Positions 1-63,132 of a stretch of 63,132 nucleotides of DNA are shown piece after piece. This stretch comes from a virus (lineage: Duplodnaviria; Caudoviricetes). How positions within the stretch are numbered: the first letter of the stretch is position 1; each line of letters opens with the position of its first letter. The notes under the pieces are model-generated. The model did no database searches and was not told the origin of the DNA. It saw only the letters and a program-made list of their open reading frames with translations. The DNA lies in the IMG/VR virus record IMGVR_UViG_3300005095_000109, positions 1 through 63,132 of that record; one strand, written 5' to 3'. The translations under genes and the position numbers were made by a program.

Positions 1-91
1 CGCTCCTATATAACCATCTACCCACGCAGAACAAACACTATACAACTTGGCTATCACACCATACCACATAGCTCTCCTACAACCATCACAT
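1..91. repeat. Terminal direct repeat (copy 1), most likely circular assembly overlap
   Basis: 1-91 is identical to 63042-63132. Confidence 0.97.
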
Positions 92-561
92 AATCCACCA
101 TAATCAGACTCTACAAATAAACCACTAACCAACAAATCATCTACAAACCTAACCACATCACTAACAACACCACCACAATCACACGAACCTACACCAACAC
201 ACACACCAGAATTAATACAACCTCCCAACTCAACAACCCTACGCAAATTTACCCTCATCACACCACAACTCCATAAACACTCATACAAAACCTCCTTCCT
301 CAATAACCGCTCCAAACCTATAACCCTACCTACAAAACCACTCTGCCTCAAAACATCCCTCAACTCACTTAATCCTCCCAACATAACCCAGTTGTCTATA
401 CCACTGCCATCCTTCAACACACCAATAAACCTAACTCGCTCACTCACTAAACCACTCAAAATATCACCACCACTAACTAACTCAAAATCACCCAACCCAA
501 ATAACCCAGACCTGTAATCACCTCGCAATCCTTCCCAAATACTACTACTAACAACAAACAT
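1..561 (-). CDS. 5' part of a 240-aa hypothetical protein that spans the circular junction (ends at 62880)
   Basis: Hand translation from the ATG at 561 (MFVVSSSIWEGLRGDYRSG...) is open and in frame with the 62880..63110 ORF. A TAAGTTTG box (579-586) lies 17 nt upstream. Confidence 0.75.
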   Translation of the reverse strand, partial: MFVVSSSIWEGLRGDYRSGLFGLGDFELVSGGDILSGLVSERVRFIGVLKDGSGIDNWVMLGGLSELRDVLRQSGFVGRVIGLERLLRKEVLYECLWSCGVMRVNLRRVVELGGCINSGVCVGVGSCDCGGVVSDVVRFVDDLLVSGLFVESDYGGLCDGCRRAMWYGVIAKLYSVCSAWVDGYIGA

Positions 562-744
562 CTCACTACCATTTTACACAAACTTACAAAAATAATTAAA
601 AACACTCATTAAACTAAACACAATACACACCAGCCAGATGAATAAGAGATGTGCAAGCGAGCAGTTACGGCACATTTAAATTCCAAAAACACATTTGGCT
701 CCCCCGGGGCACTCTCCGCCACAGAAAAGCATTATGCTTTCCTG

Positions 745-778
745 AAAAAAAGACCCCCCACCCTTGCGGGCAGGGGGT
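745..778 (-). terminator. Intrinsic terminator after the 784..1074 gene
   Basis: Minus strand ACCCCCT-GCCC-GCAA-GGG-TGGGGGGT followed by C and T7. Confidence 0.7.
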
Positions 779-783
779 GCCCC

Positions 784-1074
784 TTACCGCGGCCACGGGT
801 GCTCCATGAGCACCCTGCCACGGATGGCCTCCACAATAGCGGAGGCCTTTTCGCCGCGGGGCGGGGCATACCCCGCGGCATACGCCGCCCTGCGGAGGGC
901 GGCATAAGCACTCCCGGCGCCGAAGCGCCGGGAAATCCGCCCACCCCGGTCTCCGACCAGGGTGAGCGTTATAACTCCGTCCGGGCCTTTCTCGGCCCGG
1001 ACGTCTTTGATTGCCTCTGCCCCGAAGGCCCAGCTATCGCTGGGCCCTGGGGCTCTTATTAGCTCGTCTATCAT
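784..1074 (-). CDS. Hypothetical early protein (96 aa, GC-rich)
   Basis: The shared motif lies 23 nt upstream and a terminator lies downstream. Confidence 0.7.
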   Translation of the reverse strand: MIDELIRAPGPSDSWAFGAEAIKDVRAEKGPDGVITLTLVGDRGGRISRRFGAGSAYAALRRAAYAAGYAPPRGEKASAIVEAIRGRVLMEHPWPR

Positions 1075-1093
1075 GGCTCTTTGATTTTACGTA

Positions 1094-1106
1094 TAGTAAC
1101 ATTTAA
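1094..1106 (-). promoter_or_regulatory. Early promoter-like motif variant TTAAATGTTACTA
   Basis: Aligns with the 3630-3642 copy over TTAAATGTT-NN-TATAC-N-TAAAATCA, with the same 23-nt distance to ATG. Confidence 0.65.
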
Positions 1107-1163
1107 TCTCTTTCTCCAGAGAGTACAGAGCAGCAGAGAGCAGTAAGACGGTCTGGCGGTGAG

Positions 1164-1234
1164 AAAAAAAAGAGAGAGCCACTTAGGCTCTGTGGCGGCC
1201 CGTGCCACCTCTACCACAGAGCCCTATGGCTCTC
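1164..1234 (-). terminator. Long terminator hairpin closing the putative ncRNA
   Basis: Stems 1174-1181/1227-1234 and 1186-1195/1214-1223, followed by U8 (A8 at 1164-1171 on +). Confidence 0.7.
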
Positions 1235-1515
1235 ATCCACTCCCGGCCTCCTGCTTACGTCAGTGCCCGGCAAGCCTGTGCGGCACGGCACCGGCGTTCC
1301 CTTTCGGGACCTTACGCCGGCTGCCTGGGACACAGGCAATCCCTCTTGTCCCGGACACTTCGGGGGTCGGCTGATTATAGCGGGGCCCACCCAGCGGATA
1401 ACCCCCTGGCACTTGCCGACCACACAGTGGCTACTTCGCGCAGGCTGTCCCCCAGGCGGACCCTCCACCTGCGCTTTTCACCACTGTGCTCCCCGCTCAC
1501 CAGAGAGCAAAATCA
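1164..1515 (-). ncRNA. Putative large structured non-coding RNA (~350 nt) of unrecognised family
   Basis: Has its own promoter motif (1520-1532), at least 8 nested helices, a GAAA tetraloop, a possible pseudoknot, and a terminal hairpin plus U8. No credible ORF. Confidence 0.7.
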
Positions 1516-1519
1516 CAGA

Positions 1520-1532
1520 TAAGAACATTTAA
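1520..1532 (-). promoter_or_regulatory. Early promoter-like motif TTAAATGTTCTTA
   Basis: Exact 13-mer that also occurs at 2055-2067 and 3630-3642. Confidence 0.65.
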
Positions 1533-1628
1533 AAAAAAGAGGCAGGCGGTAATCGGCTATCCGTCCCGGGCCGTGCCGAAACGCCCCCTGCGACCTTTCG
1601 CGCTGGGGACGCTGTCTCACCTGCCTCT
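1531..1628 (-). terminator. Branched terminator structure after the 1642..2028 gene
   Basis: A GAGGCAGG/CCTGCCTC closing stem with two inner hairpins, followed by U8. Confidence 0.55.
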
Positions 1629-1641
1629 CTGCCTGGGACCC

Positions 1642-2028
1642 TTAGACGCTTTCCCAGCGTCTTTTCTCTGGGTCCCAGACCCATTTCCGCGGCCCTTTGG
1701 CCAACCATTGCTGGTCTGCCTCTTTGGCCGCCACCCACTCATCGTGGGCGGCGACCACCTTGGCCGCGGTGTCCAGTAGCGCGCTGTGGCGCCGCTGGAC
1801 TTCCTCCCGGAACCCGGGCTCGCCGGGTTCCGGTTCGCGGTCCCTCATTCCGTATGCTATTTGGAATGGGACCGCTTTTATTACTCTTTCGAGTAGGCCT
1901 GCGGCCATCTGTTCTTTGGCTTGCAGGCCCACTTTCCACTCCCCCTCGTAGTAGTAGAGGGGGATTTCTAGGCCCTCCTCCAACTGGAGGAGGGCCTTTC
2001 CTAGTTCCTGCCACTCCAGTCTCTTCAT
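1642..2028 (-). CDS. Hypothetical early protein (128 aa)
   Basis: Protein-like composition, promoter motif upstream, terminator downstream. Confidence 0.8.
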   Translation of the reverse strand: MKRLEWQELGKALLQLEEGLEIPLYYYEGEWKVGLQAKEQMAAGLLERVIKAVPFQIAYGMRDREPEPGEPGFREEVQRRHSALLDTAAKVVAAHDEWVAAKEADQQWLAKGPRKWVWDPEKRRWESV

Positions 2029-2054
2029 CTTTCTCTTATTTTAAGGTTAACACC

Positions 2055-2067
2055 TAAGAACATTTAA
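2055..2067 (-). promoter_or_regulatory. Early promoter-like motif TTAAATGTTCTTA
   Basis: Exact 13-mer upstream of the ATG at 2028. Confidence 0.65.
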
Positions 2068-2615
2068 GAGAGAGTTAGAGGTAGAGTTAGAGATATAGAG
2101 ATGTTGAAGTGTAAAACTCTACTGCTCTACTACTTTATATGCTCTGCTACTCTACTACTTCATTTCTCTACTTGTCACTGTCGTGGTTCTCTAGTGTCTG
2201 CTCTGTGGCTCCAGTGTTCTTGTGTTTCTGTCTCCATTCGCCAGCCTGCTGTTATCTCTTGCCACTGCTACAGTGCTCTGCTACTGTCTCCAGAACTATG
2301 CTATCTGCTCTGTTGCTTTGCCATTGCTATGGCTCTGCTCTTCTCCGCTTCTACCCATCTCTCCATCTCCAGGTCTCTGTCTTCAAGAGCTAAGAGAAGT
2401 GGGACTGTCGGTCGGTCGGTCAGCCAGTTTCTTGTCTCTACTGCTCTATCACTGCGTGGCAACTAAGCAATGCAGTGCGTCTGTTGGTCGGTCTATGTTA
2501 CTACTGCCACTGCTTACGCTACTGCTCACACTGCAGATAGAGAGCAGTGGCACAGGCTGTCGGCATGAGCAGAACGAACGCAACGAACGCAACGCATCGC
2601 AACAGCAGAACTGCA

Positions 2616-2709
2616 ATCGCTGGCTCTCAAAGAGGGTGGGCGGGTGGGAATAAACGAAACGCGTTGAAACGCATCGCTCTGGCTCTGAAGAGGGTGGGTG
2701 GGTTGGGAA
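2616..2709 (+). repeat. Imperfect direct repeat; each unit ends in a canonical G-quadruplex motif
   Basis: TGGCTCT(C/G)AA(A)GA precedes GGGTGGGCGGGTGGG (2634-2648) and GGGTGGGTGGGTTGGG (2692-2707). Confidence 0.7.
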
Positions 2710-2714
2710 ACTGT

Positions 2715-2742
2715 AAAAAACGCAGCCCCATTGCGGGGCTGC
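2715..2742 (-). terminator. Intrinsic terminator downstream of the tRNA
   Basis: GCAGCCCC-GCAAT-GGGGCTGC followed by G and T6 on the minus strand. Confidence 0.8.
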
Positions 2743-2788
2743 TCACGGCGCTGGCAACATGTCACTGTCGCTCTGTTTAGGCGACGGT

Positions 2789-2865
2789 TGGTGGGCCCGG
2801 CAGGGCTTGAACCTGCGACCTGCGGATTATGAGTCCGCCGCTCTGACCTGCTGAGCTACGGGCCC
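2789..2865 (-). tRNA. tRNA with CAT anticodon, probably tRNA-Ile2 (lysidine type); elongator Met not excluded
   Basis: GGGCCCG acceptor stem, TAGCTCAG D-arm start, GCGGA-CTCATAA-TCCGC anticodon arm, GGTTCAAG T-loop and encoded CCA. C4:G69/C5:G68 pairs match Ile2 tRNAs. Confidence 0.93.
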
Positions 2866-2876
2866 AGATGGAGCCT

Positions 2877-3227
2877 CTACGGCTCCTCTCCGAGTAGTTC
2901 ATAGAATTCGCTGTCGTCGTCATCTTCTTCTGTGTTGTTCACTTCTCTGACGACGAACCCACGTAGCCCTCTGAACCGCTCCTTCAGTTCCTCTAAACTC
3001 AGTTCCCTACCGCGGTCCTCAGGCTTCAGTTCTAACTCTGGCGTCCACACCTCTTTACATCGTGCCGCTAAGTGTAGAGGCAGAACGCCTGCCACCACCT
3101 TCCCGTCAAGAACAGACGGGTCTGTGACGTGAGTAAGTAGTTCTGTCTTCTCGTCCGCCACCCCTAACTCCTTAAGAAGTTGCACCAGAGCAGGGTGGCG
3201 GGTGATAATGATTTCTACTCTCCTCAT
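2877..3227 (-). CDS. csx16: Csx16 (VVA1548)-like protein, candidate cyclic oligoadenylate ring nuclease
   Basis: Motifs ITRHPA, THV, VAGVLPLHLAA and RGRELSLEEL follow the Csx16 pattern in order and spacing. Acidic C-terminal tail. Confidence 0.72.
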   Translation of the reverse strand: MRRVEIIITRHPALVQLLKELGVADEKTELLTHVTDPSVLDGKVVAGVLPLHLAARCKEVWTPELELKPEDRGRELSLEELKERFRGLRGFVVREVNNTEEDDDDSEFYELLGEEP

Positions 3228-3610
3228 TGCTCTACGATTTTGCTTTTTATTTCTTCAAGAACTGCGTCTTGCTCTTCTGCGTCGGCGGCAGACTCCTCAA
3301 TCTCCTGAGCCGTTATGTCGTAGTACATCTTGCTCGGACTCAGAAGACGCAAGTTCTCCAACCAGTTCTCGCCATAACGTGGCGGCTGGTTGGGCGGGGT
3401 TGTTAGGGCAATCAGCTGCTCCAGAATGTTTTCCAGAACAGCCTGCGAGCCGCGGTGCATAATCTTGCAACGCTTGCTCTGTTGGCCGCGCTGCAGGTAT
3501 ATTACTATTCTGTCTGCGTTCACAACCACCGACTTTATGAGATCGCCACGCGCCAGACGTGGCGTTAGTCGGTGGCCCCTCTTTCCGTTTGTCTTCTCTT
3601 GTGCTGCCAT
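3224..3610 (-). CDS. Hypothetical early protein (128 aa)
   Basis: First gene after the promoter motif, with an ATGA overlap onto the Csx16-like gene. Confidence 0.8.
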   Translation of the reverse strand: MAAQEKTNGKRGHRLTPRLARGDLIKSVVVNADRIVIYLQRGQQSKRCKIMHRGSQAVLENILEQLIALTTPPNQPPRYGENWLENLRLLSPSKMYYDITAQEIEESAADAEEQDAVLEEIKSKIVEQ

Positions 3611-3629
3611 TGTTTGATGATTTTATGTA

Positions 3630-3642
3630 TAAGAACATTTAA
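3630..3642 (-). promoter_or_regulatory. Early promoter-like motif TTAAATGTTCTTA
   Basis: Exact 13-mer upstream of the ATG at 3610. Confidence 0.65.
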
Positions 3643-3654
3643 TTAATTAAAGTG

Positions 3655-3700
3655 AAACTGAAAGTGTAGGCAGAGCCTGCCCTGTGAGCGGACAGGCTCT
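3655..3700 (-). terminator. Hairpin ending the 8383-3716 operon
   Basis: AGAGCCTG/CAGGCTCT stem (3672-3700) with a weak U-tract. Confidence 0.5.
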
Positions 3701-3715
3701 CCTTAAGTTTTCTTT

Positions 3716-4087
3716 TCACGTTGTCAGTTGTTCAAGGTATTCTATACTTCTTTCTTTTGCGAAATTGATATCTTTATCTGATATAGTATTTAGTATATAT
3801 TCTATATCTTTTTCTGACAGAATTCTTATTTCTACTGTTATATTGTTTTCTTTTATTTGTACGTATGTTTCTTTGATTGATGCTATTTCTGATAGTGTTT
3901 CTGCTATTATTTTTCTTGTTTTAGGTTCTTTTTGTTCTGTTTCTATGAATGGTTCGTAGTCATATACTTCTTGATTATTGTATTCATATAGATTGTATGT
4001 TTGTGTTTCTATTATTTCTATTATTTGTTCTGTTGATTTGATTGGTATTTGTTTTTCTTTTGTGTGTATTATTATTTGTACTTTCAT
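3716..4087 (-). CDS. Hypothetical protein (123 aa)
   Basis: Translationally coupled ORF in the minus-strand operon. Confidence 0.8.
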   Translation of the reverse strand: MKVQIIIHTKEKQIPIKSTEQIIEIIETQTYNLYEYNNQEVYDYEPFIETEQKEPKTRKIIAETLSEIASIKETYVQIKENNITVEIRILSEKDIEYILNTISDKDINFAKERSIEYLEQLTT

Positions 4088-4476
4088 TGCTGTATTATTT
4101 TGTTATGTATTAGTTTCAGGTATTTTATTGTTAATGCTTTTCTGTTTAGTGTAGACATATCTATTTGTACGTAGTCTTCTATTTCAATGTACTTTATTAT
4201 CATTTCTGCTTTTGTTTCTTTTGTTAGGTTTCTTAGTATTGAGTATTCTGTGAATGTTGCTATTTCTTTTACTGTTGTTGTGTTGTTTATTTTCTGTATT
4301 AGCCTTACTTTGTTTCCTGGTTTAAAGTTTTGTTTTTGCAGTATTGTTTTTGTTATTCTGTATGGTACTTCGTGTAATGGTATTACTGCGTCTGTTGTTT
4401 CTTTAATTTTGTGTGCTGCTTCTATTATTGTGTCTTCTGTTATTATGATTTCTTGTTTTAGAACTTCTTGAGCCAT
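4084..4476 (-). CDS. Hypothetical protein (130 aa)
   Basis: Overlapping, co-oriented ORF. Confidence 0.8.
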   Translation of the reverse strand: MAQEVLKQEIIITEDTIIEAAHKIKETTDAVIPLHEVPYRITKTILQKQNFKPGNKVRLIQKINNTTTVKEIATFTEYSILRNLTKETKAEMIIKYIEIEDYVQIDMSTLNRKALTIKYLKLIHNKIIQQ

Positions 4477-4814
4477 TCTTGTTTGATTTTCTTTAGTTCT
4501 TTGTTTAGTTTGTTTATGATTTTGATTGCTTTTTTTCCTGCTTTTTGTGCTTGTTTGAGTTCTTTGCTTAGTCTTTTGTAGTTTTCTATTGGGATGTTTT
4601 TGTAGATGTATATGAAGTGGTCTGTAGTTGGTTTAGTGAGCAGTGGTGCTTCTGTTCCTACTCTGCATCCGTTCCATTTGCTTTGTGCGTGTGTTGATAT
4701 TAGCGGTAGTAGTTCCATTGGTTGTATTGGTAGTTCTGTTTTTGCGTAGATATCTACGATTAGTTTGATATGTTTTCCGTTTTGTGTTGTTGCTGTGATT
4801 TTTGCTTTTACCAT
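4458..4814 (-). CDS. Hypothetical protein (118 aa)
   Basis: Overlapping, co-oriented ORF. Confidence 0.8.
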   Translation of the reverse strand: MVKAKITATTQNGKHIKLIVDIYAKTELPIQPMELLPLISTHAQSKWNGCRVGTEAPLLTKPTTDHFIYIYKNIPIENYKRLSKELKQAQKAGKKAIKIINKLNKELKKIKQEWLKKF

Positions 4815-5509
4815 GGTGTGTTTATTTTGTTGTGTTCATTTATTAATTGTTGTGCTATTTTTCTTGTTAGTTTTTTGATTTTTGGTGGTATTGGTTTTTG
4901 TTTTGTTGCTTTTATGATTATTTTGTGTAGTGATGTTGTTGCTATTGAGTTGCTTTCGTTTAGTATTATTTGTTCTGGTTTGTTTTTGTTGTTTGCTACT
5001 ATAAATTTGCTTGTTGTTTTTGTTGCTTTATCTTTTATAAATGCTATATATTCTATTGCATAGTTATCTATTCGCAAGTTTGGTGTTATAGATTTTATGT
5101 TTGTTGTTTCTGTTTCTATTTCTGTGTAGTATGTTTTTTGTTTTATGTTTGTTATTCTGAGTCTTCTTGGCTTGTCTTGGTCAATTATGTCTAATATATG
5201 CATATTTCTTACTTTGTTAATTAGTTCTGGTATGTTCATTGTGTGCATTGTTTCTGTTTTGTTTTTTATGATGTATCTGTTCATGTCTGTTCTTGTTGAT
5301 GCTGCTATGTATTCGTTTTCTGTTTCTATGATTATTTCGTTGTTTATAATGTCTTTGATTTTCATTCTTGTTATTACTGGCACTATGGTTATGTATATGT
5401 TGTTTTTTCTAATTGTTTCTGTTGAGTCTGTGTTTTTTAGCGTTTTTAGTTCTTCTGTTTCTATTAGTTTGTAATCTGTGCCGTCGTCTGAAAATATTCT
5501 TAGTATCAT
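4808..5509 (-). CDS. Hypothetical protein (233 aa, I/K/T/N-rich)
   Basis: ATGA overlap with the amidoligase gene. Confidence 0.8.
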   Translation of the reverse strand: MILRIFSDDGTDYKLIETEELKTLKNTDSTETIRKNNIYITIVPVITRMKIKDIINNEIIIETENEYIAASTRTDMNRYIIKNKTETMHTMNIPELINKVRNMHILDIIDQDKPRRLRITNIKQKTYYTEIETETTNIKSITPNLRIDNYAIEYIAFIKDKATKTTSKFIVANNKNKPEQIILNESNSIATTSLHKIIIKATKQKPIPPKIKKLTRKIAQQLINEHNKINTPW

Positions 5510-6204
5510 TGTGTTTTGATTTTACTTGTGAACTTGTTTAGTCTTGCTGGTGGCAGGTTTGATTCTTCTATTTCTTTTGTGTATTCTGTTTGTTTTCCTG
5601 CAAGGACTCTATTTATTTGCTTTATTCTTTCAAATATTCCGAATGCTTTTGTTATTGGTCCGCTTATTCTGAACTCTACTGTTTTGAAGTTTTCTCTGAC
5701 TGCTATTGGCGTGTCCTTTATAAATTGCTTTGCTCGTTTAATTTTGTTTGTTTTGTTGATTCCGAGGAATTCTGCGTCTAGTGTTCTTCCCCATTTTGCG
5801 TATTCTTCTTTAATTACTTTTATGTTGTCATTAAATCTTCTTTCCAGTCTGTTTAGGTATTGTAGATACTCAATTATGTTATACATTTCCAATGCGTTTA
5901 TTGCTCTGATTGGGATATGTATATGTAGTCCGTTTGCTTCGCACAAGTGTACTTCGTTTAGTATTTTTTCAAGGTCTGTTACTATTTGTTCTGGTGTTCC
6001 TTTCAGTTTGAATTCTACGTGGTCGTATTCATCTGAGAATGTTCCGTCGTGTATTCCTTTATGGAATGCTGGTGTGTCGCTGTCTATTGAGTGTTCTGTT
6101 ATTACTCCTTGGCATGTTTGCAGTTCTGTTTTTAGTTCTTCTGCGTCGTAGTAGTCGAATAGACACTCTACTTCTACTCCTATTATGGTGTTTTTCTTTA
6201 TCAT
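5506..6204 (-). CDS. Putative amidoligase (COOH-NH2 ligase), divergent paralog
   Basis: GVEVE, HDGT, VEF, GLHIHI and TVEFR motifs. Confidence 0.75.
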   Translation of the reverse strand: MIKKNTIIGVEVECLFDYYDAEELKTELQTCQGVITEHSIDSDTPAFHKGIHDGTFSDEYDHVEFKLKGTPEQIVTDLEKILNEVHLCEANGLHIHIPIRAINALEMYNIIEYLQYLNRLERRFNDNIKVIKEEYAKWGRTLDAEFLGINKTNKIKRAKQFIKDTPIAVRENFKTVEFRISGPITKAFGIFERIKQINRVLAGKQTEYTKEIEESNLPPARLNKFTSKIKTQ

Positions 6205-6219
6205 TTTTGCTTTATTTAC

Positions 6220-6825
6220 TTATTTTACTGTTAGTATTTCTTTTGCTTTTCTGACCAGTTCTATGTCTGGTCTTGATAGGAATATTTTTTCGTTTAGTTT
6301 GAACCAGTTTCCTATGAAGTGCATTTTTGTTTCCCAGATGAGTATGAATCTTGCTTTTGTTTTCTTTTCTTGAAGTTTTAAGTATTCAATTACTTGTTGT
6401 TCTGTTGCTCCGTGTTCTATTGAGTCTTTTATTACCCAAGCCAGTAGTGCTGTGTCTGATAGGTTGCTATAGATTGGGTCTTTTGTTACTGTTCCGTTTT
6501 GGAACAGTAGTTTGTCTGTTGTTCCTTTTAGTCTCTTAATTGGGTTTTCAGTTAGCGGAAATGGATGTGTGAGTTGTTTGTTTGTCTTTCCTGCGCTTGT
6601 TTTACGTAGGTGGATTACTACTTCTGTTTTTCCAAGTATTCTGTTTACGTTAAGTAGTAATCCCTCTGGTGTCATTATTCCCTTTCTGAATTTCCATTTG
6701 TTTTCTTTTCTGTATGCGAACCCTGCGCCATCTTTGTTGGTTTTCCAGTTCGCTATTATTAGGTTGTTAACTATTTGCACTTCGCTTGATGTAAGGTTTT
6801 TTCTTGTTGCTATTATCAAGCACAT
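6220..6825 (-). CDS. Class II (Ntn) glutamine amidotransferase
   Basis: N-terminal MC, NKDGAG, IHLRKTSAG, THPF, QNG and SDT. Confidence 0.85.
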   Translation of the reverse strand: MCLIIATRKNLTSSEVQIVNNLIIANWKTNKDGAGFAYRKENKWKFRKGIMTPEGLLLNVNRILGKTEVVIHLRKTSAGKTNKQLTHPFPLTENPIKRLKGTTDKLLFQNGTVTKDPIYSNLSDTALLAWVIKDSIEHGATEQQVIEYLKLQEKKTKARFILIWETKMHFIGNWFKLNEKIFLSRPDIELVRKAKEILTVK

Positions 6826-6845
6826 TGCTTCTTTGTTTTTTGAGT

Positions 6846-7430
6846 TTATAGACCTGCGCTTGTAATTATTTCATGTTCTTCGTTGTATCTGAAGTTTTCT
6901 GTTATGTATAGTTTGTGTTCTCCGTTAAAGTCTGTTACTGCGAACTTTCCTCCGTTTGTGTCGTACGCGTATTCTATTGCTATGTGTGCTGGTAGCAGAG
7001 AGATGAGACGTGCCAGTTCAGCTGTGTCTGATTCACCAGTAGTAGTGTTTATAGAGCAGCCTCCGTAGTAGCAAGAGTATGTCTTTTCTCCCATTCCGCT
7101 AATCACTCCGTTGTGGAACAGGAGTTTGTCTGTTATGCCCTCCATTATATTGTAGTGCTTCTTCTTAACCAGTTCAGTTAACTGGAATGGATGTGTCATT
7201 TGTGGTCTTACGCCGCCTGCTGTAGCAAGCCTTACGTGGACTATTATCAGTTCTTTATCTGTGTGTTTTTTCAGTTCTTCTTTCAGTTCCTTGAGGGTCA
7301 TTATTCCACGTCTGAAATACCAGCCGTCTTTGACTGGGACTGCGAGCCCTGCTCCGTCGCTGTTTTGAATCCACTGGTAGTCTATTACTTCTAATATATT
7401 CCCCGCTTTACCTATTAGAATGTTACACAT
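6846..7430 (-). CDS. Class II (Ntn) glutamine amidotransferase
   Basis: N-terminal MC, NSDGAG, VHVRLATAG, THPF, HNGVI and SDT. Confidence 0.88.
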   Translation of the reverse strand: MCNILIGKAGNILEVIDYQWIQNSDGAGLAVPVKDGWYFRRGIMTLKELKEELKKHTDKELIIVHVRLATAGGVRPQMTHPFQLTELVKKKHYNIMEGITDKLLFHNGVISGMGEKTYSCYYGGCSINTTTGESDTAELARLISLLPAHIAIEYAYDTNGGKFAVTDFNGEHKLYITENFRYNEEHEIITSAGL

Positions 7431-7441
7431 TTCTTTTAGAT

Positions 7442-8383
7442 TTAAGTGAATAATGGTATTGTTGCAATTAGGCTGTTTACTTCTTTGATGTTTTTTCTTT
7501 TGATTGTGTTTACTAATTCTGCGTATTTTTTCTGTTCTGCAAGTTTTCTGATGTGGCTCCAGTTCAGTTTTCTTATTTTGCTTGGTGAGTCAAATTGTTC
7601 TGTTATTAATTCTGTCAGGACGTCTGCGAATTGAAGTCTCGCTTTAATCTCGTATAAGTCAAGCGTTCCCTCAAATATTCTCAGTTCAACTGTCTTACCG
7701 GCAGTGCCCCTTAGGTTGTATCCGTTTACTGCACAGTTTCTGTTTCTCTGCATATAGTCTCTTAGCATGTCTATAACGTCTCCTTCTTGCATCAGTATGT
7801 GCATTGGATATTCGGTATATCCGTTGTCTTTTCTGTTTGTGAGTTTGAGCAGACCTGGTATTAATCTCATCAGCGCTAACATTACATATTCCGGGATTAT
7901 CTCATATGTTCTGTTGTTTTTTCTATACCTTCTTTGGATATGTATGTGCAATCCAGCATTTACGTTTTTTCCTGTCGTTACTTCTAAGTCGTGTTCATAT
8001 ATTATGTCAAAGACTTCTCTTAGCATATCCACCAGCGTTTCTATTCCTTTTTTATCTGCTGGCATTGGCGGTGATACTATTTCGCATCCATAGTTGTATA
8101 CGCTGCCGTCATATTTGACTGCCGGGGTGCTATGTGTTGCCAAATGTAGTCTGTTTAGTGTTTTTGTGAAGTAATCTTGTTCCATTTCGCTCTCAAACGA
8201 AATCTCTATTTCACAGCCTATCCGTTTTCTTCTTGTTAATATTCCGTTCCACTCAAGCCTCCTGTCATATCTGAACATGTCATTTGTTCTTGTAATCTCA
8301 TCTGGTCTCATGTTTCTTCTGAATGTGAAGAGCAGTTCGTATTCAATCCCTGCTCTTCTTGCCTCTCTTTCCAAAATGCTCAT
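7442..8383 (-). CDS. Putative amidoligase (COOH-NH2 ligase type 2)
   Basis: IGCEIE, YDGSV, GCEIVSPP, AGLHIHI and TVELRIFEGT. Confidence 0.88.
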   Translation of the reverse strand: MSILEREARRAGIEYELLFTFRRNMRPDEITRTNDMFRYDRRLEWNGILTRRKRIGCEIEISFESEMEQDYFTKTLNRLHLATHSTPAVKYDGSVYNYGCEIVSPPMPADKKGIETLVDMLREVFDIIYEHDLEVTTGKNVNAGLHIHIQRRYRKNNRTYEIIPEYVMLALMRLIPGLLKLTNRKDNGYTEYPMHILMQEGDVIDMLRDYMQRNRNCAVNGYNLRGTAGKTVELRIFEGTLDLYEIKARLQFADVLTELITEQFDSPSKIRKLNWSHIRKLAEQKKYAELVNTIKRKNIKEVNSLIATIPLFT

Positions 8384-8415
8384 TGCTCTATTATTTAAGA
8401 GTTAAGAGTTATAAA

Positions 8416-8428
8416 TGAAGACATTTAG
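8416..8428 (-). promoter_or_regulatory. Divergent copy of the early motif (CTAAATGTCTTCA)
   Basis: TAAATGT core upstream of the ATG at 8383. Confidence 0.4.
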
Positions 8429-8709
8429 ATATAGATTTAACTCTACTATTCTACTTCTTTACTGTTTTATTCTTTTGTTTGTTGTTTTTTTTTTGTTTTG
8501 TCTCTCTGTTTGTTTCTCTTCATTTCTTTTTTTATGTATAGGAAGTGCGACGGTCAATATATGAAGTGTGGCGGTCTGGCTGTTTTTTAGTATAAGCGTT
8601 GTGGCGTGTGCCTGCTGGCCTGTCGTTACCGTGCCATTTGCTAATGCCTTATTATTACACGTAGTTGATTGTTATGGGCGAATAAATTGCATAATTTAAT
8701 GTCATTTAG

Positions 8710-8749
8710 GGAACCTTTTTTAATTTAATGACGTATAATATAATGTAAA
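8710..8749 (+). promoter_or_regulatory. ECF-sigma-like promoter GGAAC-N16-ACGT-N7-AATGTAAA
   Basis: The same architecture occurs at 62211-62251 (minus). Sits just before the first plus-strand gene. Confidence 0.5.
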
Positions 8750-8759
8750 TTGTTTAGCA

Positions 8760-9047
8760 ATGATGCAACCAACCTTTTTTAGGCTAACGCCAGAGCAATT
8801 CAAGATGCACTTTGGCAGTGCGAAGTGGGAATTCAAGAGGTTTTACATAGAGAATGATGTTGCTGAGTTTGAGTTCCGTGATAGCATAGGCTTATACACA
8901 CTTTTAGCCAGACCAACTCATACTGATATAATAGAACGGATGATGAAATCTGATGATTTAATTGATGGATTTGAAATAATTGAGATTAGAGAGACTGACA
9001 AGCAAGGTAACGTCATTAAGGTGCTTGAAATAGGTGATGATGCGTGA
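8760..9047 (+). CDS. Hypothetical protein (95 aa)
   Basis: First ORF of the plus-strand operon. Confidence 0.8.
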   Translation: MMQPTFFRLTPEQFKMHFGSAKWEFKRFYIENDVAEFEFRDSIGLYTLLARPTHTDIIERMMKSDDLIDGFEIIEIRETDKQGNVIKVLEIGDDA

Positions 9048-10188
9048 GTTGTTAAGGTGGCAGAAGGAAATCATCTTGTCTATTGAGAACAGAATGCGAA
9101 CAGATGATATGTTTGTAGTGAACGTAGCGACTGGCGGTGGCAAGACGTGGATAGGTGGCTACTTGGCTTTACGCCATAAGCCATCAATAGTTGTGTGCCC
9201 TACTGTCGTATTAGCCCGCCAGTGGGATGCTTGGTTCAGGGAAAGAGGCATAGAGCCCGGGTTTATAGGTGACGGATGTATGGATGTAAACAGAGATGGT
9301 GTTAACATAGGTGTTATAAACAGCATAGTCAATAACATATATATAATGCCACAATTTGCTATGGGCATATACGACGAGGCACATAACTACGGCGGGACAT
9401 ATCAACGTGCGTTCAACATATCACGGACAAAAGTGTTACTAACTGCTACGCCGACGGAATGGATGAAAGGATACAAACAGATTGCAAACGTAACGCTCAA
9501 CAAACTGATAGATAACAAGATAGTTGACGACTACATTGCTACACTAATAGGCGTTGACTTAACACTATCTGAACAGAAAGAATACAATTATTACGACAGG
9601 CTTCTTCGTCAATACCTTGACGACAGCGGGATAGCAACACTACAAACAGCATTTAAGTTAATCGGTCTATCAAGCGGTAAGATGTCGCATGTGCTAAGGG
9701 ATATAGCGAAAACATATCAAAATATGATACGCATATCTGCCATGTCGGAAGGGAAAGATGAATTAATAACAGAGTTCGCAAAAGACAGCGATGAAAACGT
9801 AATAGTGTTTTGTAACTACATAGAACAGGCAAGGCGAATACACGAACGGTTACTAAGGCTGGGAATAGATAGCATATTAATAACTGGTAAAGACAGCAAG
9901 AAGCAACGCAGAGAAAAACTGAGGCGAGCCAGCAATACCAAAGCCCTTGTTACAACTAAAATACTTGACGAGGGATGGACACCAGAAGTTCCATTCAGCA
10001 TAGGGATAATAGCCAGTGCAACAGGACAGAAGAGGCAACTTATACAGCGGATAGGCAGGACGATAAGACACTACGGCAACGGGCATAGATACATAATAGA
10101 CGTTGTAGCACGTGGGACTGTTGACGAGAGGCTTGCGAGGAGACGTTGGCATTCGTTAGGGAACCGTTTGAGAACATTCATTGTTTAA
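9034..10188 (+). CDS. Superfamily 2 DEAH helicase (XPB/UvsW-like)
   Basis: ATGGGKT, DEAH, TAT, ILDEGW and QRIGR. Confidence 0.92.
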   Translation: MMMRELLRWQKEIILSIENRMRTDDMFVVNVATGGGKTWIGGYLALRHKPSIVVCPTVVLARQWDAWFRERGIEPGFIGDGCMDVNRDGVNIGVINSIVNNIYIMPQFAMGIYDEAHNYGGTYQRAFNISRTKVLLTATPTEWMKGYKQIANVTLNKLIDNKIVDDYIATLIGVDLTLSEQKEYNYYDRLLRQYLDDSGIATLQTAFKLIGLSSGKMSHVLRDIAKTYQNMIRISAMSEGKDELITEFAKDSDENVIVFCNYIEQARRIHERLLRLGIDSILITGKDSKKQRREKLRRASNTKALVTTKILDEGWTPEVPFSIGIIASATGQKRQLIQRIGRTIRHYGNGHRYIIDVVARGTVDERLARRRWHSLGNRLRTFIV

Positions 10189-10196
10189 TGTAAAAA

Positions 10197-10745
10197 ATGG
10201 TTGCTATGGGGATAAACATTGACAAGACACTCGTTGAGTTATTTGAAATAGTTTCAAAAAGTGCAACCGATAGTATGCTATACGCACTTATCAATATGCA
10301 CAAGAAACTGAATGAAATAAAAGAACAATTTGACATAGGCACTATTGAAGACTACATAAACATAAAGAACAAGAGCGACAAACGAGAATATGAAAACGTA
10401 AACATAAAAGTCAAATCAACAGAAGGCGGGACAGAAGCATCAATAGTGCTAACCTCAGACGAAACATACACAGGCTTATTAACAGAAGTGAGAGACATAA
10501 ACGAAGAAAAGGCACTGTTTGAAATAAGATTTTCATCAATAACCCCAGACGACATAACAGAGATAGCAAGGTTCGTCGTTCAGGCAAGCCAAATAGCAGA
10601 CATTGACATACAAGAGAAAATGATTTACAACAAACAGGAACTGCTTAACAGCGTTGAGTTAGTTAACGCACTGATGAACGCAACAGGGACGCTAATCCGT
10701 ATCTACTACCATCTTGACGAAGACCACGAACTAATGTGGCCTTAA
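10197..10745 (+). CDS. Hypothetical protein (182 aa)
   Basis: Co-oriented ORF. Confidence 0.8.
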   Translation: MVAMGINIDKTLVELFEIVSKSATDSMLYALINMHKKLNEIKEQFDIGTIEDYINIKNKSDKREYENVNIKVKSTEGGTEASIVLTSDETYTGLLTEVRDINEEKALFEIRFSSITPDDITEIARFVVQASQIADIDIQEKMIYNKQELLNSVELVNALMNATGTLIRIYYHLDEDHELMWP

Positions 10746-11167
10746 AAACAAGAAAGATGAAAGAATGGGAGCAACTGCGTGTCAGGTCAGTAATAGGCAT
10801 AATAGACATACAGGACTACGGGATAACATTGATAGTTGAGAAGTCAAAACAATTCCCCCAAGACCAAACATTCAGCACATACTCAATAAGCATACACAAG
10901 CAAGATAAGTTAAGCGGTGTGGCACAGGAACATTACGAATGGCTAAGCGAGATAATTGATGGGGAAGCACTGGACAAGAAAGAAATGATAGACGTAATCT
11001 TCTCATTCATAGACGAGACGGCACACTACGCAGAAGTGAGACCATACGTCAAGGCTATAACTAATTACAGCAGGGCAACAGGTAATTACATAACAATCCT
11101 GACAGGTAACAGGAAATTGCTTATGAAACTGTTGCTTGAACTGGAAAACCACAGAGGAACGCATTAA
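10736..11167 (+). CDS. Hypothetical protein (143 aa)
   Basis: Co-oriented ORF. Confidence 0.8.
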   Translation: MALKTRKMKEWEQLRVRSVIGIIDIQDYGITLIVEKSKQFPQDQTFSTYSISIHKQDKLSGVAQEHYEWLSEIIDGEALDKKEMIDVIFSFIDETAHYAEVRPYVKAITNYSRATGNYITILTGNRKLLMKLLLELENHRGTH

Positions 11168-11179
11168 AATCACTGGGAG

Positions 11180-12214
11180 ATGAGAATAAGTAGCACTGAA
11201 TTACCAATAATAGTCGGGCTTAGCAAGTTTGCTACGCCCCTTGACCTCTGGCTGGTAAAGAAAGGATTAAAGGAACGACAGCCCGATAACGAGTATATGC
11301 GGTTAGGCAGACGGCTTGAATACGGTATATTCGCAGAAGCAAAAGAAGAAATACAGAAAAAGAAAATCCTACCTATTGAACCAACTGATAAGATAGTCTA
11401 TGCCCCGGGAATTCTATTCACGAAAGATATATTTTCTTGCCATATAGATGCGGCAGTGGTAAAGCCAAACGATGAAATCAAATATCTAATAGAGATTAAA
11501 AGCACCTCAATGCCTATACAGGCATTTGAGAAATATGCTCTTGCCCAATATGAATGCCAAGTAATGCAACAGATATACATAACAGGAGCCCAACAAGCCG
11601 TTATAGTAGTGGCACCCGACGGAGGGAAAGGAGAACTGAAATACTACTACGTATTCTTTGATGATGAGAAATGGTCTAAATGGGAAGCTGAAGCCCGCAA
11701 GTTCTACGAATCACTAAAAGAAGACAATCCGCCTGAATGGATAATAGAAAGGTCAAAGGAACAGAACAAGGAACTTTTTGAGGCGAATAATGTGTTTAGT
11801 ATAATGGAAGTTGATGACGACGTTGCCGCTTGGATAGTGTCGGCAGCCGTTAAACTGGAAGAACTGAAAGCACAGAAGAAGGAATTAGACGCACAGATTA
11901 AGGCAATAGAAGGCGTCCTTTCAAATGCCATAAAAGGCAACGGAGAAATCAAATGGAACGACGAAGTGATTGTGAAGGCTACAACATACGAAAGCGAAAC
12001 ATTTGACAAAGAGAAACTCAAAAAAGAACATCCAGAGATTTACGAGAAATACGTCGGGAAAACAACTAAAAGCAGATTAACAGTAGCAAAAGGCAAAAAA
12101 CTACAAAGGCTGGCAAGCACCTTCCAAAGCCTACCAGAAATCAAAAACGCAGAATCACTAACTTCACTAATAGCAAAACAAGACGAAGATGGCAGAGAAA
12201 CTACCAATCAATGA
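11180..12214 (+). CDS. YqaJ-family (lambda-exonuclease-like) recombination exonuclease
   Basis: ISSTE, TPLDLWLVKKG, GRRLE, HID, EIK and YECQVMQQ. Adjacent to RecT. Confidence 0.9.
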   Translation: MRISSTELPIIVGLSKFATPLDLWLVKKGLKERQPDNEYMRLGRRLEYGIFAEAKEEIQKKKILPIEPTDKIVYAPGILFTKDIFSCHIDAAVVKPNDEIKYLIEIKSTSMPIQAFEKYALAQYECQVMQQIYITGAQQAVIVVAPDGGKGELKYYYVFFDDEKWSKWEAEARKFYESLKEDNPPEWIIERSKEQNKELFEANNVFSIMEVDDDVAAWIVSAAVKLEELKAQKKELDAQIKAIEGVLSNAIKGNGEIKWNDEVIVKATTYESETFDKEKLKKEHPEIYEKYVGKTTKSRLTVAKGKKLQRLASTFQSLPEIKNAESLTSLIAKQDEDGRETTNQ

Positions 12215-12971
12215 AGGACAAACTCAACAGGCACAGCCAAAGCCTGCACAGGCAACAAGCCAAGCACAGATAGAAAAGGCTAAGCCATTTGATATGATTA
12301 TACAAGACCTGTCCAGAGCCACAGGACAGGATGTAAACGAAATAAAACAGAAGGTTATGTATATATTGCTCAACAATAAAGACGCCTTTATGAAGGCGGC
12401 ACGCACGCCAGAAGGCAAACTGAGTGCAATCAACGCACTGATGTATATAATGAGGACGGGACTTAGCCCCACAGCAGGACAGATATACATAGTGCCTTAC
12501 CAAAACAGAAAAGAAGGCTACGTTAACATAGACGTCCAAATAGGTTATAAAGGACTGCTTAAACTGCTTGCCCAACACCCAGAAATAGAAGCAATAGACT
12601 TCGGGGTAGTCCGGGAAGGCGACGAGTTTGAATGGTATGTTGACCCAATAGAAGGCGGATTTAGAATGAAATATAAATGCAAGAGTTCATATAAAGACCC
12701 CATCACTCACGCTTGGGCATACGCTAAACTGAAAAATGGAACGGTCGTCGGATACGTAGCAGATAGGAACGAGATTGAACAAGCCCGTAAACTGAGTAGA
12801 GGTGCTGACTCACCATCCAGCCCGTGGAACCAGTTCTACGAGGCAATGGCTGCCAAGACAGCCCTCAGGCGTCTGGCTCGTAAACTACCACTGTCTGACT
12901 CAATAGCAGAGATAGTAGAATGGGAAGAAAGACAACTTGGACTGTCTGCAAAAGAAATGGCAGATGAGTAA
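12189..12971 (+). CDS. recT: RecT-family ssDNA annealing protein
   Basis: GLSP..GQIYIVPY, QIGYKGL, VREGDEF and SPW..FYEAMAAKTALRRL. Confidence 0.92.
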   Translation: MAEKLPINEGQTQQAQPKPAQATSQAQIEKAKPFDMIIQDLSRATGQDVNEIKQKVMYILLNNKDAFMKAARTPEGKLSAINALMYIMRTGLSPTAGQIYIVPYQNRKEGYVNIDVQIGYKGLLKLLAQHPEIEAIDFGVVREGDEFEWYVDPIEGGFRMKYKCKSSYKDPITHAWAYAKLKNGTVVGYVADRNEIEQARKLSRGADSPSSPWNQFYEAMAAKTALRRLARKLPLSDSIAEIVEWEERQLGLSAKEMADE

Positions 12972-13389
12972 AGTCCCTATCCCAACAGTCCTGCGGATAA
13001 TAAACAAGAAAATTCCGCTTTTTAAGAAGTTTGACTTAGGGGTGCGGGCTTGCGACTTTAGATTCGGCGAAGCCTGCGCCCCACCCCCCTTCATCAAAAT
13101 GGAACTGGACGGCGAGGAGTTCAACATATGTGAACGATGCCGGGAGGTTCTAATTGAGATGAGAAACATAATAGTAACAGCAATTAGATGCGAAGTGTGT
13201 GGGTTTAAGCCGACGGAAAAAGACGCCCTATACATAGCAATGGCAAACGACTGGGACCCCGGATACATAAACGACGAAGGATGGTCATTACCAATTGAAC
13301 GCAAATCAGGCAACTTCAAATTAGTGGCTTGCTCAAGATGTTTTAGAGAAATAACTAATTTCAAAGGGTATAGAGATGCTAATAACTAA
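12964..13389 (+). CDS. Zinc-finger-like protein
   Basis: CERC, CEVC and CSRC pairs. The ATG at 12964 is preferred as start. Confidence 0.7.
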   Translation: MSKVPIPTVLRIINKKIPLFKKFDLGVRACDFRFGEACAPPPFIKMELDGEEFNICERCREVLIEMRNIIVTAIRCEVCGFKPTEKDALYIAMANDWDPGYINDEGWSLPIERKSGNFKLVACSRCFREITNFKGYRDANN

Positions 13390-13672
13390 GATTAGAGAGA
13401 AATACGAAATGATACGCAAACGGACTGGATATCCCTCACATGAAAAGATAGAGGAACTTGAACAAATAATTGAGAAGATATATGAACTGTATAAGGAGGA
13501 CGGTAGAATAGAATATATTGTAATATACTTCAACTATATGCTAACAGACTTACTCAATGACATACAAAACAACAAGGCAATAACACATAAATTGCATTTT
13601 ATAAACGAAATAAAAACATTCATTAACTCATACAAAAAAACTAAATCAATACGCAATGGAAGCAAAGCTTAA
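13376..13672 (+). CDS. Hypothetical protein (98 aa)
   Basis: Overlapping, co-oriented ORF. Confidence 0.75.
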   Translation: MLITKIREKYEMIRKRTGYPSHEKIEELEQIIEKIYELYKEDGRIEYIVIYFNYMLTDLLNDIQNNKAITHKLHFINEIKTFINSYKKTKSIRNGSKA

Positions 13673-14189
13673 ACAAAAGAGGATACCAGTCAAGATAGAC
13701 GACAGGGGCAGACGACTCATTGACACAGGAGAGTTCCTTGTGCTGGGCGTGGACCCAGGTAAGTCAGGAGCAATAGCAATCCTTGACAACAACTACAACT
13801 TAGTAGACTTTACAACCATCAGGGGCAGAATAGATAATATGATTAGCATTGTTGAGGAATACAGCGACCGAATAGCGACAGTGTTCTTTGAGAAGAACCA
13901 CGCCCGCCCAACAGACGGCGTAGCATCAGCATTCACATTCGGCATCTGGACAGGGATGAAGATGGGCGTTCTTAGAAGTATGCTACTGCCAATAACATAC
14001 TTAACACCACAGCAGTGGATGCGTATAATAGGCGTTAAACCACGAATGACAAAGAAAGCACGGAAACACGCAATTAAGGCGAAAGTAATAGAACGTGTCA
14101 ACTTAGGAGACAGGAAGGTGCCACTGCTTGCCTTTGACGCAATAGGCATCGCAACAGCTGGATTGGACATCATTTTAGAAACCAACTAA
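13656..14189 (+). CDS. RuvC-like Holliday junction resolvase
   Basis: LGVDPGKSGAIA, FFEK, AFTFG, PQQW and DAIGIA. Confidence 0.85.
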   Translation: MEAKLKQKRIPVKIDDRGRRLIDTGEFLVLGVDPGKSGAIAILDNNYNLVDFTTIRGRIDNMISIVEEYSDRIATVFFEKNHARPTDGVASAFTFGIWTGMKMGVLRSMLLPITYLTPQQWMRIIGVKPRMTKKARKHAIKAKVIERVNLGDRKVPLLAFDAIGIATAGLDIILETN

Positions 14190-14199
14190 ATAAAGAGCA

Positions 14200-15192
14200 A
14201 TGGTTGAAGGCGCATTGTTAATACATTCCCTGCGTATAAAGGATAAAATCTACATGACAAAAGACATGCAGCCAGAACTCGGACACAAGATAAATGCCGA
14301 ACTGGCACAAACAATGTCAAAGATAATAAGCGGGATGGCAAAGAAAGGAGACAAAATAGAACTTCTTTCAGTAACAGAATACACAATACCAGACTCAACA
14401 ATCTACTCATACTTTGCAGTAAATAAAGCACCAATCATTGAACTAATAGAGAGCGCAGGGATGAATCCGGAACACGACATGCTTAAAAGAATAGTAGCAG
14501 ACTCATTCAGCATACTGCAACAAAATAAATCCCTTAACGTCGGGATGCAAATGTTTGACGAGTATATGAAACTTGGTTCTATCATCAATAACATAGCAAC
14601 TATACTCATACCAGATTTGGTAGGTGCGATAGGCGGAATGGTTCTATTTGAAATGTCAAACAGCCTTATGGAAGAAGAACGGATTAACATAGGCGTATCA
14701 CAAGATAGCCCACTTGCCAGCACGCACGGCATCATCAGCATAATAACAAACGATGGCGAACAGCACCTGTTCTCAATAATGAAACTCGTCAAGACATACG
14801 GCGGATATGTGTTATACACAGGAACGCCTTACGAGGTAATAGCCACGGCGGCAACACTGCTTGCAATCAGGCAGGATAGAGTGTTTATATCAACTGAATT
14901 GCTGTCTAAAGATGATGACAAAGACGTAGTTCAGAAAACAACAGAAGAACTCCTAAAGGTATTTGACGACCTCAATATAGATATACGGAAATATGATAAG
15001 ATTAACATAGTAAACATAATCAAGGCAATAAAAATGACTGACCACGTAATAAAGTATGATGCAGAAAAGACAATAGATTTACTCAACGAAACTGGCGTTG
15101 AAGTGGTAGACTTGAAGATTAACGAACTGAGAGAGGCAATAGTAGAAGAAGCAAAAGAAAGAACAATGGAACTACTACTTGAAGTAGTCTAA
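14200..15192 (+). CDS. Hypothetical protein (330 aa)
   Basis: Long co-oriented ORF with no motif recognised. Confidence 0.85.
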   Translation: MVEGALLIHSLRIKDKIYMTKDMQPELGHKINAELAQTMSKIISGMAKKGDKIELLSVTEYTIPDSTIYSYFAVNKAPIIELIESAGMNPEHDMLKRIVADSFSILQQNKSLNVGMQMFDEYMKLGSIINNIATILIPDLVGAIGGMVLFEMSNSLMEEERINIGVSQDSPLASTHGIISIITNDGEQHLFSIMKLVKTYGGYVLYTGTPYEVIATAATLLAIRQDRVFISTELLSKDDDKDVVQKTTEELLKVFDDLNIDIRKYDKINIVNIIKAIKMTDHVIKYDAEKTIDLLNETGVEVVDLKINELREAIVEEAKERTMELLLEVV

Positions 15193-15202
15193 ATGCATAA
15201 CA

Positions 15203-15550
15203 ATGCATACGGTAGAAGTTGAGATTTCAAGGCACATTGAGATGATTGCAAATGGGTCAAAACTGAAATTCAAACTATTACCACTGATAACTGTCGGCTA
15301 TAACAAGTCAATAGAAGAAGACATAAAACCAGCACTCAAACGGATAGCGGAACTGATAAAAGACCCCATTGAAACAGAGCACATTTTAGTATGCGGGGAC
15401 GAGGCATACGAATATGCATATCACGTAAACGACAAGCTAATAGAGGCAATTCTGATGCTTGACAAGATGATTGCAGAACTGACAGTTACAATTGAAGACA
15501 TCATAAAAAGCACTTTGCCCGACGCAGAAGTAAAGTTGATTTTCACTTAA
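15203..15550 (+). CDS. Hypothetical protein (115 aa)
   Basis: Co-oriented ORF. Confidence 0.8.
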   Translation: MHTVEVEISRHIEMIANGSKLKFKLLPLITVGYNKSIEEDIKPALKRIAELIKDPIETEHILVCGDEAYEYAYHVNDKLIEAILMLDKMIAELTVTIEDIIKSTLPDAEVKLIFT

Positions 15551-15561
15551 ATAAAGGAGCC

Positions 15562-15933
15562 ATGCGAAGAATTAACTTGCAGGAATTTATCAATCAATAC
15601 AGCCAGTTTTTGCAAAGGGAGCCAGACTCAATACTTGTTTACGCAAACGGTGCTGTTACCTTCGGCTACTATAACAACGACAAGATTTACTTCTTTGTGT
15701 TCTACCTTATAGATTATAGCACAGTTAATCTAAAAGACCTATACAGTTTGTTGGACTATACTAATGATATAACTGTATTCTGCTACGAGCCTGCAACTAA
15801 AGAAGAACTTTTAGAGAACCCAACAGAACTTCTTGAAGATAGCTATCCTATTCTGAGTGTTACCATACCTGATAATAATGAGGAACTTAAAAGGATAATT
15901 ACTGAGTGGACCCTAAAAATAAACCTGCAATGA
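15562..15933 (+). CDS. Hypothetical protein (123 aa)
   Basis: Co-oriented ORF with AAGGAG upstream. Confidence 0.8.
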   Translation: MRRINLQEFINQYSQFLQREPDSILVYANGAVTFGYYNNDKIYFFVFYLIDYSTVNLKDLYSLLDYTNDITVFCYEPATKEELLENPTELLEDSYPILSVTIPDNNEELKRIITEWTLKINLQ

Positions 15934-16142
15934 AAAACAAAAAACCAAGGGAACGACTAACAATCATTGCTATTGTATTAGCAGTAATAGTCATTTCAGT
16001 TTCTTGGATGTTTATATCTTCTATTACACTATATATAATAGGAGGGGGCGATGACCCTAAAGTAATAAAGTGGCTCTTGTTCTGGATAGGTATTGCAATT
16101 GCAACTTTTACATTAATGTTCAGGAGAATTAATATACACTAA
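15930..16142 (+). CDS. Small membrane protein (two hydrophobic segments)
   Basis: ATGA overlap, basic N-terminus, then two hydrophobic stretches. Confidence 0.7.
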   Translation: MKNKKPRERLTIIAIVLAVIVISVSWMFISSITLYIIGGGDDPKVIKWLLFWIGIAIATFTLMFRRINIH

Positions 16143-16157
16143 AAAATATAAGCAGCC

Positions 16158-16583
16158 ATGAACTGGTTAAGAAAACTAATCAAAAATGTCTTAAGTAACC
16201 CCCCATACAAACCTAAAGGACATTATAACTTGCCATACACGTTTGAGATAGATGAAAAGTTTAAGATTATGGGAGAACCATTTACATTTGTGGGATTTAG
16301 ATATGCAATATTCAAGGATAATGAAGGGAGAATGGCATTAGGAAGGCTATTCGTAAATGATTGGATTGGAGTAGCAAAAGCAAGAGAGGATAATGCTGGA
16401 ACATACTTTGTATGGTGGCGATATGAGTATTACACTTTCTACATCTTGTATGTGCATTGGGATGGCGAAAGATGGAGGTATATAGGATTTAACATTCCGG
16501 GTGAACATGCAAATGATAAAGAAGGAGAATGGATTGAAAGAATAAGAAATGAAGTCAAAGACTGGAAAAATAAAATCAAGTAA
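16158..16583 (+). CDS. Hypothetical protein (141 aa, aromatic-rich)
   Basis: Co-oriented ORF. Confidence 0.8.
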   Translation: MNWLRKLIKNVLSNPPYKPKGHYNLPYTFEIDEKFKIMGEPFTFVGFRYAIFKDNEGRMALGRLFVNDWIGVAKAREDNAGTYFVWWRYEYYTFYILYVHWDGERWRYIGFNIPGEHANDKEGEWIERIRNEVKDWKNKIK

Positions 16584-16586
16584 GCC

Positions 16587-17057
16587 ATGAGAAAGATAAA
16601 ATTCAAAGTTTGGGACGACCTGTACAAGAGGTGGGTAAAAGATGATGGAACTGTTTTGATAACGCCGGGAGGAAAAATCTTCACATTTGAAGAAGTAAAT
16701 CCGGGCAGAGCAGGCAACCCATACAAAGCATTCTTCTATAAAGGTCATTATAGATTGTTACAATTCACAGGATTTTATGATGTTGACGGCAGGGAAATCT
16801 ACGAAGGAGATATAGTCAAGGCAACAGAGCTTGATTTCGGATATGACTACGGGCGAGTTATATGGTTTGAGGGACTGGCGCAGTTTTCTATTGAATGGAA
16901 CAAGTATAATGATTTTGGTTCGTTCTATGAGTTTGCATATCGTGATAAGAACGGGAAAGTAACAAGGAAAACAGAACTTAAAATAATTAGAAATATATTT
17001 GAAAACCAGGAGTTTGAGTTTGACGGTGATTATAACCCAGAGAATGGCAAAAAATGA
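16587..17057 (+). CDS. YopX-family protein
   Basis: IKFKVWD, QFTGFYDVDGREIYEGDIV and NIFEN. Confidence 0.88.
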   Translation: MRKIKFKVWDDLYKRWVKDDGTVLITPGGKIFTFEEVNPGRAGNPYKAFFYKGHYRLLQFTGFYDVDGREIYEGDIVKATELDFGYDYGRVIWFEGLAQFSIEWNKYNDFGSFYEFAYRDKNGKVTRKTELKIIRNIFENQEFEFDGDYNPENGKK

Positions 17058-17088
17058 GCAACTGGAAAGACTTGTCTCCGTTGACAAC

Positions 17089-17562
17089 TCATTCCTTCCT
17101 AATCTTTTCTAACCACGGGACCTCAACGTTCCCACGTGTAGCCCCCACACTCTTGGCTGCTTTAGTGTTCTCTTTGTAATCCTTTGCCATCTCATTTATT
17201 ATCTTCTCAATTTTCAGACGTGCATTCAATAAATTGTCAAGTAACACAAGGGCATCCTCAATATTATCATCACTGTCAATCATCTTACTGATTACAGCCA
17301 TCTTGTTATTAACAGCATCAATAACATAATCTAACGGGTCCCAGTCCAACTTCTTATACGTCTCAATGCATTCCTCAACTAACTCGTCAATCGGGCCATC
17401 ATAACCACTTATTTGCCTCGCCAGTTGTTCCCGGGCTTCTCTGTTCAACTTAGCAAACGGGGAACGGCGGTCTGTGAAATAAATAACGAACATAATAGCG
17501 GCGTTACTTAATCTGCTAAATGGACGGATAGTTTTTAGTCCTTCAATATCAAGGAATTTCAT
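17089..17562 (-). CDS. crAss-like conserved helical protein, possible terminase small subunit
   Basis: FVIYFTDRRSPF...ECIETYKKL..DP...RGN pattern recalled from crAss-like proteins usually encoded near TerL. Confidence 0.5.
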   Translation of the reverse strand: MKFLDIEGLKTIRPFSRLSNAAIMFVIYFTDRRSPFAKLNREAREQLARQISGYDGPIDELVEECIETYKKLDWDPLDYVIDAVNNKMAVISKMIDSDDNIEDALVLLDNLLNARLKIEKIINEMAKDYKENTKAAKSVGATRGNVEVPWLEKIRKE

Positions 17563-17595
17563 AAGGCTTTTTATTTTTGAATAAATATATGCAAT

Positions 17596-19188
17596 ATGAC
17601 TAAATGGAAAGAGAAACTACTAAAAGAAACAAGCAACAAGAAAATACTAAATATCTTAGGCAATTTAGACTTATCAGAGGACAAGCAGGCGAAACTAATA
17701 CTGCTTATTAAACTATTGAAAGCAGGGGTCCCGACAGCAATCGTAACGCCAGAGGGGGAACCGCTAACAGCAGTGTTTGGGAAACTAAGAGACCTTAATA
17801 ACAAGAGATGGCTGGTCAGGGACTTGTTCAAGGGACTGTCAGAAGATGTATTGCACATAGGTGTGTTCAGAGGGCATAAACCGGGGGATCCCAGCGTGGC
17901 GGTCGCCGGATTAAAGTGGCGAAAGAAAACATTTCGCAAACCACACGAAATACTAACAGGCAAATATGCAAACGTAGGGCGCGAAAAGTTAGTAGTTATT
18001 AAGCATGAAAACGCACACGCCCTTGATAAATTCCTAAGTCCAGAAATTAAACTCGTCAATGCAGGGGATGAATCATTCCTAAAAGTCTATCACGGGGGGT
18101 TCGCAGTGCTTACAGATGGCACTGCTTATAACTTACATAGGCTTTGGACAAGATACATTACATATAGCGATTGGCTAATGATACTATCATACATAACTGA
18201 AACGCAGGATTATTATAAAGAACTCATTGATGCATACACATTCAGGTATCAGGAAGTCCTTGAAAGACTTGTTAAGTATATGCACGAAAGCGGGCTTTCC
18301 TTTTGGCAGGCAGCAAGGGGCGTTATAGCAGTATCAAAAATGGTAGGCGTTGAGAAGGTAATCGTTGAAAGAGTATTAAGGTATATTGCACGTTCATACG
18401 GCTATAATGAGTATGAGGCAACACGACTAACAGACATAATCTATGAACTGACGCCTGATGAGATAACTCATATATACGCAACGCACTTTGATGAACATAT
18501 AAGGAACCGAATCAAACATATAATAAGATTGCTGTCTTCTCTATCAATGCATACATCAGCGCTCTCTCAATTACTTGATGAAACAGACGCAGTTAGACGA
18601 AAGGCTTTTGATGCCCACATTGGCTCTGTTTATGTCATTCCCGTAGTCAATAAGGAACAAGTGAAAGAGATAGTTTTAATAACGCTATTTAGCAGAGGCA
18701 CACTCCGGGGAACAGCAATAAGATATCCAGCAAAGTATGAAGAAATTAAGAATGCGTATTTAAGAATCCTCGTAACTAATGTAAAGCCCGGAACATTCAT
18801 AGATATAGCACAGGAAGCAATAGGACATATATCAATTAAGACGAACGGTGTTGATTACAACAACCTAAACGATATGCTTGATGAGTTAGACAGTCTGATA
18901 GCAACGCCTATATATAGACAGGCAGCAAAAGATGTAACATACAAGCACAGCATAGTAAAAGATAAATCAGGATACCTTGTAATATCTGATAAACTTATAA
19001 AGAACTTAATGGCTAAGTATCACATTAACCTGCAATTAGGAGTCATCAAGCACTTAATATGCTACTTATTAGACGGATTTATATGGGAATATGAACACAG
19101 TAATATCATTGAAGGTAGAGTGATATTCTTTAACCCACCAAAAGACAAAATAAGTAACAAATTAAAATCTATCCTTGATATGCCATAG
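17596..19188 (+). CDS. Hypothetical protein (530 aa); N-terminus possibly a degenerate Prim-Pol domain
   Basis: Long ORF with weak motif resemblance only. Confidence 0.7.
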   Translation: MTKWKEKLLKETSNKKILNILGNLDLSEDKQAKLILLIKLLKAGVPTAIVTPEGEPLTAVFGKLRDLNNKRWLVRDLFKGLSEDVLHIGVFRGHKPGDPSVAVAGLKWRKKTFRKPHEILTGKYANVGREKLVVIKHENAHALDKFLSPEIKLVNAGDESFLKVYHGGFAVLTDGTAYNLHRLWTRYITYSDWLMILSYITETQDYYKELIDAYTFRYQEVLERLVKYMHESGLSFWQAARGVIAVSKMVGVEKVIVERVLRYIARSYGYNEYEATRLTDIIYELTPDEITHIYATHFDEHIRNRIKHIIRLLSSLSMHTSALSQLLDETDAVRRKAFDAHIGSVYVIPVVNKEQVKEIVLITLFSRGTLRGTAIRYPAKYEEIKNAYLRILVTNVKPGTFIDIAQEAIGHISIKTNGVDYNNLNDMLDELDSLIATPIYRQAAKDVTYKHSIVKDKSGYLVISDKLIKNLMAKYHINLQLGVIKHLICYLLDGFIWEYEHSNIIEGRVIFFNPPKDKISNKLKSILDMP

Positions 19189-19654
19189 CCTTGTGATAAG
19201 CATCTATCGTTCTCCTTAACCACCCTATAAGATAACGACGCTTGCTTGGCCACCTATAAGCCAATTCGGTATAGAACTTGACAATAGTTACTGCATAATG
19301 AGACATGCAAGTCTTCTTTATTGCGTTGAGAGTGATTGGGCCGATTATGCCATCTGGCTTTACCCCAACTGCTCTCTGTAAATACCTATTTGCTCTCCTA
19401 ACGCCAATATTAACTGCATTGATAAAATGATATATCCCCCACTTGGGAGGCATCTTATGGCAACGTGCTTTAATCCAAAAGTCATCAAAATATATAGCCT
19501 TGGCTTGTTCAAGGGTTAGGTTTTTGATATCTAAATCAGGATATGACATCTTGCTTATGCCATATTTAGTTTCCCCGCCTGGGTCATGCGGGTCATTAAC
19601 ATACCCGCCTTCCCATTTCATTAACAGATTAAATGCGTAATCAAATGCATTCAT
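19169..19654 (-). CDS. Endolysin, glycoside hydrolase family 108 with peptidoglycan-binding domain
   Basis: EGGYVNDPHDPGGETKYGIS, LQRAVGVKPDGIIGPITL and GWLRR. Confidence 0.93.
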   Translation of the reverse strand: MNAFDYAFNLLMKWEGGYVNDPHDPGGETKYGISKMSYPDLDIKNLTLEQAKAIYFDDFWIKARCHKMPPKWGIYHFINAVNIGVRRANRYLQRAVGVKPDGIIGPITLNAIKKTCMSHYAVTIVKFYTELAYRWPSKRRYLIGWLRRTIDAYHKAMAYQG

Positions 19655-19685
19655 AGTTGCTGTTTCCTGCTAAGATAAAAAACCA

Positions 19686-19928
19686 CTAATTAACCACTAC
19701 AACTTTTTGTTTACTAAAAGCAAATACTTCTAATATAACTCTACAACATTCCCCAGTAGTTGATAGTATAACTTTATCATTTGAAAAATCTATACACATA
19801 ATACAGTTATCGCAATTTATATTTGATTTATAACACTTTGAAGAGTTAAGTATAATACTACGACTTGCTTCTATAAGCCTTCCTGAAAAGATAAACTTAT
19901 CACCACACAAGCCACCTCCCCCACACAT
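19686..19928 (-). CDS. Small Cys-rich hypothetical protein
   Basis: Fills the gap between the holin and endolysin genes. Confidence 0.45.
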   Translation of the reverse strand: MCGGGGLCGDKFIFSGRLIEASRSIILNSSKCYKSNINCDNCIMCIDFSNDKVILSTTGECCRVILEVFAFSKQKVVVVN

Positions 19929-19954
19929 TGCCGTAAAACTCTATCATGAATCCT

Positions 19955-20320
19955 TTATAGCACATCCTCCTCAGGTAGTTGTTCAATTATTCTTGGAACT
20001 TCTTGGTCTGCACAGGGACACGCAAGCGAAGGAACTATTAAAATCAATGCCGCAATTCCTGTTAACCCAATTATCCACCAGTCCATCTGCCCCGTCTTTG
20101 TATAGTGCAGTGTTGCAAGGGTCATGATAGCCATTGCAACAACCCGTTTGCTGGATACCTTGCTCCTGTCCCGCTCTTGTATTACAGAGGGAATTTCCTG
20201 TATTACCTTGCCTGCTCCCCTCCCAATGCCCTTCACTACTTTACCTATTGCGCCTATAACCTTAGGAGCACTTTCCACAATAGCCCCTATAACCGTTGGA
20301 GGAATTTTTTTCTGTCCCAT
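19955..20320 (-). CDS. Putative holin
   Basis: SSKR followed by two hydrophobic segments. Upstream of the endolysin, with its own TATCTTTG box. Confidence 0.6.
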   Translation of the reverse strand: MGQKKIPPTVIGAIVESAPKVIGAIGKVVKGIGRGAGKVIQEIPSVIQERDRSKVSSKRVVAMAIMTLATLHYTKTGQMDWWIIGLTGIAALILIVPSLACPCADQEVPRIIEQLPEEDVL

Positions 20321-20351
20321 GCTTAACTGTTTTCACAAAGATAAGCAACAA

Positions 20352-23300
20352 TTATATGTCCATACTGGTTCTGTAATTAACCCTCACGCTCATAACACGT
20401 GGCATAGTATTGCGGATGTCCAGCCCCAATATATCACAGTCAACAGGATATTGCTTGTTCATTAACCTCTTAAATGTCAATGTGCGTGGCTCATACCAAT
20501 CAGTGGGCGGTAAGACTATATTATCAGTAAACCAAATCCTAACCAACAACCATTTGCCCCTATGACGTCTGTTCCGAGATACAGGCTTCACAGGACCTCT
20601 TATTATGCCTTCCCTGTATTTAATATCGGTTCTGTCTATAAATGAATACCCTGCCTCGCTAATAAACTCAATACGCTCAATGTAAATAGTAGGGTCAGCA
20701 AAGTTAATAGAGTTTGCATCAAATAGACCCCTTACAAATGGGAATGTATCTAATGCTATGTCAATAGTATCAAAAGTAGTGGCATAGTTATAATTAGTTG
20801 TAACTATAAAATCAACAAATGGCTTGGAAGGTCCTAAGTTATTAACACCTATATATTCATTAAATCCATAACGCCAATGTATATCCGACACACGCCAAAG
20901 GAATACCTTGTCGTAGTTTCTAATCTGTGTTTCTGCCCTGTTTGCTGGCGGGCAAACAGAGTAATCAACATATCCAGAAGAGAAATCATTACTCAAGTCA
21001 TATGAAACAGGCACAACTCCTCTAATTTGAGCCAGTAAGTAGCCTCTTATGTTGCCACCCCACCCCGGCACCATCCTGTCAATACCGGTAAAAACCCCAA
21101 GTGCTTCATCATAAACAACAGGGAACTGCCTTTCAGCAGTGCCAACGACAAATATCAATTCTCTATTCTGTAAGTCCTTAAGTATCCTTGACACATACTC
21201 ATCTACTAAATCTAAATTCTCTCCCAGCACGCCATCTAAGAAAGATGAAATAGCCCCGCCACTTATAACATCAATCCCATTGCTTATTCTGAAAATTGCC
21301 TTGCGGATATTATCAATCCCATATACCCCACTCATACCTGCACGCAACCCATACCACGACTGAACACCTATTCCGGGGGTGATTGGTTTGGCATATGCAA
21401 CGCCGCTCTGAACACCTAATACCAATGACTCTCCACCGGTATCTGGAATGACCCTTGTCTCATCAATAGCAACTATATTAACAGCAGACCTTTGTGCTAT
21501 GTATAACCTATCATTAAATGATGCGCTGGCAGTTATCTCACCATACTGACCAGCGCAATCATAATAATATCCCGGCAATATACTCTGAAATCTGTCTATG
21601 AATTCGCCATAAACCTTCTTGTCCGAATAAACAAATCTATTAGGGAATTTTATCGCTTCCCTAAACAGTTGCGGGCTGGGGAAGTAGAACTTAACAATCT
21701 CATCTAATAAGGCAACCGAAGCCAACTCAACACGCTCATTTTGAACAAAGTGGTCTGGGCCTGTATTTGCAAAAAATCCAGAACAATTTGTTCTCTCCCC
21801 TGATATGTTAGCAGTAGTTACCCTGTTACCAGTTGTTAGCATAAAGTTCTTCCTTGACTCAAAAGGCAAAATATAAACCCTACTATAAGTCAACCCATCT
21901 GGTGTATCATAATGTGGCAATAGATACATAAACGGGAATAGCCCAGCATAAGTATCGCCACCAAATACAACCATATAATCGGTGAATGCTTCCTCGCCAG
22001 TATTTATAAGCGGATAAAACGCTCCAGTAGTGATGTATTTAGTATTAGATAAAGATGTCTCATTAAGCCCACCATATTGCTTATCCGGGCTCCTGCCATC
22101 CCAAACCTCAACTATTGGGATTGCCGCTTCATTGGTCAAACACCTATGCCAAAATGGTGCATTCTGTATTTCAAGTGGGTCAAAGGCAATACCAGTGAAA
22201 TGAACTGGATGGTGCCTATCCCAGAAAAACCAATTTATATATCTATTAACAGACCCGTTGCCAACGCCTGCTATTATGCAATCAGTCACGAACATTGAAT
22301 ATGTGTATCGCAACTTCACCATTAAGCCTGCCGACTGCCCACCACTTTCTATTAATTTTCGCTTACGAAGAATTCTACCAACTGGGCATCCTCTCGTCAA
22401 AGATGAGTAAGTCGGGCAATCCCAGAAACTGTTTGAAGTATTATCATACCAGAACTTAACATTAGATGCAGCCCCTCTTACCTCGCCATAACAAGGCGAA
22501 ACTGTGCTTCTATAATCGTCTATTAAGCCTCTTGCCAGCCAGTGCATATTAGCGTAGACCATCCCTGACCCGTCTATGCCCTCACAGTATGTCCACGGGC
22601 CATTTGGTAGCAAAGAAGAAACCCAGTCAATACGGTCTGAATATCCAATATTGTAGTATGGTATTGTATCTGAAGGAGTTGTGTATCTACCATAAACTTT
22701 CAATTTAGAGAAATCCATATTTACCAGATAACCACCATGCTCGTTGTCAGTATTGTGGCTTAATATAGTTGGCATTAAAGACACTGTATGATACCTATGC
22801 TTGTCATTATTGCATACAGAGCGATCAAATTCCTCATTAAATATGTAATCGCTGAGACAGGAGTTATCACCCCAAACACCTATTGACACACCACACAGTC
22901 TTATTAACAAGGAACCTCCTAAACTGCCTTTTTTGCCTGCAAGCGCCTCATCAATGGCGATGTCAGGAGACCACAAATAAACAAGGTTCCAAGCAGCCAT
23001 AAGATTACAAAGCCTATTTGTATTGTCGCCCCAACAGAAGTCTTCATCTATCTGCGTTGCTAATTTGTATAGATTGACTATTTGATTTGGCTGGCACCAA
23101 CTACACCATTCACGCCAGTTCAGAACAGCCCGCCAGTAATGAGTGCTATTAGGCGTTGAATAGCATGGTGCGGTAATATACTGGTTTGATACGCCTTGGT
23201 CTTTTTGAAGTCCCATTACAGGGAACATGCCGGGATGCTGTTCAACAGTAGCCCCCTGATAGAATGTCCCAGACCCACATCCATGCCTATCAACACATTC

Positions 23301-25298
23301 GTGGTTTACTTCTAATGCTGGCGTTACCCCCGCAACCATAAGAACAGATGGGTCAGCCTCTGCCCTAACAATTAGGAAGCCATTTATGTCGTTCTTGTTG
23401 GCAGTTCGCCAATTACCAAGCGTATCATCATATATCTGTATCCTCAAATTGCTAATTCTTAGCCCCATTGACAAAACAGCGTAACTCATATCAACAGTGT
23501 AACTGCCAGATGTATAATCAAGCGGATGTACTGCTTTTTTAAGTGATAACGCAGAAACCCCATACTTCTCCCAATAATCAGGTATGTCAGTTCCATCAAG
23601 GCATCTCTTATTGAGTATTTCTATTAGGTTCGCATCACATCCGAACCCAAAATCAGTATTCTCAAAAACAGGAAGCCTCCTATAATCATAATATCCTAAC
23701 GCAGAGGATACTTCAGGATATAGATAAACATTCTTCGTGTAAGTGCTAACGCTACATGTGTCAGGATTATATGTTCTAATAATTATATTGCTGTATGGTC
23801 TATTATTTGCATCCCTGCCTTGTTCATACATAACAGGGAAAGTAATATCAGCAAGATGAGTAACAAATGATGGACGCATCTTTTTATCAAATACTACGAC
23901 GCCAAACCTGTATGTATCGCCACGTTTATAACCAGAAAACGAGAAATCCATCTGGACATCCCTGAAATCAGAGTAGCCATTTATTATAGGTGCGGGGCGT
24001 CTTCGTATAGTGGAAAGCGGTATGCCAATATGCTCAAGCGACCCAACACAATTTGATGTTGTTGGGCATCCGATAACAGTTCCATATGCACGTGGCTCAA
24101 CATATGGTTTTCTGAACTTATAGTTAGTGTATTTACTATCAAAGCACGACGGAGCATTAACAACACTTACATCATTAGCAGGGTCTGGTATCACTGCCCT
24201 ATGCAGACTGCGTGGATGATACTCAACATTGCCGAAGAATATACGATTGTTAAACATCTCAACTGTTTTAGCAGATTTTATAGCCTGATAGTATATGTCA
24301 AACTGCCTGTGGTCAATTAACTCGCCCCCCATTTTAGTATGGTCAATAAACATTTCTGTCTGCCACCAATCACTTACGTTCCTAATACCACATTTTTTAA
24401 GGTCTATAGTCTTAAATATGGCGGCATGGTCAACTGAATTATCTGACTTCATATATACATATGCTATTTGTAGATACCTAAAACGCCTATCTATATAATG
24501 AAGCCTAAGCCTAAACCCTTTGTTTGAATTAACGCCAACCTCATGCAACCGCCTATCCTTCCAAGCATTGCCATAATAACATAGCAGTCCAGATGGCATT
24601 ATAAGGCGTCTTGTCAACGGGAACCAAGGCGTTACAGTCCCGAACTCAGTTACATAGCGAAAACTATACTGATAGGCCCCAGTCAGCAAATTGCCACCTG
24701 TAAGTGAATAAAATGATAAGAAAGATGGGTCAACGTCAGGGAATAGGTAATAGTTATTACATGCAACATTAGGGGAATACCAAGTCCCTGTTAATGTGTT
24801 CTTATATACGACTATTGTCATCGGCTCAGTATCCTTAGGTATGAAATAAAACCTATATTTCAAGTTGTCAGACTCGCCACCATCCCTAACGCCGACCATC
24901 TCAAAATAGTCCATAGGGAATAATGGTAGTTTAGCAACTATGTTGAAAGATACAGTTCCAGAACTGTCCATCTCAGCAACAACAAATAGCCTTTGCCCCC
25001 ATCTTACAGCATCAAAACCAACAATCATAAATAGTGTATCGTCAATTGTATAAGCAGAAATTATTTCGTGATTGACTAAGAACGATGGGGTTGACAAATC
25101 ACATACTCCATCAGGGAGAAAGAAAGGAAAACGTAAATATCCAACATCAAGATGGTCTTTCGCAACACGAAGCCCAAAATGATGCAGTTCATCTTTTGAT
25201 AATGAAACACCTATGCCAAGACGATAACCTTCTTTATTGTAAGTATCGTGGACAAAGCCTTTACTAAATGTTTGGACAACACTTTCTTGCCTTGGCAT
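20352..25298 (-). CDS. Tail muzzle/stabilization protein (crAss-like)
   Basis: FSKG N-terminus, YQYSFRY, NRIFFGN, GYKRGDTYRFGVV, FGGDTY and RGKW. Located after the ring genes. Confidence 0.85.
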   Translation of the reverse strand: MPRQESVVQTFSKGFVHDTYNKEGYRLGIGVSLSKDELHHFGLRVAKDHLDVGYLRFPFFLPDGVCDLSTPSFLVNHEIISAYTIDDTLFMIVGFDAVRWGQRLFVVAEMDSSGTVSFNIVAKLPLFPMDYFEMVGVRDGGESDNLKYRFYFIPKDTEPMTIVVYKNTLTGTWYSPNVACNNYYLFPDVDPSFLSFYSLTGGNLLTGAYQYSFRYVTEFGTVTPWFPLTRRLIMPSGLLCYYGNAWKDRRLHEVGVNSNKGFRLRLHYIDRRFRYLQIAYVYMKSDNSVDHAAIFKTIDLKKCGIRNVSDWWQTEMFIDHTKMGGELIDHRQFDIYYQAIKSAKTVEMFNNRIFFGNVEYHPRSLHRAVIPDPANDVSVVNAPSCFDSKYTNYKFRKPYVEPRAYGTVIGCPTTSNCVGSLEHIGIPLSTIRRRPAPIINGYSDFRDVQMDFSFSGYKRGDTYRFGVVVFDKKMRPSFVTHLADITFPVMYEQGRDANNRPYSNIIIRTYNPDTCSVSTYTKNVYLYPEVSSALGYYDYRRLPVFENTDFGFGCDANLIEILNKRCLDGTDIPDYWEKYGVSALSLKKAVHPLDYTSGSYTVDMSYAVLSMGLRISNLRIQIYDDTLGNWRTANKNDINGFLIVRAEADPSVLMVAGVTPALEVNHECVDRHGCGSGTFYQGATVEQHPGMFPVMGLQKDQGVSNQYITAPCYSTPNSTHYWRAVLNWREWCSWCQPNQIVNLYKLATQIDEDFCWGDNTNRLCNLMAAWNLVYLWSPDIAIDEALAGKKGSLGGSLLIRLCGVSIGVWGDNSCLSDYIFNEEFDRSVCNNDKHRYHTVSLMPTILSHNTDNEHGGYLVNMDFSKLKVYGRYTTPSDTIPYYNIGYSDRIDWVSSLLPNGPWTYCEGIDGSGMVYANMHWLARGLIDDYRSTVSPCYGEVRGAASNVKFWYDNTSNSFWDCPTYSSLTRGCPVGRILRKRKLIESGGQSAGLMVKLRYTYSMFVTDCIIAGVGNGSVNRYINWFFWDRHHPVHFTGIAFDPLEIQNAPFWHRCLTNEAAIPIVEVWDGRSPDKQYGGLNETSLSNTKYITTGAFYPLINTGEEAFTDYMVVFGGDTYAGLFPFMYLLPHYDTPDGLTYSRVYILPFESRKNFMLTTGNRVTTANISGERTNCSGFFANTGPDHFVQNERVELASVALLDEIVKFYFPSPQLFREAIKFPNRFVYSDKKVYGEFIDRFQSILPGYYYDCAGQYGEITASASFNDRLYIAQRSAVNIVAIDETRVIPDTGGESLVLGVQSGVAYAKPITPGIGVQSWYGLRAGMSGVYGIDNIRKAIFRISNGIDVISGGAISSFLDGVLGENLDLVDEYVSRILKDLQNRELIFVVGTAERQFPVVYDEALGVFTGIDRMVPGWGGNIRGYLLAQIRGVVPVSYDLSNDFSSGYVDYSVCPPANRAETQIRNYDKVFLWRVSDIHWRYGFNEYIGVNNLGPSKPFVDFIVTTNYNYATTFDTIDIALDTFPFVRGLFDANSINFADPTIYIERIEFISEAGYSFIDRTDIKYREGIIRGPVKPVSRNRRHRGKWLLVRIWFTDNIVLPPTDWYEPRTLTFKRLMNKQYPVDCDILGLDIRNTMPRVMSVRVNYRTSMDI

Positions 25299-25305
25299 AG
25301 CATTA

Positions 25306-26010
25306 CTAAGTTAAATTAAGTCCACCAAGTGGTTTTAAGTTATTCCAAACTCTCTTTGCTATTGTTGTTAGTTCATCAGCACTGCGTAATGCTGTCTGAC
25401 CACGCACCTGCCCACATAGCCAATGCCACCTGTGCTCAGCTTCTCTATACACAACATTAGGGATATCCCCCTTAAAGAACTTCCTCGCAATTAGTTTATA
25501 AACTATATAAGCAACTACTGCGTCGGCATGCAGATGGTAAACAGTAGGCAAGCCTCTTTCGTCAAGCGGTAGCGCTAAATATGCAATTCCAATCTTACCT
25601 TCTCGTAGAGTTATATGTATGTAGTTATTGCTAACATAGTAAACAACATCGCTATAAGCCTCATAATGCGACGTCTGGTAGTTATATGGCGAAACAGTGT
25701 ATGGCTCTGCTAAATGCGACGCTTTGCTATCATCAAGGCTTTTGTAAAAATGAACAAAGTGCCTTTCTGTGTATGGAACATATCTGCCGGAATGCTTTAC
25801 ATATAAAAGCCTTACAAGGTCATCAGGCAATTTTGCCCTGTAATCCTTTACATCTAACAAGCACTCCTTCCTTATTAGAGAATCCTCAGTGCCTATCTTA
25901 GCAATAGCCTCAACAATCCACTCATATATGCTATAAAGGTCTCGCTCATCTATATCGCCATAATCCCTATTAACCATAGCCAGTATCTCTTCAGCGGAAA
26001 ACCTTTTCAT
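25306..26010 (-). CDS. Tail ring/tubular protein (crAss-like)
   Basis: EWIVEAIAKIG, YRAKLPDDL and YLALPLDERGLP. TGATG overlap start. Confidence 0.8.
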   Translation of the reverse strand: MKRFSAEEILAMVNRDYGDIDERDLYSIYEWIVEAIAKIGTEDSLIRKECLLDVKDYRAKLPDDLVRLLYVKHSGRYVPYTERHFVHFYKSLDDSKASHLAEPYTVSPYNYQTSHYEAYSDVVYYVSNNYIHITLREGKIGIAYLALPLDERGLPTVYHLHADAVVAYIVYKLIARKFFKGDIPNVVYREAEHRWHWLCGQVRGQTALRSADELTTIAKRVWNNLKPLGGLNLT

Positions 26011-26198
26011 CAAGACCACTTTTTAAGCGGGCACTTAGCCCATTTAGCCTTAGTCTTCAGATGCACGAAACACCCACAGACTCCACACCGCCACATCTTC
26101 TCTGGAAGCATAATCCCCATCGCCTTTCTTTTTAACTTCTCACACTTAAGGCATATAGACAGCCTATGCCTTGCAACCTTATCGCTTATAGTCATCAT
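26010..26198 (-). CDS. Small Cys-rich protein (DUF6171-like zinc binder)
   Basis: RLSICLKC...CGVCGCFVHLKT..CPLKKW. Confidence 0.7.
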   Translation of the reverse strand: MMTISDKVARHRLSICLKCEKLKRKAMGIMLPEKMWRCGVCGCFVHLKTKAKWAKCPLKKWS

Positions 26199-26869
26199 TT
26201 CGTTCTTATTTTGCCAAGTGTATCTCTGTTTTCTGCTATTGAATCCTGCAATCCATATACAAATCTACTAACTTCATTGAGAATGTTCTGTGTTATCAGA
26301 GGTAACATCCAATCAGCAATTGGATAAGGCTCATCCCACCCAAGGCATTTACCACTGCATTCGCCATCTGGCTCTGCACAATCAAGCGGATTAGATAGTA
26401 TAGCACGCACGTTTATGTAACAGCGTGGCGATGAACACCCAGTTATGTATAATTTTCCGCCAATGAATAAAGCGTATGGAACATTCTTAGCCAGCCAACT
26501 ATGAATCCTATGTATAGTGCTTTCAGTTAGAACCCTTAATGGCGTCCGCTTGTCAATAAGACCTACAAACCCTATCGCCCACGGCTCATTAGAAATAAGA
26601 GCGGGGAGCCTCGCTTTATAAACATCATATCCATACAATACCTCTGGGCAATCAGCAACATCAACTTTATCAAGAGGAACGCACCCTAAATCTTGATACA
26701 ATGACTCATCTACATTATTATTCTTCTCTACTTCATCTTTAATCAGATAAGCACGCCACTTATTTACCCAAAAGGCAATCTGCCTATCATGTAATACCCT
26801 ATCATCTACATAACCGCCACCACTTAACAGGTTCTTTATATCCGCAACAATCTGTGAGAGCGTAGCCAT
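26195..26869 (-). CDS. Tail ring protein (crAss-like)
   Basis: DRQIAFWVNKWRAYLIK, YQDLGC and WDEPYPI. Confidence 0.8.
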   Translation of the reverse strand: MATLSQIVADIKNLLSGGGYVDDRVLHDRQIAFWVNKWRAYLIKDEVEKNNNVDESLYQDLGCVPLDKVDVADCPEVLYGYDVYKARLPALISNEPWAIGFVGLIDKRTPLRVLTESTIHRIHSWLAKNVPYALFIGGKLYITGCSSPRCYINVRAILSNPLDCAEPDGECSGKCLGWDEPYPIADWMLPLITQNILNEVSRFVYGLQDSIAENRDTLGKIRTK

Positions 26870-26883
26870 CCATTACATAACTA

Positions 26884-27600
26884 TTAAATGCTTGCAAGGA
26901 ACGTGTCAAGATTAGATATAGAAGTTGTATTCGTTCGTTCTATAAAAATAGTAAATACAACACGCCTTTCAACAGGAGACCACCTTGTAAACATCCCGTG
27001 CACATTAGACGTAGATGGGGAATCAAAGTCCACTACAAGGTCATACCTGAAATACTGAGATGATGTGTTGACAATAGTAGCGGGCACGCCTAAGTCAAGC
27101 AGGTTCTGTGGCTGCCCAACAGAAGGTGCCGCTGAACTGTTTAGGGTATATGACCAGTGAGAACTATATGCTATGCCAAAGGGCTCACCAACCTGCTTTG
27201 CTACGATAGTGATAGAATTTGTTGTTGTTGTTATAGTGGCATATTCCCCGAATAATGATTGTATTCTATTTGCTATATAGTTAATTATAGGTGTAACAGT
27301 TGCGGGAGGGGGTGTAGGCACAACATACCTAACAAAGTATTTTTCATTCCCGATATAAAGTGTAACCCAAACTATATCCCCAGATGCCGGGACAGATGGC
27401 AAGGTCAACGTAACAGAATGTGGAGTTCCAGTTGTAGGCGCAATTTTGTGATGCTCAATTAATTTTTCATAATTAAATTCTGGCATATCGCCCCAATCAA
27501 AGCCAGACAGTTGAACCATATTACCATTTATAGTTGCTGTTAAGGTAGATGTGTTAACTACTGCTATCTTCCGAGGTGCCTCTGGATTATGCATATACAT
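26884..27600 (-). CDS. Structural protein, possible auxiliary capsid protein
   Basis: Beta-rich, T/S/P-rich. Position in the head module, with its own TAACTTTG box. Confidence 0.6.
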   Translation of the reverse strand: MYMHNPEAPRKIAVVNTSTLTATINGNMVQLSGFDWGDMPEFNYEKLIEHHKIAPTTGTPHSVTLTLPSVPASGDIVWVTLYIGNEKYFVRYVVPTPPPATVTPIINYIANRIQSLFGEYATITTTTNSITIVAKQVGEPFGIAYSSHWSYTLNSSAAPSVGQPQNLLDLGVPATIVNTSSQYFRYDLVVDFDSPSTSNVHGMFTRWSPVERRVVFTIFIERTNTTSISNLDTFLASI

Positions 27601-27639
27601 TTCGCTTCATTTTGCTACAAAGTTATGTAAGCGAATTGA

Positions 27640-27762
27640 TTACTTCTTCTGTCGTTTAGAATTATTGTTCTGCTTAAATCCCTCCTTCTTACTACATCCA
27701 CACCCACCAGATTCATTAGTCTTTAACTTGCCTCTCCTATTCCCAACTACCATCTTTGGCAT
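27640..27762 (-). CDS. Small basic protein (40 aa), below the ORF-track cutoff
   Basis: MPKMVVGNRRGKLKTNESGGCGCSKKEGFKQNNNSKRQKK fills the intergenic gap. Confidence 0.5.
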   Translation of the reverse strand: MPKMVVGNRRGKLKTNESGGCGCSKKEGFKQNNNSKRQKK

Positions 27763-27773
27763 CGCCTTTATAT

Positions 27774-28421
27774 TTATTCCCTCCTTGGTATTTCAACATT
27801 TACAAAGTTAGAATACTTGTTAAAATCGTGAATTGTGTTAAGTAGCATCCGTGCCGCTATCTGCACTATCTCGTCGTGCGTCTGCTCTGGCAGTATAGGG
27901 ACGCCTGTTGGGGCGCCAGTGGCATTTATTGGCGTCGGTTTCTGGATAATAGTTATCTCAAAATTATTGTAACTACATTGAGGGTATATATAAATACCAC
28001 CGCTTCTCAACACATAAACAGGATAATCACAAGTAGGTTTCCTAAACGGGTCCTTCATCATAGCCATTAACTCATCGTGCTTAACTGGCTTTACATAAGT
28101 TATCTTATAAGAATCGCCACATTTATATTCACAGCGGATAGAAACTATATACAACATATTCGTGAGAACAGCATGCGTATTAGGAAGCACTAAAGCATCG
28201 GTAGTTGCATTAAACTGGCTTACAGGAACTATATATTCCCTAACGAGAGGTCTCAAGTCCTGAGTTATCCTTTCATCTCCTTCAAAGTTTCTAAATCTGT
28301 TTTCTATTAACTCATACATAGCACGTGTTAATATAAGGTCAAGTTGTTGGGAAGAGAAATACGGAGTGTCATACTTGTCAAGAAAGGTCTTCAATAAATC
28401 ATGCATCTGCTGGAACGTCAT
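27774..28421 (-). CDS. Head-tail adaptor/ring protein (crAss-like)
   Basis: FEGDERITQDLRPLV, DPFRKP and LPEQTHDEIVQIA. Confidence 0.82.
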   Translation of the reverse strand: MTFQQMHDLLKTFLDKYDTPYFSSQQLDLILTRAMYELIENRFRNFEGDERITQDLRPLVREYIVPVSQFNATTDALVLPNTHAVLTNMLYIVSIRCEYKCGDSYKITYVKPVKHDELMAMMKDPFRKPTCDYPVYVLRSGGIYIYPQCSYNNFEITIIQKPTPINATGAPTGVPILPEQTHDEIVQIAARMLLNTIHDFNKYSNFVNVEIPRRE

Positions 28422-29263
28422 GGCTTATTAGTTTGCCTCCTTCTTACAGGTCGCTTTAGCTTCTGCTCCCCCTTGCTATCAGTCTCTTCGGCATCGTCTT
28501 CTTTAATATCAGCAGGCATTTTCAACTCTTCCTCTATCTTTTTTACAATCTCATTATAAATCTCATCGTTGTTCTTAAGAAACTGAACTGCTAAGTCTGG
28601 CGAAGTAGCCATATTTATTTCTCCATACCTATACATACCATTAGCAGTGTGAACTATTATACCAAGCGTTTCTGCCAGATAGAATGTATTGTAATACTTC
28701 CTATCTGGTCTGTTATAAAGGTCAATTACTTCATCTGGATTGGCAGTGGCTCTCTGTATTAACTCAGCACGCCAGATGTCAACATCATCACGTAAATCAA
28801 CTTGAATACCTAACATTCTACACATCACAAACAACTCATAGTCCTTTGCTTTGTTTAACAACTGTATTGCCTCCGTAAGCCTCAAGGCAGTGCGAACCTT
28901 GTCCTTAGCCTCCTTCTCCCTATGTATGATACGAATGTATGGATTAGGTGTGTCATAATAAACTGGATGATGAAGCCAACATTCATACTCGTTCCTATCA
29001 AGCGGATTAGACAAGTCAAGTATTCTTGTTGAAGACATCCTAACTACCCTTTCCTCGCCATTCTCATCCACCAGCCTACGCCATACGCCATTCCTGTCCC
29101 TATAAGACCTTAAAGTTATCATACCAGTCTTTTTAGGATTTCTAAAAGTAATTACAACAGTGCCTTTATTCGGGATAGCAATTGACACTGCCTTTCTTTC
29201 CTTTGCAACTGCCTTACTAAGTTCCCTTTCCCTCTCTATCTGCTGTTGTATTGTCTCAGGCAT
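28418..29263 (-). CDS. Conserved crAss-like protein downstream of MCP
   Basis: LDLSNPLD motif and synteny. Start chosen from the 15-nt spacing to TAACTTTG (29279-29286). Confidence 0.75.
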   Translation of the reverse strand: MPETIQQQIERERELSKAVAKERKAVSIAIPNKGTVVITFRNPKKTGMITLRSYRDRNGVWRRLVDENGEERVVRMSSTRILDLSNPLDRNEYECWLHHPVYYDTPNPYIRIIHREKEAKDKVRTALRLTEAIQLLNKAKDYELFVMCRMLGIQVDLRDDVDIWRAELIQRATANPDEVIDLYNRPDRKYYNTFYLAETLGIIVHTANGMYRYGEINMATSPDLAVQFLKNNDEIYNEIVKKIEEELKMPADIKEDDAEETDSKGEQKLKRPVRRRQTNKP

Positions 29264-29302
29264 AACATTCATTTGTTCCAAAGTTAAGAAAAAATAGAAA
29301 AT

Positions 29303-29332
29303 AAAAACCCCTCCTGCACATATCAGGAGGGG
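29303..29332 (-). terminator. Intrinsic terminator after MCP
   Basis: CCCCTCCTG-N7-CAGGAGGGG followed by T5. Confidence 0.8.
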
Positions 29333-29371
29333 CCATTAATTACAAGTGGCTTATTAGGGCTGGGCTTGGGG

Positions 29372-30757
29372 CTAAACTCTTATCAACATTCCGCAAGCAA
29401 GCGGGTTGCGGACTACAATGCCAGATTCAGACAGTAACTCAATGGTAAAGCCGTCAAAGGAAGTTGCGGCATTCACGCTGTTTGGGTTGAATGGGTCCAT
29501 CATCCCCGGTATATACTTAACAATAAACCCTCTATTCATCCTATCTGCACCCTTAACAGCTATCTCCACATTTGCTTGCCCGCCTGCCTGAACAGACCAA
29601 TCAACAAAAACCATTCTATAAGATTCCTTAGGGTATCCAGTTGCTGGGTCTATATCATGATGTATCGTTGGGTCATCAAAGATTGGGTTCCTTACAACTG
29701 TTATAGTATGACCCAACGCATGGAACGTCTTGAAGTTTAGCCCAAGCTCTATCTCCATACCAGCATCGTAATCATAGAATACTGAACCTGTTTGTGTTAA
29801 ATAGTTCTTCATTGCTTCATAGAATGCACGCATGCCAGCAGTTCCTGTATATACTACCCACTTAATATTTTCTCTGTTCCCGTTGTTATAAGCGAGCTGC
29901 GTCATAAAGTCAAGCAATACTGTATCTGTCAACTGCCCACTGTAAGTATCAATGTTAGAGGGTTCTATTTGTGCTAACAATCCATCGCCAGAAAGCAAGA
30001 CCCGTCCAAGGTTATCTGTTATGTTGATGTTGCCGTTAGCATCAATAGTTCTGCGTCCATACCAATACATCAACTCTCGCCTATACATGAACAAGTCCAT
30101 CAACTGTTGTTGTGCTTCATAGAACCACAACTTCTGACCGTTGTTCTCAAGCCATATAATATCTGTCAATGCATCGCCAGTGATGGTTTTGCCCATCCGC
30201 ATAATGGTCAGGTAGTTGACATACTCATCAGGATACCTCTCAATGCTGTATCCCTTTTCGCTACCTTCTGGGAATACAGACCCAATTACGCCTGCCAATT
30301 CGCCATTGGCAAGGTTTGCAGGGTTCAAAGTCTGTGTTGGGTCATCTGTCTGAAGCCTAAACTCGTATTCATATCCCCCTGCAACAGGTTTGGGGCCGCT
30401 AATAGCAATAGCCTGTGTCCCGTCTTTGAACCTAACTACATCGTATGGATGTATATAATTTTCATAAAAAACAACCTTAAACACAGATTGATTTTGTCCT
30501 ATATTAGTAGCAGGGCTGAAGATACCTGTGCATGTAGATGGCTCAGTAAGGCGACCTATCACCTTCCACCTATATTCTCTATTACCTACTTGGACGTCTT
30601 TTGCTATTCGTCCTAGCCCTTCTGTTAGGTAAGTAAGACCATACTGGGGGTAAAGCCTAACAAGCACTTTTGAAAGTGCAGGTTCTTTAATCATATTAGC
30701 AACAAGGCTGTTGCTTTCTGTAACCTCTGCATTTACTTTACCCTTGAATATCCGCAT
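29372..30757 (-). CDS. Major capsid protein (crAss-like)
   Basis: EYRWKV, NYLTIMR, ITGDA, GDGLLAQI, YTGTAG, NPIFDD and ESYRMVF. Own promoter and terminator. Confidence 0.9.
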   Translation of the reverse strand: MRIFKGKVNAEVTESNSLVANMIKEPALSKVLVRLYPQYGLTYLTEGLGRIAKDVQVGNREYRWKVIGRLTEPSTCTGIFSPATNIGQNQSVFKVVFYENYIHPYDVVRFKDGTQAIAISGPKPVAGGYEYEFRLQTDDPTQTLNPANLANGELAGVIGSVFPEGSEKGYSIERYPDEYVNYLTIMRMGKTITGDALTDIIWLENNGQKLWFYEAQQQLMDLFMYRRELMYWYGRRTIDANGNINITDNLGRVLLSGDGLLAQIEPSNIDTYSGQLTDTVLLDFMTQLAYNNGNRENIKWVVYTGTAGMRAFYEAMKNYLTQTGSVFYDYDAGMEIELGLNFKTFHALGHTITVVRNPIFDDPTIHHDIDPATGYPKESYRMVFVDWSVQAGGQANVEIAVKGADRMNRGFIVKYIPGMMDPFNPNSVNAATSFDGFTIELLSESGIVVRNPLACGMLIRV

Positions 30758-30773
30758 AACTTATGTTTTGTTG

Positions 30774-30781
30774 CAAAGTTA
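30774..30781 (-). promoter_or_regulatory. Bacteroidota sigma-A -7 box TAACTTTG (representative copy)
   Basis: 16 nt before the MCP ATG. Equivalent boxes at 579, 20336, 27618, 29279 and 37077. Confidence 0.75.
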
Positions 30782-30788
30782 AGAACCG

Positions 30789-31814
30789 TTACTTTATACC
30801 TTCAAGGAACTTGGACAGGTCAACACCGCTACTTCCAGTCGGCGGCAACCCAGTTGCCCTGCTTATATTATTAGCATGAGTAAGGCTTTTCATAAATTCT
30901 GCCTTTGCAGACTGCGTGGCACTTGATTTTATCATTTCAAAAATCTTGTCTCGCCATCTCCATAGCATTGCCGCCTGTGCAAGATTTTCAGGAGCTGAGA
31001 ATATCTCTTCTGCAAACTGACCACTTGTTACATAATTATATATATCTTTTCTTATTTGCTCTGCCTGTTCCTTAGAGGTTGCTATTGGAATGCCACCTAT
31101 ATCATTAATGTTATTGAGTGCCATGATAAACTCTTGTCTTGCCCTCTCTAATTCTTGTTCTCTCTGTAACCTTGCCTGTTCAATAGCCTGCTGGGCGAGC
31201 CGTTGGTATTCCTTTAACTTAGCATTTATCTGTGCCTTTACTTCTGTTGCCTTTAGGCTTAACATATCAGACATAGCAAGTTTATCTACATAGTCATCAA
31301 TCTCATCTTTTGACATTCCTAACTCGCTAAGCCATGCTTTTATCATTTCATCCTCAGGAAGTATAAGATACTTTTGGAGTTTTTCTATATCGTCTTGATA
31401 AGGTATCTTTTCCTGCTTAACAGTTGCCGGCTGTGGAACTGCTTTTGTTGGTGCCTGCTCTAACTTGCCCTGTAATTTTTGTTTCAGTTCCTCAATACTT
31501 GATACACTTTCCGGGTCTATGCCAAAACTTTTTGCCAGTTCTTTTATTACTTCTAAATCCTTGGTCTGTGCGGTTTGATTAGCCTGTGGCGTTTGTTGAG
31601 GTGTATCCATAGCCTGCGTGTCGGTTCTGGACCCGGCTTCCCCACCTGCCAAATCAAACCACGAAAGCGACGTGGTTTCTTTATTATGTGCCTGCGTATC
31701 CGTTTTTTCATCTTTCTGTGGTTGTTGTGTTGACTGTTCTGTTTGTGTTGCCTTTGTCTCTTGATTATCAGTGCCAGTATGTGTCTCCTGACCCTGCTTC
31801 AAATCTTCTGCCAT
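30789..31814 (-). CDS. Putative capsid scaffolding protein
   Basis: Disordered Q/T/E-rich N-terminus plus coiled coil, between portal and MCP. Confidence 0.7.
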   Translation of the reverse strand: MAEDLKQGQETHTGTDNQETKATQTEQSTQQPQKDEKTDTQAHNKETTSLSWFDLAGGEAGSRTDTQAMDTPQQTPQANQTAQTKDLEVIKELAKSFGIDPESVSSIEELKQKLQGKLEQAPTKAVPQPATVKQEKIPYQDDIEKLQKYLILPEDEMIKAWLSELGMSKDEIDDYVDKLAMSDMLSLKATEVKAQINAKLKEYQRLAQQAIEQARLQREQELERARQEFIMALNNINDIGGIPIATSKEQAEQIRKDIYNYVTSGQFAEEIFSAPENLAQAAMLWRWRDKIFEMIKSSATQSAKAEFMKSLTHANNISRATGLPPTGSSGVDLSKFLEGIK

Positions 31815-31849
31815 AGCTTTTTGTTTTACATAAAGATAAGAACTATTTA

Positions 31850-33994
31850 TTAAATAGGAGGAGGAGGTGGTGATTGAGGTGTCTTTTTATCAGTGTCAGC
31901 ATCTATTGATCTAAGTTCTTTCTCTTTATTTGCTTTTATCATAGTTGCCTCCTTCCTGCCTTTGGCTTCTATCTCTGCCGCTCTTACTCTTGTTTCGCCA
32001 GCAATCATACTCTTTTGTATCTCTGCGTTAATCTTAGCCTGTTCAAGCTGTGCCTTCATCATTTCTATCTGTTGCTGTTGCTGTGCCAGTTGCTGTTGTA
32101 GTTGTTGCATTGCCGCAACACCCTCTTCAAATATCTTCTCTGCCTCCTCATAATCCCTTGCCTTAGCAAGTTTAATTAGTTGTAATATATCTATGTGACC
32201 GCTTGATGCCGCTTGTGCCGCCACCTGCATTATAAACTGCTTCTTCTCTATATCTATATCGCCTATCTTGACAAATACAGAGTAGTCGTTTAACGCTACT
32301 GTCTCATCTATCTTGAAGTAAGCAAGTTGAGCATCAGACATAAAGTATTTAGCACGTCCGCCCCCAGCCAGCCCCCAGTAAATCTTGACAAAGTGAACAA
32401 GTCTATTTAGTGAATCACGCATTAGTTTGTTAAGCATATAAAAAACAGGCATTGTCATAAGGGAAGACTGCGTTATTGCAGACTGAACGGAACTGGCTGG
32501 TGTCCTGTCAGACACAAACCCCTCACGAACCCTGCTAATTCCAGTTAGGGCTTCCGCTGTCTGCTCAAGAACAATTTTCAAGTTGATGAGTTGTGTAAGG
32601 CTTTGGCTAAGCGTCAAGTCAACTTCAGACATTGCGGGAGCTCTGGCTTCCCTAATGCCCTCTTCCATTGAGTTTATGAATATAACTCCAGTATTCTTTA
32701 AGTGATAAATAATTTCTGACAATGGAACATTGGAAGGTTTCTGTGCAAGGTCATAGACAATAGCCTTTCCGCCAGCCCGTGCCATAGTCAGTTCTATATG
32801 ATACATGACTATATTGTATAGAAGTTGTATGTTTTTAAGCAGGTCAACTATACCTTGTGGGGTGCCTACGCCACCATTCTTAATAACACCAGAATAAGTA
32901 AATCGTGTTGTGCTTAGGTTTTCTTGCGTCCGTTGTTGACCGGGAACAGGTCTGGCCATTATGACTTTATCTACGCCTACAACAATAGCCTCCCACAGTT
33001 CTACTATCGGGACCTTCTGCTCATCGCCACCTCCTTCTTCACTGTATATTGCGAATGACTCATCCTCTTCTGACTGTGCCAGTTTCTTGAGACTGACCCA
33101 TCTTATAGCCTTCCACTCTATCCTGTAAACCTTAACCCACGTCCCAGAGCCATCATAGTAATACCATCTATTATCCATCCCCTTAGCCTTCTGCGGGTCT
33201 GCCAATTCCTTAAGCCATCCCTTTATGCCTTTGTCCTCTATAAATGCACTATATCTATTAACTATAACATGCAGTGGCAACCATGCCTCTTCTATTACAT
33301 AAGGACTGTCTTCTAAATCACTGCCAACTGACGGGTCGTAATATATATTTAGTGGGTGTATCCTCTCAATAGTTGGTGTATCCCCGTCAACAACTATTTT
33401 AACAAACGCTTTTCCGCATATCAGGACATCAAGAAGGCACTGTTTGAACACATGCTTAAAATCATAGAGTTCATTAAGATACTGAAGGCTCTTTTCTATA
33501 TTTACCTCATTGGCATCTCGCCAATCGCCACGACCTATTTCTTTTATAACCTCCATACCGACCTGTGTAATTATATCAGGCATTATATTAATGCCTATTT
33601 CTTCTGTTATTTCATGGAGTATCTGTCTTGCGAAATAATCAACTGTCTGTGTTATATACTTTGAGAACTTTGTGTTTAGTGCTTCGTCATTAACAGACCG
33701 CACTGTGAACTTCAAAGGCTTAGTTACGAACTCGCCTATTAGCAACTCAATTTTAGGCTTTATTAGTGGGTAGTTAACGAGCCTTGCTGGAGCCGCAACG
33801 CCATACATTTCAGTAATATACTTAAAGTCATCTTTATTAAACTTGCCATCATAAATTGCATAGTTTTCCTCAACACGCTGTCTCTCAGCAGACCAATATG
33901 TAGATAAGGGGACGCTATTAGCAAGTTTCTTAGCAACTTCCTCTGCCCACTCCTTCTCATTTGAGTCTGGAACAACAAACTCTATATATGCCAT
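31850..33994 (-). CDS. Portal protein
   Basis: LVNYPLIKPKIELLIGE, LTGISRVREG and a C-terminal Q-rich coil. Follows TerL. Confidence 0.9.
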   Translation of the reverse strand: MAYIEFVVPDSNEKEWAEEVAKKLANSVPLSTYWSAERQRVEENYAIYDGKFNKDDFKYITEMYGVAAPARLVNYPLIKPKIELLIGEFVTKPLKFTVRSVNDEALNTKFSKYITQTVDYFARQILHEITEEIGINIMPDIITQVGMEVIKEIGRGDWRDANEVNIEKSLQYLNELYDFKHVFKQCLLDVLICGKAFVKIVVDGDTPTIERIHPLNIYYDPSVGSDLEDSPYVIEEAWLPLHVIVNRYSAFIEDKGIKGWLKELADPQKAKGMDNRWYYYDGSGTWVKVYRIEWKAIRWVSLKKLAQSEEDESFAIYSEEGGGDEQKVPIVELWEAIVVGVDKVIMARPVPGQQRTQENLSTTRFTYSGVIKNGGVGTPQGIVDLLKNIQLLYNIVMYHIELTMARAGGKAIVYDLAQKPSNVPLSEIIYHLKNTGVIFINSMEEGIREARAPAMSEVDLTLSQSLTQLINLKIVLEQTAEALTGISRVREGFVSDRTPASSVQSAITQSSLMTMPVFYMLNKLMRDSLNRLVHFVKIYWGLAGGGRAKYFMSDAQLAYFKIDETVALNDYSVFVKIGDIDIEKKQFIMQVAAQAASSGHIDILQLIKLAKARDYEEAEKIFEEGVAAMQQLQQQLAQQQQQIEMMKAQLEQAKINAEIQKSMIAGETRVRAAEIEAKGRKEATMIKANKEKELRSIDADTDKKTPQSPPPPPI

Positions 33995-35820
33995 TTAAGT
34001 ATTGATTTTGTCAGTTCAGAGTATTTACCCTCTGTCCCCTTGTTGACAAAGTTATCAACTATAATCTTTCCATCTACATATTTAAGGCGTGGCAGTATAA
34101 TCTGATTATCGTCCGTTTTTTCTTCATCAACGACTCCTATCGGCAAGTCAAGGTCTGCTATCAGTGCAATACCAAAAGCCATTGCGAGGTCATCACGACC
34201 TTTACCATATCGCCGTAGGTCGTCTATCAGTTCTGGGAACATTATCATATCAACATTCTGATTGATATACTTGTTAAGCAGTTCAGTAACTAATGCTTTC
34301 TGCGTAACCTTCATATTAATTCCGTATTTAAGCGGGGACCTTGTTTCAAACAGGCGTGGTCTGGGCAAGAGCAAGTTCAACTTCCTGTTGTGTCTGAACC
34401 AAGAGAACAACTCCGGGTCAGAATTTTCAACAAGCATTTTGCAACCATAATACTCTGCTATCATAGCAATAGTCCTGTAAAACTCTTCCTTGTCATCTGG
34501 GCGGTCTGCATATATACAAACAGGCAATTCGCATACCTCATTAGCAGAATAAAAACGCCTGTATATGACACATGCACCACGTGAAATCTTTTCATGGACC
34601 TCTGCAAACATATATGGGTCAACGCCTCCTATGTCTACATTTTTACCCTTTAAGTGTTGTGGCAGTGGATGTAAGTAAATCTTTACTGGGCCGCCTTTAA
34701 CTGGCTTAAACAAAACGTCCCCATTTTTGTCTCTTATCATATAGCCTTCTTGGACGCCAACATCATTTGTCATCAGATAAGAATACCTATCGTTCAATTT
34801 GCCTATGTCAAAGACTGAATTTGCTGCATCTAAAAACGCTTCCTCAACAGTTGTGGGATATTCCTGCAAATACATATAGTAAGCAGAAGAGTTACCAGAT
34901 CTTCTAAGTTTCTCTGCCTGTTCTTTTATGTATCTCTTTGCTCCTTCCTCGTCGTCTTTCCCTGTTGCAGGGTCAAAGAAGCCGTGTAGTGCCCTATGCG
35001 CACCTATAAAGAACCTAATCATATTATACTTCTCTGCATTATACCACAACTCTTTGAAATCATCATATCCCTTGCCGAACTTGTTAACTGTCCCGCCAAT
35101 TACTATTGTGCCGAACTGCTCAGCCCCTTCTTTGACGCAAGCGAGCGACGCCATAAAGGCACGCAACAAATTATCTATCTCACCAGCCTCTTCAAACAAC
35201 AAAAGCCTTAACCGCTCACCACGGAACGTGTCTGGGTCTTTTATAGTCCTTAGATGCAAAACTGTTTGCGTGCCTTGTTTCTGCCAACCTGCTTCCGTCT
35301 TCCTCTTGTAACCGCTTACTATCCTGTCCTTCTTAGATTCAAGTATTGGCAATTGCAGCTTGCCCGGCAAATTGCTCAGCATTACTTCAAATCGCTTCCT
35401 GAATGTATTGACATATACTTCCTTCTGTGCACCAACGCCGACCTCATTGAAAGGAAAGAATAACCACTCCCAAAGTATATAAGCAGTCATCATGTATGAG
35501 AAGCCCTTATCACGGGCTTTGACTATAATTACGTTCTTGCCCTCCTGCCGAGCCCTTTCAAGCGTCCAGAAGAATTCCTTGTCCAGTTCACGATATAGCG
35601 GGGGTAGTAACTTCTTACGTCTCTCACGACCATCAGAAGCAAGAATGCGAACAAAGTTTAGATAGAAATAATGAGCACCAGTTATCTTGCCAAGCCTTGT
35701 CTCATAACCATTTAGACACCTGTCAACCTGCTCAGCCCACCAGTCATCATCATCATATATCTCGCCATATACAACAGGAGAGAAATCCTTAACAACTTCA
35801 AATGCATAGTAATCATGCAT
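33982..35820 (-). CDS. terL: Terminase large subunit
   Basis: ITGAHYFYLNF, KARDKGFSY (Walker A), LFEEAG (Walker B), GGVDPY and DDLAMA. Confidence 0.95.
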   Translation of the reverse strand: MHDYYAFEVVKDFSPVVYGEIYDDDDWWAEQVDRCLNGYETRLGKITGAHYFYLNFVRILASDGRERRKKLLPPLYRELDKEFFWTLERARQEGKNVIIVKARDKGFSYMMTAYILWEWLFFPFNEVGVGAQKEVYVNTFRKRFEVMLSNLPGKLQLPILESKKDRIVSGYKRKTEAGWQKQGTQTVLHLRTIKDPDTFRGERLRLLLFEEAGEIDNLLRAFMASLACVKEGAEQFGTIVIGGTVNKFGKGYDDFKELWYNAEKYNMIRFFIGAHRALHGFFDPATGKDDEEGAKRYIKEQAEKLRRSGNSSAYYMYLQEYPTTVEEAFLDAANSVFDIGKLNDRYSYLMTNDVGVQEGYMIRDKNGDVLFKPVKGGPVKIYLHPLPQHLKGKNVDIGGVDPYMFAEVHEKISRGACVIYRRFYSANEVCELPVCIYADRPDDKEEFYRTIAMIAEYYGCKMLVENSDPELFSWFRHNRKLNLLLPRPRLFETRSPLKYGINMKVTQKALVTELLNKYINQNVDMIMFPELIDDLRRYGKGRDDLAMAFGIALIADLDLPIGVVDEEKTDDNQIILPRLKYVDGKIIVDNFVNKGTEGKYSELTKSILKWHI

Positions 35821-36664
35821 TACTTCTATTTAATAGTATATTTGCATTTTCTACAAGTGAATGGGCTATTAGGCTTGGATGCGTATAGTATTTTTGGCTT
35901 GATGACTTTGCTATGGCATAATAAGTAGTATATGGAAGAATTTGTGGCGTGTAAACAAGATTGTTATAGCATCCGCCGAATAAAGAAACGTCATAAAAAT
36001 ACAAAATGTTATAATAATTGCTATTTAATAATAGCGTATCCACAAACCTTGAAATAATAGTATGCTTAAAGTCTATTTCCTTTATTTCTACTGTGAATGT
36101 ATATTTAACTGGGCCTACATAAAGAGTGCCTAAATTATTCCTAACATCTTCAATATAATGATTCGCATATGCAACTATTGTCAAGGGAGACTCCCTGCCA
36201 ATTATATATTTCCCTATGTATTCTTTTCTAATAAAGTTTACAGTGTCCTTGTGCATTCTATACAACTCAAAACTAATGCTATCACTATTCACGCTAAACC
36301 TTTCTAACATTAGTGTGTCAAAGAATATCCTACTACCAATCGTATTGTTGGGTCTGCGGTTAATTAAAGACCATCCGCTATCCGCAAGTCCTAAATATAT
36401 CATTAAAGTTGATGTGTTTATATTTGAGATTGTAAATGGATACAACCTCCAAGCCATAGCATCTGTGCCCTTAGGCGGTCCATATCTGCTATAAGATGCT
36501 GATGAATACATTAATACGCCATTGACGTTGTTAATCTGCTGAGTAAAAGCACGTTCGCCGTTTATGATTCTAAAATCAAGACCGCCATAGCCACTTAAGT
36601 TAGCATGATTATAATAGAACGGCACTACTGTGTGCGTCCCTTCAATATCTACTAGGTCGAGCAT
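35813..36664 (-). CDS. Hypothetical protein (283 aa, Y/N/I-rich), possibly virion-associated
   Basis: Co-oriented ORF in the structural module. Confidence 0.75.
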   Translation of the reverse strand: MLDLVDIEGTHTVVPFYYNHANLSGYGGLDFRIINGERAFTQQINNVNGVLMYSSASYSRYGPPKGTDAMAWRLYPFTISNINTSTLMIYLGLADSGWSLINRRPNNTIGSRIFFDTLMLERFSVNSDSISFELYRMHKDTVNFIRKEYIGKYIIGRESPLTIVAYANHYIEDVRNNLGTLYVGPVKYTFTVEIKEIDFKHTIISRFVDTLLLNSNYYNILYFYDVSLFGGCYNNLVYTPQILPYTTYYAIAKSSSQKYYTHPSLIAHSLVENANILLNRSNA

Positions 36665-36675
36665 TAGTCATGCTA

Positions 36676-37059
36676 TTATAAAGCACTAATTACATCATCT
36701 GCTGTTTGAGCACTTGTTACTAATTGGGCAAGGGCAGCCTCGTCAACTTCGTTAGTAGAACGTGCAAGAACAGCCATTAACGCATTGTCAAGCAAGGGCT
36801 TTACTGCATCCTTTTCCGCTTGCGTTGCCGCTGTTACATACTTAGTGAGATATGTTAGAAGTGCTGCTAATTCTGGTATGCTAACATGTCTATAATTAAC
36901 TGCCCCTGCTAAAAGGATAGCATCTTCTTTGGAGAAATCATCTCCACTAATAACAGCCTTAAGAGTATTTTTATCTGCTATCACGTTAACACCAACAATG
37001 TAACCATTCTTATCAACATCCTCAACTCCTATTACAGCCTGTGATATTCTCTTTGTCAT
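36676..37059 (-). CDS. Hypothetical protein (127 aa, Ala-rich)
   Basis: Own TATATTTG box 17 nt upstream. Confidence 0.8.
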   Translation of the reverse strand: MTKRISQAVIGVEDVDKNGYIVGVNVIADKNTLKAVISGDDFSKEDAILLAGAVNYRHVSIPELAALLTYLTKYVTAATQAEKDAVKPLLDNALMAVLARSTNEVDEAALAQLVTSAQTADDVISAL

Positions 37060-37088
37060 TTGCCTGTTATTTTATGCAAATATATATA

Positions 37089-37307
37089 CTATTTCCTTTT
37101 ACGCTTCTTTGATATATTTCTTGCGGCTTTTGCAAATGCTGCTCTTTTTTTAATAGTTGGATTCTTGCTTTTGAGTCCTTTTTGTATGCATTCGTTGGTT
37201 ACGCCTGAATATCCTTGCCGTTTGCACCATCTTGTGAATGCACCTACTGTTCCCTTCCTCTCCATCCTCGCCCGTGCCTTCTGTAGCCATTTGCTGTTTC
37301 TTGCCAT
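37089..37307 (-). CDS. Small highly basic protein
   Basis: GAFTRWC..GVTNECIQKG..KKRAAFA pattern recalled from crAss-like phages. Confidence 0.75.
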   Translation of the reverse strand: MARNSKWLQKARARMERKGTVGAFTRWCKRQGYSGVTNECIQKGLKSKNPTIKKRAAFAKAARNISKKRKRK

Positions 37308-37313
37308 TGCTGT

Positions 37314-37604
37314 CTATTTTATTATTGAACTGATTAATGTCCAGACTTTGTCAAACAACCCGCCGACAACCATGCCAGTTAAGAAAATAACTATTTTGTA
37401 TGTTATCTTTAGCCCAGCAAGTTCTTTTTCGTGGGCTATTACTGTTTTATTCAGTTCTTCCTGAAATGATAACATTCTATTAAATAGCCTTTCATACATA
37501 GACTCTATTTGTGTTTTGTGTTGTTTAAGTGCATCATGAAATTCACCACGAAGTATGTTGATCTGGTCGTTAACATACCTTACTAACTGTTCCTTGTCAC
37601 TCAC
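37314..37604 (-). CDS. Coiled-coil protein with C-terminal transmembrane segment
   Basis: GTG start with a TAATTTAG box upstream and a hydrophobic C-terminus. Confidence 0.7.
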   Translation of the reverse strand: MSDKEQLVRYVNDQINILRGEFHDALKQHKTQIESMYERLFNRMLSFQEELNKTVIAHEKELAGLKITYKIVIFLTGMVVGGLFDKVWTLISSIIK

Positions 37605-37628
37605 TGCTTTTTTGTTACTAAATTACAA

Positions 37629-39032
37629 TTATCTACATACTACTTGTATATTGTTAAATGCCAAGAGTTTGCCATTACAATTATAAACATATATCTCCAG
37701 TGTCCCATCAGCAGGTGAACAAGGGCTGCATCCATTACCATCATATATAACATTCCAAATATGATTTATATGGTCATAAACAACTGGCAGGGGGACATGT
37801 TGTGGCGTGCCGTCACAATAAAGAGTAATTGTTGCAACAATATTAAACGTAGTTATACATCTTCCTTCACAATTAACAGTAGCAATTGTTGAAGGTATTG
37901 TTAAGGTATTGAGGTCAGTGCCATTGGCTATGTTAAATCTTACTATAGGATTAATGCATGAACCATCATCAATTGCTACTTTAGCAACTACTGTCTTAGT
38001 GCCACAGCAACTATCAAACGTAATATATACATAACCTAACGAGCACTCTCTTACTATACCATCACAATTTAATAAAACGCTACCATCATTTAAGTAAACA
38101 TTTTCAGATATATTGCCAATAATATTTCTTACTGTAAACATAACGCTATTTGTATTTATACAATTAACTGGTCTAAACAAGATATACTTGCCATAACAGT
38201 CACATCCATCTGCGATATTACAGCAGTAATCTTTTAGCTCATAATTGCAATCAACAAGCCTTAAATTCACTGTCAAGTTAGTTGTGTTTTCATCACATGT
38301 TCTAACATCCTGTATAATTAGCGTTATGTCTGTATCGCCATTTTGATAGTAAGGGACAAGGCTACCGTTTAGGTTAATAGTCAAAACGCCATCATCATGA
38401 ACAGCCCAACTAAACGTTGTGCTATCACTTGTCTGAACGACGAATACGCTACCGCTTTGTGTTGCACAGATGCCAGGAACTGCTATGTTTAATGGAAAAT
38501 CACAGCATGATCTTAATTCATCAAATACGGTTCTTGTTAGCCTATAACATGCTCTGAAGGATATAGGTATTTCAATAGTCGTGCAGGCTCCAACTACCTG
38601 TGCTGTAAAGTTGTAATCAGAACACTGTGTAATCAAGTTCGTATCCACGTATAGAGTAATTAAATCACCGCTTGTAGAAGGTATTAAATCGTATGATATG
38701 TAGTCAGGAACTATTATCTGTTCTACAAGCGTATGGTGTGGAATGAGTATTCTCGTTAATTCATGCACGTTATTATCTATATATATAACACTATTGTGGG
38801 ATAGAACAAAATATGAATATTGCGAAGGGGGTGGGCACTTGTATTTATTAAGGCATTCTAAATCATACTCACGCTCTGTCCTGTTTTGATACCATAGTAT
38901 GTGGTTTATTGCAAGCAATTTGATGTAATCTTCTTTATCAGCATCAGGAAGAAAGCATTTATCTCTGTTCTTACATATTTTGTCAACATAATATTCCTTC
39001 TCACGCCTATCCATCTCAGCAATTTTTGGCAA
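37629..39032 (-). CDS. Cys-rich putative tail appendage protein (467 aa)
   Basis: 29 Cys and beta-rich. Coupled to the tail-hub-like gene. Confidence 0.65.
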   Translation of the reverse strand: MPKIAEMDRREKEYYVDKICKNRDKCFLPDADKEDYIKLLAINHILWYQNRTEREYDLECLNKYKCPPPSQYSYFVLSHNSVIYIDNNVHELTRILIPHHTLVEQIIVPDYISYDLIPSTSGDLITLYVDTNLITQCSDYNFTAQVVGACTTIEIPISFRACYRLTRTVFDELRSCCDFPLNIAVPGICATQSGSVFVVQTSDSTTFSWAVHDDGVLTINLNGSLVPYYQNGDTDITLIIQDVRTCDENTTNLTVNLRLVDCNYELKDYCCNIADGCDCYGKYILFRPVNCINTNSVMFTVRNIIGNISENVYLNDGSVLLNCDGIVRECSLGYVYITFDSCCGTKTVVAKVAIDDGSCINPIVRFNIANGTDLNTLTIPSTIATVNCEGRCITTFNIVATITLYCDGTPQHVPLPVVYDHINHIWNVIYDGNGCSPCSPADGTLEIYVYNCNGKLLAFNNIQVVCR

Positions 39033-39744
39033 GGCAGTTCTTTACTTCATCAAATATAGATGCGGCGCATCTAATGTATCCGTCTTCCATAATTATCTTT
39101 GCTGATTCAAACTTGGCTACTTGCTCGTAAAGCCAATCCCCCCCACAGCAGTCATCTTCACGACACTCACAAAGATGTTTAATCAAGCACTGTGCCAGTT
39201 GGGCTCTCAGTTGGCAGATTGGATACACAACAAAGTCTTTCTCAAAATAAACAGAATAGATGAGAGGCATATTCAGAGTTATAGCGTCAATGCAGTCATC
39301 CCAAGAGAATCCTGTGTGTTCAACTATAAGTTTTATGTCTGTGCCACTTATGTAGTGAACGGCATTCTTATCTAATGCTATTTTTTCGCCATCAACCATC
39401 ACAAACAATATAGCACTGCATTCATCAGGTATCGGGCTTGTATCTATTATGTATGTTCCAGAGGGAACTGTCGCTATTATTGTATATGTGCCATTGTCTT
39501 CGTTGGCAATGTTCCAACTCATTGAAGTTGCTATTACCGATTTGAACTCATGCAATGTAGATGGCAATATCACAGATGTTGGGTCTGTGTAAGTGTATGA
39601 ATCTGTAAGTGCTGTTGTAGTGTTTAGATATTTATTTTCGCCATTTAGGAACACTGCCACTACATCCCCTACTGTATCAACAGTAAAATCTACGACAACG
39701 CTTTCGCAGGTCTCTGCGTCGTATGCATATGTTATGTTCGCCAT
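39016..39744 (-). CDS. Putative tail hub protein
   Basis: Beta-rich N-terminus and Cys-rich helical C-terminus reminiscent of crAss tail hub proteins. Confidence 0.5.
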   Translation of the reverse strand: MANITYAYDAETCESVVVDFTVDTVGDVVAVFLNGENKYLNTTTALTDSYTYTDPTSVILPSTLHEFKSVIATSMSWNIANEDNGTYTIIATVPSGTYIIDTSPIPDECSAILFVMVDGEKIALDKNAVHYISGTDIKLIVEHTGFSWDDCIDAITLNMPLIYSVYFEKDFVVYPICQLRAQLAQCLIKHLCECREDDCCGGDWLYEQVAKFESAKIIMEDGYIRCAASIFDEVKNCLAKNC

Positions 39745-39753
39745 ACTACGAAA

Positions 39754-42700
39754 TTAGCGAATTCTATATGAAACAGACCCAACTACTTTTGTTCTTTTCC
39801 TTTTATTTGCCTGTTCATATTTCCTCATTAGAGATAGTGCTTGGTTAGGCACTATTGGCGTTACCGTTAGCGAGAACGCTTTAAGGTAGTCTCGTGTCAA
39901 CTGCATAGGTGTTGACTCCCCTTTGGCAAAGTCAATTGTTCTATATGTAGAGTTTGCTATAGCCTGCATAAAGTTGAAGCCTATTGGTAGCCTTATGCCA
40001 TATGTTGGCAGGTCAAGGATTTTATTAACTGTTGCTGGCAGATAGTAAGATGCTGGGTATGCTACTAATCCAAGTGAGTTGTTTATAAATGAAGCGGCTG
40101 CTGTCTTTGCTATACGTTCCTGTTCCTTTTCTTTTGTCTTTCTTTTCTCGCCAGTAAGCAGTTCTTTGAGGAAATCAATAGCAGCAAGGAAAAGCGATGT
40201 TAGGATTATAGCAAGCCCGTAGTATGACAAACGCTTTGTATTCCTATACTTAAGGTAATCTCTTAAACCGAGCACGAAGTTTGAGAAGATAGGCCAAGAT
40301 GGCGTTGTAAACATTGTAAATAGCCTAATCCACGAGTAATAAATTTCTGGTCTGAAGGTTGTCGTGTACATTGGTTGTGTGCTCCTGACTGCGTTATAAG
40401 TGTTTTCAGATACGTATTTAGCCCATTCTCTCGTGCCTTTCTTTAACCCCATTTTTTGTGCCTTCTCTGCATATCTATTCCACGTTTCTATAATCATTTC
40501 TCTATCTGCATATGCAATCATTGACATTGTTGATTCCATACTTGTTGCATCAATAATTTTCTGTGCTACTTTTTTGCCGAACATTTTTGTTAACAATTTT
40601 CCTGCTTCAATAGAGACAGATGTTTTAGTCCCGAACAAGTCTTCAACAGTGTAGTATGACAATAGTGGTGTTGATATAAGCCTTGCGGCAATAAGTCCAG
40701 TAGTATCATACTCAATTATTTCCCTTATTCTTGGGTCGTTCAACTCTCTCATTATAGACTCTGGCTTTGACTTGATTGCTCTTGCCTGTTCAACTGGTGC
40801 CCCTTTGATTATCCTTCCGACAAGAGTTATTGCCCTACCTATTGATTTAAGGTCCCCAGTAGCCGCTCCGAGGGTTACAAGACCAGCCGCCTGCTTAATA
40901 GCAGAGAATATGTTCATAAAGAATATAAATGCCACTTCTATTTTCATTTGTCTATCAAGGAGGCGTTGCCACTTTGCCTCATTTAATTGAGGGGCGTAAT
41001 ACCTATTTACGAAACTCTTTATCTTCTGGACAAGGAACCTATACATTTCGCTTCCGTATCTATCGCCGTAGGAAGTTACTGTTTTTGCAATCTTCTTATA
41101 GTTCATCACTGGGAATGTATATCCATAAACTGTTGAGGCAAGCCTTTGTGAAAGTGTCAGGACTGTATAGGCGTCAGTGATTGTTACAGCCTCGTTTTTA
41201 CGTTTATGCATATCAATGTATGGGTTATCAAATATGTTGGCAACTCCCTTTATCTGGACTGAAAGAGGGGTGCCAATGCCAGATACTCTTGGGACAAACA
41301 GACCATCTGCTTTATTCTCATAGCCGAAAGCCTTTTTAACTATTGAGTTAGTTTCGTTTTTCAGTATTCTAAATGCCTGTTCAAAAGCCTGTGCCTCTTC
41401 TTTGAAATGTGCATTGACAATACTATTAATTGCTTTTTCAAATGACTTGAAAGCACTTTCATCTCCGAACCATATGCTTCTTTTCTTAATGTCATCTCTA
41501 TCAGAACCATAGATAATACCATGTTCTTTAATATCTTCTCTTGCCTTGTTATCTTTTAGATACAGGTATACTGTTATAATCTCTGCCGGAGTTAACTCAT
41601 GGACGTCTTCAAACTCTTCAATTTCTTCCTGCCCTTTATTCCAAACTTTTTTAACATTTGTAAATTTCACTTTCATCTTAGGCACGTCCTTTCTGCTAAC
41701 TGTTACATACTCGCTTGACCTAATATGCTGTGAACCATCTGCCAACTTTTTGTTCTTCAGAGTTGGTGTTATAAGTTTCTGCACCCGCATAGTCAGTTTA
41801 CTTGCCATCATGTCGCCATGTTCAAAAGCGAGATAAAGACCTTTATACAGTGCGTTATCTGTCCCGCCAGCAATCAAGTTAAAGAATGCGTGTGGTTGCA
41901 GGAATGAAGACAACTTAAACGTCTTAAACATTTTAACAACCAATGGGTCTGAGGCAGCAGTTGATATTTGCGTTACCATCTCGTTATCAAGATAGTCATT
42001 ATATGTAGATGTGATAGCCCTTCCATCAGCTGCTTGGAATGTGTTTTTGGAAGACAAAACTCTGTTTATCAAAGCCAGAGCTCTTACTGCAACTATAACA
42101 TCGCTTAACGCCAAGTCCCTAAGGACAATTTCATTGCCATTCTGCAATTTTAGACTTGCGACTGGGCTCTTGCCGTCATATTCTATTTCAAGTGTTCCAT
42201 TAAGTATTTGCTGTATTGTTTCATCAGAAAGCCTGCCATCTGGGTTATCACCAAAGAGCAGATTAAAAACACTCATTGGATTAGCATCGTCATATGCGGC
42301 TCCTTGTAAGTTAGTTAGACCAGATAATGAGTTATCAAGGAAGTTGCCAAAGCCTTTTAGCCCAAGTATAGCCTTACTAATCTGATGTTCTTTATCATCG
42401 CCTATTATATCGTCAAGTTGTCTAAATATCTGTAACATTGCTTGTTTACGTGCTGGGATGTCAAGGGACATAATACCTGAATCCACTTCATTTGAAATGA
42501 AAAATCCGAACGATAGATAATCAAGTATTTCGTCTGCTGCTGTTATTATGTCATCTGCGCTTTTAATTTCAGTGTAATGCTGTTCCACCCCCTCTGTATC
42601 AGCCACTATGCCGGGGTTAATCTCATCAAAATGCTGCTCAAACAGGTTGTCTGGTTGGTGCTGTGCTTGCTGCTTTATTTCTTGCTGTGCTGGCTGCGTT

Positions 42701-45700
42701 TGTAGTTGTGGTTGCTTAATGCCCTGCTTTTCAAGTATTTGCCTTGCTTCACCAGTCGGCGTTAACCTGCGCAGGTCTGCTTCATAAAATAGTTTAGCAA
42801 GTCTCTCATAACCTATAGAACTTTTTATCAGCCACTTAAGCCTTGTCCAGAACTTGTATATAACCTTTAGCACACCCTTCAACTCATTAATCTTGCGTTC
42901 ATCTTGTAGCCTTCTGACGTAAGAGACAGCAAGCATCTCAGCAAGCCGTTCCTCTCCGTATTTGTCTATTAGCCTTTTAACGAGTGGGTCTTCCCTGAAC
43001 ATATCTATATAGACGTGTGCGAATTCGTGAGGGGCGGTTGTTATTCTCCCATCAACCAACGACCACGCAACTAAATAACTAAGTTCTCTTTTTTGCATAT
43101 ATCCAAGTCTCTTGCCTAACTTTTCATCATATATTCTAATTTCAACAAATGGGTATTTAGCCATTAAGTCTTTAACTATTGCCTTGTATAGTTCTTCATT
43201 TTCTATAATTCTAACCATACTTTCACGTTCAATCATATAATCGGCATCTTCTATTTGGCTTTTGATTTCTGCTTCATTTATTGATACTACTTCAATGCTC
43301 TCTTCACTTAGTTTAACCAGTCGTGGCACAACACCTTTCTTGGCAAGATTAATGATTGATTCTGTTATCTTATCTATATCGCCTTGTGCACCAAGGACAT
43401 CTTTCAAAATCTTCTTAATCTGTTCCATATCCTTTTTAGCAACTGCTTCTTTTAATGTGTTGTTTATAGTTTCAATATCCTGTGTTTCGCTTGCTCTCTT
43501 GAGCAACTTTATAGTTGTTTTCCGCCCGCTTGATAACGCATTTGCTAATGCTTCTGCTATTGATGCCCTCTTGCTTGTCGGGATATAGAAGCCGAATACA
43601 TCCTTATCATTTACTATTCCTATTTTATCAAACTTGGTATTAAGAATTAAGTTATCATCAATAGTATTTGACGCCTGCAATTTCTGAGACAAAGAGATTG
43701 CAGACTTAATGGATTCAAGCAGGTTAGGGTTGCTAACTGCTATTCTACTTAATACATTAATAGTCCTTGCAGAAAGGTCATTTATAACCTTATCTATATC
43801 AAGCCCATTTAAGTTAACTTCAGTTACTGATATATTAATTCCAGGTGGTATGTATATCTTAGCTTGTGCTTTACCTCCAATTTCATTTATCCTGACAGCT
43901 ACATCAACTGTTTGTAGGCTATTTATTAAATCTTTTATCTTATCGGCAACTTCTCTGTTAACATTTAGCGATTGTAGATGTGTTATTAGCATACTGCTAA
44001 AGTCAACTCCGCTGACTATAACTTCTTGTTTTGGTATGCCGTCAAAGTATGGTGTTATTTTAACGAGACTATTATCTGCTGGCTCAGCAAGTCCAGGCAT
44101 ATATGCAAGTTCATGGTATCGTGTTGTTATTAGTTTTTGTTTTGATTGTCTATCTTCAACTACCTTATCATATTTGATCTTCAGTATTACATAGTTATTA
44201 GGTGTCTGAGGCGGTATTGCAGATAAAGCGTCTGCCAGGTCAGGAGGCAGATTAGTTAATACCTTGCTTAGCTCCTGTTGCGTTGGCTTTTCAACAGTCA
44301 ATTTCCTATACTCATATGCATTGTGCTTTCTAACCCTTATGTTAAACTCATTTAATCCTGCAAGCAGGATTATGTTCTCCCTTGTGTTATATGGATGTAA
44401 TGGGTTTATGAGCATATACTTACTGCCTGCAATATCAAACAATATAAACCTTTCTTTCTCTAAATCATACTTAACCATTCCGTGCACTACGCCCTCAGGG
44501 CGTGATTTCCTTAATATGTTTGTTGCAAGAGATTCTCTTAAAGCCTGTAATTTGTCTTCCTTGCTTATACCTGCTATTGATTCTGTTATTTGCATTAGTT
44601 CCTGCTCTGGTAATAATGACATAACTGGCGATGCGGCAAACACGCCGTTCTTAGCTGTCATAACATATGCTATTGGCTTCAGGTATATAGATGATAGGTC
44701 GGGAGATGCGTTTATAAGTTTCTTTATTGCGAGCCATTCGTGAGGTGATACATTAGTAAATGTCAAGTCAACACCATTCTTTTTGAATGGCGACTTTATT
44801 CTTTTCTTTTCAAGCCATCCTATTATGTTCTTCACCTGTGAAGGCCCGATAAAATGCTCACCATTAATTGAGTATGCTGATAATAGCCGTGCTATGTGGA
44901 ATGGCATCCTGCCGTTTAGTTTAGCGTTGTATAGGTCTATATTCATTTTCATCCACAGGCGTTCGCTTGGTGCCTCGCCATACATAGCCTTATCAACAAG
45001 GTATGCGCTGTATAATTCAAGTGCAGGACGTATCTCTGTTTCGTATCCTTTGAATATGCTGTATTCTCTGAATGGGAGGAACACAGTAGATAGCGGTTCG
45101 TAGATTTTTGAGTATATGTATCCAGCAAAGTCTGCGTATTCAGATTGTATTGCGAATTCTGTTTTTTCTACGCCTGGATAAGCCTTATGTTCATCAAGTG
45201 CTATCCTTACACGAATCATCTCCTCAATAGATGATGGTATTGACCTGTATATGCCGAGGATTGGGGCAACATACGATATTGCTTCCTGCCCAGCTGCCAG
45301 ATAGTCCATTTTTTCAAGGCGATATTCAAGGGACATATCTCCATAGAATGCTTCTACTGCCTGCGCGTATAAGTGTGCTGGCATTGAGAAGTAATCATAT
45401 CCATTTTTAACTGCATATTTTTCAACAAAGTCATACATATTTATTATTTCAGATATTACTTCAGATATTTCGTTTCCGTGCAGGATAGCCCCTGCTATGT
45501 AGTTAAGTGATGCTGAGTTAATGAGCATTCTGGATATTGCGAAGTTGTTATTGTTGTCGTCCAGTGCGGCCTGCACGAATATATCAAGGCTTTTGACTAC
45601 GCCTTCTTTCTGCAACAGTTCCTGTATGTTTATCGTCTTCCTGCGTCGCACTATTATCTCTTCTTCTTCTGTTTCCTGTGTTGTGTATCCTGTATATGAC

Positions 45701-48700
45701 ATTTTATCGACAACGCTTATTAACTTTCTCAGGACGACAAGCGTGCTTATAGCATCGTTAGCAGAGCGAGTTCGTGCTGAAATCTTTAGCCTTGCAGACC
45801 TATTTTCAAGAGACAGTTCTTTATCTAAATCAGCTTTTCCGCTTTTGCTTAATGCACTTAATAACCTATCGTATATTTCTTTGTAATAGCCTTCATCGTC
45901 AATTATCTTCTTAACTGTTTCCGGTGTGAACCTCACAACTTCTTGCAGGTCGTTTGGAAGTGTTATTTTGTATTTCTTAGCAAGCATAGCCAGTTCAACT
46001 ACATCAGCAAGATTTGACATCCCAGATGGGTCAAGTTTATAGTCTCTAATTGCTTCATCAACAGAGTTATATACTTGCTCTGCTGTTTTGACCAATTTGG
46101 ATAGTGCTTTTGCTATTTTCAGTGATTGCATTGACCACCCCCATTCAGGCGTGTTTACATTTTTTATCTCTTTTTGTATCTTTAGCCCTTTTAGTTTTAG
46201 ATATTGTGTTATTAACTCATTAATATCTTTTTCTGTTTTAACATTATCAATGTTATTCATTATATAGTCTATCATATCATTGACAAGAGAAACATAGTCT
46301 CCTTCATGAGTTTTACTTGCTATTATTTTAAAAAATGTTTGACCTGTTATTTCTTTCATTCCCCTTAAGTCCTCATATATGAAAGGTGCTATTGCTTTTA
46401 TGCCTTTTGACACTATGTAGTCCATTATAATTTTCCTCATACCTCCATCTTCAGGGAACACAAATAGGGCATCTCCATCGTAGTCGGCATCAGCCCTGAC
46501 CCTGTCCCTTACTCCACGGATAATGATATTTGCGTGCAGGCGTCTCCTTGCTTTATTAGAGTAGTATTCTCCAGTATGCCCTATTACCTTTGAGAATGCT
46601 ATATTTGGTGCCTGAGTAGGGACACGGATAGTCATTATTTTTTCGCCCCGCTTAGCTACCATAGGAGACACGATAGCCTTACCATCAATAAGCAATTCAC
46701 CAGTTGAAGGAGACCCCATATCTGGGACCTCATATAAGTGTGCTCCGGGCAGTTCTGCACGTGCCGCCCGCTTATGGAACATCTTAGCAAGCGTTGGGAT
46801 TATGATGGAAGCATATTCTATGTTATGCATAACTGCTTCTGTCATTGCCTTCGCCTCGTCTATGTCTTCTTCCGCTTTGCTTTTTATTGCTTTATCTATT
46901 TTGTCCTGAAGCAGTTTGAACATTTTAGACAGTGATTCAGAAACATTTGTTTTCCAAGCGGCATCGGCACCTTGTATAGCACCAACTATCGCTTCCTTCA
47001 TAGTTCGCAGAAAACCTATATCAGAGTTGTCCCAGTTGTTGAGCGTCGCCTCAATCAGTTCCTTATATGCATTCCACAGTTCTTTCACCCTTTCTGGGTC
47101 CTGAGCCACAGATTTAATTGTTGTATAAGCCATTAGCGGGAACAACGATGAGGACTGTTCGTCAACTGGTTTGTTGGTATTAATGACTATGCCGAATGTT
47201 GATGAGTCAACATATGGCTCTTCCTCCTTTATGTATTCTGCTATATCTGTTGCTATATCCTTAACTGCTTTCTTTACTTTGAGTTTTGCTCTTTTTGCTA
47301 CTTGTTGACCATTCACCTCTTCTGTTTCTATTGCTTCAATATCAAATATGTCAAAGACTTGTATCGGACCGCCCCCCTTTGTTAAATGCCCTTTCATAGC
47401 AGAACTTGCTATAAACACAACTGCTGTGTTATCATCTATATGCCCCCTGCGTTTAAGTTCATCAAGTATTGCTTGCAGTCGTGATTCAACATATGACCTC
47501 CCACCTTCTATTTTAATGCCGCCCATTTTGCCATACAGAGGAGCCAGCGCATACCTGCCGTCTTTCTTTTTGTATGGTGCTAACCCATAGAGCATTGGCT
47601 TGATAAATGGGCTTGTATCATCAATACTTGCAGTATCGTTAATCAAGTCATACATTGCGTCGTTGTAGAAGCAGAAGCCGTCAAGCAGTTCTGTTTCTGC
47701 TACCTCATTACCTATGCGTAGTTTTATCTTCGGATCTTTGAATGGTATGATAAGCAATTTCTTCCCGGGAGCCAATCGTCTAATGGTTGGCGTCTTTGCA
47801 CCCTTAGTTATTTTCTGTTTCTTGCCGTGGGAGAGCATATCAGTAAACACAAGGTCTCCTGATGTAAGGACATCATATACGAAAGATGCCATAACTATAT
47901 CAGTTGCTATTTTCTTAAATGATTGCTTACCTATCTTGAACACATTAGCCTTTTTATCATATTGTATGTCATATTTGTTTTTCAGAAAACTTATCTGGCT
48001 CTGTGTAACGTCGTCAGGTGCCTTCACTTCTATGTATTCAATATCTGCTTCCTTCAGGAGTGATTCATATTCTTTTACAAGTTCATCCCTATACTTAGCA
48101 AGTCTTCCCTTAATGTCTTTATTATCAAGACCAACAGACTCTGCGATAAAATCCAAGTCGCTGTATTTATCAAAAACTTTAGCATCTTGATAAGTAGGCA
48201 TTTTAACAGCGTAAACTTCCCTGCTATCGCCGTGTGGCGGGCTAATGAAATAGAAGTATTTGCCCGCACTTTCAATTATTCCGTTTATATGCATCTTCAA
48301 CTGTGCTATTAGCTTATTCTTGTATGGCGCAGTAGCGAACTGTGTTGCCTTTTCGCCTATATATACGCTTGTGAACAAGCTAACCATATCACCGCCTTCT
48401 TGTTCTATCAATCTGTATATAAGTGTGTTCTTATACAACTCAGTTAGTTTGTTGATGTAGTCTTGTGCAGAGTTGAATTTTGCTATGCTTTGTATGAAGT
48501 ATTTCGCATTTGAGAATATTCGGATAACATTATTGACAAAACTTAGTGCATTGCCCTTTTCAGACCCCACATTGAAAGTCGTCTTGTTGTAGTAACCTTC
48601 TTTGATTAATTCCCCTATTATCTTCTTGTAGTAGTATGATACGCTTCTTATTTCCCTTACTTGTTTTTTCTTATCGTCTTTGTAAATGTTAAAGACAAGC

Positions 48701-51700
48701 GGGTCGCCTATTTTATCATTATAGAGAAGTATCTTTTCCTCACCTGTAAACTTCAAGTTAGTTTTGAACCCGACATTTGTTATATATCCCGCCTTTTTGT
48801 TTAGTGTATTAGTTACTATCTGCTCAATATCTATATTCTTGAGATTTATCTGCCTTCCTTTGCCCAGTATATAGTTCCTGCTGGCTGGAATTTCAAACGC
48901 TATAGCCAACATAGCCAGCATATCGATTATACTGTCATACAACTCTTTGTTTCCAGTTACAGGGTTTACCATCCCTGCTGGGGGCATGGGGACCCCGAAG
49001 GCGACAGAAAATTCGTGCAATGCCTTTTCAAGTTCATAATCTATCTGTTGTTGTATGTATTCGTTGTTTAAGTATTCTTTGTTGTCAATTGCTTTCTTTA
49101 AGTTCTGAAGTGCAGTAAGCAGTCCTCTTGCCGCTGTGTATAGTTCAGACGACTGCCAAGCTCCTTTTATTGCTTTGTTTATTTCTGTAACAAGGGTTGT
49201 TTCGCTATTGAATGTTTTACCTTTTAATAAGTGTATAGCCCGTGGCAACATAGATGCGAATACTGCGTTTAGTATAGCACCTGATGGTGATTTGATTTGA
49301 GCCGGGATATTTACTAATCCCTCTGTGTCCCTTCTTGATGGCTCTATGTGTGCATTAGTTGTTCTGACGGGTAGAAGTATTGATGTGCTGGCTTTGTTGT
49401 AGAACAGGCTTATTGCTCTATCTCTATATTTATTTGGCAATCCTTCAAGCGCTTGAAGGATTATTTGTAATGAGTGTCTTGCATCGCTTGGTATGTCAAG
49501 CGAATAAGCGTATTCCCTAAGGTTATCAATGAAGTTTTCCTTAGTGGATTCTCTGGCTACCTTGTTCAGTGCAGTTATTACATTTTCCTTGTGGTGTGTT
49601 GCTATCTCAACTGTCCCATCCTTGTTAACGACTATATATTCTGGCGGTATTGCAAACGCTATGATAGTCCTATATACCGATGTATCTTTATCTCGTATGT
49701 ATCGTGAGAATACCTCAAGGCTTTCCTGCATTGCTGTTTCTAAATCGCTCAGTTCAATCTCATCTATTTCTGTTTGAGAATCTTCGTCTGTCTTGGATAT
49801 CCTAAGCACTTTTGCTGTGAATACCCTCTTAGCAATGTTTTTCTGCCTATCGGATAAGTTGCTACCTTCAAGGACCTTATTGAATATATCAAGTAGTCTT
49901 TTTGTTGAGATAGTTTTAGATGCTTTGCTTTTGAGAGTTGCGGATTCTAAGGCAGCGATGATTACTGTTTGTGCTATTGATATTGATATTTTCTCTTTTT
50001 CTGCATCTTCAGAGGATTTAACGTTAACGACTGTTGCATTTTCATTTCTGTATTTATCAGCAAGTTCTTTGAATACTTTGCCTATGTCAGTTGTTTCGTC
50101 AAATGGTGGCTTGTATTTGCTTGAATATACTATGTATACTCCGCCGTCAAGCAGTGCTTCTCGCAGTGCCTCCTTTGGGTTCTCATTAATATCACCTTTG
50201 AATACGAACGGTGTTTTGCCGTTTAGCGTATTGATTATTTGTTTAAGTTCTTCATCGCTTTTACCTTCTAAAAACTTGTTTATTGCTTGCTTGAGGCGTA
50301 TGCGTCCGCTGGGTAGTTTAGATTCAATTAGTGCTTTTATTAGTCGTTCTTTGTTTGGAGCAAATGTTTCGTCTAGCTTATCTACCTCATCAAGTATTGG
50401 GCTCTTAACTTCCCTTAAATCATCTGCTTTTACTTCTTCTGTGTGTTTAATAATTAATCTCTCTTCTTTTTTCTGTCTAACATTTTGAGTTGGTTGTGAT
50501 GTCTGTTTTTTTTCATCCTTTCGTTCTTGTGGTGCTGCTGGGTGGCTCTGTTTTTGTTCTGCTTCCCTTTGCTTTTTTTGTTGCTGTTGAGGTTGAGCAG
50601 GTTGTTGTTGAGGCGTGGCTTGTTGAGTTTGTTGTTTCTGTTGTGTATTTTGTGGTTTTATAAGTTCTTTAATTGCTTTTACAAGTATTTCTTTTGTCTT
50701 TTGTGTTATCCCTGGAACTTTACTTTCTCTTGGCCCTGCTACGTTTATGACTTCTGGGTCGTGCTCAACGATGAACTCTTTTATCTTCTGTGCATTTGTT
50801 TCTATATCTTGGTTTATATCAACAAGCAGATATGGTCTATATGGTTTTTCAGGTGGGTTTTGTAATGGTTCTCCAAACAAGCCATCCTGTGCAAGTCTTA
50901 TAGTTTGTTTAGTTCCTGGCGTCAAGTTATTAGGGTCATAGAATATTATGACTACGTCTGCATTATCTATATTCCTTTTGGTTCTGCTTCTATAATCTCT
51001 TGTTCTATCCTCTTCAAGCCCAAATTGCTTCAGGAACCCTACATGTTCCATTCCTTCTTTTTGCCTGCCTATATCTAACAGTTCATTTCTATACCCTTTT
51101 GGTGCTATACCTCCTGTTTCAAGGCGTAGTTCTTTTGCTGCAAGTAATGCCCCGAAGTCTGCTCCTGTTTGACCGCCTGATATTATCTTTTTGAGTCTAA
51201 TTTTTTTGGTCTGTTGTGGTTGTTGTTGCGGTTGTTGTATTTCCCCCTGTTCAGGTTGTTCAGGCTGTTCCGTTTCTTGTTCTTTCTCTTGTTTCTGTTG
51301 TTGCTGTGTCTGTTTAGGTTGTTGTGTTTGTGCTTGCTGTTGCTGTGGAGTTATGCCATTTAAGTATTGTTCAATTTTAGTATCATCTGTTTGGCTTATG
51401 TATGTTATAACGTCGTCAGGGATAATGTATTTATCAAGCAGTCTTAGTGCATATCTCTTGGCGTCAAGTGTTTGCTCGCCTGCACTTGCAAACAGTTCTT
51501 CAAGTCTATTTCTTAGTTTTTGCTTTGCTTGTTTTGATATTGCTTTTTGCTCATTCCATATTTGGTCTCTAATGATTAGCGATACGTCTTCAAGGAATTG
51601 CTTAGCTTCCTGTGGCAGTTTAGCGAATATATCCTGTTTCTTTTTCTGGCTTAGTGGTAGCATTAAGCCGTAGTTAGGCATTTGTTCTGCCAGTGCTTTA

Positions 51701-53937
51701 TTGTCAGATTTAAATTTGCTAAAATTGTTATTTATCTTTGTTAGCCTAATGAAGTATGGCATTAATGGTAGTAATTTATCATCTATCTTATCTAAATAAT
51801 TTAATACTTGCACATCTATATGTTTTGTTATATCTATTGCCTTATTTGCTATATCGTTATCTATTACATTAAGGTCTTTTAATGTATTTAATGTATTAGA
51901 AATTACATCTGAGAATCTAATATATGCTCTTGGGTTATGAGAGAACGCTGTAACTGGCAACGCTGAATATATTAAGTCAACCACTGCTTCTACATTATTT
52001 CTTTTTAAAATTTCCTTATTATCTGCGTCCTCTAACTCTTTTTCAAATTTGCTAAACAGTGTTGTTGGCACTAATTCAACTTCACCGCCACGTCTGACTA
52101 CCTTAAATATGTTTTGTAGTGCATTTCCAATCTTTGGATATTTAGTAATCAGTTCAATTATCTCTTGTGTCTTTCGTTCGCCTTTTGGTTGTATTTGTTG
52201 TTCACGTCTTTGTTGTTGTTGTTGCACTTGTTGAGTTTGTTGTTGTATCTCTTGTTGTGTTTGTTTATGCGATACTTGTTGTTGTGCTGATTGCTGGGGA
52301 GGTTGTATTTGTTGTTGAGGCGTGGCTTGTTGAGTTTGTTTAAATATATCTTTTACGCTTTGTATTTGTTGTTGAGTTTGTTTTATTCTTTGTGATGCCA
52401 ACGATTTGGTTCCATTCATTATTCCGCCCATGCTTGATAGGAACGCCCCACCTATTGCTCCAGCCATGAAGGCGTAGTATAATTGCTGTCTGTCTTCTGG
52501 GCTATTTATCATTTCTGTTATTGCATCTGTCCAAGATATATCTGTTGCTTTTGGATTTCGCAACATTAGGTTTACTCTATGGTATGCTATTAGTGGCAGT
52601 GCTTCTTGTATTACTTCCTCAACGCCCTCTGTTATAGCACCTTCTGTTACTATTTTTGTTGCTTTAACACCTATTTCAAGAGGTGTTTTTGCTAATGTTT
52701 TAGCTACTTGCCCAGTGGCTCGTTTTCTAATATTGTCAAGTATTATCTTGCTTGCTGTTTTCCTAATAGTTGCTTTTCCTGCTTGCACTGCTGTGCCGAG
52801 GAATAGCCTTCCAGGTGCGAATAGTGCTGTTGATAATGCTTCAACGCCAGCTGCTCCTAAGCCAGTTAATGTTGAGTATCTATCTGCTATTCTATATATT
52901 TCCTCGTCAGATATATTAATGAGTCCTTTCTGTTTGTCTTCAAGTAGTCTATCTGATATTTCCTTATATGCGTTCCATTTCTCTGCGAAGTATGTAGGTG
53001 CTGCTGAGCCGACTAATGCGCCTGCCAACGCCCCAAGAGGTCCCCCGACTTTGCCGCCTGCTAAGCCGCCAGCCATTGCCCCGACTATTGGTATTATTGC
53101 AGAGCCTGTTGCTTCGCCTGCCAACGCCGCTATTGTCTGCAGGTCCCAGTATCCGTCTCTTTCAACATATCCGTGTGCGAGCAGGTCTGTATCAACTGAT
53201 TCTCTGTATATCTCATCAAGCCATTCATCAAGTCCTGTTTCGTAGTCAAATTGCAGTTCTGTTCCTTTGATTGCACTTGAGGTCATTTGTAGCATTGAGC
53301 CTTTGAAATTGTTCCAGAATAGGTATAGTGCGCTGGCGTCCCTGATCTTTCGTTCTCTAAGGAGTTCTTCAAGGTTGGCGTCATATAGGTAGTCTGCGTC
53401 GTCGTTTGCTTCTGGGTAGTATCCTTTGAAGGCGTATATTGTTTTAGATGTTAGATAAACGGCGCGTTCCAGTTCTGTGGGGTCAAGGGCTTTTAGTTTC
53501 TTATTGCCGTAGCCTTTCATTTGTTGTATGATAGATTGGAACGTTATAGGCATAAGTGTTTTAAGTGCTTCTGGGTCTATGTTGGCGAGTGCTTGTTTAT
53601 AGAACTCTCTTAGCGTTTGGTCTTTTAGTTCGCCTGTTTGTGGGTCGAACATGTGTGTTCGTGTGATAATTTCTATTTCTTTTTTTGTTGGATATTTTGC
53701 TTCGTGTGGTATATATTCCTGTGCTATATAGTTTAGTAATCCCTCATCAATTGCTACTATTCCTGTTTGTGATAGTTCAATTGCTTTATCTAAGGTATTT
53801 GCTTTGATGGCGTCGAGGAATATCTGTGGGTTATTAGGTATAGCAAGTTCTTGTGTGTCATATGGCAATACTATTTGTGGCTGTTGTGTATTCTGCTTTG
53901 TATTTTGCTGATTATTCTGTTTGCTCTGTGGCTGCAT
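39754..53937 (-). CDS. Giant virion cargo protein / DPBB RNA polymerase with SLOG and zincin domains (4,727 aa)
   Basis: IRVPTQ...DADYDGD (46471-46485), ISGGQTGAD...NVAGPRES (about 50660-51195), HEFAH...EERLA (43015-43029), and N-terminal GA-rich helices. Confidence 0.85.
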   Translation of the reverse strand: MQPQSKQNNQQNTKQNTQQPQIVLPYDTQELAIPNNPQIFLDAIKANTLDKAIELSQTGIVAIDEGLLNYIAQEYIPHEAKYPTKKEIEIITRTHMFDPQTGELKDQTLREFYKQALANIDPEALKTLMPITFQSIIQQMKGYGNKKLKALDPTELERAVYLTSKTIYAFKGYYPEANDDADYLYDANLEELLRERKIRDASALYLFWNNFKGSMLQMTSSAIKGTELQFDYETGLDEWLDEIYRESVDTDLLAHGYVERDGYWDLQTIAALAGEATGSAIIPIVGAMAGGLAGGKVGGPLGALAGALVGSAAPTYFAEKWNAYKEISDRLLEDKQKGLINISDEEIYRIADRYSTLTGLGAAGVEALSTALFAPGRLFLGTAVQAGKATIRKTASKIILDNIRKRATGQVAKTLAKTPLEIGVKATKIVTEGAITEGVEEVIQEALPLIAYHRVNLMLRNPKATDISWTDAITEMINSPEDRQQLYYAFMAGAIGGAFLSSMGGIMNGTKSLASQRIKQTQQQIQSVKDIFKQTQQATPQQQIQPPQQSAQQQVSHKQTQQEIQQQTQQVQQQQQRREQQIQPKGERKTQEIIELITKYPKIGNALQNIFKVVRRGGEVELVPTTLFSKFEKELEDADNKEILKRNNVEAVVDLIYSALPVTAFSHNPRAYIRFSDVISNTLNTLKDLNVIDNDIANKAIDITKHIDVQVLNYLDKIDDKLLPLMPYFIRLTKINNNFSKFKSDNKALAEQMPNYGLMLPLSQKKKQDIFAKLPQEAKQFLEDVSLIIRDQIWNEQKAISKQAKQKLRNRLEELFASAGEQTLDAKRYALRLLDKYIIPDDVITYISQTDDTKIEQYLNGITPQQQQAQTQQPKQTQQQQKQEKEQETEQPEQPEQGEIQQPQQQPQQTKKIRLKKIISGGQTGADFGALLAAKELRLETGGIAPKGYRNELLDIGRQKEGMEHVGFLKQFGLEEDRTRDYRSRTKRNIDNADVVIIFYDPNNLTPGTKQTIRLAQDGLFGEPLQNPPEKPYRPYLLVDINQDIETNAQKIKEFIVEHDPEVINVAGPRESKVPGITQKTKEILVKAIKELIKPQNTQQKQQTQQATPQQQPAQPQQQQKKQREAEQKQSHPAAPQERKDEKKQTSQPTQNVRQKKEERLIIKHTEEVKADDLREVKSPILDEVDKLDETFAPNKERLIKALIESKLPSGRIRLKQAINKFLEGKSDEELKQIINTLNGKTPFVFKGDINENPKEALREALLDGGVYIVYSSKYKPPFDETTDIGKVFKELADKYRNENATVVNVKSSEDAEKEKISISIAQTVIIAALESATLKSKASKTISTKRLLDIFNKVLEGSNLSDRQKNIAKRVFTAKVLRISKTDEDSQTEIDEIELSDLETAMQESLEVFSRYIRDKDTSVYRTIIAFAIPPEYIVVNKDGTVEIATHHKENVITALNKVARESTKENFIDNLREYAYSLDIPSDARHSLQIILQALEGLPNKYRDRAISLFYNKASTSILLPVRTTNAHIEPSRRDTEGLVNIPAQIKSPSGAILNAVFASMLPRAIHLLKGKTFNSETTLVTEINKAIKGAWQSSELYTAARGLLTALQNLKKAIDNKEYLNNEYIQQQIDYELEKALHEFSVAFGVPMPPAGMVNPVTGNKELYDSIIDMLAMLAIAFEIPASRNYILGKGRQINLKNIDIEQIVTNTLNKKAGYITNVGFKTNLKFTGEEKILLYNDKIGDPLVFNIYKDDKKKQVREIRSVSYYYKKIIGELIKEGYYNKTTFNVGSEKGNALSFVNNVIRIFSNAKYFIQSIAKFNSAQDYINKLTELYKNTLIYRLIEQEGGDMVSLFTSVYIGEKATQFATAPYKNKLIAQLKMHINGIIESAGKYFYFISPPHGDSREVYAVKMPTYQDAKVFDKYSDLDFIAESVGLDNKDIKGRLAKYRDELVKEYESLLKEADIEYIEVKAPDDVTQSQISFLKNKYDIQYDKKANVFKIGKQSFKKIATDIVMASFVYDVLTSGDLVFTDMLSHGKKQKITKGAKTPTIRRLAPGKKLLIIPFKDPKIKLRIGNEVAETELLDGFCFYNDAMYDLINDTASIDDTSPFIKPMLYGLAPYKKKDGRYALAPLYGKMGGIKIEGGRSYVESRLQAILDELKRRGHIDDNTAVVFIASSAMKGHLTKGGGPIQVFDIFDIEAIETEEVNGQQVAKRAKLKVKKAVKDIATDIAEYIKEEEPYVDSSTFGIVINTNKPVDEQSSSLFPLMAYTTIKSVAQDPERVKELWNAYKELIEATLNNWDNSDIGFLRTMKEAIVGAIQGADAAWKTNVSESLSKMFKLLQDKIDKAIKSKAEEDIDEAKAMTEAVMHNIEYASIIIPTLAKMFHKRAARAELPGAHLYEVPDMGSPSTGELLIDGKAIVSPMVAKRGEKIMTIRVPTQAPNIAFSKVIGHTGEYYSNKARRRLHANIIIRGVRDRVRADADYDGDALFVFPEDGGMRKIIMDYIVSKGIKAIAPFIYEDLRGMKEITGQTFFKIIASKTHEGDYVSLVNDMIDYIMNNIDNVKTEKDINELITQYLKLKGLKIQKEIKNVNTPEWGWSMQSLKIAKALSKLVKTAEQVYNSVDEAIRDYKLDPSGMSNLADVVELAMLAKKYKITLPNDLQEVVRFTPETVKKIIDDEGYYKEIYDRLLSALSKSGKADLDKELSLENRSARLKISARTRSANDAISTLVVLRKLISVVDKMSYTGYTTQETEEEEIIVRRRKTINIQELLQKEGVVKSLDIFVQAALDDNNNNFAISRMLINSASLNYIAGAILHGNEISEVISEIINMYDFVEKYAVKNGYDYFSMPAHLYAQAVEAFYGDMSLEYRLEKMDYLAAGQEAISYVAPILGIYRSIPSSIEEMIRVRIALDEHKAYPGVEKTEFAIQSEYADFAGYIYSKIYEPLSTVFLPFREYSIFKGYETEIRPALELYSAYLVDKAMYGEAPSERLWMKMNIDLYNAKLNGRMPFHIARLLSAYSINGEHFIGPSQVKNIIGWLEKKRIKSPFKKNGVDLTFTNVSPHEWLAIKKLINASPDLSSIYLKPIAYVMTAKNGVFAASPVMSLLPEQELMQITESIAGISKEDKLQALRESLATNILRKSRPEGVVHGMVKYDLEKERFILFDIAGSKYMLINPLHPYNTRENIILLAGLNEFNIRVRKHNAYEYRKLTVEKPTQQELSKVLTNLPPDLADALSAIPPQTPNNYVILKIKYDKVVEDRQSKQKLITTRYHELAYMPGLAEPADNSLVKITPYFDGIPKQEVIVSGVDFSSMLITHLQSLNVNREVADKIKDLINSLQTVDVAVRINEIGGKAQAKIYIPPGINISVTEVNLNGLDIDKVINDLSARTINVLSRIAVSNPNLLESIKSAISLSQKLQASNTIDDNLILNTKFDKIGIVNDKDVFGFYIPTSKRASIAEALANALSSGRKTTIKLLKRASETQDIETINNTLKEAVAKKDMEQIKKILKDVLGAQGDIDKITESIINLAKKGVVPRLVKLSEESIEVVSINEAEIKSQIEDADYMIERESMVRIIENEELYKAIVKDLMAKYPFVEIRIYDEKLGKRLGYMQKRELSYLVAWSLVDGRITTAPHEFAHVYIDMFREDPLVKRLIDKYGEERLAEMLAVSYVRRLQDERKINELKGVLKVIYKFWTRLKWLIKSSIGYERLAKLFYEADLRRLTPTGEARQILEKQGIKQPQLQTQPAQQEIKQQAQHQPDNLFEQHFDEINPGIVADTEGVEQHYTEIKSADDIITAADEILDYLSFGFFISNEVDSGIMSLDIPARKQAMLQIFRQLDDIIGDDKEHQISKAILGLKGFGNFLDNSLSGLTNLQGAAYDDANPMSVFNLLFGDNPDGRLSDETIQQILNGTLEIEYDGKSPVASLKLQNGNEIVLRDLALSDVIVAVRALALINRVLSSKNTFQAADGRAITSTYNDYLDNEMVTQISTAASDPLVVKMFKTFKLSSFLQPHAFFNLIAGGTDNALYKGLYLAFEHGDMMASKLTMRVQKLITPTLKNKKLADGSQHIRSSEYVTVSRKDVPKMKVKFTNVKKVWNKGQEEIEEFEDVHELTPAEIITVYLYLKDNKAREDIKEHGIIYGSDRDDIKKRSIWFGDESAFKSFEKAINSIVNAHFKEEAQAFEQAFRILKNETNSIVKKAFGYENKADGLFVPRVSGIGTPLSVQIKGVANIFDNPYIDMHKRKNEAVTITDAYTVLTLSQRLASTVYGYTFPVMNYKKIAKTVTSYGDRYGSEMYRFLVQKIKSFVNRYYAPQLNEAKWQRLLDRQMKIEVAFIFFMNIFSAIKQAAGLVTLGAATGDLKSIGRAITLVGRIIKGAPVEQARAIKSKPESIMRELNDPRIREIIEYDTTGLIAARLISTPLLSYYTVEDLFGTKTSVSIEAGKLLTKMFGKKVAQKIIDATSMESTMSMIAYADREMIIETWNRYAEKAQKMGLKKGTREWAKYVSENTYNAVRSTQPMYTTTFRPEIYYSWIRLFTMFTTPSWPIFSNFVLGLRDYLKYRNTKRLSYYGLAIILTSLFLAAIDFLKELLTGEKRKTKEKEQERIAKTAAASFINNSLGLVAYPASYYLPATVNKILDLPTYGIRLPIGFNFMQAIANSTYRTIDFAKGESTPMQLTRDYLKAFSLTVTPIVPNQALSLMRKYEQANKRKRTKVVGSVSYRIR

Positions 53938-53992
53938 ATAGTATGTTTATTTGCTAAATTAGTGATTATGATAAGATACGTAAATTAGTGTT

Positions 53993-54301
53993 ATGGCTGT
54001 AAGTGAGTTGAGTGGTTATATTTGGAGGATGGCTGTTAAGAGCGTTAAATATGTTTTTCTTACCTATGAAAGTAATGGTTTATTTGGGTTCAGGGGCGAT
54101 AGCAAGGACTTTACTGTTTTTATTGTTGACAGTAATTATGACAAGTTTGATGATGATATGGTTGAGTTAAGCAGTATAGACTTTAATGACTTTGCGTGTG
54201 TTGTTATTTGTGATAGGTCTGCCGACGCTGTTTACTTACATGGCGATGTTCCTGAAGGTAGTATTGGCGATGTGATTAGGCAGTGGGTTGAGTATGCTTA
54301 G
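53993..54301 (+). CDS. Hypothetical acidic protein (102 aa), antisense to the cargo operon
   Basis: Exactly fills the gap and converges with 54298..56250. Confidence 0.65.
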   Translation: MAVSELSGYIWRMAVKSVKYVFLTYESNGLFGFRGDSKDFTVFIVDSNYDKFDDDMVELSSIDFNDFACVVICDRSADAVYLHGDVPEGSIGDVIRQWVEYA

Positions 54302-56250
54302 GGTCCTTGTTGGTATGCTTGTTCATATATATTTGGCACTCCTCTTTGCGGGCTTTCTGCTTCTTGCTGCATAGGTGCTGTCATTGCCCCCGCTATTTGT
54401 CTTGTTTGTGCTGTTTGTTGCATTTGAGTGGCGAGCGATACAGCGTCTAAGACTATAGGTGTAAGTGTTTTTGCTATTATCTCATATTCGTAATCATATC
54501 CTTCATCAGTTGGTATCTTATACTCTCTTAATTCAAAGTTGACAAGCGGCAATCTTTTATTCCCTATATCAATATACATGTTTTTAACAGTTAGCCTGTT
54601 TAATTCCGCTACTATACTTGAAATAGTCTGTCTATCAATTCCTATTTCTGCTGATTTCTGATATAGTTCTGAGAACTTATCTTGTATTTCCTGCACGTAT
54701 TCTTTCGGCAAGATGTTATTAAGTTTAGCGAAGTCAGATATATTCCCGTTATTTATGTCTATTGGCACGTGGGCTCGTGCTAATGCAAGGGTATAGTCTA
54801 TTCTGCCGTCTGCGTCTATGTCAGGCATTATTGTGTATTCTGTTAGTTCAACGTCGTATGCTTCTATGTCTGTTAATGTTGGTCTGTCTTCTGGATTTGT
54901 AACCATTTCAATCTTTGAGAAATCAAATTTATTGCCAATCATATCTCTAAGGCTGGCGGGGACAGGCACTATAACTTGCGTTTCTGTTTTTCGCAATCCT
55001 ATTGATATGTCATACCAAGGGGCTATATCTGGTATTGTATAGATGTTGATGGTTTCTGCTTCTTTCTTTTTAAGTTTGTCTTCTGTTCCAGTTGCTGATA
55101 TTTGTCTATCAATTTGTCGTTTTGGCAATGATTTTCTAAATTCTCTTGTTATTTGCAGTGCGTTGTTTTTGGGGATTTGGATTACATTGTATGGTGCTAA
55201 GTATACCGTAGTGTTCGGTTCCAATTGCTCTGTATCATCTACCTTGCCTATGTTTAGTTGTCCTACTGTTTGTGTAAATGGTATGATTGGTTGGGTTCTT
55301 TGTGTTCCGCCTCTTGCTGCTGAGAAGAGTCTTTGTTTCATGTTTGCGAGGACCATTGGGTCGTAGTCCCATCTATGGACTGTTGGTATGTTGCCCAGTA
55401 TTTGTGATGCTCTTTGTATTGCTTCTCTATCTATACGTCCTTTTTGCCTGAGGTATTCAGCCCAGTTGTTCAGTTGTATAGTTACGTATTGTGCTTGTTT
55501 ATCCGACAGGCGTTCCCAGTCTATTGATTGCTTGAGGACTTCAATGGCTACCCATGGCGGGACTGTTTCCAAGTGTCCGAGCAGTTGGTCTGCATATACT
55601 GTTCTGTCCCATCTGTTTTTGTTTGGTGTTGGTATAGTGTGGAATTTGAACATGTCGTGCAGGGCTGATGGGTTAAAGGACCCCATGAACTTGAGTTCTG
55701 GCAGGGCGCCTACGAAGTATAGGTCAACTGCTTCTTCTGCACTGATGTATCTGACTGTGTTTGTTGTTTTGTCGTATAGTGGGACTGGTGCTACCCAGTG
55801 TCCTTTTGACCATGCTTCCACCATTTGCGTATATGCTTTTTTGTTTTGCATTGCTTTAGCGAGCAGTGGCGACAGCATGAGTTGTTTTTTGTAGTTTGTG
55901 AGGGCTTGTTGACCTTCTGCTGAGAGCCATGATGAGACATCTCCGCCGTATTTTTCAAGTGATACTTGAAGTTCTTGTCTTAGTTGTTGTTCGTATTCTT
56001 TTAGTCTTGCTATATCTGGGCTGAGCAGTTCAAAGTTTTGTAACTTGTCAATGTGTTCTTGTATGAATGATTCAAAGGCTTCCCTTGCAAGCCTTTCTTC
56101 CTCTGCGTCTTTTGCGGCGAATAGGAATAGGCGTTTTGCTGTTTCAAGGCGTTGTGTGTCTGCTTCGTATATGATAGAGAATGGTGCTATTACAGCGAGG
56201 GCTCCTTCTGTTGTTTGTAGTGGTTGTCTATGTGGCGTAGCACCGTTCAT
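54298..56250 (-). CDS. Putative internal virion (cargo) protein (650 aa)
   Basis: Helical N-terminus, upstream of the RNAP gene as in crAss cargo blocks. Confidence 0.65.
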   Translation of the reverse strand: MNGATPHRQPLQTTEGALAVIAPFSIIYEADTQRLETAKRLFLFAAKDAEEERLAREAFESFIQEHIDKLQNFELLSPDIARLKEYEQQLRQELQVSLEKYGGDVSSWLSAEGQQALTNYKKQLMLSPLLAKAMQNKKAYTQMVEAWSKGHWVAPVPLYDKTTNTVRYISAEEAVDLYFVGALPELKFMGSFNPSALHDMFKFHTIPTPNKNRWDRTVYADQLLGHLETVPPWVAIEVLKQSIDWERLSDKQAQYVTIQLNNWAEYLRQKGRIDREAIQRASQILGNIPTVHRWDYDPMVLANMKQRLFSAARGGTQRTQPIIPFTQTVGQLNIGKVDDTEQLEPNTTVYLAPYNVIQIPKNNALQITREFRKSLPKRQIDRQISATGTEDKLKKKEAETINIYTIPDIAPWYDISIGLRKTETQVIVPVPASLRDMIGNKFDFSKIEMVTNPEDRPTLTDIEAYDVELTEYTIMPDIDADGRIDYTLALARAHVPIDINNGNISDFAKLNNILPKEYVQEIQDKFSELYQKSAEIGIDRQTISSIVAELNRLTVKNMYIDIGNKRLPLVNFELREYKIPTDEGYDYEYEIIAKTLTPIVLDAVSLATQMQQTAQTRQIAGAMTAPMQQEAESPQRGVPNIYEQAYQQGP

Positions 56251-56252
56251 AG

Positions 56253-56999
56253 TTAGTCATTTAGCAGTTCGTTCCATATTTGAATATCGTATTTTTTGTT
56301 TCCTTTTTTGTTGTTTTCTGTTTTACGTTCTGTTGGTGTTGTTATGTTGTATCCTCCTGAGTGGGCGTAGTCAAGCAGTTGCTCTCTTCTTTGTAGCATT
56401 TCGTCTATTAACGGGTCCATTTGCCTGCGTCGTTCCCCGAGAGCTATTGCGTTCAGCATGTTAATCATTCCTGCTTGGATGAGGCTTGCTGCTTCTGCTT
56501 GTTGTTGCAGTAGTGTTTCCCGTTCTGCTTTTCGTGCCAGTTGCTTATATGATGCTATTGTTGACAGGACGTTTGTTAGTCCTTGTAGTGCTTGCATCTT
56601 TACCTGTTCGTCTGTTCTATACATGTCAAGTATGATGTTTTGTGCTTTGTCCTGTGCTGCTGATAGCATTGCGTATGCGAGGGCTCCGTGTCCACCAGCC
56701 AGTGAAGGCACTTGTGCTATTGCTTGCTGAGTAAGCATTGAAGCGAGCCGTTTGAATGCTGCTTCTTCCTCAGGCGTTAGTCCGACAGTTGCTTTTTTCT
56801 GCCACAGTTTAAGTGCTGGTGTTAGGATGTTTGATGTGTCAAGGCTTGGCAGGTCAGGCATATTAGCCATTTTGTTTAAGCCCATAGCCATTTGGAACAG
56901 TGCTAGGGATGCTGTTGCGGCGTTGGCGAAGTTGATGCCTTGCAGGTTTTCTGTGTTTGTTTGCGGTGCCTGTTGTTTTTTAGTTGTGTTTTGTGCCAT
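56253..56999 (-). CDS. Putative internal virion (ejected) protein (248 aa)
   Basis: A/Q-rich helical sequence, in operon with the cargo genes. Confidence 0.65.
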   Translation of the reverse strand: MAQNTTKKQQAPQTNTENLQGINFANAATASLALFQMAMGLNKMANMPDLPSLDTSNILTPALKLWQKKATVGLTPEEEAAFKRLASMLTQQAIAQVPSLAGGHGALAYAMLSAAQDKAQNIILDMYRTDEQVKMQALQGLTNVLSTIASYKQLARKAERETLLQQQAEAASLIQAGMINMLNAIALGERRRQMDPLIDEMLQRREQLLDYAHSGGYNITTPTERKTENNKKGNKKYDIQIWNELLND

Positions 57000-57006
57000 T
57001 GCTAAT

Positions 57007-57660
57007 TTATTTTACTGTTTTTTGGCGTTGGGCGAATACGTTGTATTTGTCGTATGGGACGTTTACTGTGTGGTAGTACACTTGTGCTATATCTGAAATT
57101 ACGTTTCCTACCAATGGAATCATCTGGTTTACCTGTGCCCAGTCTATTTGTGATTGTTGTGCTGTTGCTTGCTGTGTTGCCGCTTGCTGTGCTGGCGCTT
57201 GTTGTGTTGTTGTTTGTTGCTGTTGTTGCCAAGCCTGCCCCATTAGTGCTTTCGCTGTGTTTGTTACGGCCTGAGCCAGTTCAGTGTTTTGTGTTGTTGC
57301 GGCTGCTGTTGATGCTGTGGCGGCAGCTGTGCCGCTTGTTCCTGTTCCTAATCCTCCGAATGTTCCTGCTGAGATGATTAGCAGTGCGAGGTCTGTGTTT
57401 AGTTTTGCGAGCGATATAAGTCTGTTTCTTGCGGCTTCTTTTTCCGCCTTTATATTTCCTTCTGCCCGAGTGCCTGTTTGGTCGCTTGTTAATGTTGCCA
57501 TTGGCGCTGTTGTTAAAAAGCGATTTAATGCTGATGATGATTTTCCTGTATAGACGTCTAATCCAAGAGCCTTTCTCCATAGTAGTTCTTTTTTAGTTGG
57601 TTGTCTAAATGCTATGTGTAGCAGTTGTTGTTGCTGTGGTGCTTCTTTGTATATAGCCAT
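57007..57660 (-). CDS. Putative internal virion protein (217 aa, A/T/Q-rich)
   Basis: Co-oriented low-complexity ORF. Confidence 0.6.
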   Translation of the reverse strand: MAIYKEAPQQQQLLHIAFRQPTKKELLWRKALGLDVYTGKSSSALNRFLTTAPMATLTSDQTGTRAEGNIKAEKEAARNRLISLAKLNTDLALLIISAGTFGGLGTGTSGTAAATASTAAATTQNTELAQAVTNTAKALMGQAWQQQQQTTTQQAPAQQAATQQATAQQSQIDWAQVNQMIPLVGNVISDIAQVYYHTVNVPYDKYNVFAQRQKTVK

Positions 57661-57663
57661 TGG

Positions 57664-57999
57664 CTATTTATTTTTAGTTTGTTGTTGTATCTGTTTGTTT
57701 ATTTCTTTTGTTAGTTCCTTAGCCATGTCTTTTACCACTTTTGTTATTACTGCGTTTTTGTTTGCGAGGTCAATTATGTCAAGGATTACGTCTATTCGTG
57801 TTGACAGGGCTATCCATTCTCTGATAGACATATTTCTTTCTTTTGAAATCATTGCTGCGTATATACATGCTCTGACGAATTCTGCGAATGATAGTTCTTC
57901 TGCCTCAAGCATTTTTTTGAATTCGTCAAAGCGTTGTTCATCTATTATTTTGTAAAATGCGTGTGAGTCGCCTACCCTTACTGTTATTGTCTTAGACAT
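57664..57999 (-). CDS. Hypothetical protein, possible ribbon-helix-helix regulator
   Basis: KTITVRV strand, then helices ending SFAEFVRACI. Confidence 0.55.
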   Translation of the reverse strand: MSKTITVRVGDSHAFYKIIDEQRFDEFKKMLEAEELSFAEFVRACIYAAMISKERNMSIREWIALSTRIDVILDIIDLANKNAVITKVVKDMAKELTKEINKQIQQQTKNK

Positions 58000-58570
58000 C
58001 TTCGCTTAGTTTAATGAGTAGTTTACGTGCTTCATCTTCTATTTCTTCTTCTGTAAAGATAAGACTTATCTTCCTTATACCTTTCATAGATAGTATGCGA
58101 GCCAGTGCTGCCTCTATCAGTATTCTGAATGCTTTAAGGACTATGTATGCTTGGGCGTGTGCTGGCGGCTCAACGTATTTGTAGTCAACAGTTGGGTGAG
58201 TGAAGAACATATGTGCAGAGAAGACGTTTTTGTCTGTGTTGAATGACAGTGTGATGTTTAGTTCATCTCCGTATGGTGTCTTATAGAGTAGTTTATGTTT
58301 TGGCAATTCTGACAGCGACACTTCTGCTCTATAAGGCAGTGCTATCTGTTCTGCGAGAGATATTGTTGTGAAGAATGCTGTGTTGATTGTTGACATGCTA
58401 TCTGGGTGTGTCGTTAGGAGGAAGTGCAGTGCGTCTTTTGCTGCTGTGATTAGTTGCCTGATAGCTGGTTTAGTTAAGTATGCTTTGACGAGTCGTATTG
58501 CTTCGTCCATGACTTCTTCCTTGTCTATGTTTAGTTTGCTTTGCAGTGTTGTTCTAAACATTCTTCTCAT
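57992..58570 (-). CDS. Hypothetical protein (192 aa)
   Basis: Overlapping, co-oriented ORF. Confidence 0.75.
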   Translation of the reverse strand: MRRMFRTTLQSKLNIDKEEVMDEAIRLVKAYLTKPAIRQLITAAKDALHFLLTTHPDSMSTINTAFFTTISLAEQIALPYRAEVSLSELPKHKLLYKTPYGDELNITLSFNTDKNVFSAHMFFTHPTVDYKYVEPPAHAQAYIVLKAFRILIEAALARILSMKGIRKISLIFTEEEIEDEARKLLIKLSEDV

Positions 58571-58638
58571 TGCTATGTGATTTAAGTTAGTGTTGTTTAG
58601 TTATGTAAATTTACGGTTGAGAAGTTAAATTTAGTTTT

Positions 58639-59157
58639 ATGAGGAAGCCGAGGAACAGGCTGTTTAGGAAAAAGATGAGGGATGGTAAAAGTAATTTCAT
58701 TGAGCGTCCGTTTTTGATGCTTAGGCGTCCTCGTTACATTGATGTGTTTTTCTACATGTCTCTTGGCATTTATGCTATTAAGGCTGCCTATATGCTTGAT
58801 GTGTTGATGAGGTGTTATTTCGGCATTATTGATTGCATTAAGCATGTTTATGGCGGTGTTGTTTGGTATTTGCCTATTGAGTGTTCCTCTTATGATTTTA
58901 GCCTTTACAGCGATAGGTATGTTGAAGTGGAGACCATTGGTAAGATGGCCGAGATGAAAGGGCTTGTTTATGTTTACAAGCCAACGAGATACACTGCTTA
59001 CCTGAGACCCACTGATAAGTTTATTATGCTGTGGCATGACAGGTATAGTTATACTCTGTTTTTTGAGTTGTGTAGTAACATAGCTCATTCTGAGGATAAG
59101 ATTGTTAGGTATTGGGCTGCTCGTGATGGTGCTATTAATTCGTTTGTTGCGATGTGA
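58639..59157 (+). CDS. Hypothetical protein (172 aa)
   Basis: More protein-like than the antisense 58597..59088 ORF. Confidence 0.6.
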   Translation: MRKPRNRLFRKKMRDGKSNFIERPFLMLRRPRYIDVFFYMSLGIYAIKAAYMLDVLMRCYFGIIDCIKHVYGGVVWYLPIECSSYDFSLYSDRYVEVETIGKMAEMKGLVYVYKPTRYTAYLRPTDKFIMLWHDRYSYTLFFELCSNIAHSEDKIVRYWAARDGAINSFVAM

Positions 59158-61567
59158 TGTTAGTTATGCTTAGCAGTGTCTGTTCTATTTCGTAAGCCAT
59201 TGACTTAGTTTGTTCGTCTGTTAGCATGTCTGTTTGCGGGGCTATAGCCTGTGCTATGTTTTGTGTTTCCTGAATTAAGTGTGGGTTGTTTGCTATTAAT
59301 GAAAGGGTTTTTTCAGTTAATGGCGACAGGTCAAAGTATTTGATGTGTTGAGGGGTTAGGGCTATGACGTATGACCTTTTGTTGCCTATTCGTATTCGTG
59401 ATTTAGTTGTTTTAGTTGTGTTTTTGAAGAAGTCGTATATGTCTTTTGTTTCAATGCCTTTTATGTGTGGCATATTTGCTATGATAGAGATTAGTGCGTT
59501 TATGTTTATGTAGAAATATCCGTTTCGTGGTATTACCACTTCCGTTGGCGGTATGTTGTGTATCCATTCTGTTCCGAGCGTTAGGCAGTCCAATGCCTGC
59601 CTAATGGTCTCAAGGATTTCTATCTGTTTATTAGTTAGGCTTTCCAGTATTGCTTCTTTTGAAAGGGTCTGTTTCACTTCATCTGGTGAGAAGAAAAGCC
59701 TGCCACGTGGTGTTTCGTGTGGTATGTTGTGGAACAGCCAGTGTATGAACAGTCTTGCTTCGTCGTATAGTTTCTGTTCAAGGTATGGGTCGTTCCTGTG
59801 TGGCTTGGGAACGTTGAGCAGGATAAACCTGTCTTCCTCCTCTGCAAGGGGCAGGAAGTCTATGTTGTTTGTTGAGAGGCAGAACACTCCGTAGAAGTCC
59901 CGTGTAGTGGCTTCTGTAAACTTGCCCTCTACTGATATTGTTGTGTTAGTTATGTATGCTTTTAGGCTTTCAAGGGCTTTGCGTTTGCTAATAAGTGCTT
60001 CTTCTATTAGGCACAGGCGGGCGCTGGCAAACGAAGCGTTGAACCTGCTTTCAAGAACTGAGTTGTTTACCCATACGCCGGCACCCCCTACTATGTATGC
60101 CAGCAGGCGTTGGAACAGTGTTTTGCCTGTTGCCCTGTGTGCCGAGTGCAGGACAAGAGCAGGCAGTTTCTGCGTGGGGTTAAACAGCAGTTGCCTAATC
60201 CATTGCAGTAGCATATACAAACGTTGCTCATTATATGAAGAGATGTGTTTTAAGAACGAGATAGTTACTTCAGGGTAGTCCGTTGGCGGGTCCTTTATCT
60301 CTTCGTCAGTTAAGTATATGTTAAACCTGTGTGCTGTGTTGAGAAGGATGCCTTCTTCAGTTATTATAAAGCGTTTCCACTGTTTATGTGGCGGTGCAAA
60401 CTGCGTTGTCATAGCGACGAACTCAGGTGTGTATGGCAATATATCCTCAACTTTTAAGCCCCACTGCTTGAGGATTGGCGACACGTGAGCCTGCTCAATG
60501 CCAACTATTACCTTGTGGTTGTTGTAATAGGCAAACTGCGGTCTATACAACCTCGCATCCTTCGTCTTTCTTAAAAGGAATGGTTCGTCAGTGTCTAAGG
60601 CGAAGAAATCAACTGCTGATACAATAGCATTAGCGAATGAGTCGCCCTCGGCAGCACGCTTCCTCGCATCGCTAATATTGTCAAGCCAATACTGCTTAGG
60701 CTTGTATGTTGAGACATAAACTGGCTTTGAAACATGTGTTGGCGGCTTGTATAACTTGCCCGGCTCCTCTACAACAAGACCCTTAGCCCATAATAGCAAC
60801 GACTCAAACTTAGATGGCTCAGTAGATTGCAACGGCGGGTCGCAATAGTTCTTGTCGTAATACCTCAGCCAGTGCTCTAAGTCATCAGCATCACCAGTCC
60901 TGCTTGCTATATAGCCTGCAAGGCTCTGCAACGCACTAAACCTACTGCCTTCGCCAACCACATCGCCACGCAAAAAAGGCTCATACTGGCGAGTGGAAAT
61001 AGGCTTGCCATCACGCAAGCCAGTAAGCAACATAAACAACGCAGATAAATCATCATCACACTCAGTAGGCTCGCCAAACTGAACATAAGCATAAGTGCCC
61101 CTCTCACCAGTCCGCTTGTTCTCAATAGACGATGGCGGCAATACACACAAGCCATTAGACAGCACATCAACTCCAGGCAACACACTTATAAACCTGCCAA
61201 TCGGGAAATCATCTGGACGGTAAAAATACAAATGATAGCCACCGCCAGCAGTAGACACTACTAAATCAGACATCCGCAGTATATCATCTACATCATCTAA
61301 CTGCCAGCCCTGAGACAACATAAACTCATATAAACTACGCAAGCCATTAACACCTCCCTTGTAATCAATATCTATAACTAATAAACCACTTCTATTTAAC
61401 AATACACCAACATTGCCAGACCACTTGCCACCTAACACTAACTCGCTCTTAGGGTCATCCATATAATCCTTAAACGCTGGCGCCTTTGACCCATCACGCA
61501 ACGGAACTAACACAAACCCAAAATCCTCAGACAACTCAACTAACCGCTCGTCAACACGTGCCCCCAT
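59135..61567 (-). CDS. Bifunctional primase-polymerase fused to PriCT and SF3 helicase domains
   Basis: VIDID, TAGGGYHLYF and VLPPS (Prim-Pol); EGSR..L (PriCT); ATGKT, LIEE, STNN and DRF (SF3). Confidence 0.9.
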   Translation of the reverse strand: MGARVDERLVELSEDFGFVLVPLRDGSKAPAFKDYMDDPKSELVLGGKWSGNVGVLLNRSGLLVIDIDYKGGVNGLRSLYEFMLSQGWQLDDVDDILRMSDLVVSTAGGGYHLYFYRPDDFPIGRFISVLPGVDVLSNGLCVLPPSSIENKRTGERGTYAYVQFGEPTECDDDLSALFMLLTGLRDGKPISTRQYEPFLRGDVVGEGSRFSALQSLAGYIASRTGDADDLEHWLRYYDKNYCDPPLQSTEPSKFESLLLWAKGLVVEEPGKLYKPPTHVSKPVYVSTYKPKQYWLDNISDARKRAAEGDSFANAIVSAVDFFALDTDEPFLLRKTKDARLYRPQFAYYNNHKVIVGIEQAHVSPILKQWGLKVEDILPYTPEFVAMTTQFAPPHKQWKRFIITEEGILLNTAHRFNIYLTDEEIKDPPTDYPEVTISFLKHISSYNEQRLYMLLQWIRQLLFNPTQKLPALVLHSAHRATGKTLFQRLLAYIVGGAGVWVNNSVLESRFNASFASARLCLIEEALISKRKALESLKAYITNTTISVEGKFTEATTRDFYGVFCLSTNNIDFLPLAEEEDRFILLNVPKPHRNDPYLEQKLYDEARLFIHWLFHNIPHETPRGRLFFSPDEVKQTLSKEAILESLTNKQIEILETIRQALDCLTLGTEWIHNIPPTEVVIPRNGYFYININALISIIANMPHIKGIETKDIYDFFKNTTKTTKSRIRIGNKRSYVIALTPQHIKYFDLSPLTEKTLSLIANNPHLIQETQNIAQAIAPQTDMLTDEQTKSMAYEIEQTLLSITNITSQQTN

Positions 61568-61599
61568 AACAACTGCATTTTATTCACACACACACACCT

Positions 61600-61702
61600 A
61601 AACAAAATTAAATGCCGGACGGGGAAACAAATCAGTTAACCACCCGCCCGGCACTCAGTTGGGGGCACGCTGCATAGACTCCAAAACTACACAGCATGCC
61701 CC
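61600..61702 (-). terminator. Tandem hairpins between the HU-like and primase genes; the second is terminator-like
   Basis: Stems 61662-61702 and 61613-61653 pair with G-U only on the minus strand and are followed by TTTAATTTTGTTT. Confidence 0.6.
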
Positions 61703-61710
61703 TCATTCAA

Positions 61711-62199
61711 TTAACCCCTTCCATTCAACAAATCACGTAAACGCTTGCTCTGCTTAAAACGCATACGCCTAACCCTGCCAGTAACAACTCCTATAGGCGT
61801 ACGCCTCGGAGTTATGCTAAACTCCTTAACATCAAACCTGCCAAAACCCTTTATCGTTACTACAAAACCCTCATCAGCAGAACGCTTCAATAACTCAAAA
61901 TAATCACTAACTATATCACGCACAATAGCATACGGATAACCACTCAGCAAACTTAACAATAAACTCAAATCACCATGACTCAACCTGCCCCCAACACCCA
62001 TAGACATCAAACGCTCAGCCTCAACCCTGTCAATCCCACCCCTAAACCTAAACCTGTCCCTATACGACCTCATTAAACCCCTTAACTCACTACGACTACC
62101 CTCTCGCCATAAATCAATTAACTGTGTCCTGTCAAGACCTGAAAAATCCTTCACTACCCTGTCAACCCCAGAATGCCTCAAATAATCACTCTTAGTCAT
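61711..62199 (-). CDS. HU/IHF-family DNA-binding protein with N-terminal extension
   Basis: VTIKGFGRF..RRTP..RFKQSKRLRDLLN. Confidence 0.8.
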   Translation of the reverse strand: MTKSDYLRHSGVDRVVKDFSGLDRTQLIDLWREGSRSELRGLMRSYRDRFRFRGGIDRVEAERLMSMGVGGRLSHGDLSLLLSLLSGYPYAIVRDIVSDYFELLKRSADEGFVVTIKGFGRFDVKEFSITPRRTPIGVVTGRVRRMRFKQSKRLRDLLNGRG

Positions 62200-62210
62200 C
62201 TCTCCCTTAT

Positions 62211-62251
62211 TTTACATTTTTTGCAACGTATAATGAACACTAAAAAGTTCC
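62211..62251 (-). promoter_or_regulatory. ECF-sigma-like promoter GGAAC-N17-ACGT-N7-AATGTAAA
   Basis: Matches 8710-8749 and lies 11 nt before the HU-like ATG. Confidence 0.5.
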
Positions 62252-62289
62252 ACATTAAATAATGAACATTTTCGCCCCGTCCCTAAAGT

Positions 62290-62690
62290 GTCCCACCTGT
62301 CCCACCTAACGTCCCAAACCTTGGGACGGACCCCGCACCTGTAACTGGTTGAAAACCAGACAGTTATAAATCAAAATTTGGTCTTGTCCCATCAGAAAAA
62401 ATTATCCTGGGACGCACTTAACTGGCTGTGAGTGAGTATGTTATCACAAGTTAATGTGTGAATGTCCCAGCTGAATGCTATTTATTTATATATATATACT
62501 ACCCCCCTCTCTATTTTTTACCTTTTCACTTTTTATAAAAAAGATGGGACAGATATAGTAAAAGTATAGGAAACTCACTGAAACACACTTAGTTATAGCG
62601 TCCCACCCATACATGGGACACACAACATACACAAAAACAAAAAATAACTGAAACACACACAGTTATGCCACGTCCCATACCAAATGGGAC
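62290..62690. repeat. GTCCCA iteron-like cluster, candidate replication origin
   Basis: 7 forward and 5 reverse copies, four AACT...GTTA elements and a central AT-rich tract. Non-coding. Confidence 0.7.
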
Positions 62691-62879
62691 AAAACTCAAA
62701 ACTAAGGACACACACATAAGTTTACTTAACTCAAACACAAAATACACACACAAACCCAACTGTACAACAATATAACAACTATTTACTTGACAAAGTGTAA
62801 AAACTAAACAAAAACTCTAACACAACTAAACAAAAACACAACCAGATAAACACACATACACAACACAAATCACTCAATA

Positions 62880-63132
62880 CTACCCATACATCCCAAACAA
62901 ACCATTAAACTCACCTACATACCACTCAGGTAACCACAACAACTCACCACTATACACAACACTACCCAAATCTCTCTCCACAAAACTTACACCTATATCA
63001 ACACCATCTAAACTACCAACAACCACCAACTTAGACTTCAACGCTCCTATATAACCATCTACCCACGCAGAACAAACACTATACAACTTGGCTATCACAC
63101 CATACCACATAGCTCTCCTACAACCATCACAT
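62880..63132 (-). CDS. 3' part of the junction-spanning 240-aa protein
   Basis: In frame with 1..561 through the terminal overlap. Confidence 0.75.
   Translation of the reverse strand, partial: CDGCRRAMWYGVIAKLYSVCSAWVDGYIGALKSKLVVVGSLDGVDIGVSFVERDLGSVVYSGELLWLPEWYVGEFNGLFGMYG
63042..63132. repeat. Terminal direct repeat (copy 2)
   Basis: Identical to 1-91. Confidence 0.97.

Follow-up and report, generated by a model that had tools for sequence, protein, structure and literature searches.

In crAss-like phages, a DnaG-family primase of Bacteroidota origin is regarded as the one universally conserved replication gene (review PMC10136315), and an IHF/HU gene within the structural block as a genomic signature (PMC7886860). 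A DNA polymerase of their own, which an earlier sequence-only reading of the genome described here had taken as a general trait of these phages, has published exceptions: Yutin et al. (2021, PMC7886860) name the epsilon group along with some crAss-like phages from the environment, and excerpts of Bartlau et al. (PMC8776804) give only "a DNA replication protein" for the Pachyviridae phage Gundel; the same excerpts report PolA for Cellulophaga phage Calle (Pervagoviridae, with phi38:1 and phi40:1). Polymerase-less crAss-like phages are therefore already published, and the present analysis overturns nothing.

Here, we analyzed the entire IMG/VR contig IMGVR_UViG_3300005095_000109 (63,132 nt, no N; hereafter the window), whose features are collected in Table 1. 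Overall, we consider it fairly probable that the window is a complete podophage genome from a polymerase-less lineage, in which replication would be started by a primase-polymerase (PrimPol), elongated by a host polymerase and carried on in a recombination-dependent mode.

Table 1. Features of the window, with positions, strand and supporting matches
Feature	Position	Strand	Basis
Whole phage contig	1..63132	.	91-nt end overlap; IMG/VR end class
tRNA-Met (CAT)	2789..2865	-	ARAGORN; Rfam 74.5 bits
Recombination/repair block	9034..14189	+	SF2 helicase, YqaJ, RecT, RuvC-like; small unknown ORFs between
SF2 helicase	9034..10188	+	phrog_16 4.6e-40; Pfam
YqaJ-type exonuclease	11180..12214	+	phrog_434 9e-47; Pfam
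RecT	12189..12971	+	phrog_148 1.8e-40; Pfam
RuvC-like resolvase	13656..14189	+	phrog_1770 1e-15; Pfam
P0066, 330-aa ORF	14200..15192	+	no family match
P0065, 530-aa ORFan	17596..19188	+	no homologs
Endolysin (GH108 + PG_binding_3)	19169..19654	-	Pfam 3.2e-22 + 1.2e-10
Muzzle protein, 1,648 aa	20352..25298	-	Pfam crAss_MUZ 3.4e-62
Tail ring block	25306..28421	-	Ring 1, 62-aa ORF, Ring 2, 238-aa unknown, Ring 3/4-like
Ring 1	25306..26019	-	CrAss_Ring_1 1.2e-33
Ring 2	26195..26869	-	CrAss_Ring_2 2.3e-24
Ring 3/4-like	27774..28421	-	CrAss_Ring_3_4 3.3e-5, under Pfam cut-off
crAss-type major capsid protein (MCP), 461 aa	29372..30757	-	Pfam Crass_capsid 2.8e-58, 198 bits
Portal protein, 714 aa	31850..33994	-	phrog_6547 4e-73; P22_portal 2.3e-8
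Terminase large subunit (TerL), 612 aa	33982..35820	-	phrog_6681 6.7e-70
Giant 4,727-aa protein, putative virion RNA polymerase polyprotein	39754..53937	-	DxDxD motif, hhalign
DADYDGD codons, beta-prime-type metal-binding motif (aa 2483-2489)	46471..46491	-	motif read
cpYpsA SLOG domain (aa 918-1087 of giant protein)	50677..51186	-	Pfam PF12694 6.1e-28; PDB 3imk 1.5e-9
650-aa protein adjoining giant gene	54298..56250	-	25-29% identity to G001-G005
AEP primase-polymerase (PrimPol) + SF3 helicase fusion, 810 aa	59135..61567	-	Pfam, PHROGs
HU/IHF-like DNA-binding protein, weak match	61711..62199	-	Bac_DNA_binding 7.1e-4, under cut-off; IHF models 1.5e-3

Genome form, virion block and giant protein

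Positions 1–91 are identical to positions 63,042–63,132, leaving a unit of 63,041 nt, and the IMG/VR end class is direct terminal repeats. The unit length proposed in the sequence-only reading therefore stands, whereas the circular genome proposed with it is one of three forms (circular, circularly permuted or ending in a genuine 91-nt terminal repeat) that, as far as the sequence goes, fit the overlap alike. Coding is nearly without gaps over the whole contig (code 11), and modules for packaging, head, tail, lysis, transcription, replication and recombination were found using Pfam and PHROGs. The crAss-type structural block is present, and the MCP, portal, TerL, ring (tail stabilisation/tubular) and muzzle genes previously recognized from the sequence were all matched by these libraries, the Ring 3/4-like gene under the cut-off.

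The giant gene and the adjoining 650-aa gene lie upstream of TerL here and after the muzzle in the relative G001, and are the only genes outside the virion block common to all five of the long relatives described below (G001–G005). The giant protein contains a single DxDxD motif, RADADYDGDALFV (aa 2483–2489), and we take DADYDGD to correspond to NADFDGD, the catalytic signature found in multisubunit RNA polymerases. Since the motif is kept in the giant ORFs of all five relatives, a similar context (DxDxD-K/A-L/V-F) recurs in two Crassvirales giant ORFs, and hhalign pairs the protein with the cr50_1/Azobacteroides giant-ORF region (93.2% probability, E 2.9e-7, 113 columns), its identity as an RNA polymerase, already suggested by the sequence-only reading, is supported at the level of motif (of the two-barrel type) and profile. 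The fold is not part of this support, the AF2 model of a 1,196-residue stretch being unusable (pLDDT 36.0). Other than the cpYpsA SLOG domain, the giant protein has no family match in Pfam, and long stretches of it carry no annotation. The 650-aa protein has no family match in Pfam, PHROGs or NCBIfam and none in the PDB, and its conservation in the relatives is limited to the N-terminal ~240 aa.

Lineage and placement

A related capsid protein is encoded by 408 IMG/VR contigs. Among the 80 of these that were listed, the longest measures 71,213 nt and at least five are 65–71 kb long; for the 52 capsid clusters at 42–57% identity, contigs reach up to 68,028 nt. The five longest relatives (G001–G005, 65–71 kb; CheckV 58, 100, 100, 100 and 100) are all "linear" contigs, share 36–40% (TerL) and 49–51% (MCP) identity with the window, and are without a match to PF00476 or PF00136 (0/5). 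Their replication modules differ: DnaB, AAA_24 and PDDEXK in G003, DnaA-C HTH, PDDEXK and RusA in G001, with no polymerase in either. As judged from these predicted gene contents, lineage genomes are ~63–71 kb in size and encode no DNA polymerase, and the replication arm is swapped freely within the lineage (PrimPol-SF3, DnaB, DnaA-like HTH), the predicted arms never including a polymerase, which argues that the polymerase is outside the conserved core of crAss-like phages.

Identity to described Crassvirales is just 25–28% for TerL and MCP. In the TerL tree, ten Crassvirales and Fpv20 form a branch supported at 100/100, outside of which the window clade (94/90) is located, the Pachyviridae group being supported at 100/100; in the portal tree, the window clade (97) is sister to Crassvirales plus Fpv20 and the Pachyviridae group is split off at 100. 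The divergent lineage proposed earlier thus emerges as a separate clade in both trees, next to the Crassvirales families that were sampled and distinct from Pachyviridae. Crassvirales were sampled as Suoliviridae, Steigviridae and Intestiviridae, and the trees leave out Crevaviridae, Darmviridae, epsilon, zeta, marine clades C1–C4 and Pervagoviridae. Membership in Crassvirales as sampled, judged by the order criterion in PMC11502894 (2024), was rejected on the position outside the TerL branch and as sister in the portal tree; the clade may nevertheless be placed inside the wider order comprising Crevaviridae, Darmviridae, epsilon, zeta and marine C1–C4. Pachyviridae membership (phi13:2, Gundel_1) was likewise rejected on its separation in both trees and its different capsid type. 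As for the epsilon group, polymerase absence is the only published trait that agrees, while the 63-kb size and the DxDxD protein do not. Cellulophaga records account for eight TerL matches, four Pachyviridae phages being among the matches listed, and none was tallied among the MCP matches. The genome had also been called reduced or streamlined; this direction of evolution found no support. The next groups out are also 60–79 kb long and polymerase-less.

Replication genes and the DNA polymerase

Using Pfam (E<=0.01) and PHROGs (E<=0.001), no PolA, PolB, PolC/DnaE, DnaG, ligase, RNR or thymidylate synthase was found among 61 ORFs, and the same polymerase, primase, ligase, RNR and thymidylate synthase families were absent from 55 ORFs compared to NCBIfam. 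At E<=1, PF00476, PF00136 and PF07733 had no match in six-frame scans of the contig, and the last of these recovered no DnaE-derived piece. Profiles specific for crAss PolA and PolB reached a best E of 0.021 on the contig and, over 2,211 six-frame ORFs, recovered the control's own PolB only. The Pfam PolB scan is insensitive, as the control crAssphage PolB scored just 25.4 bits and the cr50_1 PolB was missed; moreover, polymerases as divergent as divPolA, very divergent phage PolA forms described in excerpts of PMC11348598 as needing structural modelling, would escape the profiles used here. With regard to recruitment of the host polymerase, a loose clamp-motif search returned three matches, none in replication proteins. 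On these scans, the sequence-only reading was right that no DNA polymerase, DnaG, ligase, RNR or thymidylate synthase is detectable.

Its replication set (Prim-Pol-SF3, YqaJ/RecT, RuvC-like and SF2 helicase) was recovered gene by gene with Pfam and PHROGs. No DnaG/Toprim family is present among the 61 ORFs, and an AEP PrimPol is found instead. This protein matches Prim-Pol (7.5e-12, aa 14–160), DUF5906 (1.1e-14, aa 473–578) and phrog_1156 (1.4e-30), and residues D66xD68, H112, D134 and a GKT Walker A were read by eye according to what we take to be the AEP DxD/H/D and SF3 Walker A definitions. The catalytic motifs are intact and, by these motifs, the protein looks active; it has one weak homolog only in 5.8 billion clusters. 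The weak HU/IHF-like match sits beside the PrimPol gene, outside the structural block. With respect to the unassigned ORFs of the replication arm, P0066 and P0065, both singled out in the sequence-only reading for a search for polymerase folds, P0066 has no family in Pfam, PHROGs or NCBIfam, no usable Atlas match (pLDDT 0.36 for the Atlas's own model) and nothing below E 0.65 among PDB sequences. P0065 has no homologs in 5.8 billion clusters, HMMER run exhaustively against 1.84 billion representatives found none either, and its AF2 model is unusable (pLDDT 36.2); its Atlas leads are AEP-primase clusters (including NrS1-1_pol-like_HBD, Prim-Pol, AEP-TOTE and PriCT_1), all sub-threshold, with TM <=0.33 and scores of 0.78–0.80, a range reached by shuffled proteins a third of the time. 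The ORFans of the window are not conserved in G001–G005.

That the phage relies on the host replisome or on PrimPol, as put forward from the sequence, is a reasonable inference. In the replication mode that we favor, the giant protein would presumably be packed in the virion and transcribe early genes, while the PrimPol-SF3 helicase would melt an origin and then lay primers to be extended by the host replicative polymerase. Later, replication would be sustained in a recombination-dependent mode by the exonuclease with RecT, the SF2 helicase and the RuvC-like resolvase, yielding concatemers for the terminase.

A different reading is that PrimPol-SF3 is itself the replicative polymerase, starting de novo and extending the whole 63 kb, as is reportedly proposed for the enzyme of the deep-sea vent phage NrS-1. 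Its AEP residues are intact, a helicase is fused to it, no other polymerase was found in the contig, and the sub-threshold leads of P0065, a possible helper, are AEP-related. However, those leads lie within the range of shuffled proteins, the protein matches none of the solved PrimPols in sequence, and relatives of the same lineage that are without PrimPol are also without a polymerase, so that the lineage as a whole must use host enzymes. AEP enzymes have low processivity, and in phages and satellites, primase-helicases built as AEP-SF3 fusions usually pass synthesis on to host Pol III. We find this reading unlikely, and rather improbable the claim that a 63-kb virus has the AEP PrimPol-helicase, possibly aided by P0065, as its only replicative DNA polymerase, a size that would be far above that of all genomes with a proposed AEP replicase.

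It is quite improbable, in our view, that a DNA polymerase is present but diverged beyond recognition, in P0065, P0066, the 650-aa protein, a 467-aa protein or the unannotated part of the giant protein. The missing homologs of P0065, the unusable models of P0065 and the giant-protein stretch, the PolB missed in the control and the existence of divergent PolA forms that need structural modelling (excerpts of PMC11348598) favor such a reading, but no polymerase motif or family appeared at any threshold tried, the ORFans are not kept in relatives while the polymerase lack is lineage-wide, and the 650-aa protein, kept only in part, sits with virion and transcription genes. More improbable still is that the contig represents only part of a ~100–130 kb genome, left incomplete or collapsed in assembly, whose missing half would carry the polymerase and nucleotide-metabolism genes. 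The CheckV field of 47 (47%) for the 63,132-nt contig, an overlap of just 91 nt that could be repeat-derived and the lengths of described Crassvirales (at least 88 kb, INPHARED) point in this direction; against it, independent lineage contigs end at 65–71 kb (80 of 408 listed), four of them rated 100%, contigs that carry clusters at >=42% capsid identity do not exceed 68 kb, the 63,041-to-1 junction is spanned by an ORF (open in 0 of 2,000 shuffles), all essential modules are present, and MW202828.1 of the neighbouring group is circular at 60,850 nt with the same layout and no polymerase match. Collapse was thus not borne out, 63 kb being the lineage's own size (capsid-relative contigs <=71.2 kb among the 80 listed), and the window probably represents all or nearly all of the genome of an uncultured podophage, from a large environmental lineage adjoining the sampled Crassvirales families.

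Comparison with known systems

Taken together, these results describe a crAss-type particle and a giant RNA polymerase gene, identified as above by motif and profile, in an environmental lineage that is widespread (at least 408 IMG/VR contigs) and whose genomes are two-thirds as large as those of gut crAssphages. The lineage is a further, well-delimited example of the polymerase switching and loss known from crAss-like phages, represents a candidate family beside Crassvirales that is useful for taxonomy, and provides a compact system in which to study how crAss-like phages take over the host replisome.

Like the window, the epsilon group is reported to lack a DNA polymerase, but, compared by description, its genomes are ~150 kb and reportedly without the DxDxD transcription block, whereas the window is 63 kb with the motif (PMC7886860). 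The Pachyviridae phages phi13:2 and Gundel_1, Maribacter phage Panino and MW202828.1 are crAss-related podophages of 61–79 kb; our scans found no PolA/PolB match in these four or in Fpv20, nor in Azobacteroides phage (Pfam and crAss-specific profiles). In this group, three of four records match the muzzle family weakly, and none matches the Crass_capsid model, which does match the MCP of the window. MW202828.1 (GenBank) resembles the window in layout (giant ORF, 645-aa ORF, muzzle, capsid, portal, TerL, VirE-type primase-helicase, SF2 helicase and exonuclease), although its giant ORF, unlike that of the window, is without the DxDxDGD motif.

The capsid, portal, terminase, ring and muzzle proteins are homologous to those of Suoliviridae, Steigviridae and Intestiviridae (cr50_1, crAss001, IAS virus, Carjivirus communis) and of Fipvunavirus Fpv20, with which the window also has in common the giant DxDxD-K/A-L/V-F protein (93% profile match). 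At 63 kb, compared to 88–104 kb for Crassvirales, the window is without their DnaG primase, PolA/PolB, dUTPase, Thy1 and RNR and has an AEP PrimPol-SF3 in their place. This fusion, which has no sequence match to the solved structures, is by Pfam similar in architecture to the P4 alpha-type, NrS-1 and pRN1 ORF904 initiators, which unite an AEP primase-polymerase and an SF3 helicase in one protein.

Gene content and the search for a DNA polymerase

Scans of 61 ORFs with PHROGs and Pfam, and of 55 with NCBIfam, confirmed the gene inventory of the sequence-only reading together with the positions of its genes (see table). At the Rfam gathering score nothing beyond tRNA was recovered from the window, positions 1-4000 giving sub-threshold matches only, and PDB sequence searches with the giant protein, PrimPol (the primase-polymerase/SF3 helicase fusion), two further ORFs (P0065 and P0066), the 650-aa protein encoded next to the giant gene and a 467-aa protein returned a SLOG match only.

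Main features of the window
Feature	Position	Strand	Match or content
P0066, 330 aa	14200-15192	+	
P0065, 530 aa	17596-19188	+	
Muzzle	20352-25298	-	crAss-type virion block; crAss_MUZ, 3.4e-62
Ring proteins	25306-28421	-	crAss-type virion block
Capsid	29372-30757	-	crAss-type virion block; Crass_capsid, 2.8e-58
Portal	31850-33994	-	crAss-type virion block
TerL	33982-35820	-	crAss-type virion block
Giant gene, 4,727 aa	39754-53937	-	Putative RNA polymerase
650-aa protein gene	54298-56250	-	
Replication initiator (PrimPol), 810 aa	59135-61567	-	Prim-Pol + DUF5906 (SF3)
Endolysin, GH108			Lysis gene
Recombination arm		+	SF2 helicase, YqaJ-type exonuclease, RecT, RuvC-like resolvase

None of the ORFs scanned matched a polymerase family, the "DNA polymerase/primase" labels in the window coming only from PHROGs whose match is to PrimPol through its AEP domain, and six-frame scans with the PolA, PolB and DnaE families gave zero matches at E<=1. 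The sensitivity of the Pfam PolA/PolB scan was tested on five Crassvirales records. PolA was found in crAss001 and IAS virus (E-49 and E-53), crAssphage PolB reached 25.4 bits only, and cr50_1 and the Azobacteroides phage gave no match. Since the cr50_1 PolB missed in this way was found by phmmer with crAssphage PolB (6.4e-42), the Pfam PolB scan on its own is poor evidence of absence.

We also searched 2,211 stop-to-stop ORFs (at least 60 aa, six frames) from the window, its five longest IMG/VR relatives (G001-G005, 65-71 kb), the GenBank genome MW202828, cr50_1 and the Azobacteroides phage with crAss-specific PolB and PolA profiles, all filters being disabled; besides matches judged to be noise, only the control's own PolB was recovered. 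The claim that the window has no detectable DNA polymerase is thus upheld by the ORF, six-frame and crAss-specific profile scans. The PolB matches taken as noise comprised an 83-aa ORF of G001 (E 6.5e-4, 15 bits), a match in G002 (E 1.9e-3) and a 182-aa ORF of the window at 10197-10745 (E 0.021, 10 bits).

Genome ends, size and composition

The window is 63,132 nt long, contains zero N and is coding almost throughout under code 11; its first 91 nt are exactly identical to its last 91 nt, which leaves a 63,041-nt unit. IMG/VR classes the record as having direct terminal repeats and gives a CheckV completeness of 47. An IMG/VR search with the capsid as a single protein gave zero matches, and the capsid profile matched 408 contigs, of which, among the 80 listed, the longest measures 71,213 nt and five lie at 65-71 kb. 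The capsid has relatives in 63 other clusters; for 52 of these, at 42-57% identity, the longest contigs do not exceed 68,028 nt. The five 65-71-kb relatives, all "linear", were rated 58, 100, 100, 100 and 100% complete by CheckV. In addition, the junction of the window is crossed by a 240-codon ORF, which was interrupted in every one of 2,000 base shuffles, and MW202828.1 is circular (60,850 nt) with the same layout as the window. Because of these relatives' contig sizes and CheckV ratings, the junction ORF and the circular MW202828.1, it is unlikely that the window is a half-genome, and the CheckV value of 47% probably stems from poor references. CheckV rates this terminally redundant window at 47% versus 100% for linear relatives of 69-71 kb, and its completeness estimates for the lineage are unreliable.

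Three sequencing runs were compared with the window. Over positions 1-20000, 92 short contigs of run X1, from a relative at 90-96%, covered 28 of 30 bins, matches in X2 and X3 fell mostly at the tRNA, and no contig of the three runs extended past the window end. A small share of the window sequence was traced to one study, in which X1 is the only run that contains it.

The plus strand is nearly devoid of G over ~840 nt spanning the junction (62800-63041 and 1-600), with counts of 3-8 G per 200 nt and a minimum of 3.2% G over 600 nt. In six related genomes, every base makes up at least 7% of each 600-nt window. The minus-strand junction ORF (62880-63041 and 1-561) holds 22 C in 723 bases and is still open; Thr and His are absent from its predicted protein, and Pro, Gln and Ala are very scarce. 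The N-terminal half of the PrimPol gene and an HU-like gene are skewed in the same way, though less strongly. Overall, the coding strands (e.g. 4000-8000, 10000-16000 and 40000-60000) have a strong excess of A over T: the AT skew of the plus strand falls as low as -0.64 over minus-strand genes and rises as high as +0.32 over plus-strand genes. GC is 40% versus 30-36% in G001-G005.

Positions 650-3650 form a GC-rich island (GC 0.55-0.62 versus 0.39) with small minus-strand genes and a tRNA-Met. Related-strain contigs of X1 run over it at similarly low depth, and since they cover the island it is not an obvious chimera. The 8-mer TTAAATGT occurs in five copies on the minus strand, in this island only (679, 1106, 1532, 2067 and 3642); because an ORF starts 25-120 nt downstream of four of the five, the copies resemble promoters belonging to a single class of early genes. 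No ORF follows the copy at 1532. An X1 contig of the related strain joins 1185 to 1530, lacking the 344 nt in between (1186-1529), where Rfam gave nothing above threshold; this is a variable, GC-rich, possibly non-coding segment.

A 116-aa protein in the early region (2877-3227, minus strand) matches the CRISPR-associated family Cas_VVA1548/Csx16 (Pfam 1.5e-14) and is a candidate counter-defence gene. At 6220-8383 (minus strand) an Amidoligase_2 gene (5.7e-10) adjoins two GATase-like genes; G001 carries an amidoligase and a GGACT cyclotransferase, and MW202828.1 an annotated gamma-glutamyl cyclotransferase. Such genes seem to form an accessory module that recurs in these phages.

Transcription and replication

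The sole library match of the giant protein is a cpYpsA SLOG domain (aa 918-1087). Its one DxDxD lies within RADADYDGDALFV (aa 2483-2489), which we take to be the beta-prime NADFDGD site. All five long relatives have a corresponding S/A-D-A/S-D-H/Y/F-D-G-D motif in their giant ORFs, and in two classified Crassvirales the giant ORF contains "GSDFDIDKLFV" (cr50_1) or "GDDNDGDKLFF" (Azobacteroides phage). With 93.2% probability (E 2.9e-7, 113 columns), a profile built from the window and its relatives (the window clade) aligned with these two ORFs in a region 220-340 residues past the motif. Since the AF2 model of the 1,196-aa stretch around DxDxD (6-row alignment) was unusable (pLDDT 36.0), the case for an RNA polymerase is built on the motif, the profile match and the gene context, and not on a fold. 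By analogy with crAss-like relatives, the giant protein would be packed in the virion.

Read by eye, PrimPol carries the AEP catalytic residues D66xD68, H112 and D134, together with a Walker A motif (GKT) in the SF3 portion; its homolog search gave a single weak match. The most economical account of replication, and one that we moderately favour, is that PrimPol would open an origin and prime, that the host replicative polymerase would then elongate, and that the exonuclease/RecT pair, SF2 helicase and resolvase would drive recombination-dependent replication, yielding concatemers to be processed for the terminase. The strongest argument for the use of a host polymerase is comparative, as sister genomes with different initiators (DnaB, DnaA-like HTH) also have no detectable polymerase. 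Repeat searches near the PrimPol gene and the window ends gave no clear iterons, and a regex search for clamp-binding motifs found 3 loose matches, all outside replication proteins.

That PrimPol is itself the replicase is improbable. A hidden, novel DNA polymerase, which we regard as quite improbable, could be sought in P0065, in P0066, for which neither the ESM Atlas nor the PDB sequence search returned anything, or in the 650-aa protein, whose conservation in relatives is limited to the first ~240 residues and whose gene is placed among virion and transcription genes. Searches of 5.8 billion clusters and, exhaustively with HMMER, of 1.84 billion representatives returned P0065 alone, and its AF2 model, made with no alignment, was unusable (pLDDT 36.2). 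Its sub-threshold Atlas neighbours fall repeatedly in AEP-primase clusters (Prim-Pol, AEP-TOTE, PriCT_1, NrS1-1_pol-like_HBD, DUF5906), with scores of 0.78-0.80, a range that shuffled proteins reach one third of the time, and TM <=0.33; the likeness is a lead, not a result. Finally, a polymerase gene missed through incomplete assembly is very improbable in view of the relatives' sizes and CheckV ratings, the junction ORF and MW202828.1.

Relationship to Crassvirales and to polymerase-less phages

BLASTP matches in G001-G005 were obtained for 14 of the 63 window ORFs, namely those of the virion block, the gene of the 650-aa protein, a portion of the giant gene and the two GATase-like genes, the latter both matched in G001 alone. 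The replication arm is not common to them: G003 has DnaB, AAA_24, a PDDEXK nuclease, ArdC and a PRTRC-like ThiF/E2 set, and G001 a DnaA C-terminal HTH, PDDEXK, RusA, amidoligase and GGACT. No DNA polymerase was detected in either with Pfam or crAss-specific profiles. In G003 (6141-12466), the PRTRC-like set (PRTRC_E, Prok-E2_D, ThiF) and an ArdC-type anti-restriction/metallopeptidase gene adjoin the DnaB helicase.

The TerL tree, from a careful search on 22 rows and 684 columns, recovered three groups and did not fix the order in which they branch: ten Crassvirales with Fpv20 (100/100), the window clade (94/90), and Pachyviridae with Panino and MW202828 (100/100). The portal tree came from a quick search on 20 rows, with SH-aLRT support only and without the Azobacteroides phage and the Vibrio outgroup. 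In it, the window clade (97) was sister to Crassvirales and Fpv20 (90), both split from the Pachyviridae group by a branch of 100. The Crass_capsid model matched the window and Fpv20 and none of the four Pachyviridae-group records, to which the muzzle model matched weakly. Based on these trees and matches, the window clade is judged to be closer to Crassvirales than Pachyviridae is, yet outside the sampled families, a set without Crevaviridae, Darmviridae, epsilon, zeta, marine clades C1-C4 and Pervagoviridae. Of the sequence-only reading, which proposed a divergent, reduced lineage, the divergence and the lack of a polymerase are upheld, and "reduced" is not supported.

MW202828.1, whose GenBank label is no more specific than Caudoviricetes sp., falls with Pachyviridae in both trees and encodes a 3,860-aa ORF without the DxDxDGD motif, GroEL/GroES, ThyX and a VirE-type primase-helicase. 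Against 185,579 species genomes the capsid profile matched one 4.5-kb contig in an archaeal MAG, giving no host or prophage evidence.

A 63-71-kb lineage with a DxDxD protein and without a polymerase was not found in the literature searched; it may be listed in the supplements to Yutin 2021, Piedade 2024 or the Great Barrier Reef study. PolA and PolB were not found in phi13:2, Gundel_1, Panino, MW202828 and Fpv20, in scans to which the low PolB sensitivity applies. Pfam PolA/PolB scans of NC_055706.1 (Azobacteroides phage ProJPt-Bp1) and NC_031912.1 (Fpv20), both ~90-100 kb, gave no DNA polymerase, nor did the crAss-specific profiles, run of these two on NC_055706.1 only; both may be among the polymerase-less "few environmental phages" of Yutin 2021.

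The premise that crAss-like phages universally have their own DNA polymerase is wrong, as indicated by Yutin et al. 2021, Bartlau et al. and the present scans. Yutin et al. 2021 (PMC7886860) make an exception for the epsilon group and some environmental phages, and describe epsilon phages as ~150 kb in size, with few replication genes and no transcription block; for Gundel (Pachyviridae), Bartlau et al. (PMC8776804) name only "a DNA replication protein". Pachyviridae and Pervagoviridae (~73 kb) are related to Crassvirales (Evseev et al.), these sister families account for 93% of the marine contigs that geNomad assigns to Crassvirales (Great Barrier Reef study), and marine clades C1-C4 have typical gene content (Piedade et al. 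2024, PMC11502894).

Follow-up and report, generated by a model that had tools for sequence, protein, structure and literature searches.

A predicted accessory RNA of ca. 345 nt, structured and without coding signal, in a GC-rich island of a distant crAss-like phage

Positions 1164-1523 of a 63,132-nt viral DNA record (IMG/VR record IMGVR_UViG_3300005095_000109; the whole of this stretch was analyzed and is termed the window) may specify an accessory, stable, non-coding RNA that is probably protein-binding. The probability of this reading was put at about 50%. Judging from its proteins, the source is a distant crAss-like phage: the portal protein was 24-28% identical to Crassvirales portals, and PHROG matches were obtained for the portal (E 4e-73) and the capsid (E 8e-62). 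Transcription would start on the minus strand just past a motif of the form TTAAATGTTCTTA (1524-1532) and would end at a long hairpin plus U8 (1234-1164), giving a product of ca. 345 nt. Its predicted fold begins with a 5' hairpin and a long hairpin that contains a sarcin-ricin-like internal loop; a further hairpin domain and a branched domain with a GAAA cap come next, and a 3' hairpin would supply a near-consensus tetraloop receptor. It would be an accessory product of a GC-rich take-over/anti-defence island, and rather than serving as an mRNA it may bind an RNA-binding protein of host or phage, be it as a decoy, sponge or scaffold. The case is at present built on one sequence. The coordinates of all features are collected in Table 1.

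The unit is bounded by a promoter-like motif and a terminator. The motif, TTAAATGTT, occurred in four exact copies in the 63 kb (1098, 1524, 2059 and 3634), all of them on the minus strand and inside 1098-3642 (2.6 kb); the remainder of the window contained none. The longer form, TTAAATGTTCTTA, was exactly common to the copies at 1524, 2059 and 3634. Every copy of TTAAATGTT was located downstream of the terminator of the preceding unit, and the one at 1524-1532, which an initial annotation of this DNA had correctly placed upstream of the unit, abuts the T8 tail (1531-1538) of the upstream unit's terminator. At the opposite end, the terminal hairpin plus U8 reported in the same annotation was recovered as a terminator-like hairpin and T8 run on the minus strand. 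As pattern matches, the two ends give the unit the layout of a stand-alone sRNA gene with an intrinsic terminator. By analogy with the neighbouring units, the 5' end of the predicted transcript should fall within 23 nt after the motif. The assignment of the motif to early promoters is tentative, because the early transcripts of the crAss-like phage phi14:2 are described as having no common upstream motif by Drobysheva et al. (10.1101/2020.03.07.982082). The earlier statement that this was the only copy without a following ORF needs qualification, in that a GTG located 23 nt past the motif opens a 41-aa frame.

Table 1. Features of the 1164-1523 unit and its flanks, in window coordinates. Where two positions are given in descending order, they follow the minus strand.
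Feature	Position	Strand	Basis or remark
Flanking unit A	700-1097		String of perfect 8-14 bp hairpins; codon periodicity
Predicted non-coding transcript, ca. 345 nt (340-360)	1164..1523	minus	Fold, no periodicity, no Rfam family
U8 tail of terminator (T8 run)	1171-1164	minus	Terminator scan and sequence
Terminator stem	1191-1175	minus	Tip-proximal part of the 3' hairpin; terminator scan
Long 3' hairpin, ca. 21 pairs	1174..1234	minus	MFE structure, terminator scan
85-aa frame (possible coding alternative)	1211..1468	minus	Longest minus-strand frame; no periodicity, p 0.94
Branched domain closed by AGUGUCCGG/CCGGGCACU	1262..1359	minus	Complementarity, MFE at 70° C
Hairpin domain closed by GGUCGGC/GCCGACC	1365..1421	minus	Probability 0.84-0.99 at 37° C
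41-aa frame with GTG start (rival reading: small protein or gene relic)	1375..1500	minus	23 nt after motif; p 0.92
Long hairpin domain (outer helix 1423-1430/1481-1488, inner helix 1438-1444/1468-1474)	1423..1488	minus	Complementarity, pair probability
5' hairpin, GCUCUCUG-GUGAG-CGGGGAGC	1488..1508	minus	MFE at 37° C
Promoter-like motif TTAAATGTT	1524..1532	minus	Exact copy; promoter role suggested by the pattern
Flanking unit C	1533-2058		String of perfect 8-14 bp hairpins; codon periodicity

The 1164-1523 unit shows no coding signal. Codon periodicity was evaluated by chi-square and was lacking in 1164-1500 (p 0.92), the 41-aa frame (p 0.92), the 85-aa frame (p 0.94) and 1211-1374 (p 0.95); the same test on the neighbours returned p values of 2.7e-9, 8e-6, 7e-4 and 0.026. 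GC content at the three codon positions was flat in the unit (0.66/0.64/0.67), as it was in all five frames tested, versus 0.70/0.40/0.71 next door. The initial annotation had named conservation of the 85-aa frame as a finding that would speak against an RNA gene, and this objection was not upheld. Besides being aperiodic, the frame had a single-sequence AlphaFold pLDDT of 42.1 with neither helix nor strand (the neighbouring ORF128, which served as the comparator, reached 62 with clear helices). In a phmmer (HMMER) search against 1.84 billion representatives, no credible homologue of the frame was found; there were two weak matches (E 2e-5 and 9e-5), both to unrelated tandem-repeat proteins and each comprising 4-5 stretches. 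As a caveat, the neighbouring ORFs are likewise without homologues.

The minus-strand RNA of 1164-1515 (352 nt) folds well above chance. Its MFE was -182.7 kcal/mol, versus -150.6 ± 5.2 kcal/mol for 100 dinucleotide shuffles (z -6.2), none of which was as stable, and it contained 17 complementary 7-mer pairs versus 5.4 ± 3.0 in shuffles. All seven helices that had been proposed were fully complementary on the minus strand, with standard pairs at every position, and the proposed UCCC-GAAA-GGGA hairpin was present at 1298-1309. Pair probabilities in the nested helices were 0.84-1.0 at 37° C (0.59 for the outermost pair of one of them), with the exception of helix 1262-1270/1351-1359, whose values rose from 0.31-0.35 at 37° C to 0.79-0.93 at 55-70° C; this helix is part of the MFE structure at 70° C. 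The six nested helices persisted across 37-70° C, with pairing probabilities of ca. 0.8-1.0 at 55-70° C. The pairing 1379-1385/1491-1497, put forward earlier as a pseudoknot, was rejected. Its arms are complementary, yet of 500 shuffles 97.6% contained a 7-nt complement, with a mean of 5.4 each, and both arms are also taken up by nested helices.

The minus strand is assigned from the motif, the U-tract and the tetraloops, because the plus strand of 1164-1515 likewise folded above chance (z -5.3) and the excess of G-U pairs is compositional. Fifteen such pairs were counted on the minus strand versus three on the plus strand, and 19 versus seven in shuffles. The G-U argument of the initial annotation was accordingly dropped as strand evidence, since composition alone yields the same bias.

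Two of the internal loops resemble known three-dimensional motifs in sequence. In the long hairpin domain (1423..1488), pair probabilities of the helices rose from 0.59-1.0 at 37° C to 0.95-1.0 at 55-70° C. The internal loop of this domain places UGAAAA (1480-1475) against GAAGUAG (1437-1431), such that AGUA faces GAA; at the sequence level it matches the sarcin-ricin consensus AGUA/GAA, as given in PMC1865062. The domain at 1365..1421 has an inner GGGG...CCCC helix and a tip rich in G-U. The branched domain holds helices 1274-1280/1331-1337 and 1291-1297/1314-1320 and the UCCC-GAAA-GGGA hairpin (GAAA at 1305-1302). In the 3' hairpin, an internal loop with CCUAAG (1187-1182) opposite UAGGG differs at one position from the 11-nt GAAA-tetraloop receptor consensus, CCUAAG/UAUGG; the deviating position, a U in the consensus, is described as flipped out and making no contact (both after 10.1101/2024.03.11.584472). 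The MFE structure has the deviating G paired to the U of the receptor. From these sequences, the RNA may contain a GAAA tetraloop-receptor tertiary contact. The three-dimensional motif matches (AGUA/GAA, and CCUAAG/UAGGG with the GAAA loop) were found post hoc, by eye. Internal loops and junctions set the unit apart from its flanking units, which are runs of perfect hairpins. A repeated loop motif was absent: the top counts of 5-, 6- and 7-mers were 4, 3 and 2, versus mean shuffle maxima of 4.6, 2.9 and 2.2.

Searches for relatives yielded one near relative. In a word search of sequencing runs, one DNA run carried 0.04 of the words, and no RNA run was among those listed. One contig from this DNA run joins 1185 to 1530, skipping the RNA body; the differences listed for its flanks were few, with at least one substitution and two insertions at 1145-1164 and none listed for 1530-1598. 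Because the contig joins conserved flanks across the body, the RNA body appears to have been deleted or replaced in the near relative; the joint comes from a metagenome, where it was matched at 80% likeness, and may be less reliable. Bins 1207-1340 and 1877-2278 were without cover in that run, and uncovered parts were not used as evidence.

Against GenBank phages, blastn with 600-3700 matched the tRNA and nothing else, and against plasmids, blastn with 1100-1560 gave no match. No relatives were returned by scans of IMG/VR anchored on the primase and ORF128 proteins, by a word-indexed search with the same two proteins, by a JGI metagenome scan with ORF 3224..3610, or by a scan of GTDB genomes with the Csx16 protein. 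Exact 34-nt flank patterns occurred in no metagenome contigs and no viral contigs, and a 22-nt tetraloop-hairpin pattern occurred in no viral contigs and no genome contigs. In viral contigs, 103 stretches fitted a descriptor of the sarcin-ricin-like hairpin; 104 pattern matches were checked among the stretches listed, and the required stems were present in none (the best had 8 of 13 pairs). The capsid protein led further afield. It belongs with 64 proteins, itself included, at 31-57% identity, and 536 IMG/VR stretches encode a capsid relative, the best 80 of 536 at 33-53% identity. When the island DNA was compared with five of those records, nothing better than E 0.63 was obtained. Three complete genomes of ca. 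70 kb, taken from the best 80 capsid loci, had a GC content of 30-31% and no 300-nt window above 42% GC; they contained no motif cluster, and their ORF-free gaps yielded nothing. No covariation was obtained for the helices because the searches reached no homologue.

The unit sits in a GC-rich island (60-70% GC) of a genome with a mean of 40% GC, and it is one of three tandem units that are rich in hairpins and GC. A Csx16-family gene (Pfam 1.5e-14) is included in the island; Csx16 is presented as a cA4 ring nuclease in 10.1101/2024.09.24.614671. A tRNA-Met (2792-2865, 68% GC) lies within 1.3 kb of the unit, and a gene next to the three tandem units has only 3% C on its coding strand. Iteron-like ACTGCTCT repeats were also noted, four of whose six genome copies fall within 1137-2548, as were a primase and an HU-like gene 2-3 kb off, across the circular junction. 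The GC peak also spans ORFs with codon periodicity, so that an RNA gene is not marked out by GC content alone. Paralogy among the four units was considered and rejected: no blastn or tblastx match fell below E 0.002, and all matches were short.

Strong folding is a trait of this island rather than proof of a dedicated RNA, because the flanking units A and C, which look protein-coding, fold even better. Their z values were -11.7 and -12.2 (versus -6.2 for the 1164-1523 unit), and -10.9 and -10.0 against synonymous-codon shuffles. In a coarse fold scan of the genome (263 windows), 8 of the 11 windows with z <= -3.5 were inside 721-3720. High structure alone does not single out the 1164-1523 unit as a special RNA, since two of the three tandem hairpin-rich units look coding. 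The structure could be generic: the island would have been selected (or mutationally shaped) for hairpin-dense, GC-rich early transcripts, with a benefit against, e.g., RNases, RNA-guided defence or heat, and the unit would be a decayed or "filler" cassette that is transcribed and has no function beyond stability. The fold values above agree with this explanation, as do the GTG kept at the canonical 23-nt spacing and the absence or replacement of the RNA body in the near relative. It is nevertheless regarded as unlikely, albeit with appreciable weight. A recently decayed gene should keep periodicity, and none was detected in any sub-segment (p 0.92-0.95); the junctions and three-dimensional-motif-like internal loops of the unit are unlike the architecture of its neighbours; and the motif and terminator around it are both intact.

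A further possibility, to which only a small chance is accorded, is RNA-level counter-defence. The unit would then be the non-coding member of the strategy and encode a new class of compactly folded RNA of ca. 345 nt, stabilised by a contact between GAAA tetraloop and receptor and by a sarcin-ricin-like loop, that binds and neutralises a host RNA-binding immune protein. It would be made early, together with the hyper-structured mRNAs (z about -12), the 3%-C transcript and the Csx16 mRNA, and these transcripts would jointly blunt a defence of the host that senses or cuts RNA, whether type III CRISPR or another.

It is improbable that the unit instead encodes a small protein, either from the GTG at 1500 or from another short frame, with the remainder acting as a structured 3' UTR. 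The GTG does lie at the same 23-nt distance from its motif as the ATGs do in the units at 3634 and 1098, and its GUG (1500-1498) sits in the loop of the predicted 5' hairpin, where it could be accessible. Set against this are the lack of periodicity across 1375-1500 (p 0.92, from a short segment that gives the test low power) and the absence, before this GTG, of the TAAAAT/TAAAT start-associated motif that precedes 20 of 40 ORF starts versus a background of 2.9%. In addition, the leader of the unit is rich in U and is predicted to pair, whereas the neighbours have A-rich leaders, and at 65% GC open frames of 41-106 aa turn up in all six frames.

No RNA family in Rfam accounted for the unit. 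At gathering score, Rfam 15 (4227 models) matched only the tRNA-Met at 2792-2865 in the whole window and nothing in the unit, in keeping with the failure of the initial annotation to match it to a tRNA, tmRNA, RNase P, SRP, 6S or hammerhead consensus. ARAGORN found neither tRNA nor tmRNA in the unit. When Rfam matches at E<=10 were admitted (600-2900 and 1150-1535), those in the unit were limited to miRNA-precursor and Vault models, at 15-26 bits versus cut-offs of 34-98 (60-98 for the miRNA-precursor models, which are generic hairpins). Identities as RNase P, SRP, 6S or group I/II RNA were set aside as being without Rfam support. For an antisense target within the phage genome, the best match was 12 nt (E about 1). 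Of the description as a novel early phage ncRNA, the non-coding and structured character and the lack of a known family survived these tests, and the pseudoknot, being at chance level, did not.

A new large ribozyme or compact catalytic RNA, in which the docking of a GAAA tetraloop into its receptor would secure the fold, is quite improbable. Such an RNA would account for the co-occurrence of a GAAA-capped hairpin with CCUAAG/UAGGG, which deviates only at a reportedly non-contacting position; the sarcin-ricin-like loop and the multi-domain fold would suit it too, and the length is typical of such RNAs. There is no match to a ribozyme family in Rfam, however, nor a conserved core or covariation; a pair forms in the MFE structure between the deviating G and the U of the receptor; the motifs were noticed post hoc; and the near relative appears to do without the RNA or to have something else in its place.

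Least credible is a role in replication or at the DNA level, as an origin-associated primer or activator transcript in the manner of ColE1 RNA II or as a DNA hairpin element: the G-rich transcript (38% G), the iteron-like repeats nearby and the primase and HU-like gene would suit it, but the strong intrinsic terminator would release the RNA, an origin should not vanish or be replaced in a relative with near-identical flanks, and the GAAA tetraloop, of RNA type, reads only on the transcribed strand. Transcripts of the ColE1 RNA II type run into the origin without release, whereas a hairpin plus U8 terminator ends the present unit.

The proposed accessory RNA was also compared with known systems. 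Closest in setting are two abundant early long non-coding RNAs of phi14:2, encoded in the intergenic stretches g004-g005 and g005-g006 and listed as being of unknown function in 10.1101/2020.03.07.982082. Both settings combine a crAss-like phage with an ORF-less stretch within its non-structural region. Sequence similarity was lacking (blastn with word size 7 against NC_021806 1-9000 gave at best 17 nt at E 0.5), and the phi14:2 regions, at 20-35% GC, are AT-rich as well as longer. Unlike the early phi14:2 transcripts, the 1164-1523 unit shares an exact motif with other units and ends at a terminator of its own.

GOLLD and ROOL are large structured RNAs found in phages or near tRNA genes, and both are longer than ca. 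345 nt. The predicted RNA is like them in its large size, complex fold, phage setting and tRNA gene within 1.3 kb, but the unit matched neither family in Rfam, even at E<=10. CsrB/RsmZ and 6S are protein-sequestering RNAs, and sponges display many copies of one binding motif. With these the unit shares a stand-alone gene with promoter-like motif and intrinsic terminator, a multi-hairpin fold and proposed protein binding. Unlike CsrB/RsmZ, it has no k-mer (5-7) above shuffles, and its nine GGA are close to the compositional estimate; neither 6S nor Csr/Rsm models of Rfam matched in the unit. RNA anti-CRISPRs are short repeat-like units, or solitary repeat mimics. The likeness to these lies in a phage non-coding RNA in an anti-defence setting, with a Csx16-type ring nuclease in the same island; no CRISPR-DR model matched 1164-1523 at E<=10, and the RNA may yet mimic a repeat of its host.

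crAss-like phages rank among the most abundant phages known. A sharply bounded, stable orphan RNA in an anti-defence island would offer a handle on what the non-coding RNAs of these phages do. The amount of RNA structure in the three tandem units, far beyond what their protein sequences demand, may be more surprising than the RNA itself. If this reflects selection on early transcripts to evade RNA-targeting or RNA-degrading immunity, it would constitute a new layer of phage counter-defence.

GC-rich RNA islands occur in the AT-rich genomes of thermophiles, and the sharp GC peak over structured RNA seen here (60-70% versus a mean of 40%) is similar; unlike those islands, the present peak also covers ORFs with codon periodicity. 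The IVYWREL fraction was 0.411, a value that, in terms of the IVYWREL temperature formula, hints at thermophily at most.

Unit B, the ORF-less stretch on the minus strand (1164-1523), is a real, well-bounded feature that is probably an orphan non-coding RNA gene; support for it from this single sequence is good. It follows one of four exact genome copies of the promoter-like motif TTAAATGTT (at 1098, 1524, 2059, and 3634, all on the minus strand), three of which have the 13-mer TTAAATGTTCTTA in common. The initial annotation had placed a terminator at its other end, and pattern matching located a terminator-like site there: on the minus strand, a hairpin (1191-1175) precedes a T8 run (1171-1164). 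That no known RNA family was present was also upheld: at the gathering score, the Rfam search returned only tRNA-Met (2792-2865), and at E ≤ 10 unit B drew only miRNA-precursor and Vault models (15–26 bits, far under the cut-offs). Unit B is a member of no Rfam family.

In the best reading, to which a probability of about 0.5 was assigned, unit B yields a stable, protein-binding non-coding RNA of ~345 nt that serves in early take-over or counter-defence. Transcription would start within 23 nt past the motif, judging from the neighbors' start codons there, and would stop at the pattern-matched hairpin and U8. The resulting RNA of about 345 nt would fold into five stable domains (the thermodynamics were computed, and the specific fold is predicted). 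A protein-binding role is suggested by the absent coding signal, the accessory and variable character of unit B, its anti-defence neighbor, and a precedent in the crAss-like phage phi14:2, for which two early long non-coding RNAs are described as abundant, with functions that “remain to be determined” (10.1101/2020.03.07.982082). When the literature was searched for crAss-like non-coding RNAs, these were the closest published parallel found. The likeness lies in the setting and the ORF-less status; sequence similarity is absent, and the account of the phi14:2 early transcripts in that report describes them as lacking a shared upstream motif. Unit B would be classed with the phage early structured non-coding RNAs. 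No sign was found of the repeated sites of a sponge in unit B, or of antisense regulation of phage genes by it.

The minus-strand RNA (1515-1164) has an MFE of -182.7 kcal/mol, compared to -150.6 ± 5.2 kcal/mol for 100 dinucleotide shuffles (z = -6.2), none of which was equally stable. The assignment to the minus strand must be qualified, as the plus strand folds well too (z = -5.3). The excess of G-U pairs, taken as a sign of the minus strand (15 vs. 3 pairs), reflects base composition, since shuffles give 19 vs. 7. High structure is a property of the island, the GC-rich region that holds units A to D, and not of unit B alone: units A and C feature strings of perfect 8–14-bp hairpins with loops such as UUCG and GCAA (dinucleotide-shuffle z of -11.7 and -12.2, respectively), and in a coarse genome scan (263 windows, minus strand only, 10 mononucleotide shuffles per window) 11 windows had z ≤ -3.5, and 8 of these fell in 721-3720. 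When synonymous codons were shuffled with the protein kept, z was -10.9 for unit A and -10.0 for unit C, compared to -1.8 for the Csx16 gene and -0.2 for an AT-rich control gene; the RNA structure in units A and C goes far past what the protein sequence requires. These two units, with ATG-initiated ORFs of 96 and 128 aa, consist almost wholly of GC-rich hairpins. Such hairpin-rich neighbors weaken a structure-only argument for unit B, and there is a modest chance that it is a cassette with the structure typical of this island but devoid of its own function. Unit B is set apart by the absent coding signal and by a different architecture, i.e. internal loops and multi-helix junctions as opposed to the beads-on-a-string arrangement of units A and C.

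It had been stated that the motif of unit B is not followed by an ORF. Strictly, a GTG codon 23 nt past the motif opens a 41-aa frame (1375..1500, minus strand), but no coding signal was found in unit B. The same spacing separates the motif copies at 3634 and 1098 from their ATG codons, and the copy at 2059 has a spacing of 30 nt. Because frames of 41–106 aa open in all six phases of unit B at 65% GC, ORF length is uninformative. Three-base periodicity in base composition was not found in unit B or any of its frames (p = 0.92–0.95; neighboring ORFs are in the table), and GC contents at the three codon positions were flat (0.66/0.64/0.67), compared to 0.70/0.40/0.71 in ORF128. An 85-aa frame (1211..1468, minus strand), which had been named as a possible coding alternative, was modeled with a pLDDT of 42 and no secondary structure; the comparator, ORF128, had a pLDDT of 62 and clear helices and strands. 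A phmmer search of the 85-aa frame against 1.84 billion representatives returned two weak, multi-stretch matches to two unrelated tandem-repeat proteins, which were read as spurious. The start-associated TAAAAT/TAAAT is present in the three neighboring units and absent before the GTG of unit B. Most likely, unit B lacks a coding function; it might yield a small peptide, and a small protein as its functional product is improbable.

Over the whole window, TAAAAT/TAAAT was located 6–22 nt upstream in 20 of 40 ORF starts, compared to 2.9% of random positions; visual inspection of the sequences before ORF starts showed no Shine-Dalgarno-like motif. The element may be associated with starts as a translational signal or as a -10-like box for near-leaderless mRNAs.

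Positions of the motif-bearing units, reading frames, and internal loops, with p-values for three-base periodicity
Feature	Position	Strand	Details
Unit A	700-1097	minus	motif 1098; ORF96 1074..784; terminator 778-753
Unit B	1164-1523	minus	ORF-less unit under study
Unit C	1533-2058	minus	motif 2059; ORF128 2028..1642; long hairpin + U8 abutting next motif
Unit D		minus	motif 3634; ORF 3610..3224; Csx16-family gene 3227..2877; tRNA-Met 2865..2789; terminator 2742-2722
ORF96	784..1074	minus	periodicity p = 0.026
ORF128	1642..2028	minus	periodicity p = 2.7e-9
Csx16 gene	2877-3227	minus	periodicity p = 8e-6
ORF of unit D	3224..3610	minus	periodicity p = 7e-4
Internal loop of long hairpin	1480-1475 opposite 1437-1431	minus	UGAAAA opposite GAAGUAG; AGUA faces GAA in sarcin-ricin motif polarity
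Internal loop of 3' hairpin	1187-1182	minus	CCUAAG opposite UAGGG; resembles 11-nt receptor
240-aa ORF	561 down through 1 to 62880	minus	coding strand almost without C
One-mismatch motif copy	671-679		upstream of 240-aa ORF

All seven pairings of the initial annotation are fully complementary, and the GAAA-capped hairpin was located at 1298-1309. The six nested helices of the unit B RNA had pair probabilities of 0.84–1.0 at 37° C (0.59 for one outermost pair), but the domain-closing helix 1262-1270/1351-1359 reached only 0.31–0.35; this helix had values of 0.79–0.93 at 55–70° C and joined the MFE structure at 70° C. The pseudoknot (1379-1385/1491-1497) was not supported: although its arms are complementary, 97.6% of shuffles also contained a 7-nt complement, and nested helices occupy both arms. 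Two internal loops bear likenesses, spotted by eye and post hoc, to known 3D motifs. One follows the AGUA/GAA consensus described for the sarcin-ricin motif (PMC1865062). The other differs at one position (UAGGG vs. UAUGG) from the 11-nt GAAA-tetraloop receptor CCUAAG/UAUGG, and that position is described as flipped out and without contact (10.1101/2024.03.11.584472); in the MFE structure, the deviating G is paired with the receptor's U. The sarcin-ricin-like loop, the near-receptor, and the GAAA hairpin may be regarded as sequence-level leads to a specific fold. That this fold is a new ribozyme or compact catalytic RNA is judged highly improbable.

No homologue of unit B was found in GenBank phages or plasmids. 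Scans of IMG/VR, JGI metagenomes, and GTDB genomes, run with exact patterns or anchored on proteins, found none either, and of 104 pattern matches to a descriptor built on the structure of the sarcin-ricin-like hairpin, none had its stems. Relatives of the capsid protein share about 50% identity with it. Island DNA had no match in five records encoding capsid relatives, and three complete genomes (G002-G004, loci L085-L096; about 70 kb, about 50% capsid identity, 30–31% GC) lack both the GC-rich island and the motif cluster. Since these relatives are without it, the island is a lineage-specific acquisition or invention. A nearer relative was present at low depth in a DNA sequencing run (X1), the contigs of which cover positions 1-4000 in 26 of 30 bins; within the stretch of the Csx16 gene at 3021-3210, third codon positions account for 20 of 24 differences among those listed. 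One contig (depth 7.55) joins 1185 to 1530, omitting 344 bases (the body of the RNA together with most of the motif), although this joint comes from a metagenome, at 80% likeness, and the contig may hold other letters between. The differences listed for its flanks comprise a substitution and two insertions at 1145-1164, with none listed for 1530-1598. Taken at face value, unit B would be deleted or swapped in this close relative, as would be expected of an accessory cassette but not of an essential element such as an origin. A replication-linked or DNA-level element, favored by the iteron-like ACTGCTCT repeats close to unit B (six genome copies, four within 1137-2548, on both strands), is very unlikely given this loss and the strong terminator.

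X1 contigs, the same or others, also skip 68 and 72 bases at 1598-1667 and 2413-2486; several block changes, beyond unit B alone, separate the island from that of the near relative. The ORF-poor stretch at 2070-2720 has no excess structure (z about 0) and many short degenerate repeats, including CTCTACTGCTCT-like units and two G-run repeats (2620-2650 and 2679-2709); it may serve as an origin or as an array of protein-binding sites.

The tandem units, each with motif and terminator, occupy the minus strand of 700-3650. Csx16 proteins are described as cA4-specific ring nucleases of type III CRISPR systems (10.1101/2024.09.24.614671); the phage-borne Csx16-family gene (Pfam Cas_VVA1548, 1.5e-14) is therefore a likely anti-CRISPR, and the island looks like an anti-defence or take-over region. 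It may merit equal attention for its hyper-structured coding units, its gene with a C-depleted coding strand, and its ring nuclease. Base depletion at the circular junction is extreme and strand-specific: the plus strand has only 3–6% G across 62560-63041 and 1-600, so the minus coding strand of the 240-aa ORF is almost C-free.

The window is the entire IMG/VR virus record (63,132 bases), and the same 91 bases begin and end it; the genome is thus a 63,041-bp circle or terminally redundant. GC content is 40% overall, reaches 60–70% in 700-2000, and is 50–58% in 2200-3600. Portal-protein identity to Crassvirales phage portals (24–28%), PHROG family matches (portal, E = 4e-73; capsid, E = 8e-62), and an ORF with a cpYpsA SLOG domain identify the virus as a distant crAss-like phage. 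In that ORF (4,727 aa, 39754-53937, minus strand), the circularly permuted YpsA SLOG domain spans residues 918-1087 (E = 6e-28). The ORF presumably encodes the giant virion protein known from crAss-like phages; a nucleotide-binding domain there is of interest given the anti-defence context. The tRNA-Met (CAT; 2789-2865, minus strand) has an encoded CCA and 68% GC, compared to 40% for the phage. The IVYWREL fraction of the proteome is 0.411, which, by the IVYWREL temperature formula, hints at a moderately thermophilic host.

Follow-up and report, generated by a model that had tools for sequence, protein, structure and literature searches.

A Csx16-family Protein Encoded by a crAss-like Phage Is a Candidate Anti-type III CRISPR Ring Nuclease

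Results

Identification of a Csx16-family gene in a phage genome

The stretch of phage DNA analyzed here over its full length of 63,132 nt (the window) encodes a 116-residue protein of the Csx16 family, the product of a gene referred to below as csx16. This protein is probably a small homodimeric ring nuclease for cyclic tetra-adenylate (cA4), with which the phage would counter type III CRISPR signaling; we infer that it binds and cleaves cA4 and that it protects the phage in the cell. Counted in favor of a ring nuclease were a 54.4-bit match to Pfam family PF09652, the conserved polar residues, the fold, the dimer, a bias toward synonymous change and the cas-free context. Counted against it were a score of 25.3 bits with NCBIfam model TIGR02620 and the lack of any Foldseek structure match at E ≤ 0.001. 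A sequence-only reading of the same DNA had proposed a candidate anti-type III ring nuclease, a reasonable proposal given the Csx16 family and the cas-free crAss-like phage. The features of the locus are collected in Table 1.

The match to PF09652 (Cas_VVA1548/Csx16; cut-off 25, E = 1.5e-14) aligns residues 7–89 with model positions 2–86 of 91, a full-domain match above the gathering cut-off, and was recovered as well by a six-frame search of the whole record. PF09652 was the sole family reported, and DUF1874 (AcrIII-1) gave no match at E ≤ 1 in the Pfam search. Both the assignment to Csx16 and the statement that AcrIII-1 belongs to a different family, as made from sequence inspection, are thus borne out. 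A PHROGs search with csx16 and nine neighboring genes returned no family, one weak unnamed match aside.

The motifs picked out by the sequence-only reading in this 116-residue ORF can all be read from the translation: T9-R10-H11-P12-A13 (TRHPA), H33, the span from G47 to A55 (GVLPLHLAA), the span from R72 to S77 (RGRELS) and, in the C-terminal tail, the acidic stretch E100–E107 (EEDDDDSE). In an alignment of 28 sequences, no variation is seen at T9, R10, H11, G47, P50, A54, R72 or E75, and H33 reaches at least 90% conservation; in a 72-row viral alignment R10, H11, V45, G47 and P50 are invariant. Comparison with annotated plasmid and archaeal-virus Csx16 proteins showed H11, H33 and E75 to be invariant and T9, R10 and R72 to be at least 90% conserved. 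The named motifs are conserved columns of the Csx16 family, and R10, H11, H33, R72 and E75 persist across the members compared, whatever their TIGR02620 score. The conserved polar set (T9, R10, H11, H33, R72 and E75) is present in the csx16 protein and is compatible with ring-nuclease chemistry. None of the 27 relatives in the alignment with the protein has an equivalent of the acidic tail.

Given that a subset of the viral relatives (L005, L008–L010, L013, L017 and L018) has GVLPHSLSCL or GVLPHNLSCL in place of GVLPLHLAA, H52 and its neighbors are not fixed in the family.

Table 1. Coordinates of csx16, its motif codons and the surrounding features in the window
Feature	Position	Strand	Remarks
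csx16-like gene	2877..3227	(-)	ATG start; 116 aa; coordinates include stop codon; Cas_VVA1548 domain at residues 7–89
T9-R10-H11 codons	3195..3203	(-)	Loop after strand 1
H33 codon	3129..3131	(-)	Invariant or ≥90% conserved
G47-A55 codons (GVLPLHLAA)	3063..3089	(-)	Helix in predicted dimer interface
R72-S77 codons (RGRELS)	2997..3014	(-)	R72 and E75 are conserved polar residues
C-terminal tail, residues 98–116, and stop codon	2877..2936	(-)	Acidic (EEDDDDSE); low-confidence model
Upstream ORF, 128 aa	3224..3610	(-)	TGA overlaps csx16 ATG (ATGA); 52.7% GC
tRNA, anticodon CAT (called Met)	2789..2865	(-)	Begins 12 nt after csx16 stop, same strand
Terminator-like hairpin	2722..2742	(-)	9 pairs (7 G-C), then T run; just past tRNA
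GC-rich island	600..3640	.	200-nt windows mostly 50–70% GC; dip to 38% at 2001–2200; genome 40.3%

The csx16 protein and the TIGR02620 profile

TIGR02620 (cas_VVA1548) is a hypothetical equivalog domain model with a cut-off of 46.35 bits. Given that this cut-off is missed by the window protein and by its near relatives (17.5–25.8 bits), the csx16 protein is, on profile scores, a member of a divergent branch that lies away from the canonical CRISPR-linked seed. The RefSeq-named Csx16 of D. proteolyticus scores 24.8 bits, the proteins of A. silvanus (42.6 bits) and PhiF3 (45.5 bits) fall just below the cut-off, and an archaeal plasmid protein passes it with 59 bits. Among the viral hit segments, 3 of 72 reach about the cut-off, these being domain segments with scores that are perhaps slightly low.

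A position under the TIGR02620 cut-off and away from type III loci means that specificity could have shifted. The protein might then be a cyclic-nucleotide sponge, or prefer cA3, cA6 or a CBASS product, and so act by sequestration or in another system; a sponge role is raised for the related Csx15, which was inactive in assay, in PMC12409355. Such a role is unlikely, however, as the His and Arg expected for catalysis are strictly conserved and, in the same study, the one Csx16 assayed was cA4-specific even at tenfold enzyme.

Predicted structure and dimer

An AlphaFold2 monomer model of the csx16 protein, built on the 28-sequence alignment, had a pLDDT of 90.5 and a pTM of 0.76, with confidence falling to ∼60 in residues 98–116. 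Strands are predicted at residues 6–8, 29–31, 44–47, 59–65 and 85–91 with helices between them, a five-strand α/β fold. With two protein copies and two AMP molecules, a symmetric homodimer was predicted with ipSAE values of 0.77, 0.78 and 0.76, whereas the best-scoring of three controls gave 0.00. The dimer runs had at least 83% of contacts in common and a partner pLDDT of at least 83, and the predicted interface places strand 89–96 against its mate and includes the LPLHLAA helix. The mark used for calling a dimer is reached by 20 of 30 solved one-chain pairs and by 1 of 23 solved single chains, counts that are only a rough guide here. An AlphaFold dimer with cA4 had been named as a check in the sequence-only reading; the prediction made here, with AMP, gave a homodimer.

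Foldseek searches with the model returned nothing at E ≤ 0.001 from either the PDB or BFVD, generic Rossmann-like folds only; sequence and the published description are therefore the basis of the fold assignment. In PMC12409355, Csx16 is described as dimeric, with helices flanking a sheet of five strands; the five-strand fold and the dimer of the present model, both predicted, agree with this.

Profile matches to DARPin and ankyrin-design PDB entries were also obtained and were judged to be spurious. They extend over only ∼20–40 profile positions within roughly residues 17–70 and arise via GxLPLHLAA, a chance likeness to the ankyrin consensus; the model is a single α/β domain, and there was no ankyrin match in Pfam.

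The phage is crAss-like and its genome is free of cas genes

A repeat of the first 91 nt at the other end of the record points to a circular assembly. In 60 ORFs, 24 Pfam families were detected, among them five crAss-specific structural families: crAss_MUZ (3.4e-62), Crass_capsid (2.8e-58), CrAss_Ring_1, CrAss_Ring_2 and CrAss_Ring_3_4. RecT, Prim-Pol, helicase and lysis domains are likewise among the 24 families from these ORFs, and an integrase is not. The nearest deposited phages to the capsid and terminase proteins are crAss-like or Bacteroidota-host phages, at 25–29% identity. The phage is genuinely, though distantly, crAss-like, and the capsid, muzzle and ring families support the sequence-only reading on this point; a putative Bacteroidota host is inferred. 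Megablast of positions 1–8000 against the phage collection gave no match, and peptide patterns from its primase and capsid did not retrieve related phages from IMG/VR.

Neither a Cas10 palm2 domain at E ≤ 1 nor a CRISPR-like repeat array was detected in the 63-kb genome. The only cas-named Pfam matches among the 60 ORFs and a 4727-aa ORF were Cas_VVA1548 and a weak match to Cas3-like_C_2 (E = 5.2e-4), the latter tentatively attributed to a helicase C-terminal domain. With no Cas10, no convincing cas family and no array, csx16 is neither part nor neighbor of a type III CRISPR-Cas locus here, in agreement with the earlier claim that the genome holds neither cas genes nor an array.

Several other features of the genome were recorded. 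Residues 918–1087 of the 4727-aa ORF (39754–53937, minus strand) form a YpsA SLOG domain in circularly permuted order (PF12694, E = 6e-28), and no other Pfam family was found in this ORF at E ≤ 0.001. GC skew is strong (−0.43 to −0.49) over the assembly junction (1–1000 and 61000–63132), and the ORF at 1–561 (minus strand) runs past the end of the record into the terminal repeat.

Local anatomy of the csx16 locus

The upstream ORF, csx16, tRNA-Met and the terminator-like hairpin follow one another in this order. The ATGA overlap suggests translational coupling of csx16 with the upstream ORF, for which neither a family nor an Atlas feature match was found and which has a single relative in 1.84 billion representatives. 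The hairpin is likely to be the end of the transcription unit; terminator-like sites over the genome are no more frequent than in shuffled sequences. A leftward block of genes starts near position 8383 and has csx16 as its final protein gene, and rightward replication genes run from 9034. This position would fit early expression. The “early gene” of the sequence-only reading is accordingly a positional statement, as the sequence does not show timing.

The tRNA has an encoded CCA end and a paired 1:72 position, and its anticodon stem lacks the three basal G-C pairs. Judging by eye and by general rules for such tRNAs, we take it to be an elongator Met or Ile2-type tRNA rather than an initiator. 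Farther upstream, an Amidoligase_2 protein (7442–8383, minus strand) adjoins two paralogous ORFs of ∼200 aa (6220–6825 and 6846–7430), both of which start Met-Cys, and an ORF at 5506–6204; no family was found for these three ORFs. The module at 5506–8383 (minus strand) presumably resembles the amidoligase and Ntn-amidotransferase modules of phages.

csx16, the upstream ORF, the tRNA and an ORF at 1642–2028 all lie in the GC-rich island. The GC content of csx16 is 52.7% and that of ORF 1642–2028 is 60%, as compared with 25–35% in the adjoining genes at 3716–5509, and the closest protein relatives are found on contigs of 66–67% GC. The composition of the island and the high-GC contigs of these relatives would fit acquisition from a higher-GC source.

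A related phage carries the same island

In the public sequencing run X1, 13% of sampled words were found, and contigs 90–95% alike at a depth of 3–5 represent a related phage (∼92%). These contigs cover 40–290, 422–720, 697–873 (over the left GC step), 2486–2884, 2977–3648, 3904–4233 and 4355–4706. Given that they cross both the left step and csx16, a related phage with the same island exists. Runs X2 and X3 held next to nothing of the stretch besides tRNA-like pieces.

The abrupt GC steps at ∼600 and ∼3640, together with the lack of an X1 contig bridging 3648–3904, are features that an assembly chimera or host contamination might leave. By contrast, the record closes on its 91-nt terminal overlap with the island internal, and the X1 contigs span the left step and flank the right one at similar depth. 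A chimeric or contaminant island is therefore very improbable, and is the least likely of the rival explanations.

Between csx16 and its X1 counterpart at least 25 substitutions are listed, with 21 at third and none at second codon positions (binomial p = 2.6e-7 for 21 of 25). Among the substitutions listed, which derive from one X1 contig at a depth of ∼5, 20 of 24 changed codons are synonymous, and the four replacements (E5D, K19Q, K27E and V34I) all fall at non-conserved positions. This pattern argues for purifying selection on the csx16 protein.

Elsewhere in the island, the stretch from 600 to 2800 reaches up to 70% GC and contains no convincing gene except ORF 1642–2028 (minus strand, 128 aa, no family); an Rfam search identified the tRNA only, with no known large RNA in this GC-rich stretch. 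It is variable, given that the X1 relative skips 1185–1530, 1598–1667 and 2413–2486. At 1699–1746 the listed substitutions spare the second codon positions of ORF 1642–2028.

Relatives of csx16 on mobile elements

A word-indexed search retrieved 27 further proteins, each belonging to PF09652, the best with 66% identity over 79% of the query, and a profile search found 1099 proteins at E ≤ 0.001 among 8000 scored candidates. In IMG/VR, 71 loci with relatives were identified (63 distinct hit segments). Relatives were retrieved with peptide patterns taken from those of csx16 itself, and the counts therefore describe its branch rather than the whole family. The Cas10 palm2 domain was found in none of the 71 IMG/VR records (0/36 and 0/35), including the 15 that are at least 90% complete. 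The crAss capsid was likewise found in none of the 71, with the window's own record as the positive control, so that the window is the sole carrier of this capsid among 72 Csx16-bearing records. When 12 window proteins from the region were compared with 74 other csx16 loci, csx16 alone recurred, aside from weak matches of ORFs 6220–6825 and 6846–7430, both to locus L046. Given that no neighboring gene recurs with it, csx16 appears to move as a single cassette.

The three species-representative genomes with relatives all have Cas10, located on other contigs. Near one of these relatives are a serine recombinase, another protein with a Csx16 domain, an SMC-like ATPase and a UvrD helicase. In the phylum of one of the genomes (G002), PF09652 was present in 6 of 301 genomes at nine places, none of which (0/9) was on a contig with Cas10. 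Given that no retrieved relative lies beside Cas10, the donor may equally be another mobile element, and the “captured host off-switch” of the sequence-only reading goes further than these loci do.

The flanks of 80 metagenome loci contain the mobile-element families ArdC-N, phage terminase and DNA polymerase A. For 83 large flanking ORFs, the Pfam results comprise the first 25 of 66 families and the PADLOC results are dominated by redundant GajB models, so that a lone Cas10 could hide in either. A phmmer search of 2374 ORFs with three Cas10 seeds, which are of limited reach, found nothing. In a tblastn search of a cultured-phage collection nothing was obtained at E ≤ 1e-3, and at E ≤ 10 the only plausible match was to Methanobacterium virus PhiF3, in which ORF30 is annotated as a member of the Csx16 family.

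Three plasmid records carry an annotated Csx16. The genes around it are for conjugation, partition, SSB and small hypothetical proteins, and no cas gene occurs within 9–10 kb. The RefSeq-named Csx16 genes on Deinococcota plasmids (L159 8992–9777; L163 99–2114, A. silvanus pMESIL02; L160 8995–9279, D. proteolyticus pDEIPR02) have a T4SS coupling protein, ParB, Rad52, SSB and many small hypothetical genes as neighbors, and no CRISPR loci. One plasmid Csx16, 261 aa long, has two domains in tandem, and another is a 671-aa protein with an N-terminal Csx16 domain, encoded beside an ankyrin-repeat gene.

Unusual architectures were noted at other loci. In a metagenome-assembled genome (L073, 8913–10273), a stand-alone Csx16 gene comes immediately after a 354-codon frame whose C-terminal part is a Csx16 domain. 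Genes for a large serine recombinase, an SMC-like ATPase and a UvrD helicase lie on the flanks of this pair, and the locus looks like an integrated element or a defense island. Apparent N- or C-terminal extensions of 100–250 aa are present at L046, L047, L054, L058 and L044, where starts are uncurated and high-GC frames over-extend.

Some of these observations are those expected if csx16, with no part in counter-defense, had come in as a passenger on a GC-rich island acquired recently, or had a phage-internal function: its GC content is above the genome mean, no neighboring gene is common to any of the 74 other loci, and only 1 of 72 Csx16-bearing IMG/VR records has the crAss capsid. Such a status is nevertheless improbable. 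Among the substitutions listed, purifying selection is strong between phage variants ∼8% apart; csx16 has an operon placement, its start codon overlapping the upstream stop; and the same single gene is carried independently by many phages and plasmids, which implies a selected, portable function.

Discussion

The reading preferred here is that of a phage ring nuclease. In the proposed mechanism, a type III CRISPR complex of the host would sense phage RNA, and its Cas10 subunit would make cA4. The phage protein would bind cA4 at the twofold face of the dimer, lined by the T9/R10/H11, H33 and R72/E75 loops, and metal-free cleavage would convert it to linear products. The cA4-dependent effectors would then never be switched on, or would be switched off early, which is the action of an anti-CRISPR ring nuclease.

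The biochemistry of the family has been described by Hoikkala et al. (2025; PMC12409355). Degradation of cA4 in EDTA buffer is shown there for one Csx16 and one Csx20, and in vitro Csx16 degraded cA4 and not cA6; the earlier claim that Csx16 degrades cA4 therefore agrees with published cA4-specific activity. The same study counted 68 type III loci with Csx16, and 2 phage genomes with it among the 28,114 of the Millard set. PMC8284326 gives an earlier prediction for Csx16 and notes that it is partly similar to DUF1874. Ring nucleases encoded by viruses and plasmids can act as anti-CRISPRs according to PMC12830947 and PMC13148439.

The window protein belongs to the same size class as Csx16 of type III loci (∼90–116 aa), has a whole-domain profile match and has the motifs T/S-R-H, His, G-x-L-P and R-G-x-E-L in common with it. 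By contrast, the window copy is phage-encoded without cas genes, scores below the TIGR02620 cut-off and ends in a 19-residue acidic tail. It can be grouped with stand-alone copies on other mobile elements, which also have no cas neighbors: PhiF3 ORF30, pDEIPR02, Allomeiothermus silvanus pMESIL02 and the archaeal plasmid LC711081. These phage and plasmid copies are 32–44% identical to the window protein and belong to other elements and hosts, and A. silvanus differs in having the tandem two-domain form and the 671-aa fusion. The established viral cA4 ring nuclease, AcrIII-1/Crn2 (DUF1874), forms a separate sequence family. Crn4b (PMC12830947) and the viral SAVED protein AcrIII-2/Crn5 (PMC12751052) belong to ring-nuclease families likewise found in phages and plasmids as presumed anti-CRISPRs; their folds are unrelated to that of Csx16 and their substrate ranges are broader or different.

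Literature searches on Csx16 or Cas_VVA1548 found no assay of a phage Csx16, and those on crAss-like phages and ring nucleases found no crAss-like example, one general review only. The novelty implied by the sequence-only reading is nonetheless reduced: Csx16 activity and the occurrence of Csx16 in phage genomes have been published (PMC12409355), and PhiF3 carries a copy. Given that the enzyme family, its substrate, its occurrence in phages and the counter-defense logic are already in print, the gain is incremental. Particular to this case are the crAss-like carrier, the GC-rich island with its tRNA, the acidic tail and, within the present sampling, the mobile-element branch.

It is possible, if somewhat doubtful, that the branch with low TIGR02620 scores (17–26 bits) lives mainly on phages and conjugative plasmids as an abundant putative anti-type III family, perhaps primarily an element-borne weapon like AcrIII-1, with kinetics or specificity that may differ from those of the cellular enzyme. 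The 71 cas-free IMG/VR loci, together with the plasmids, suggest that the published count of two phages understates the use of the Csx16 family by mobile elements. If active, the csx16 product would be the first ring-nuclease anti-CRISPR candidate that we have found described for a crAss-like phage and, if the proposed role is true, type III CRISPR signaling would be a real pressure on crAss-like phages.
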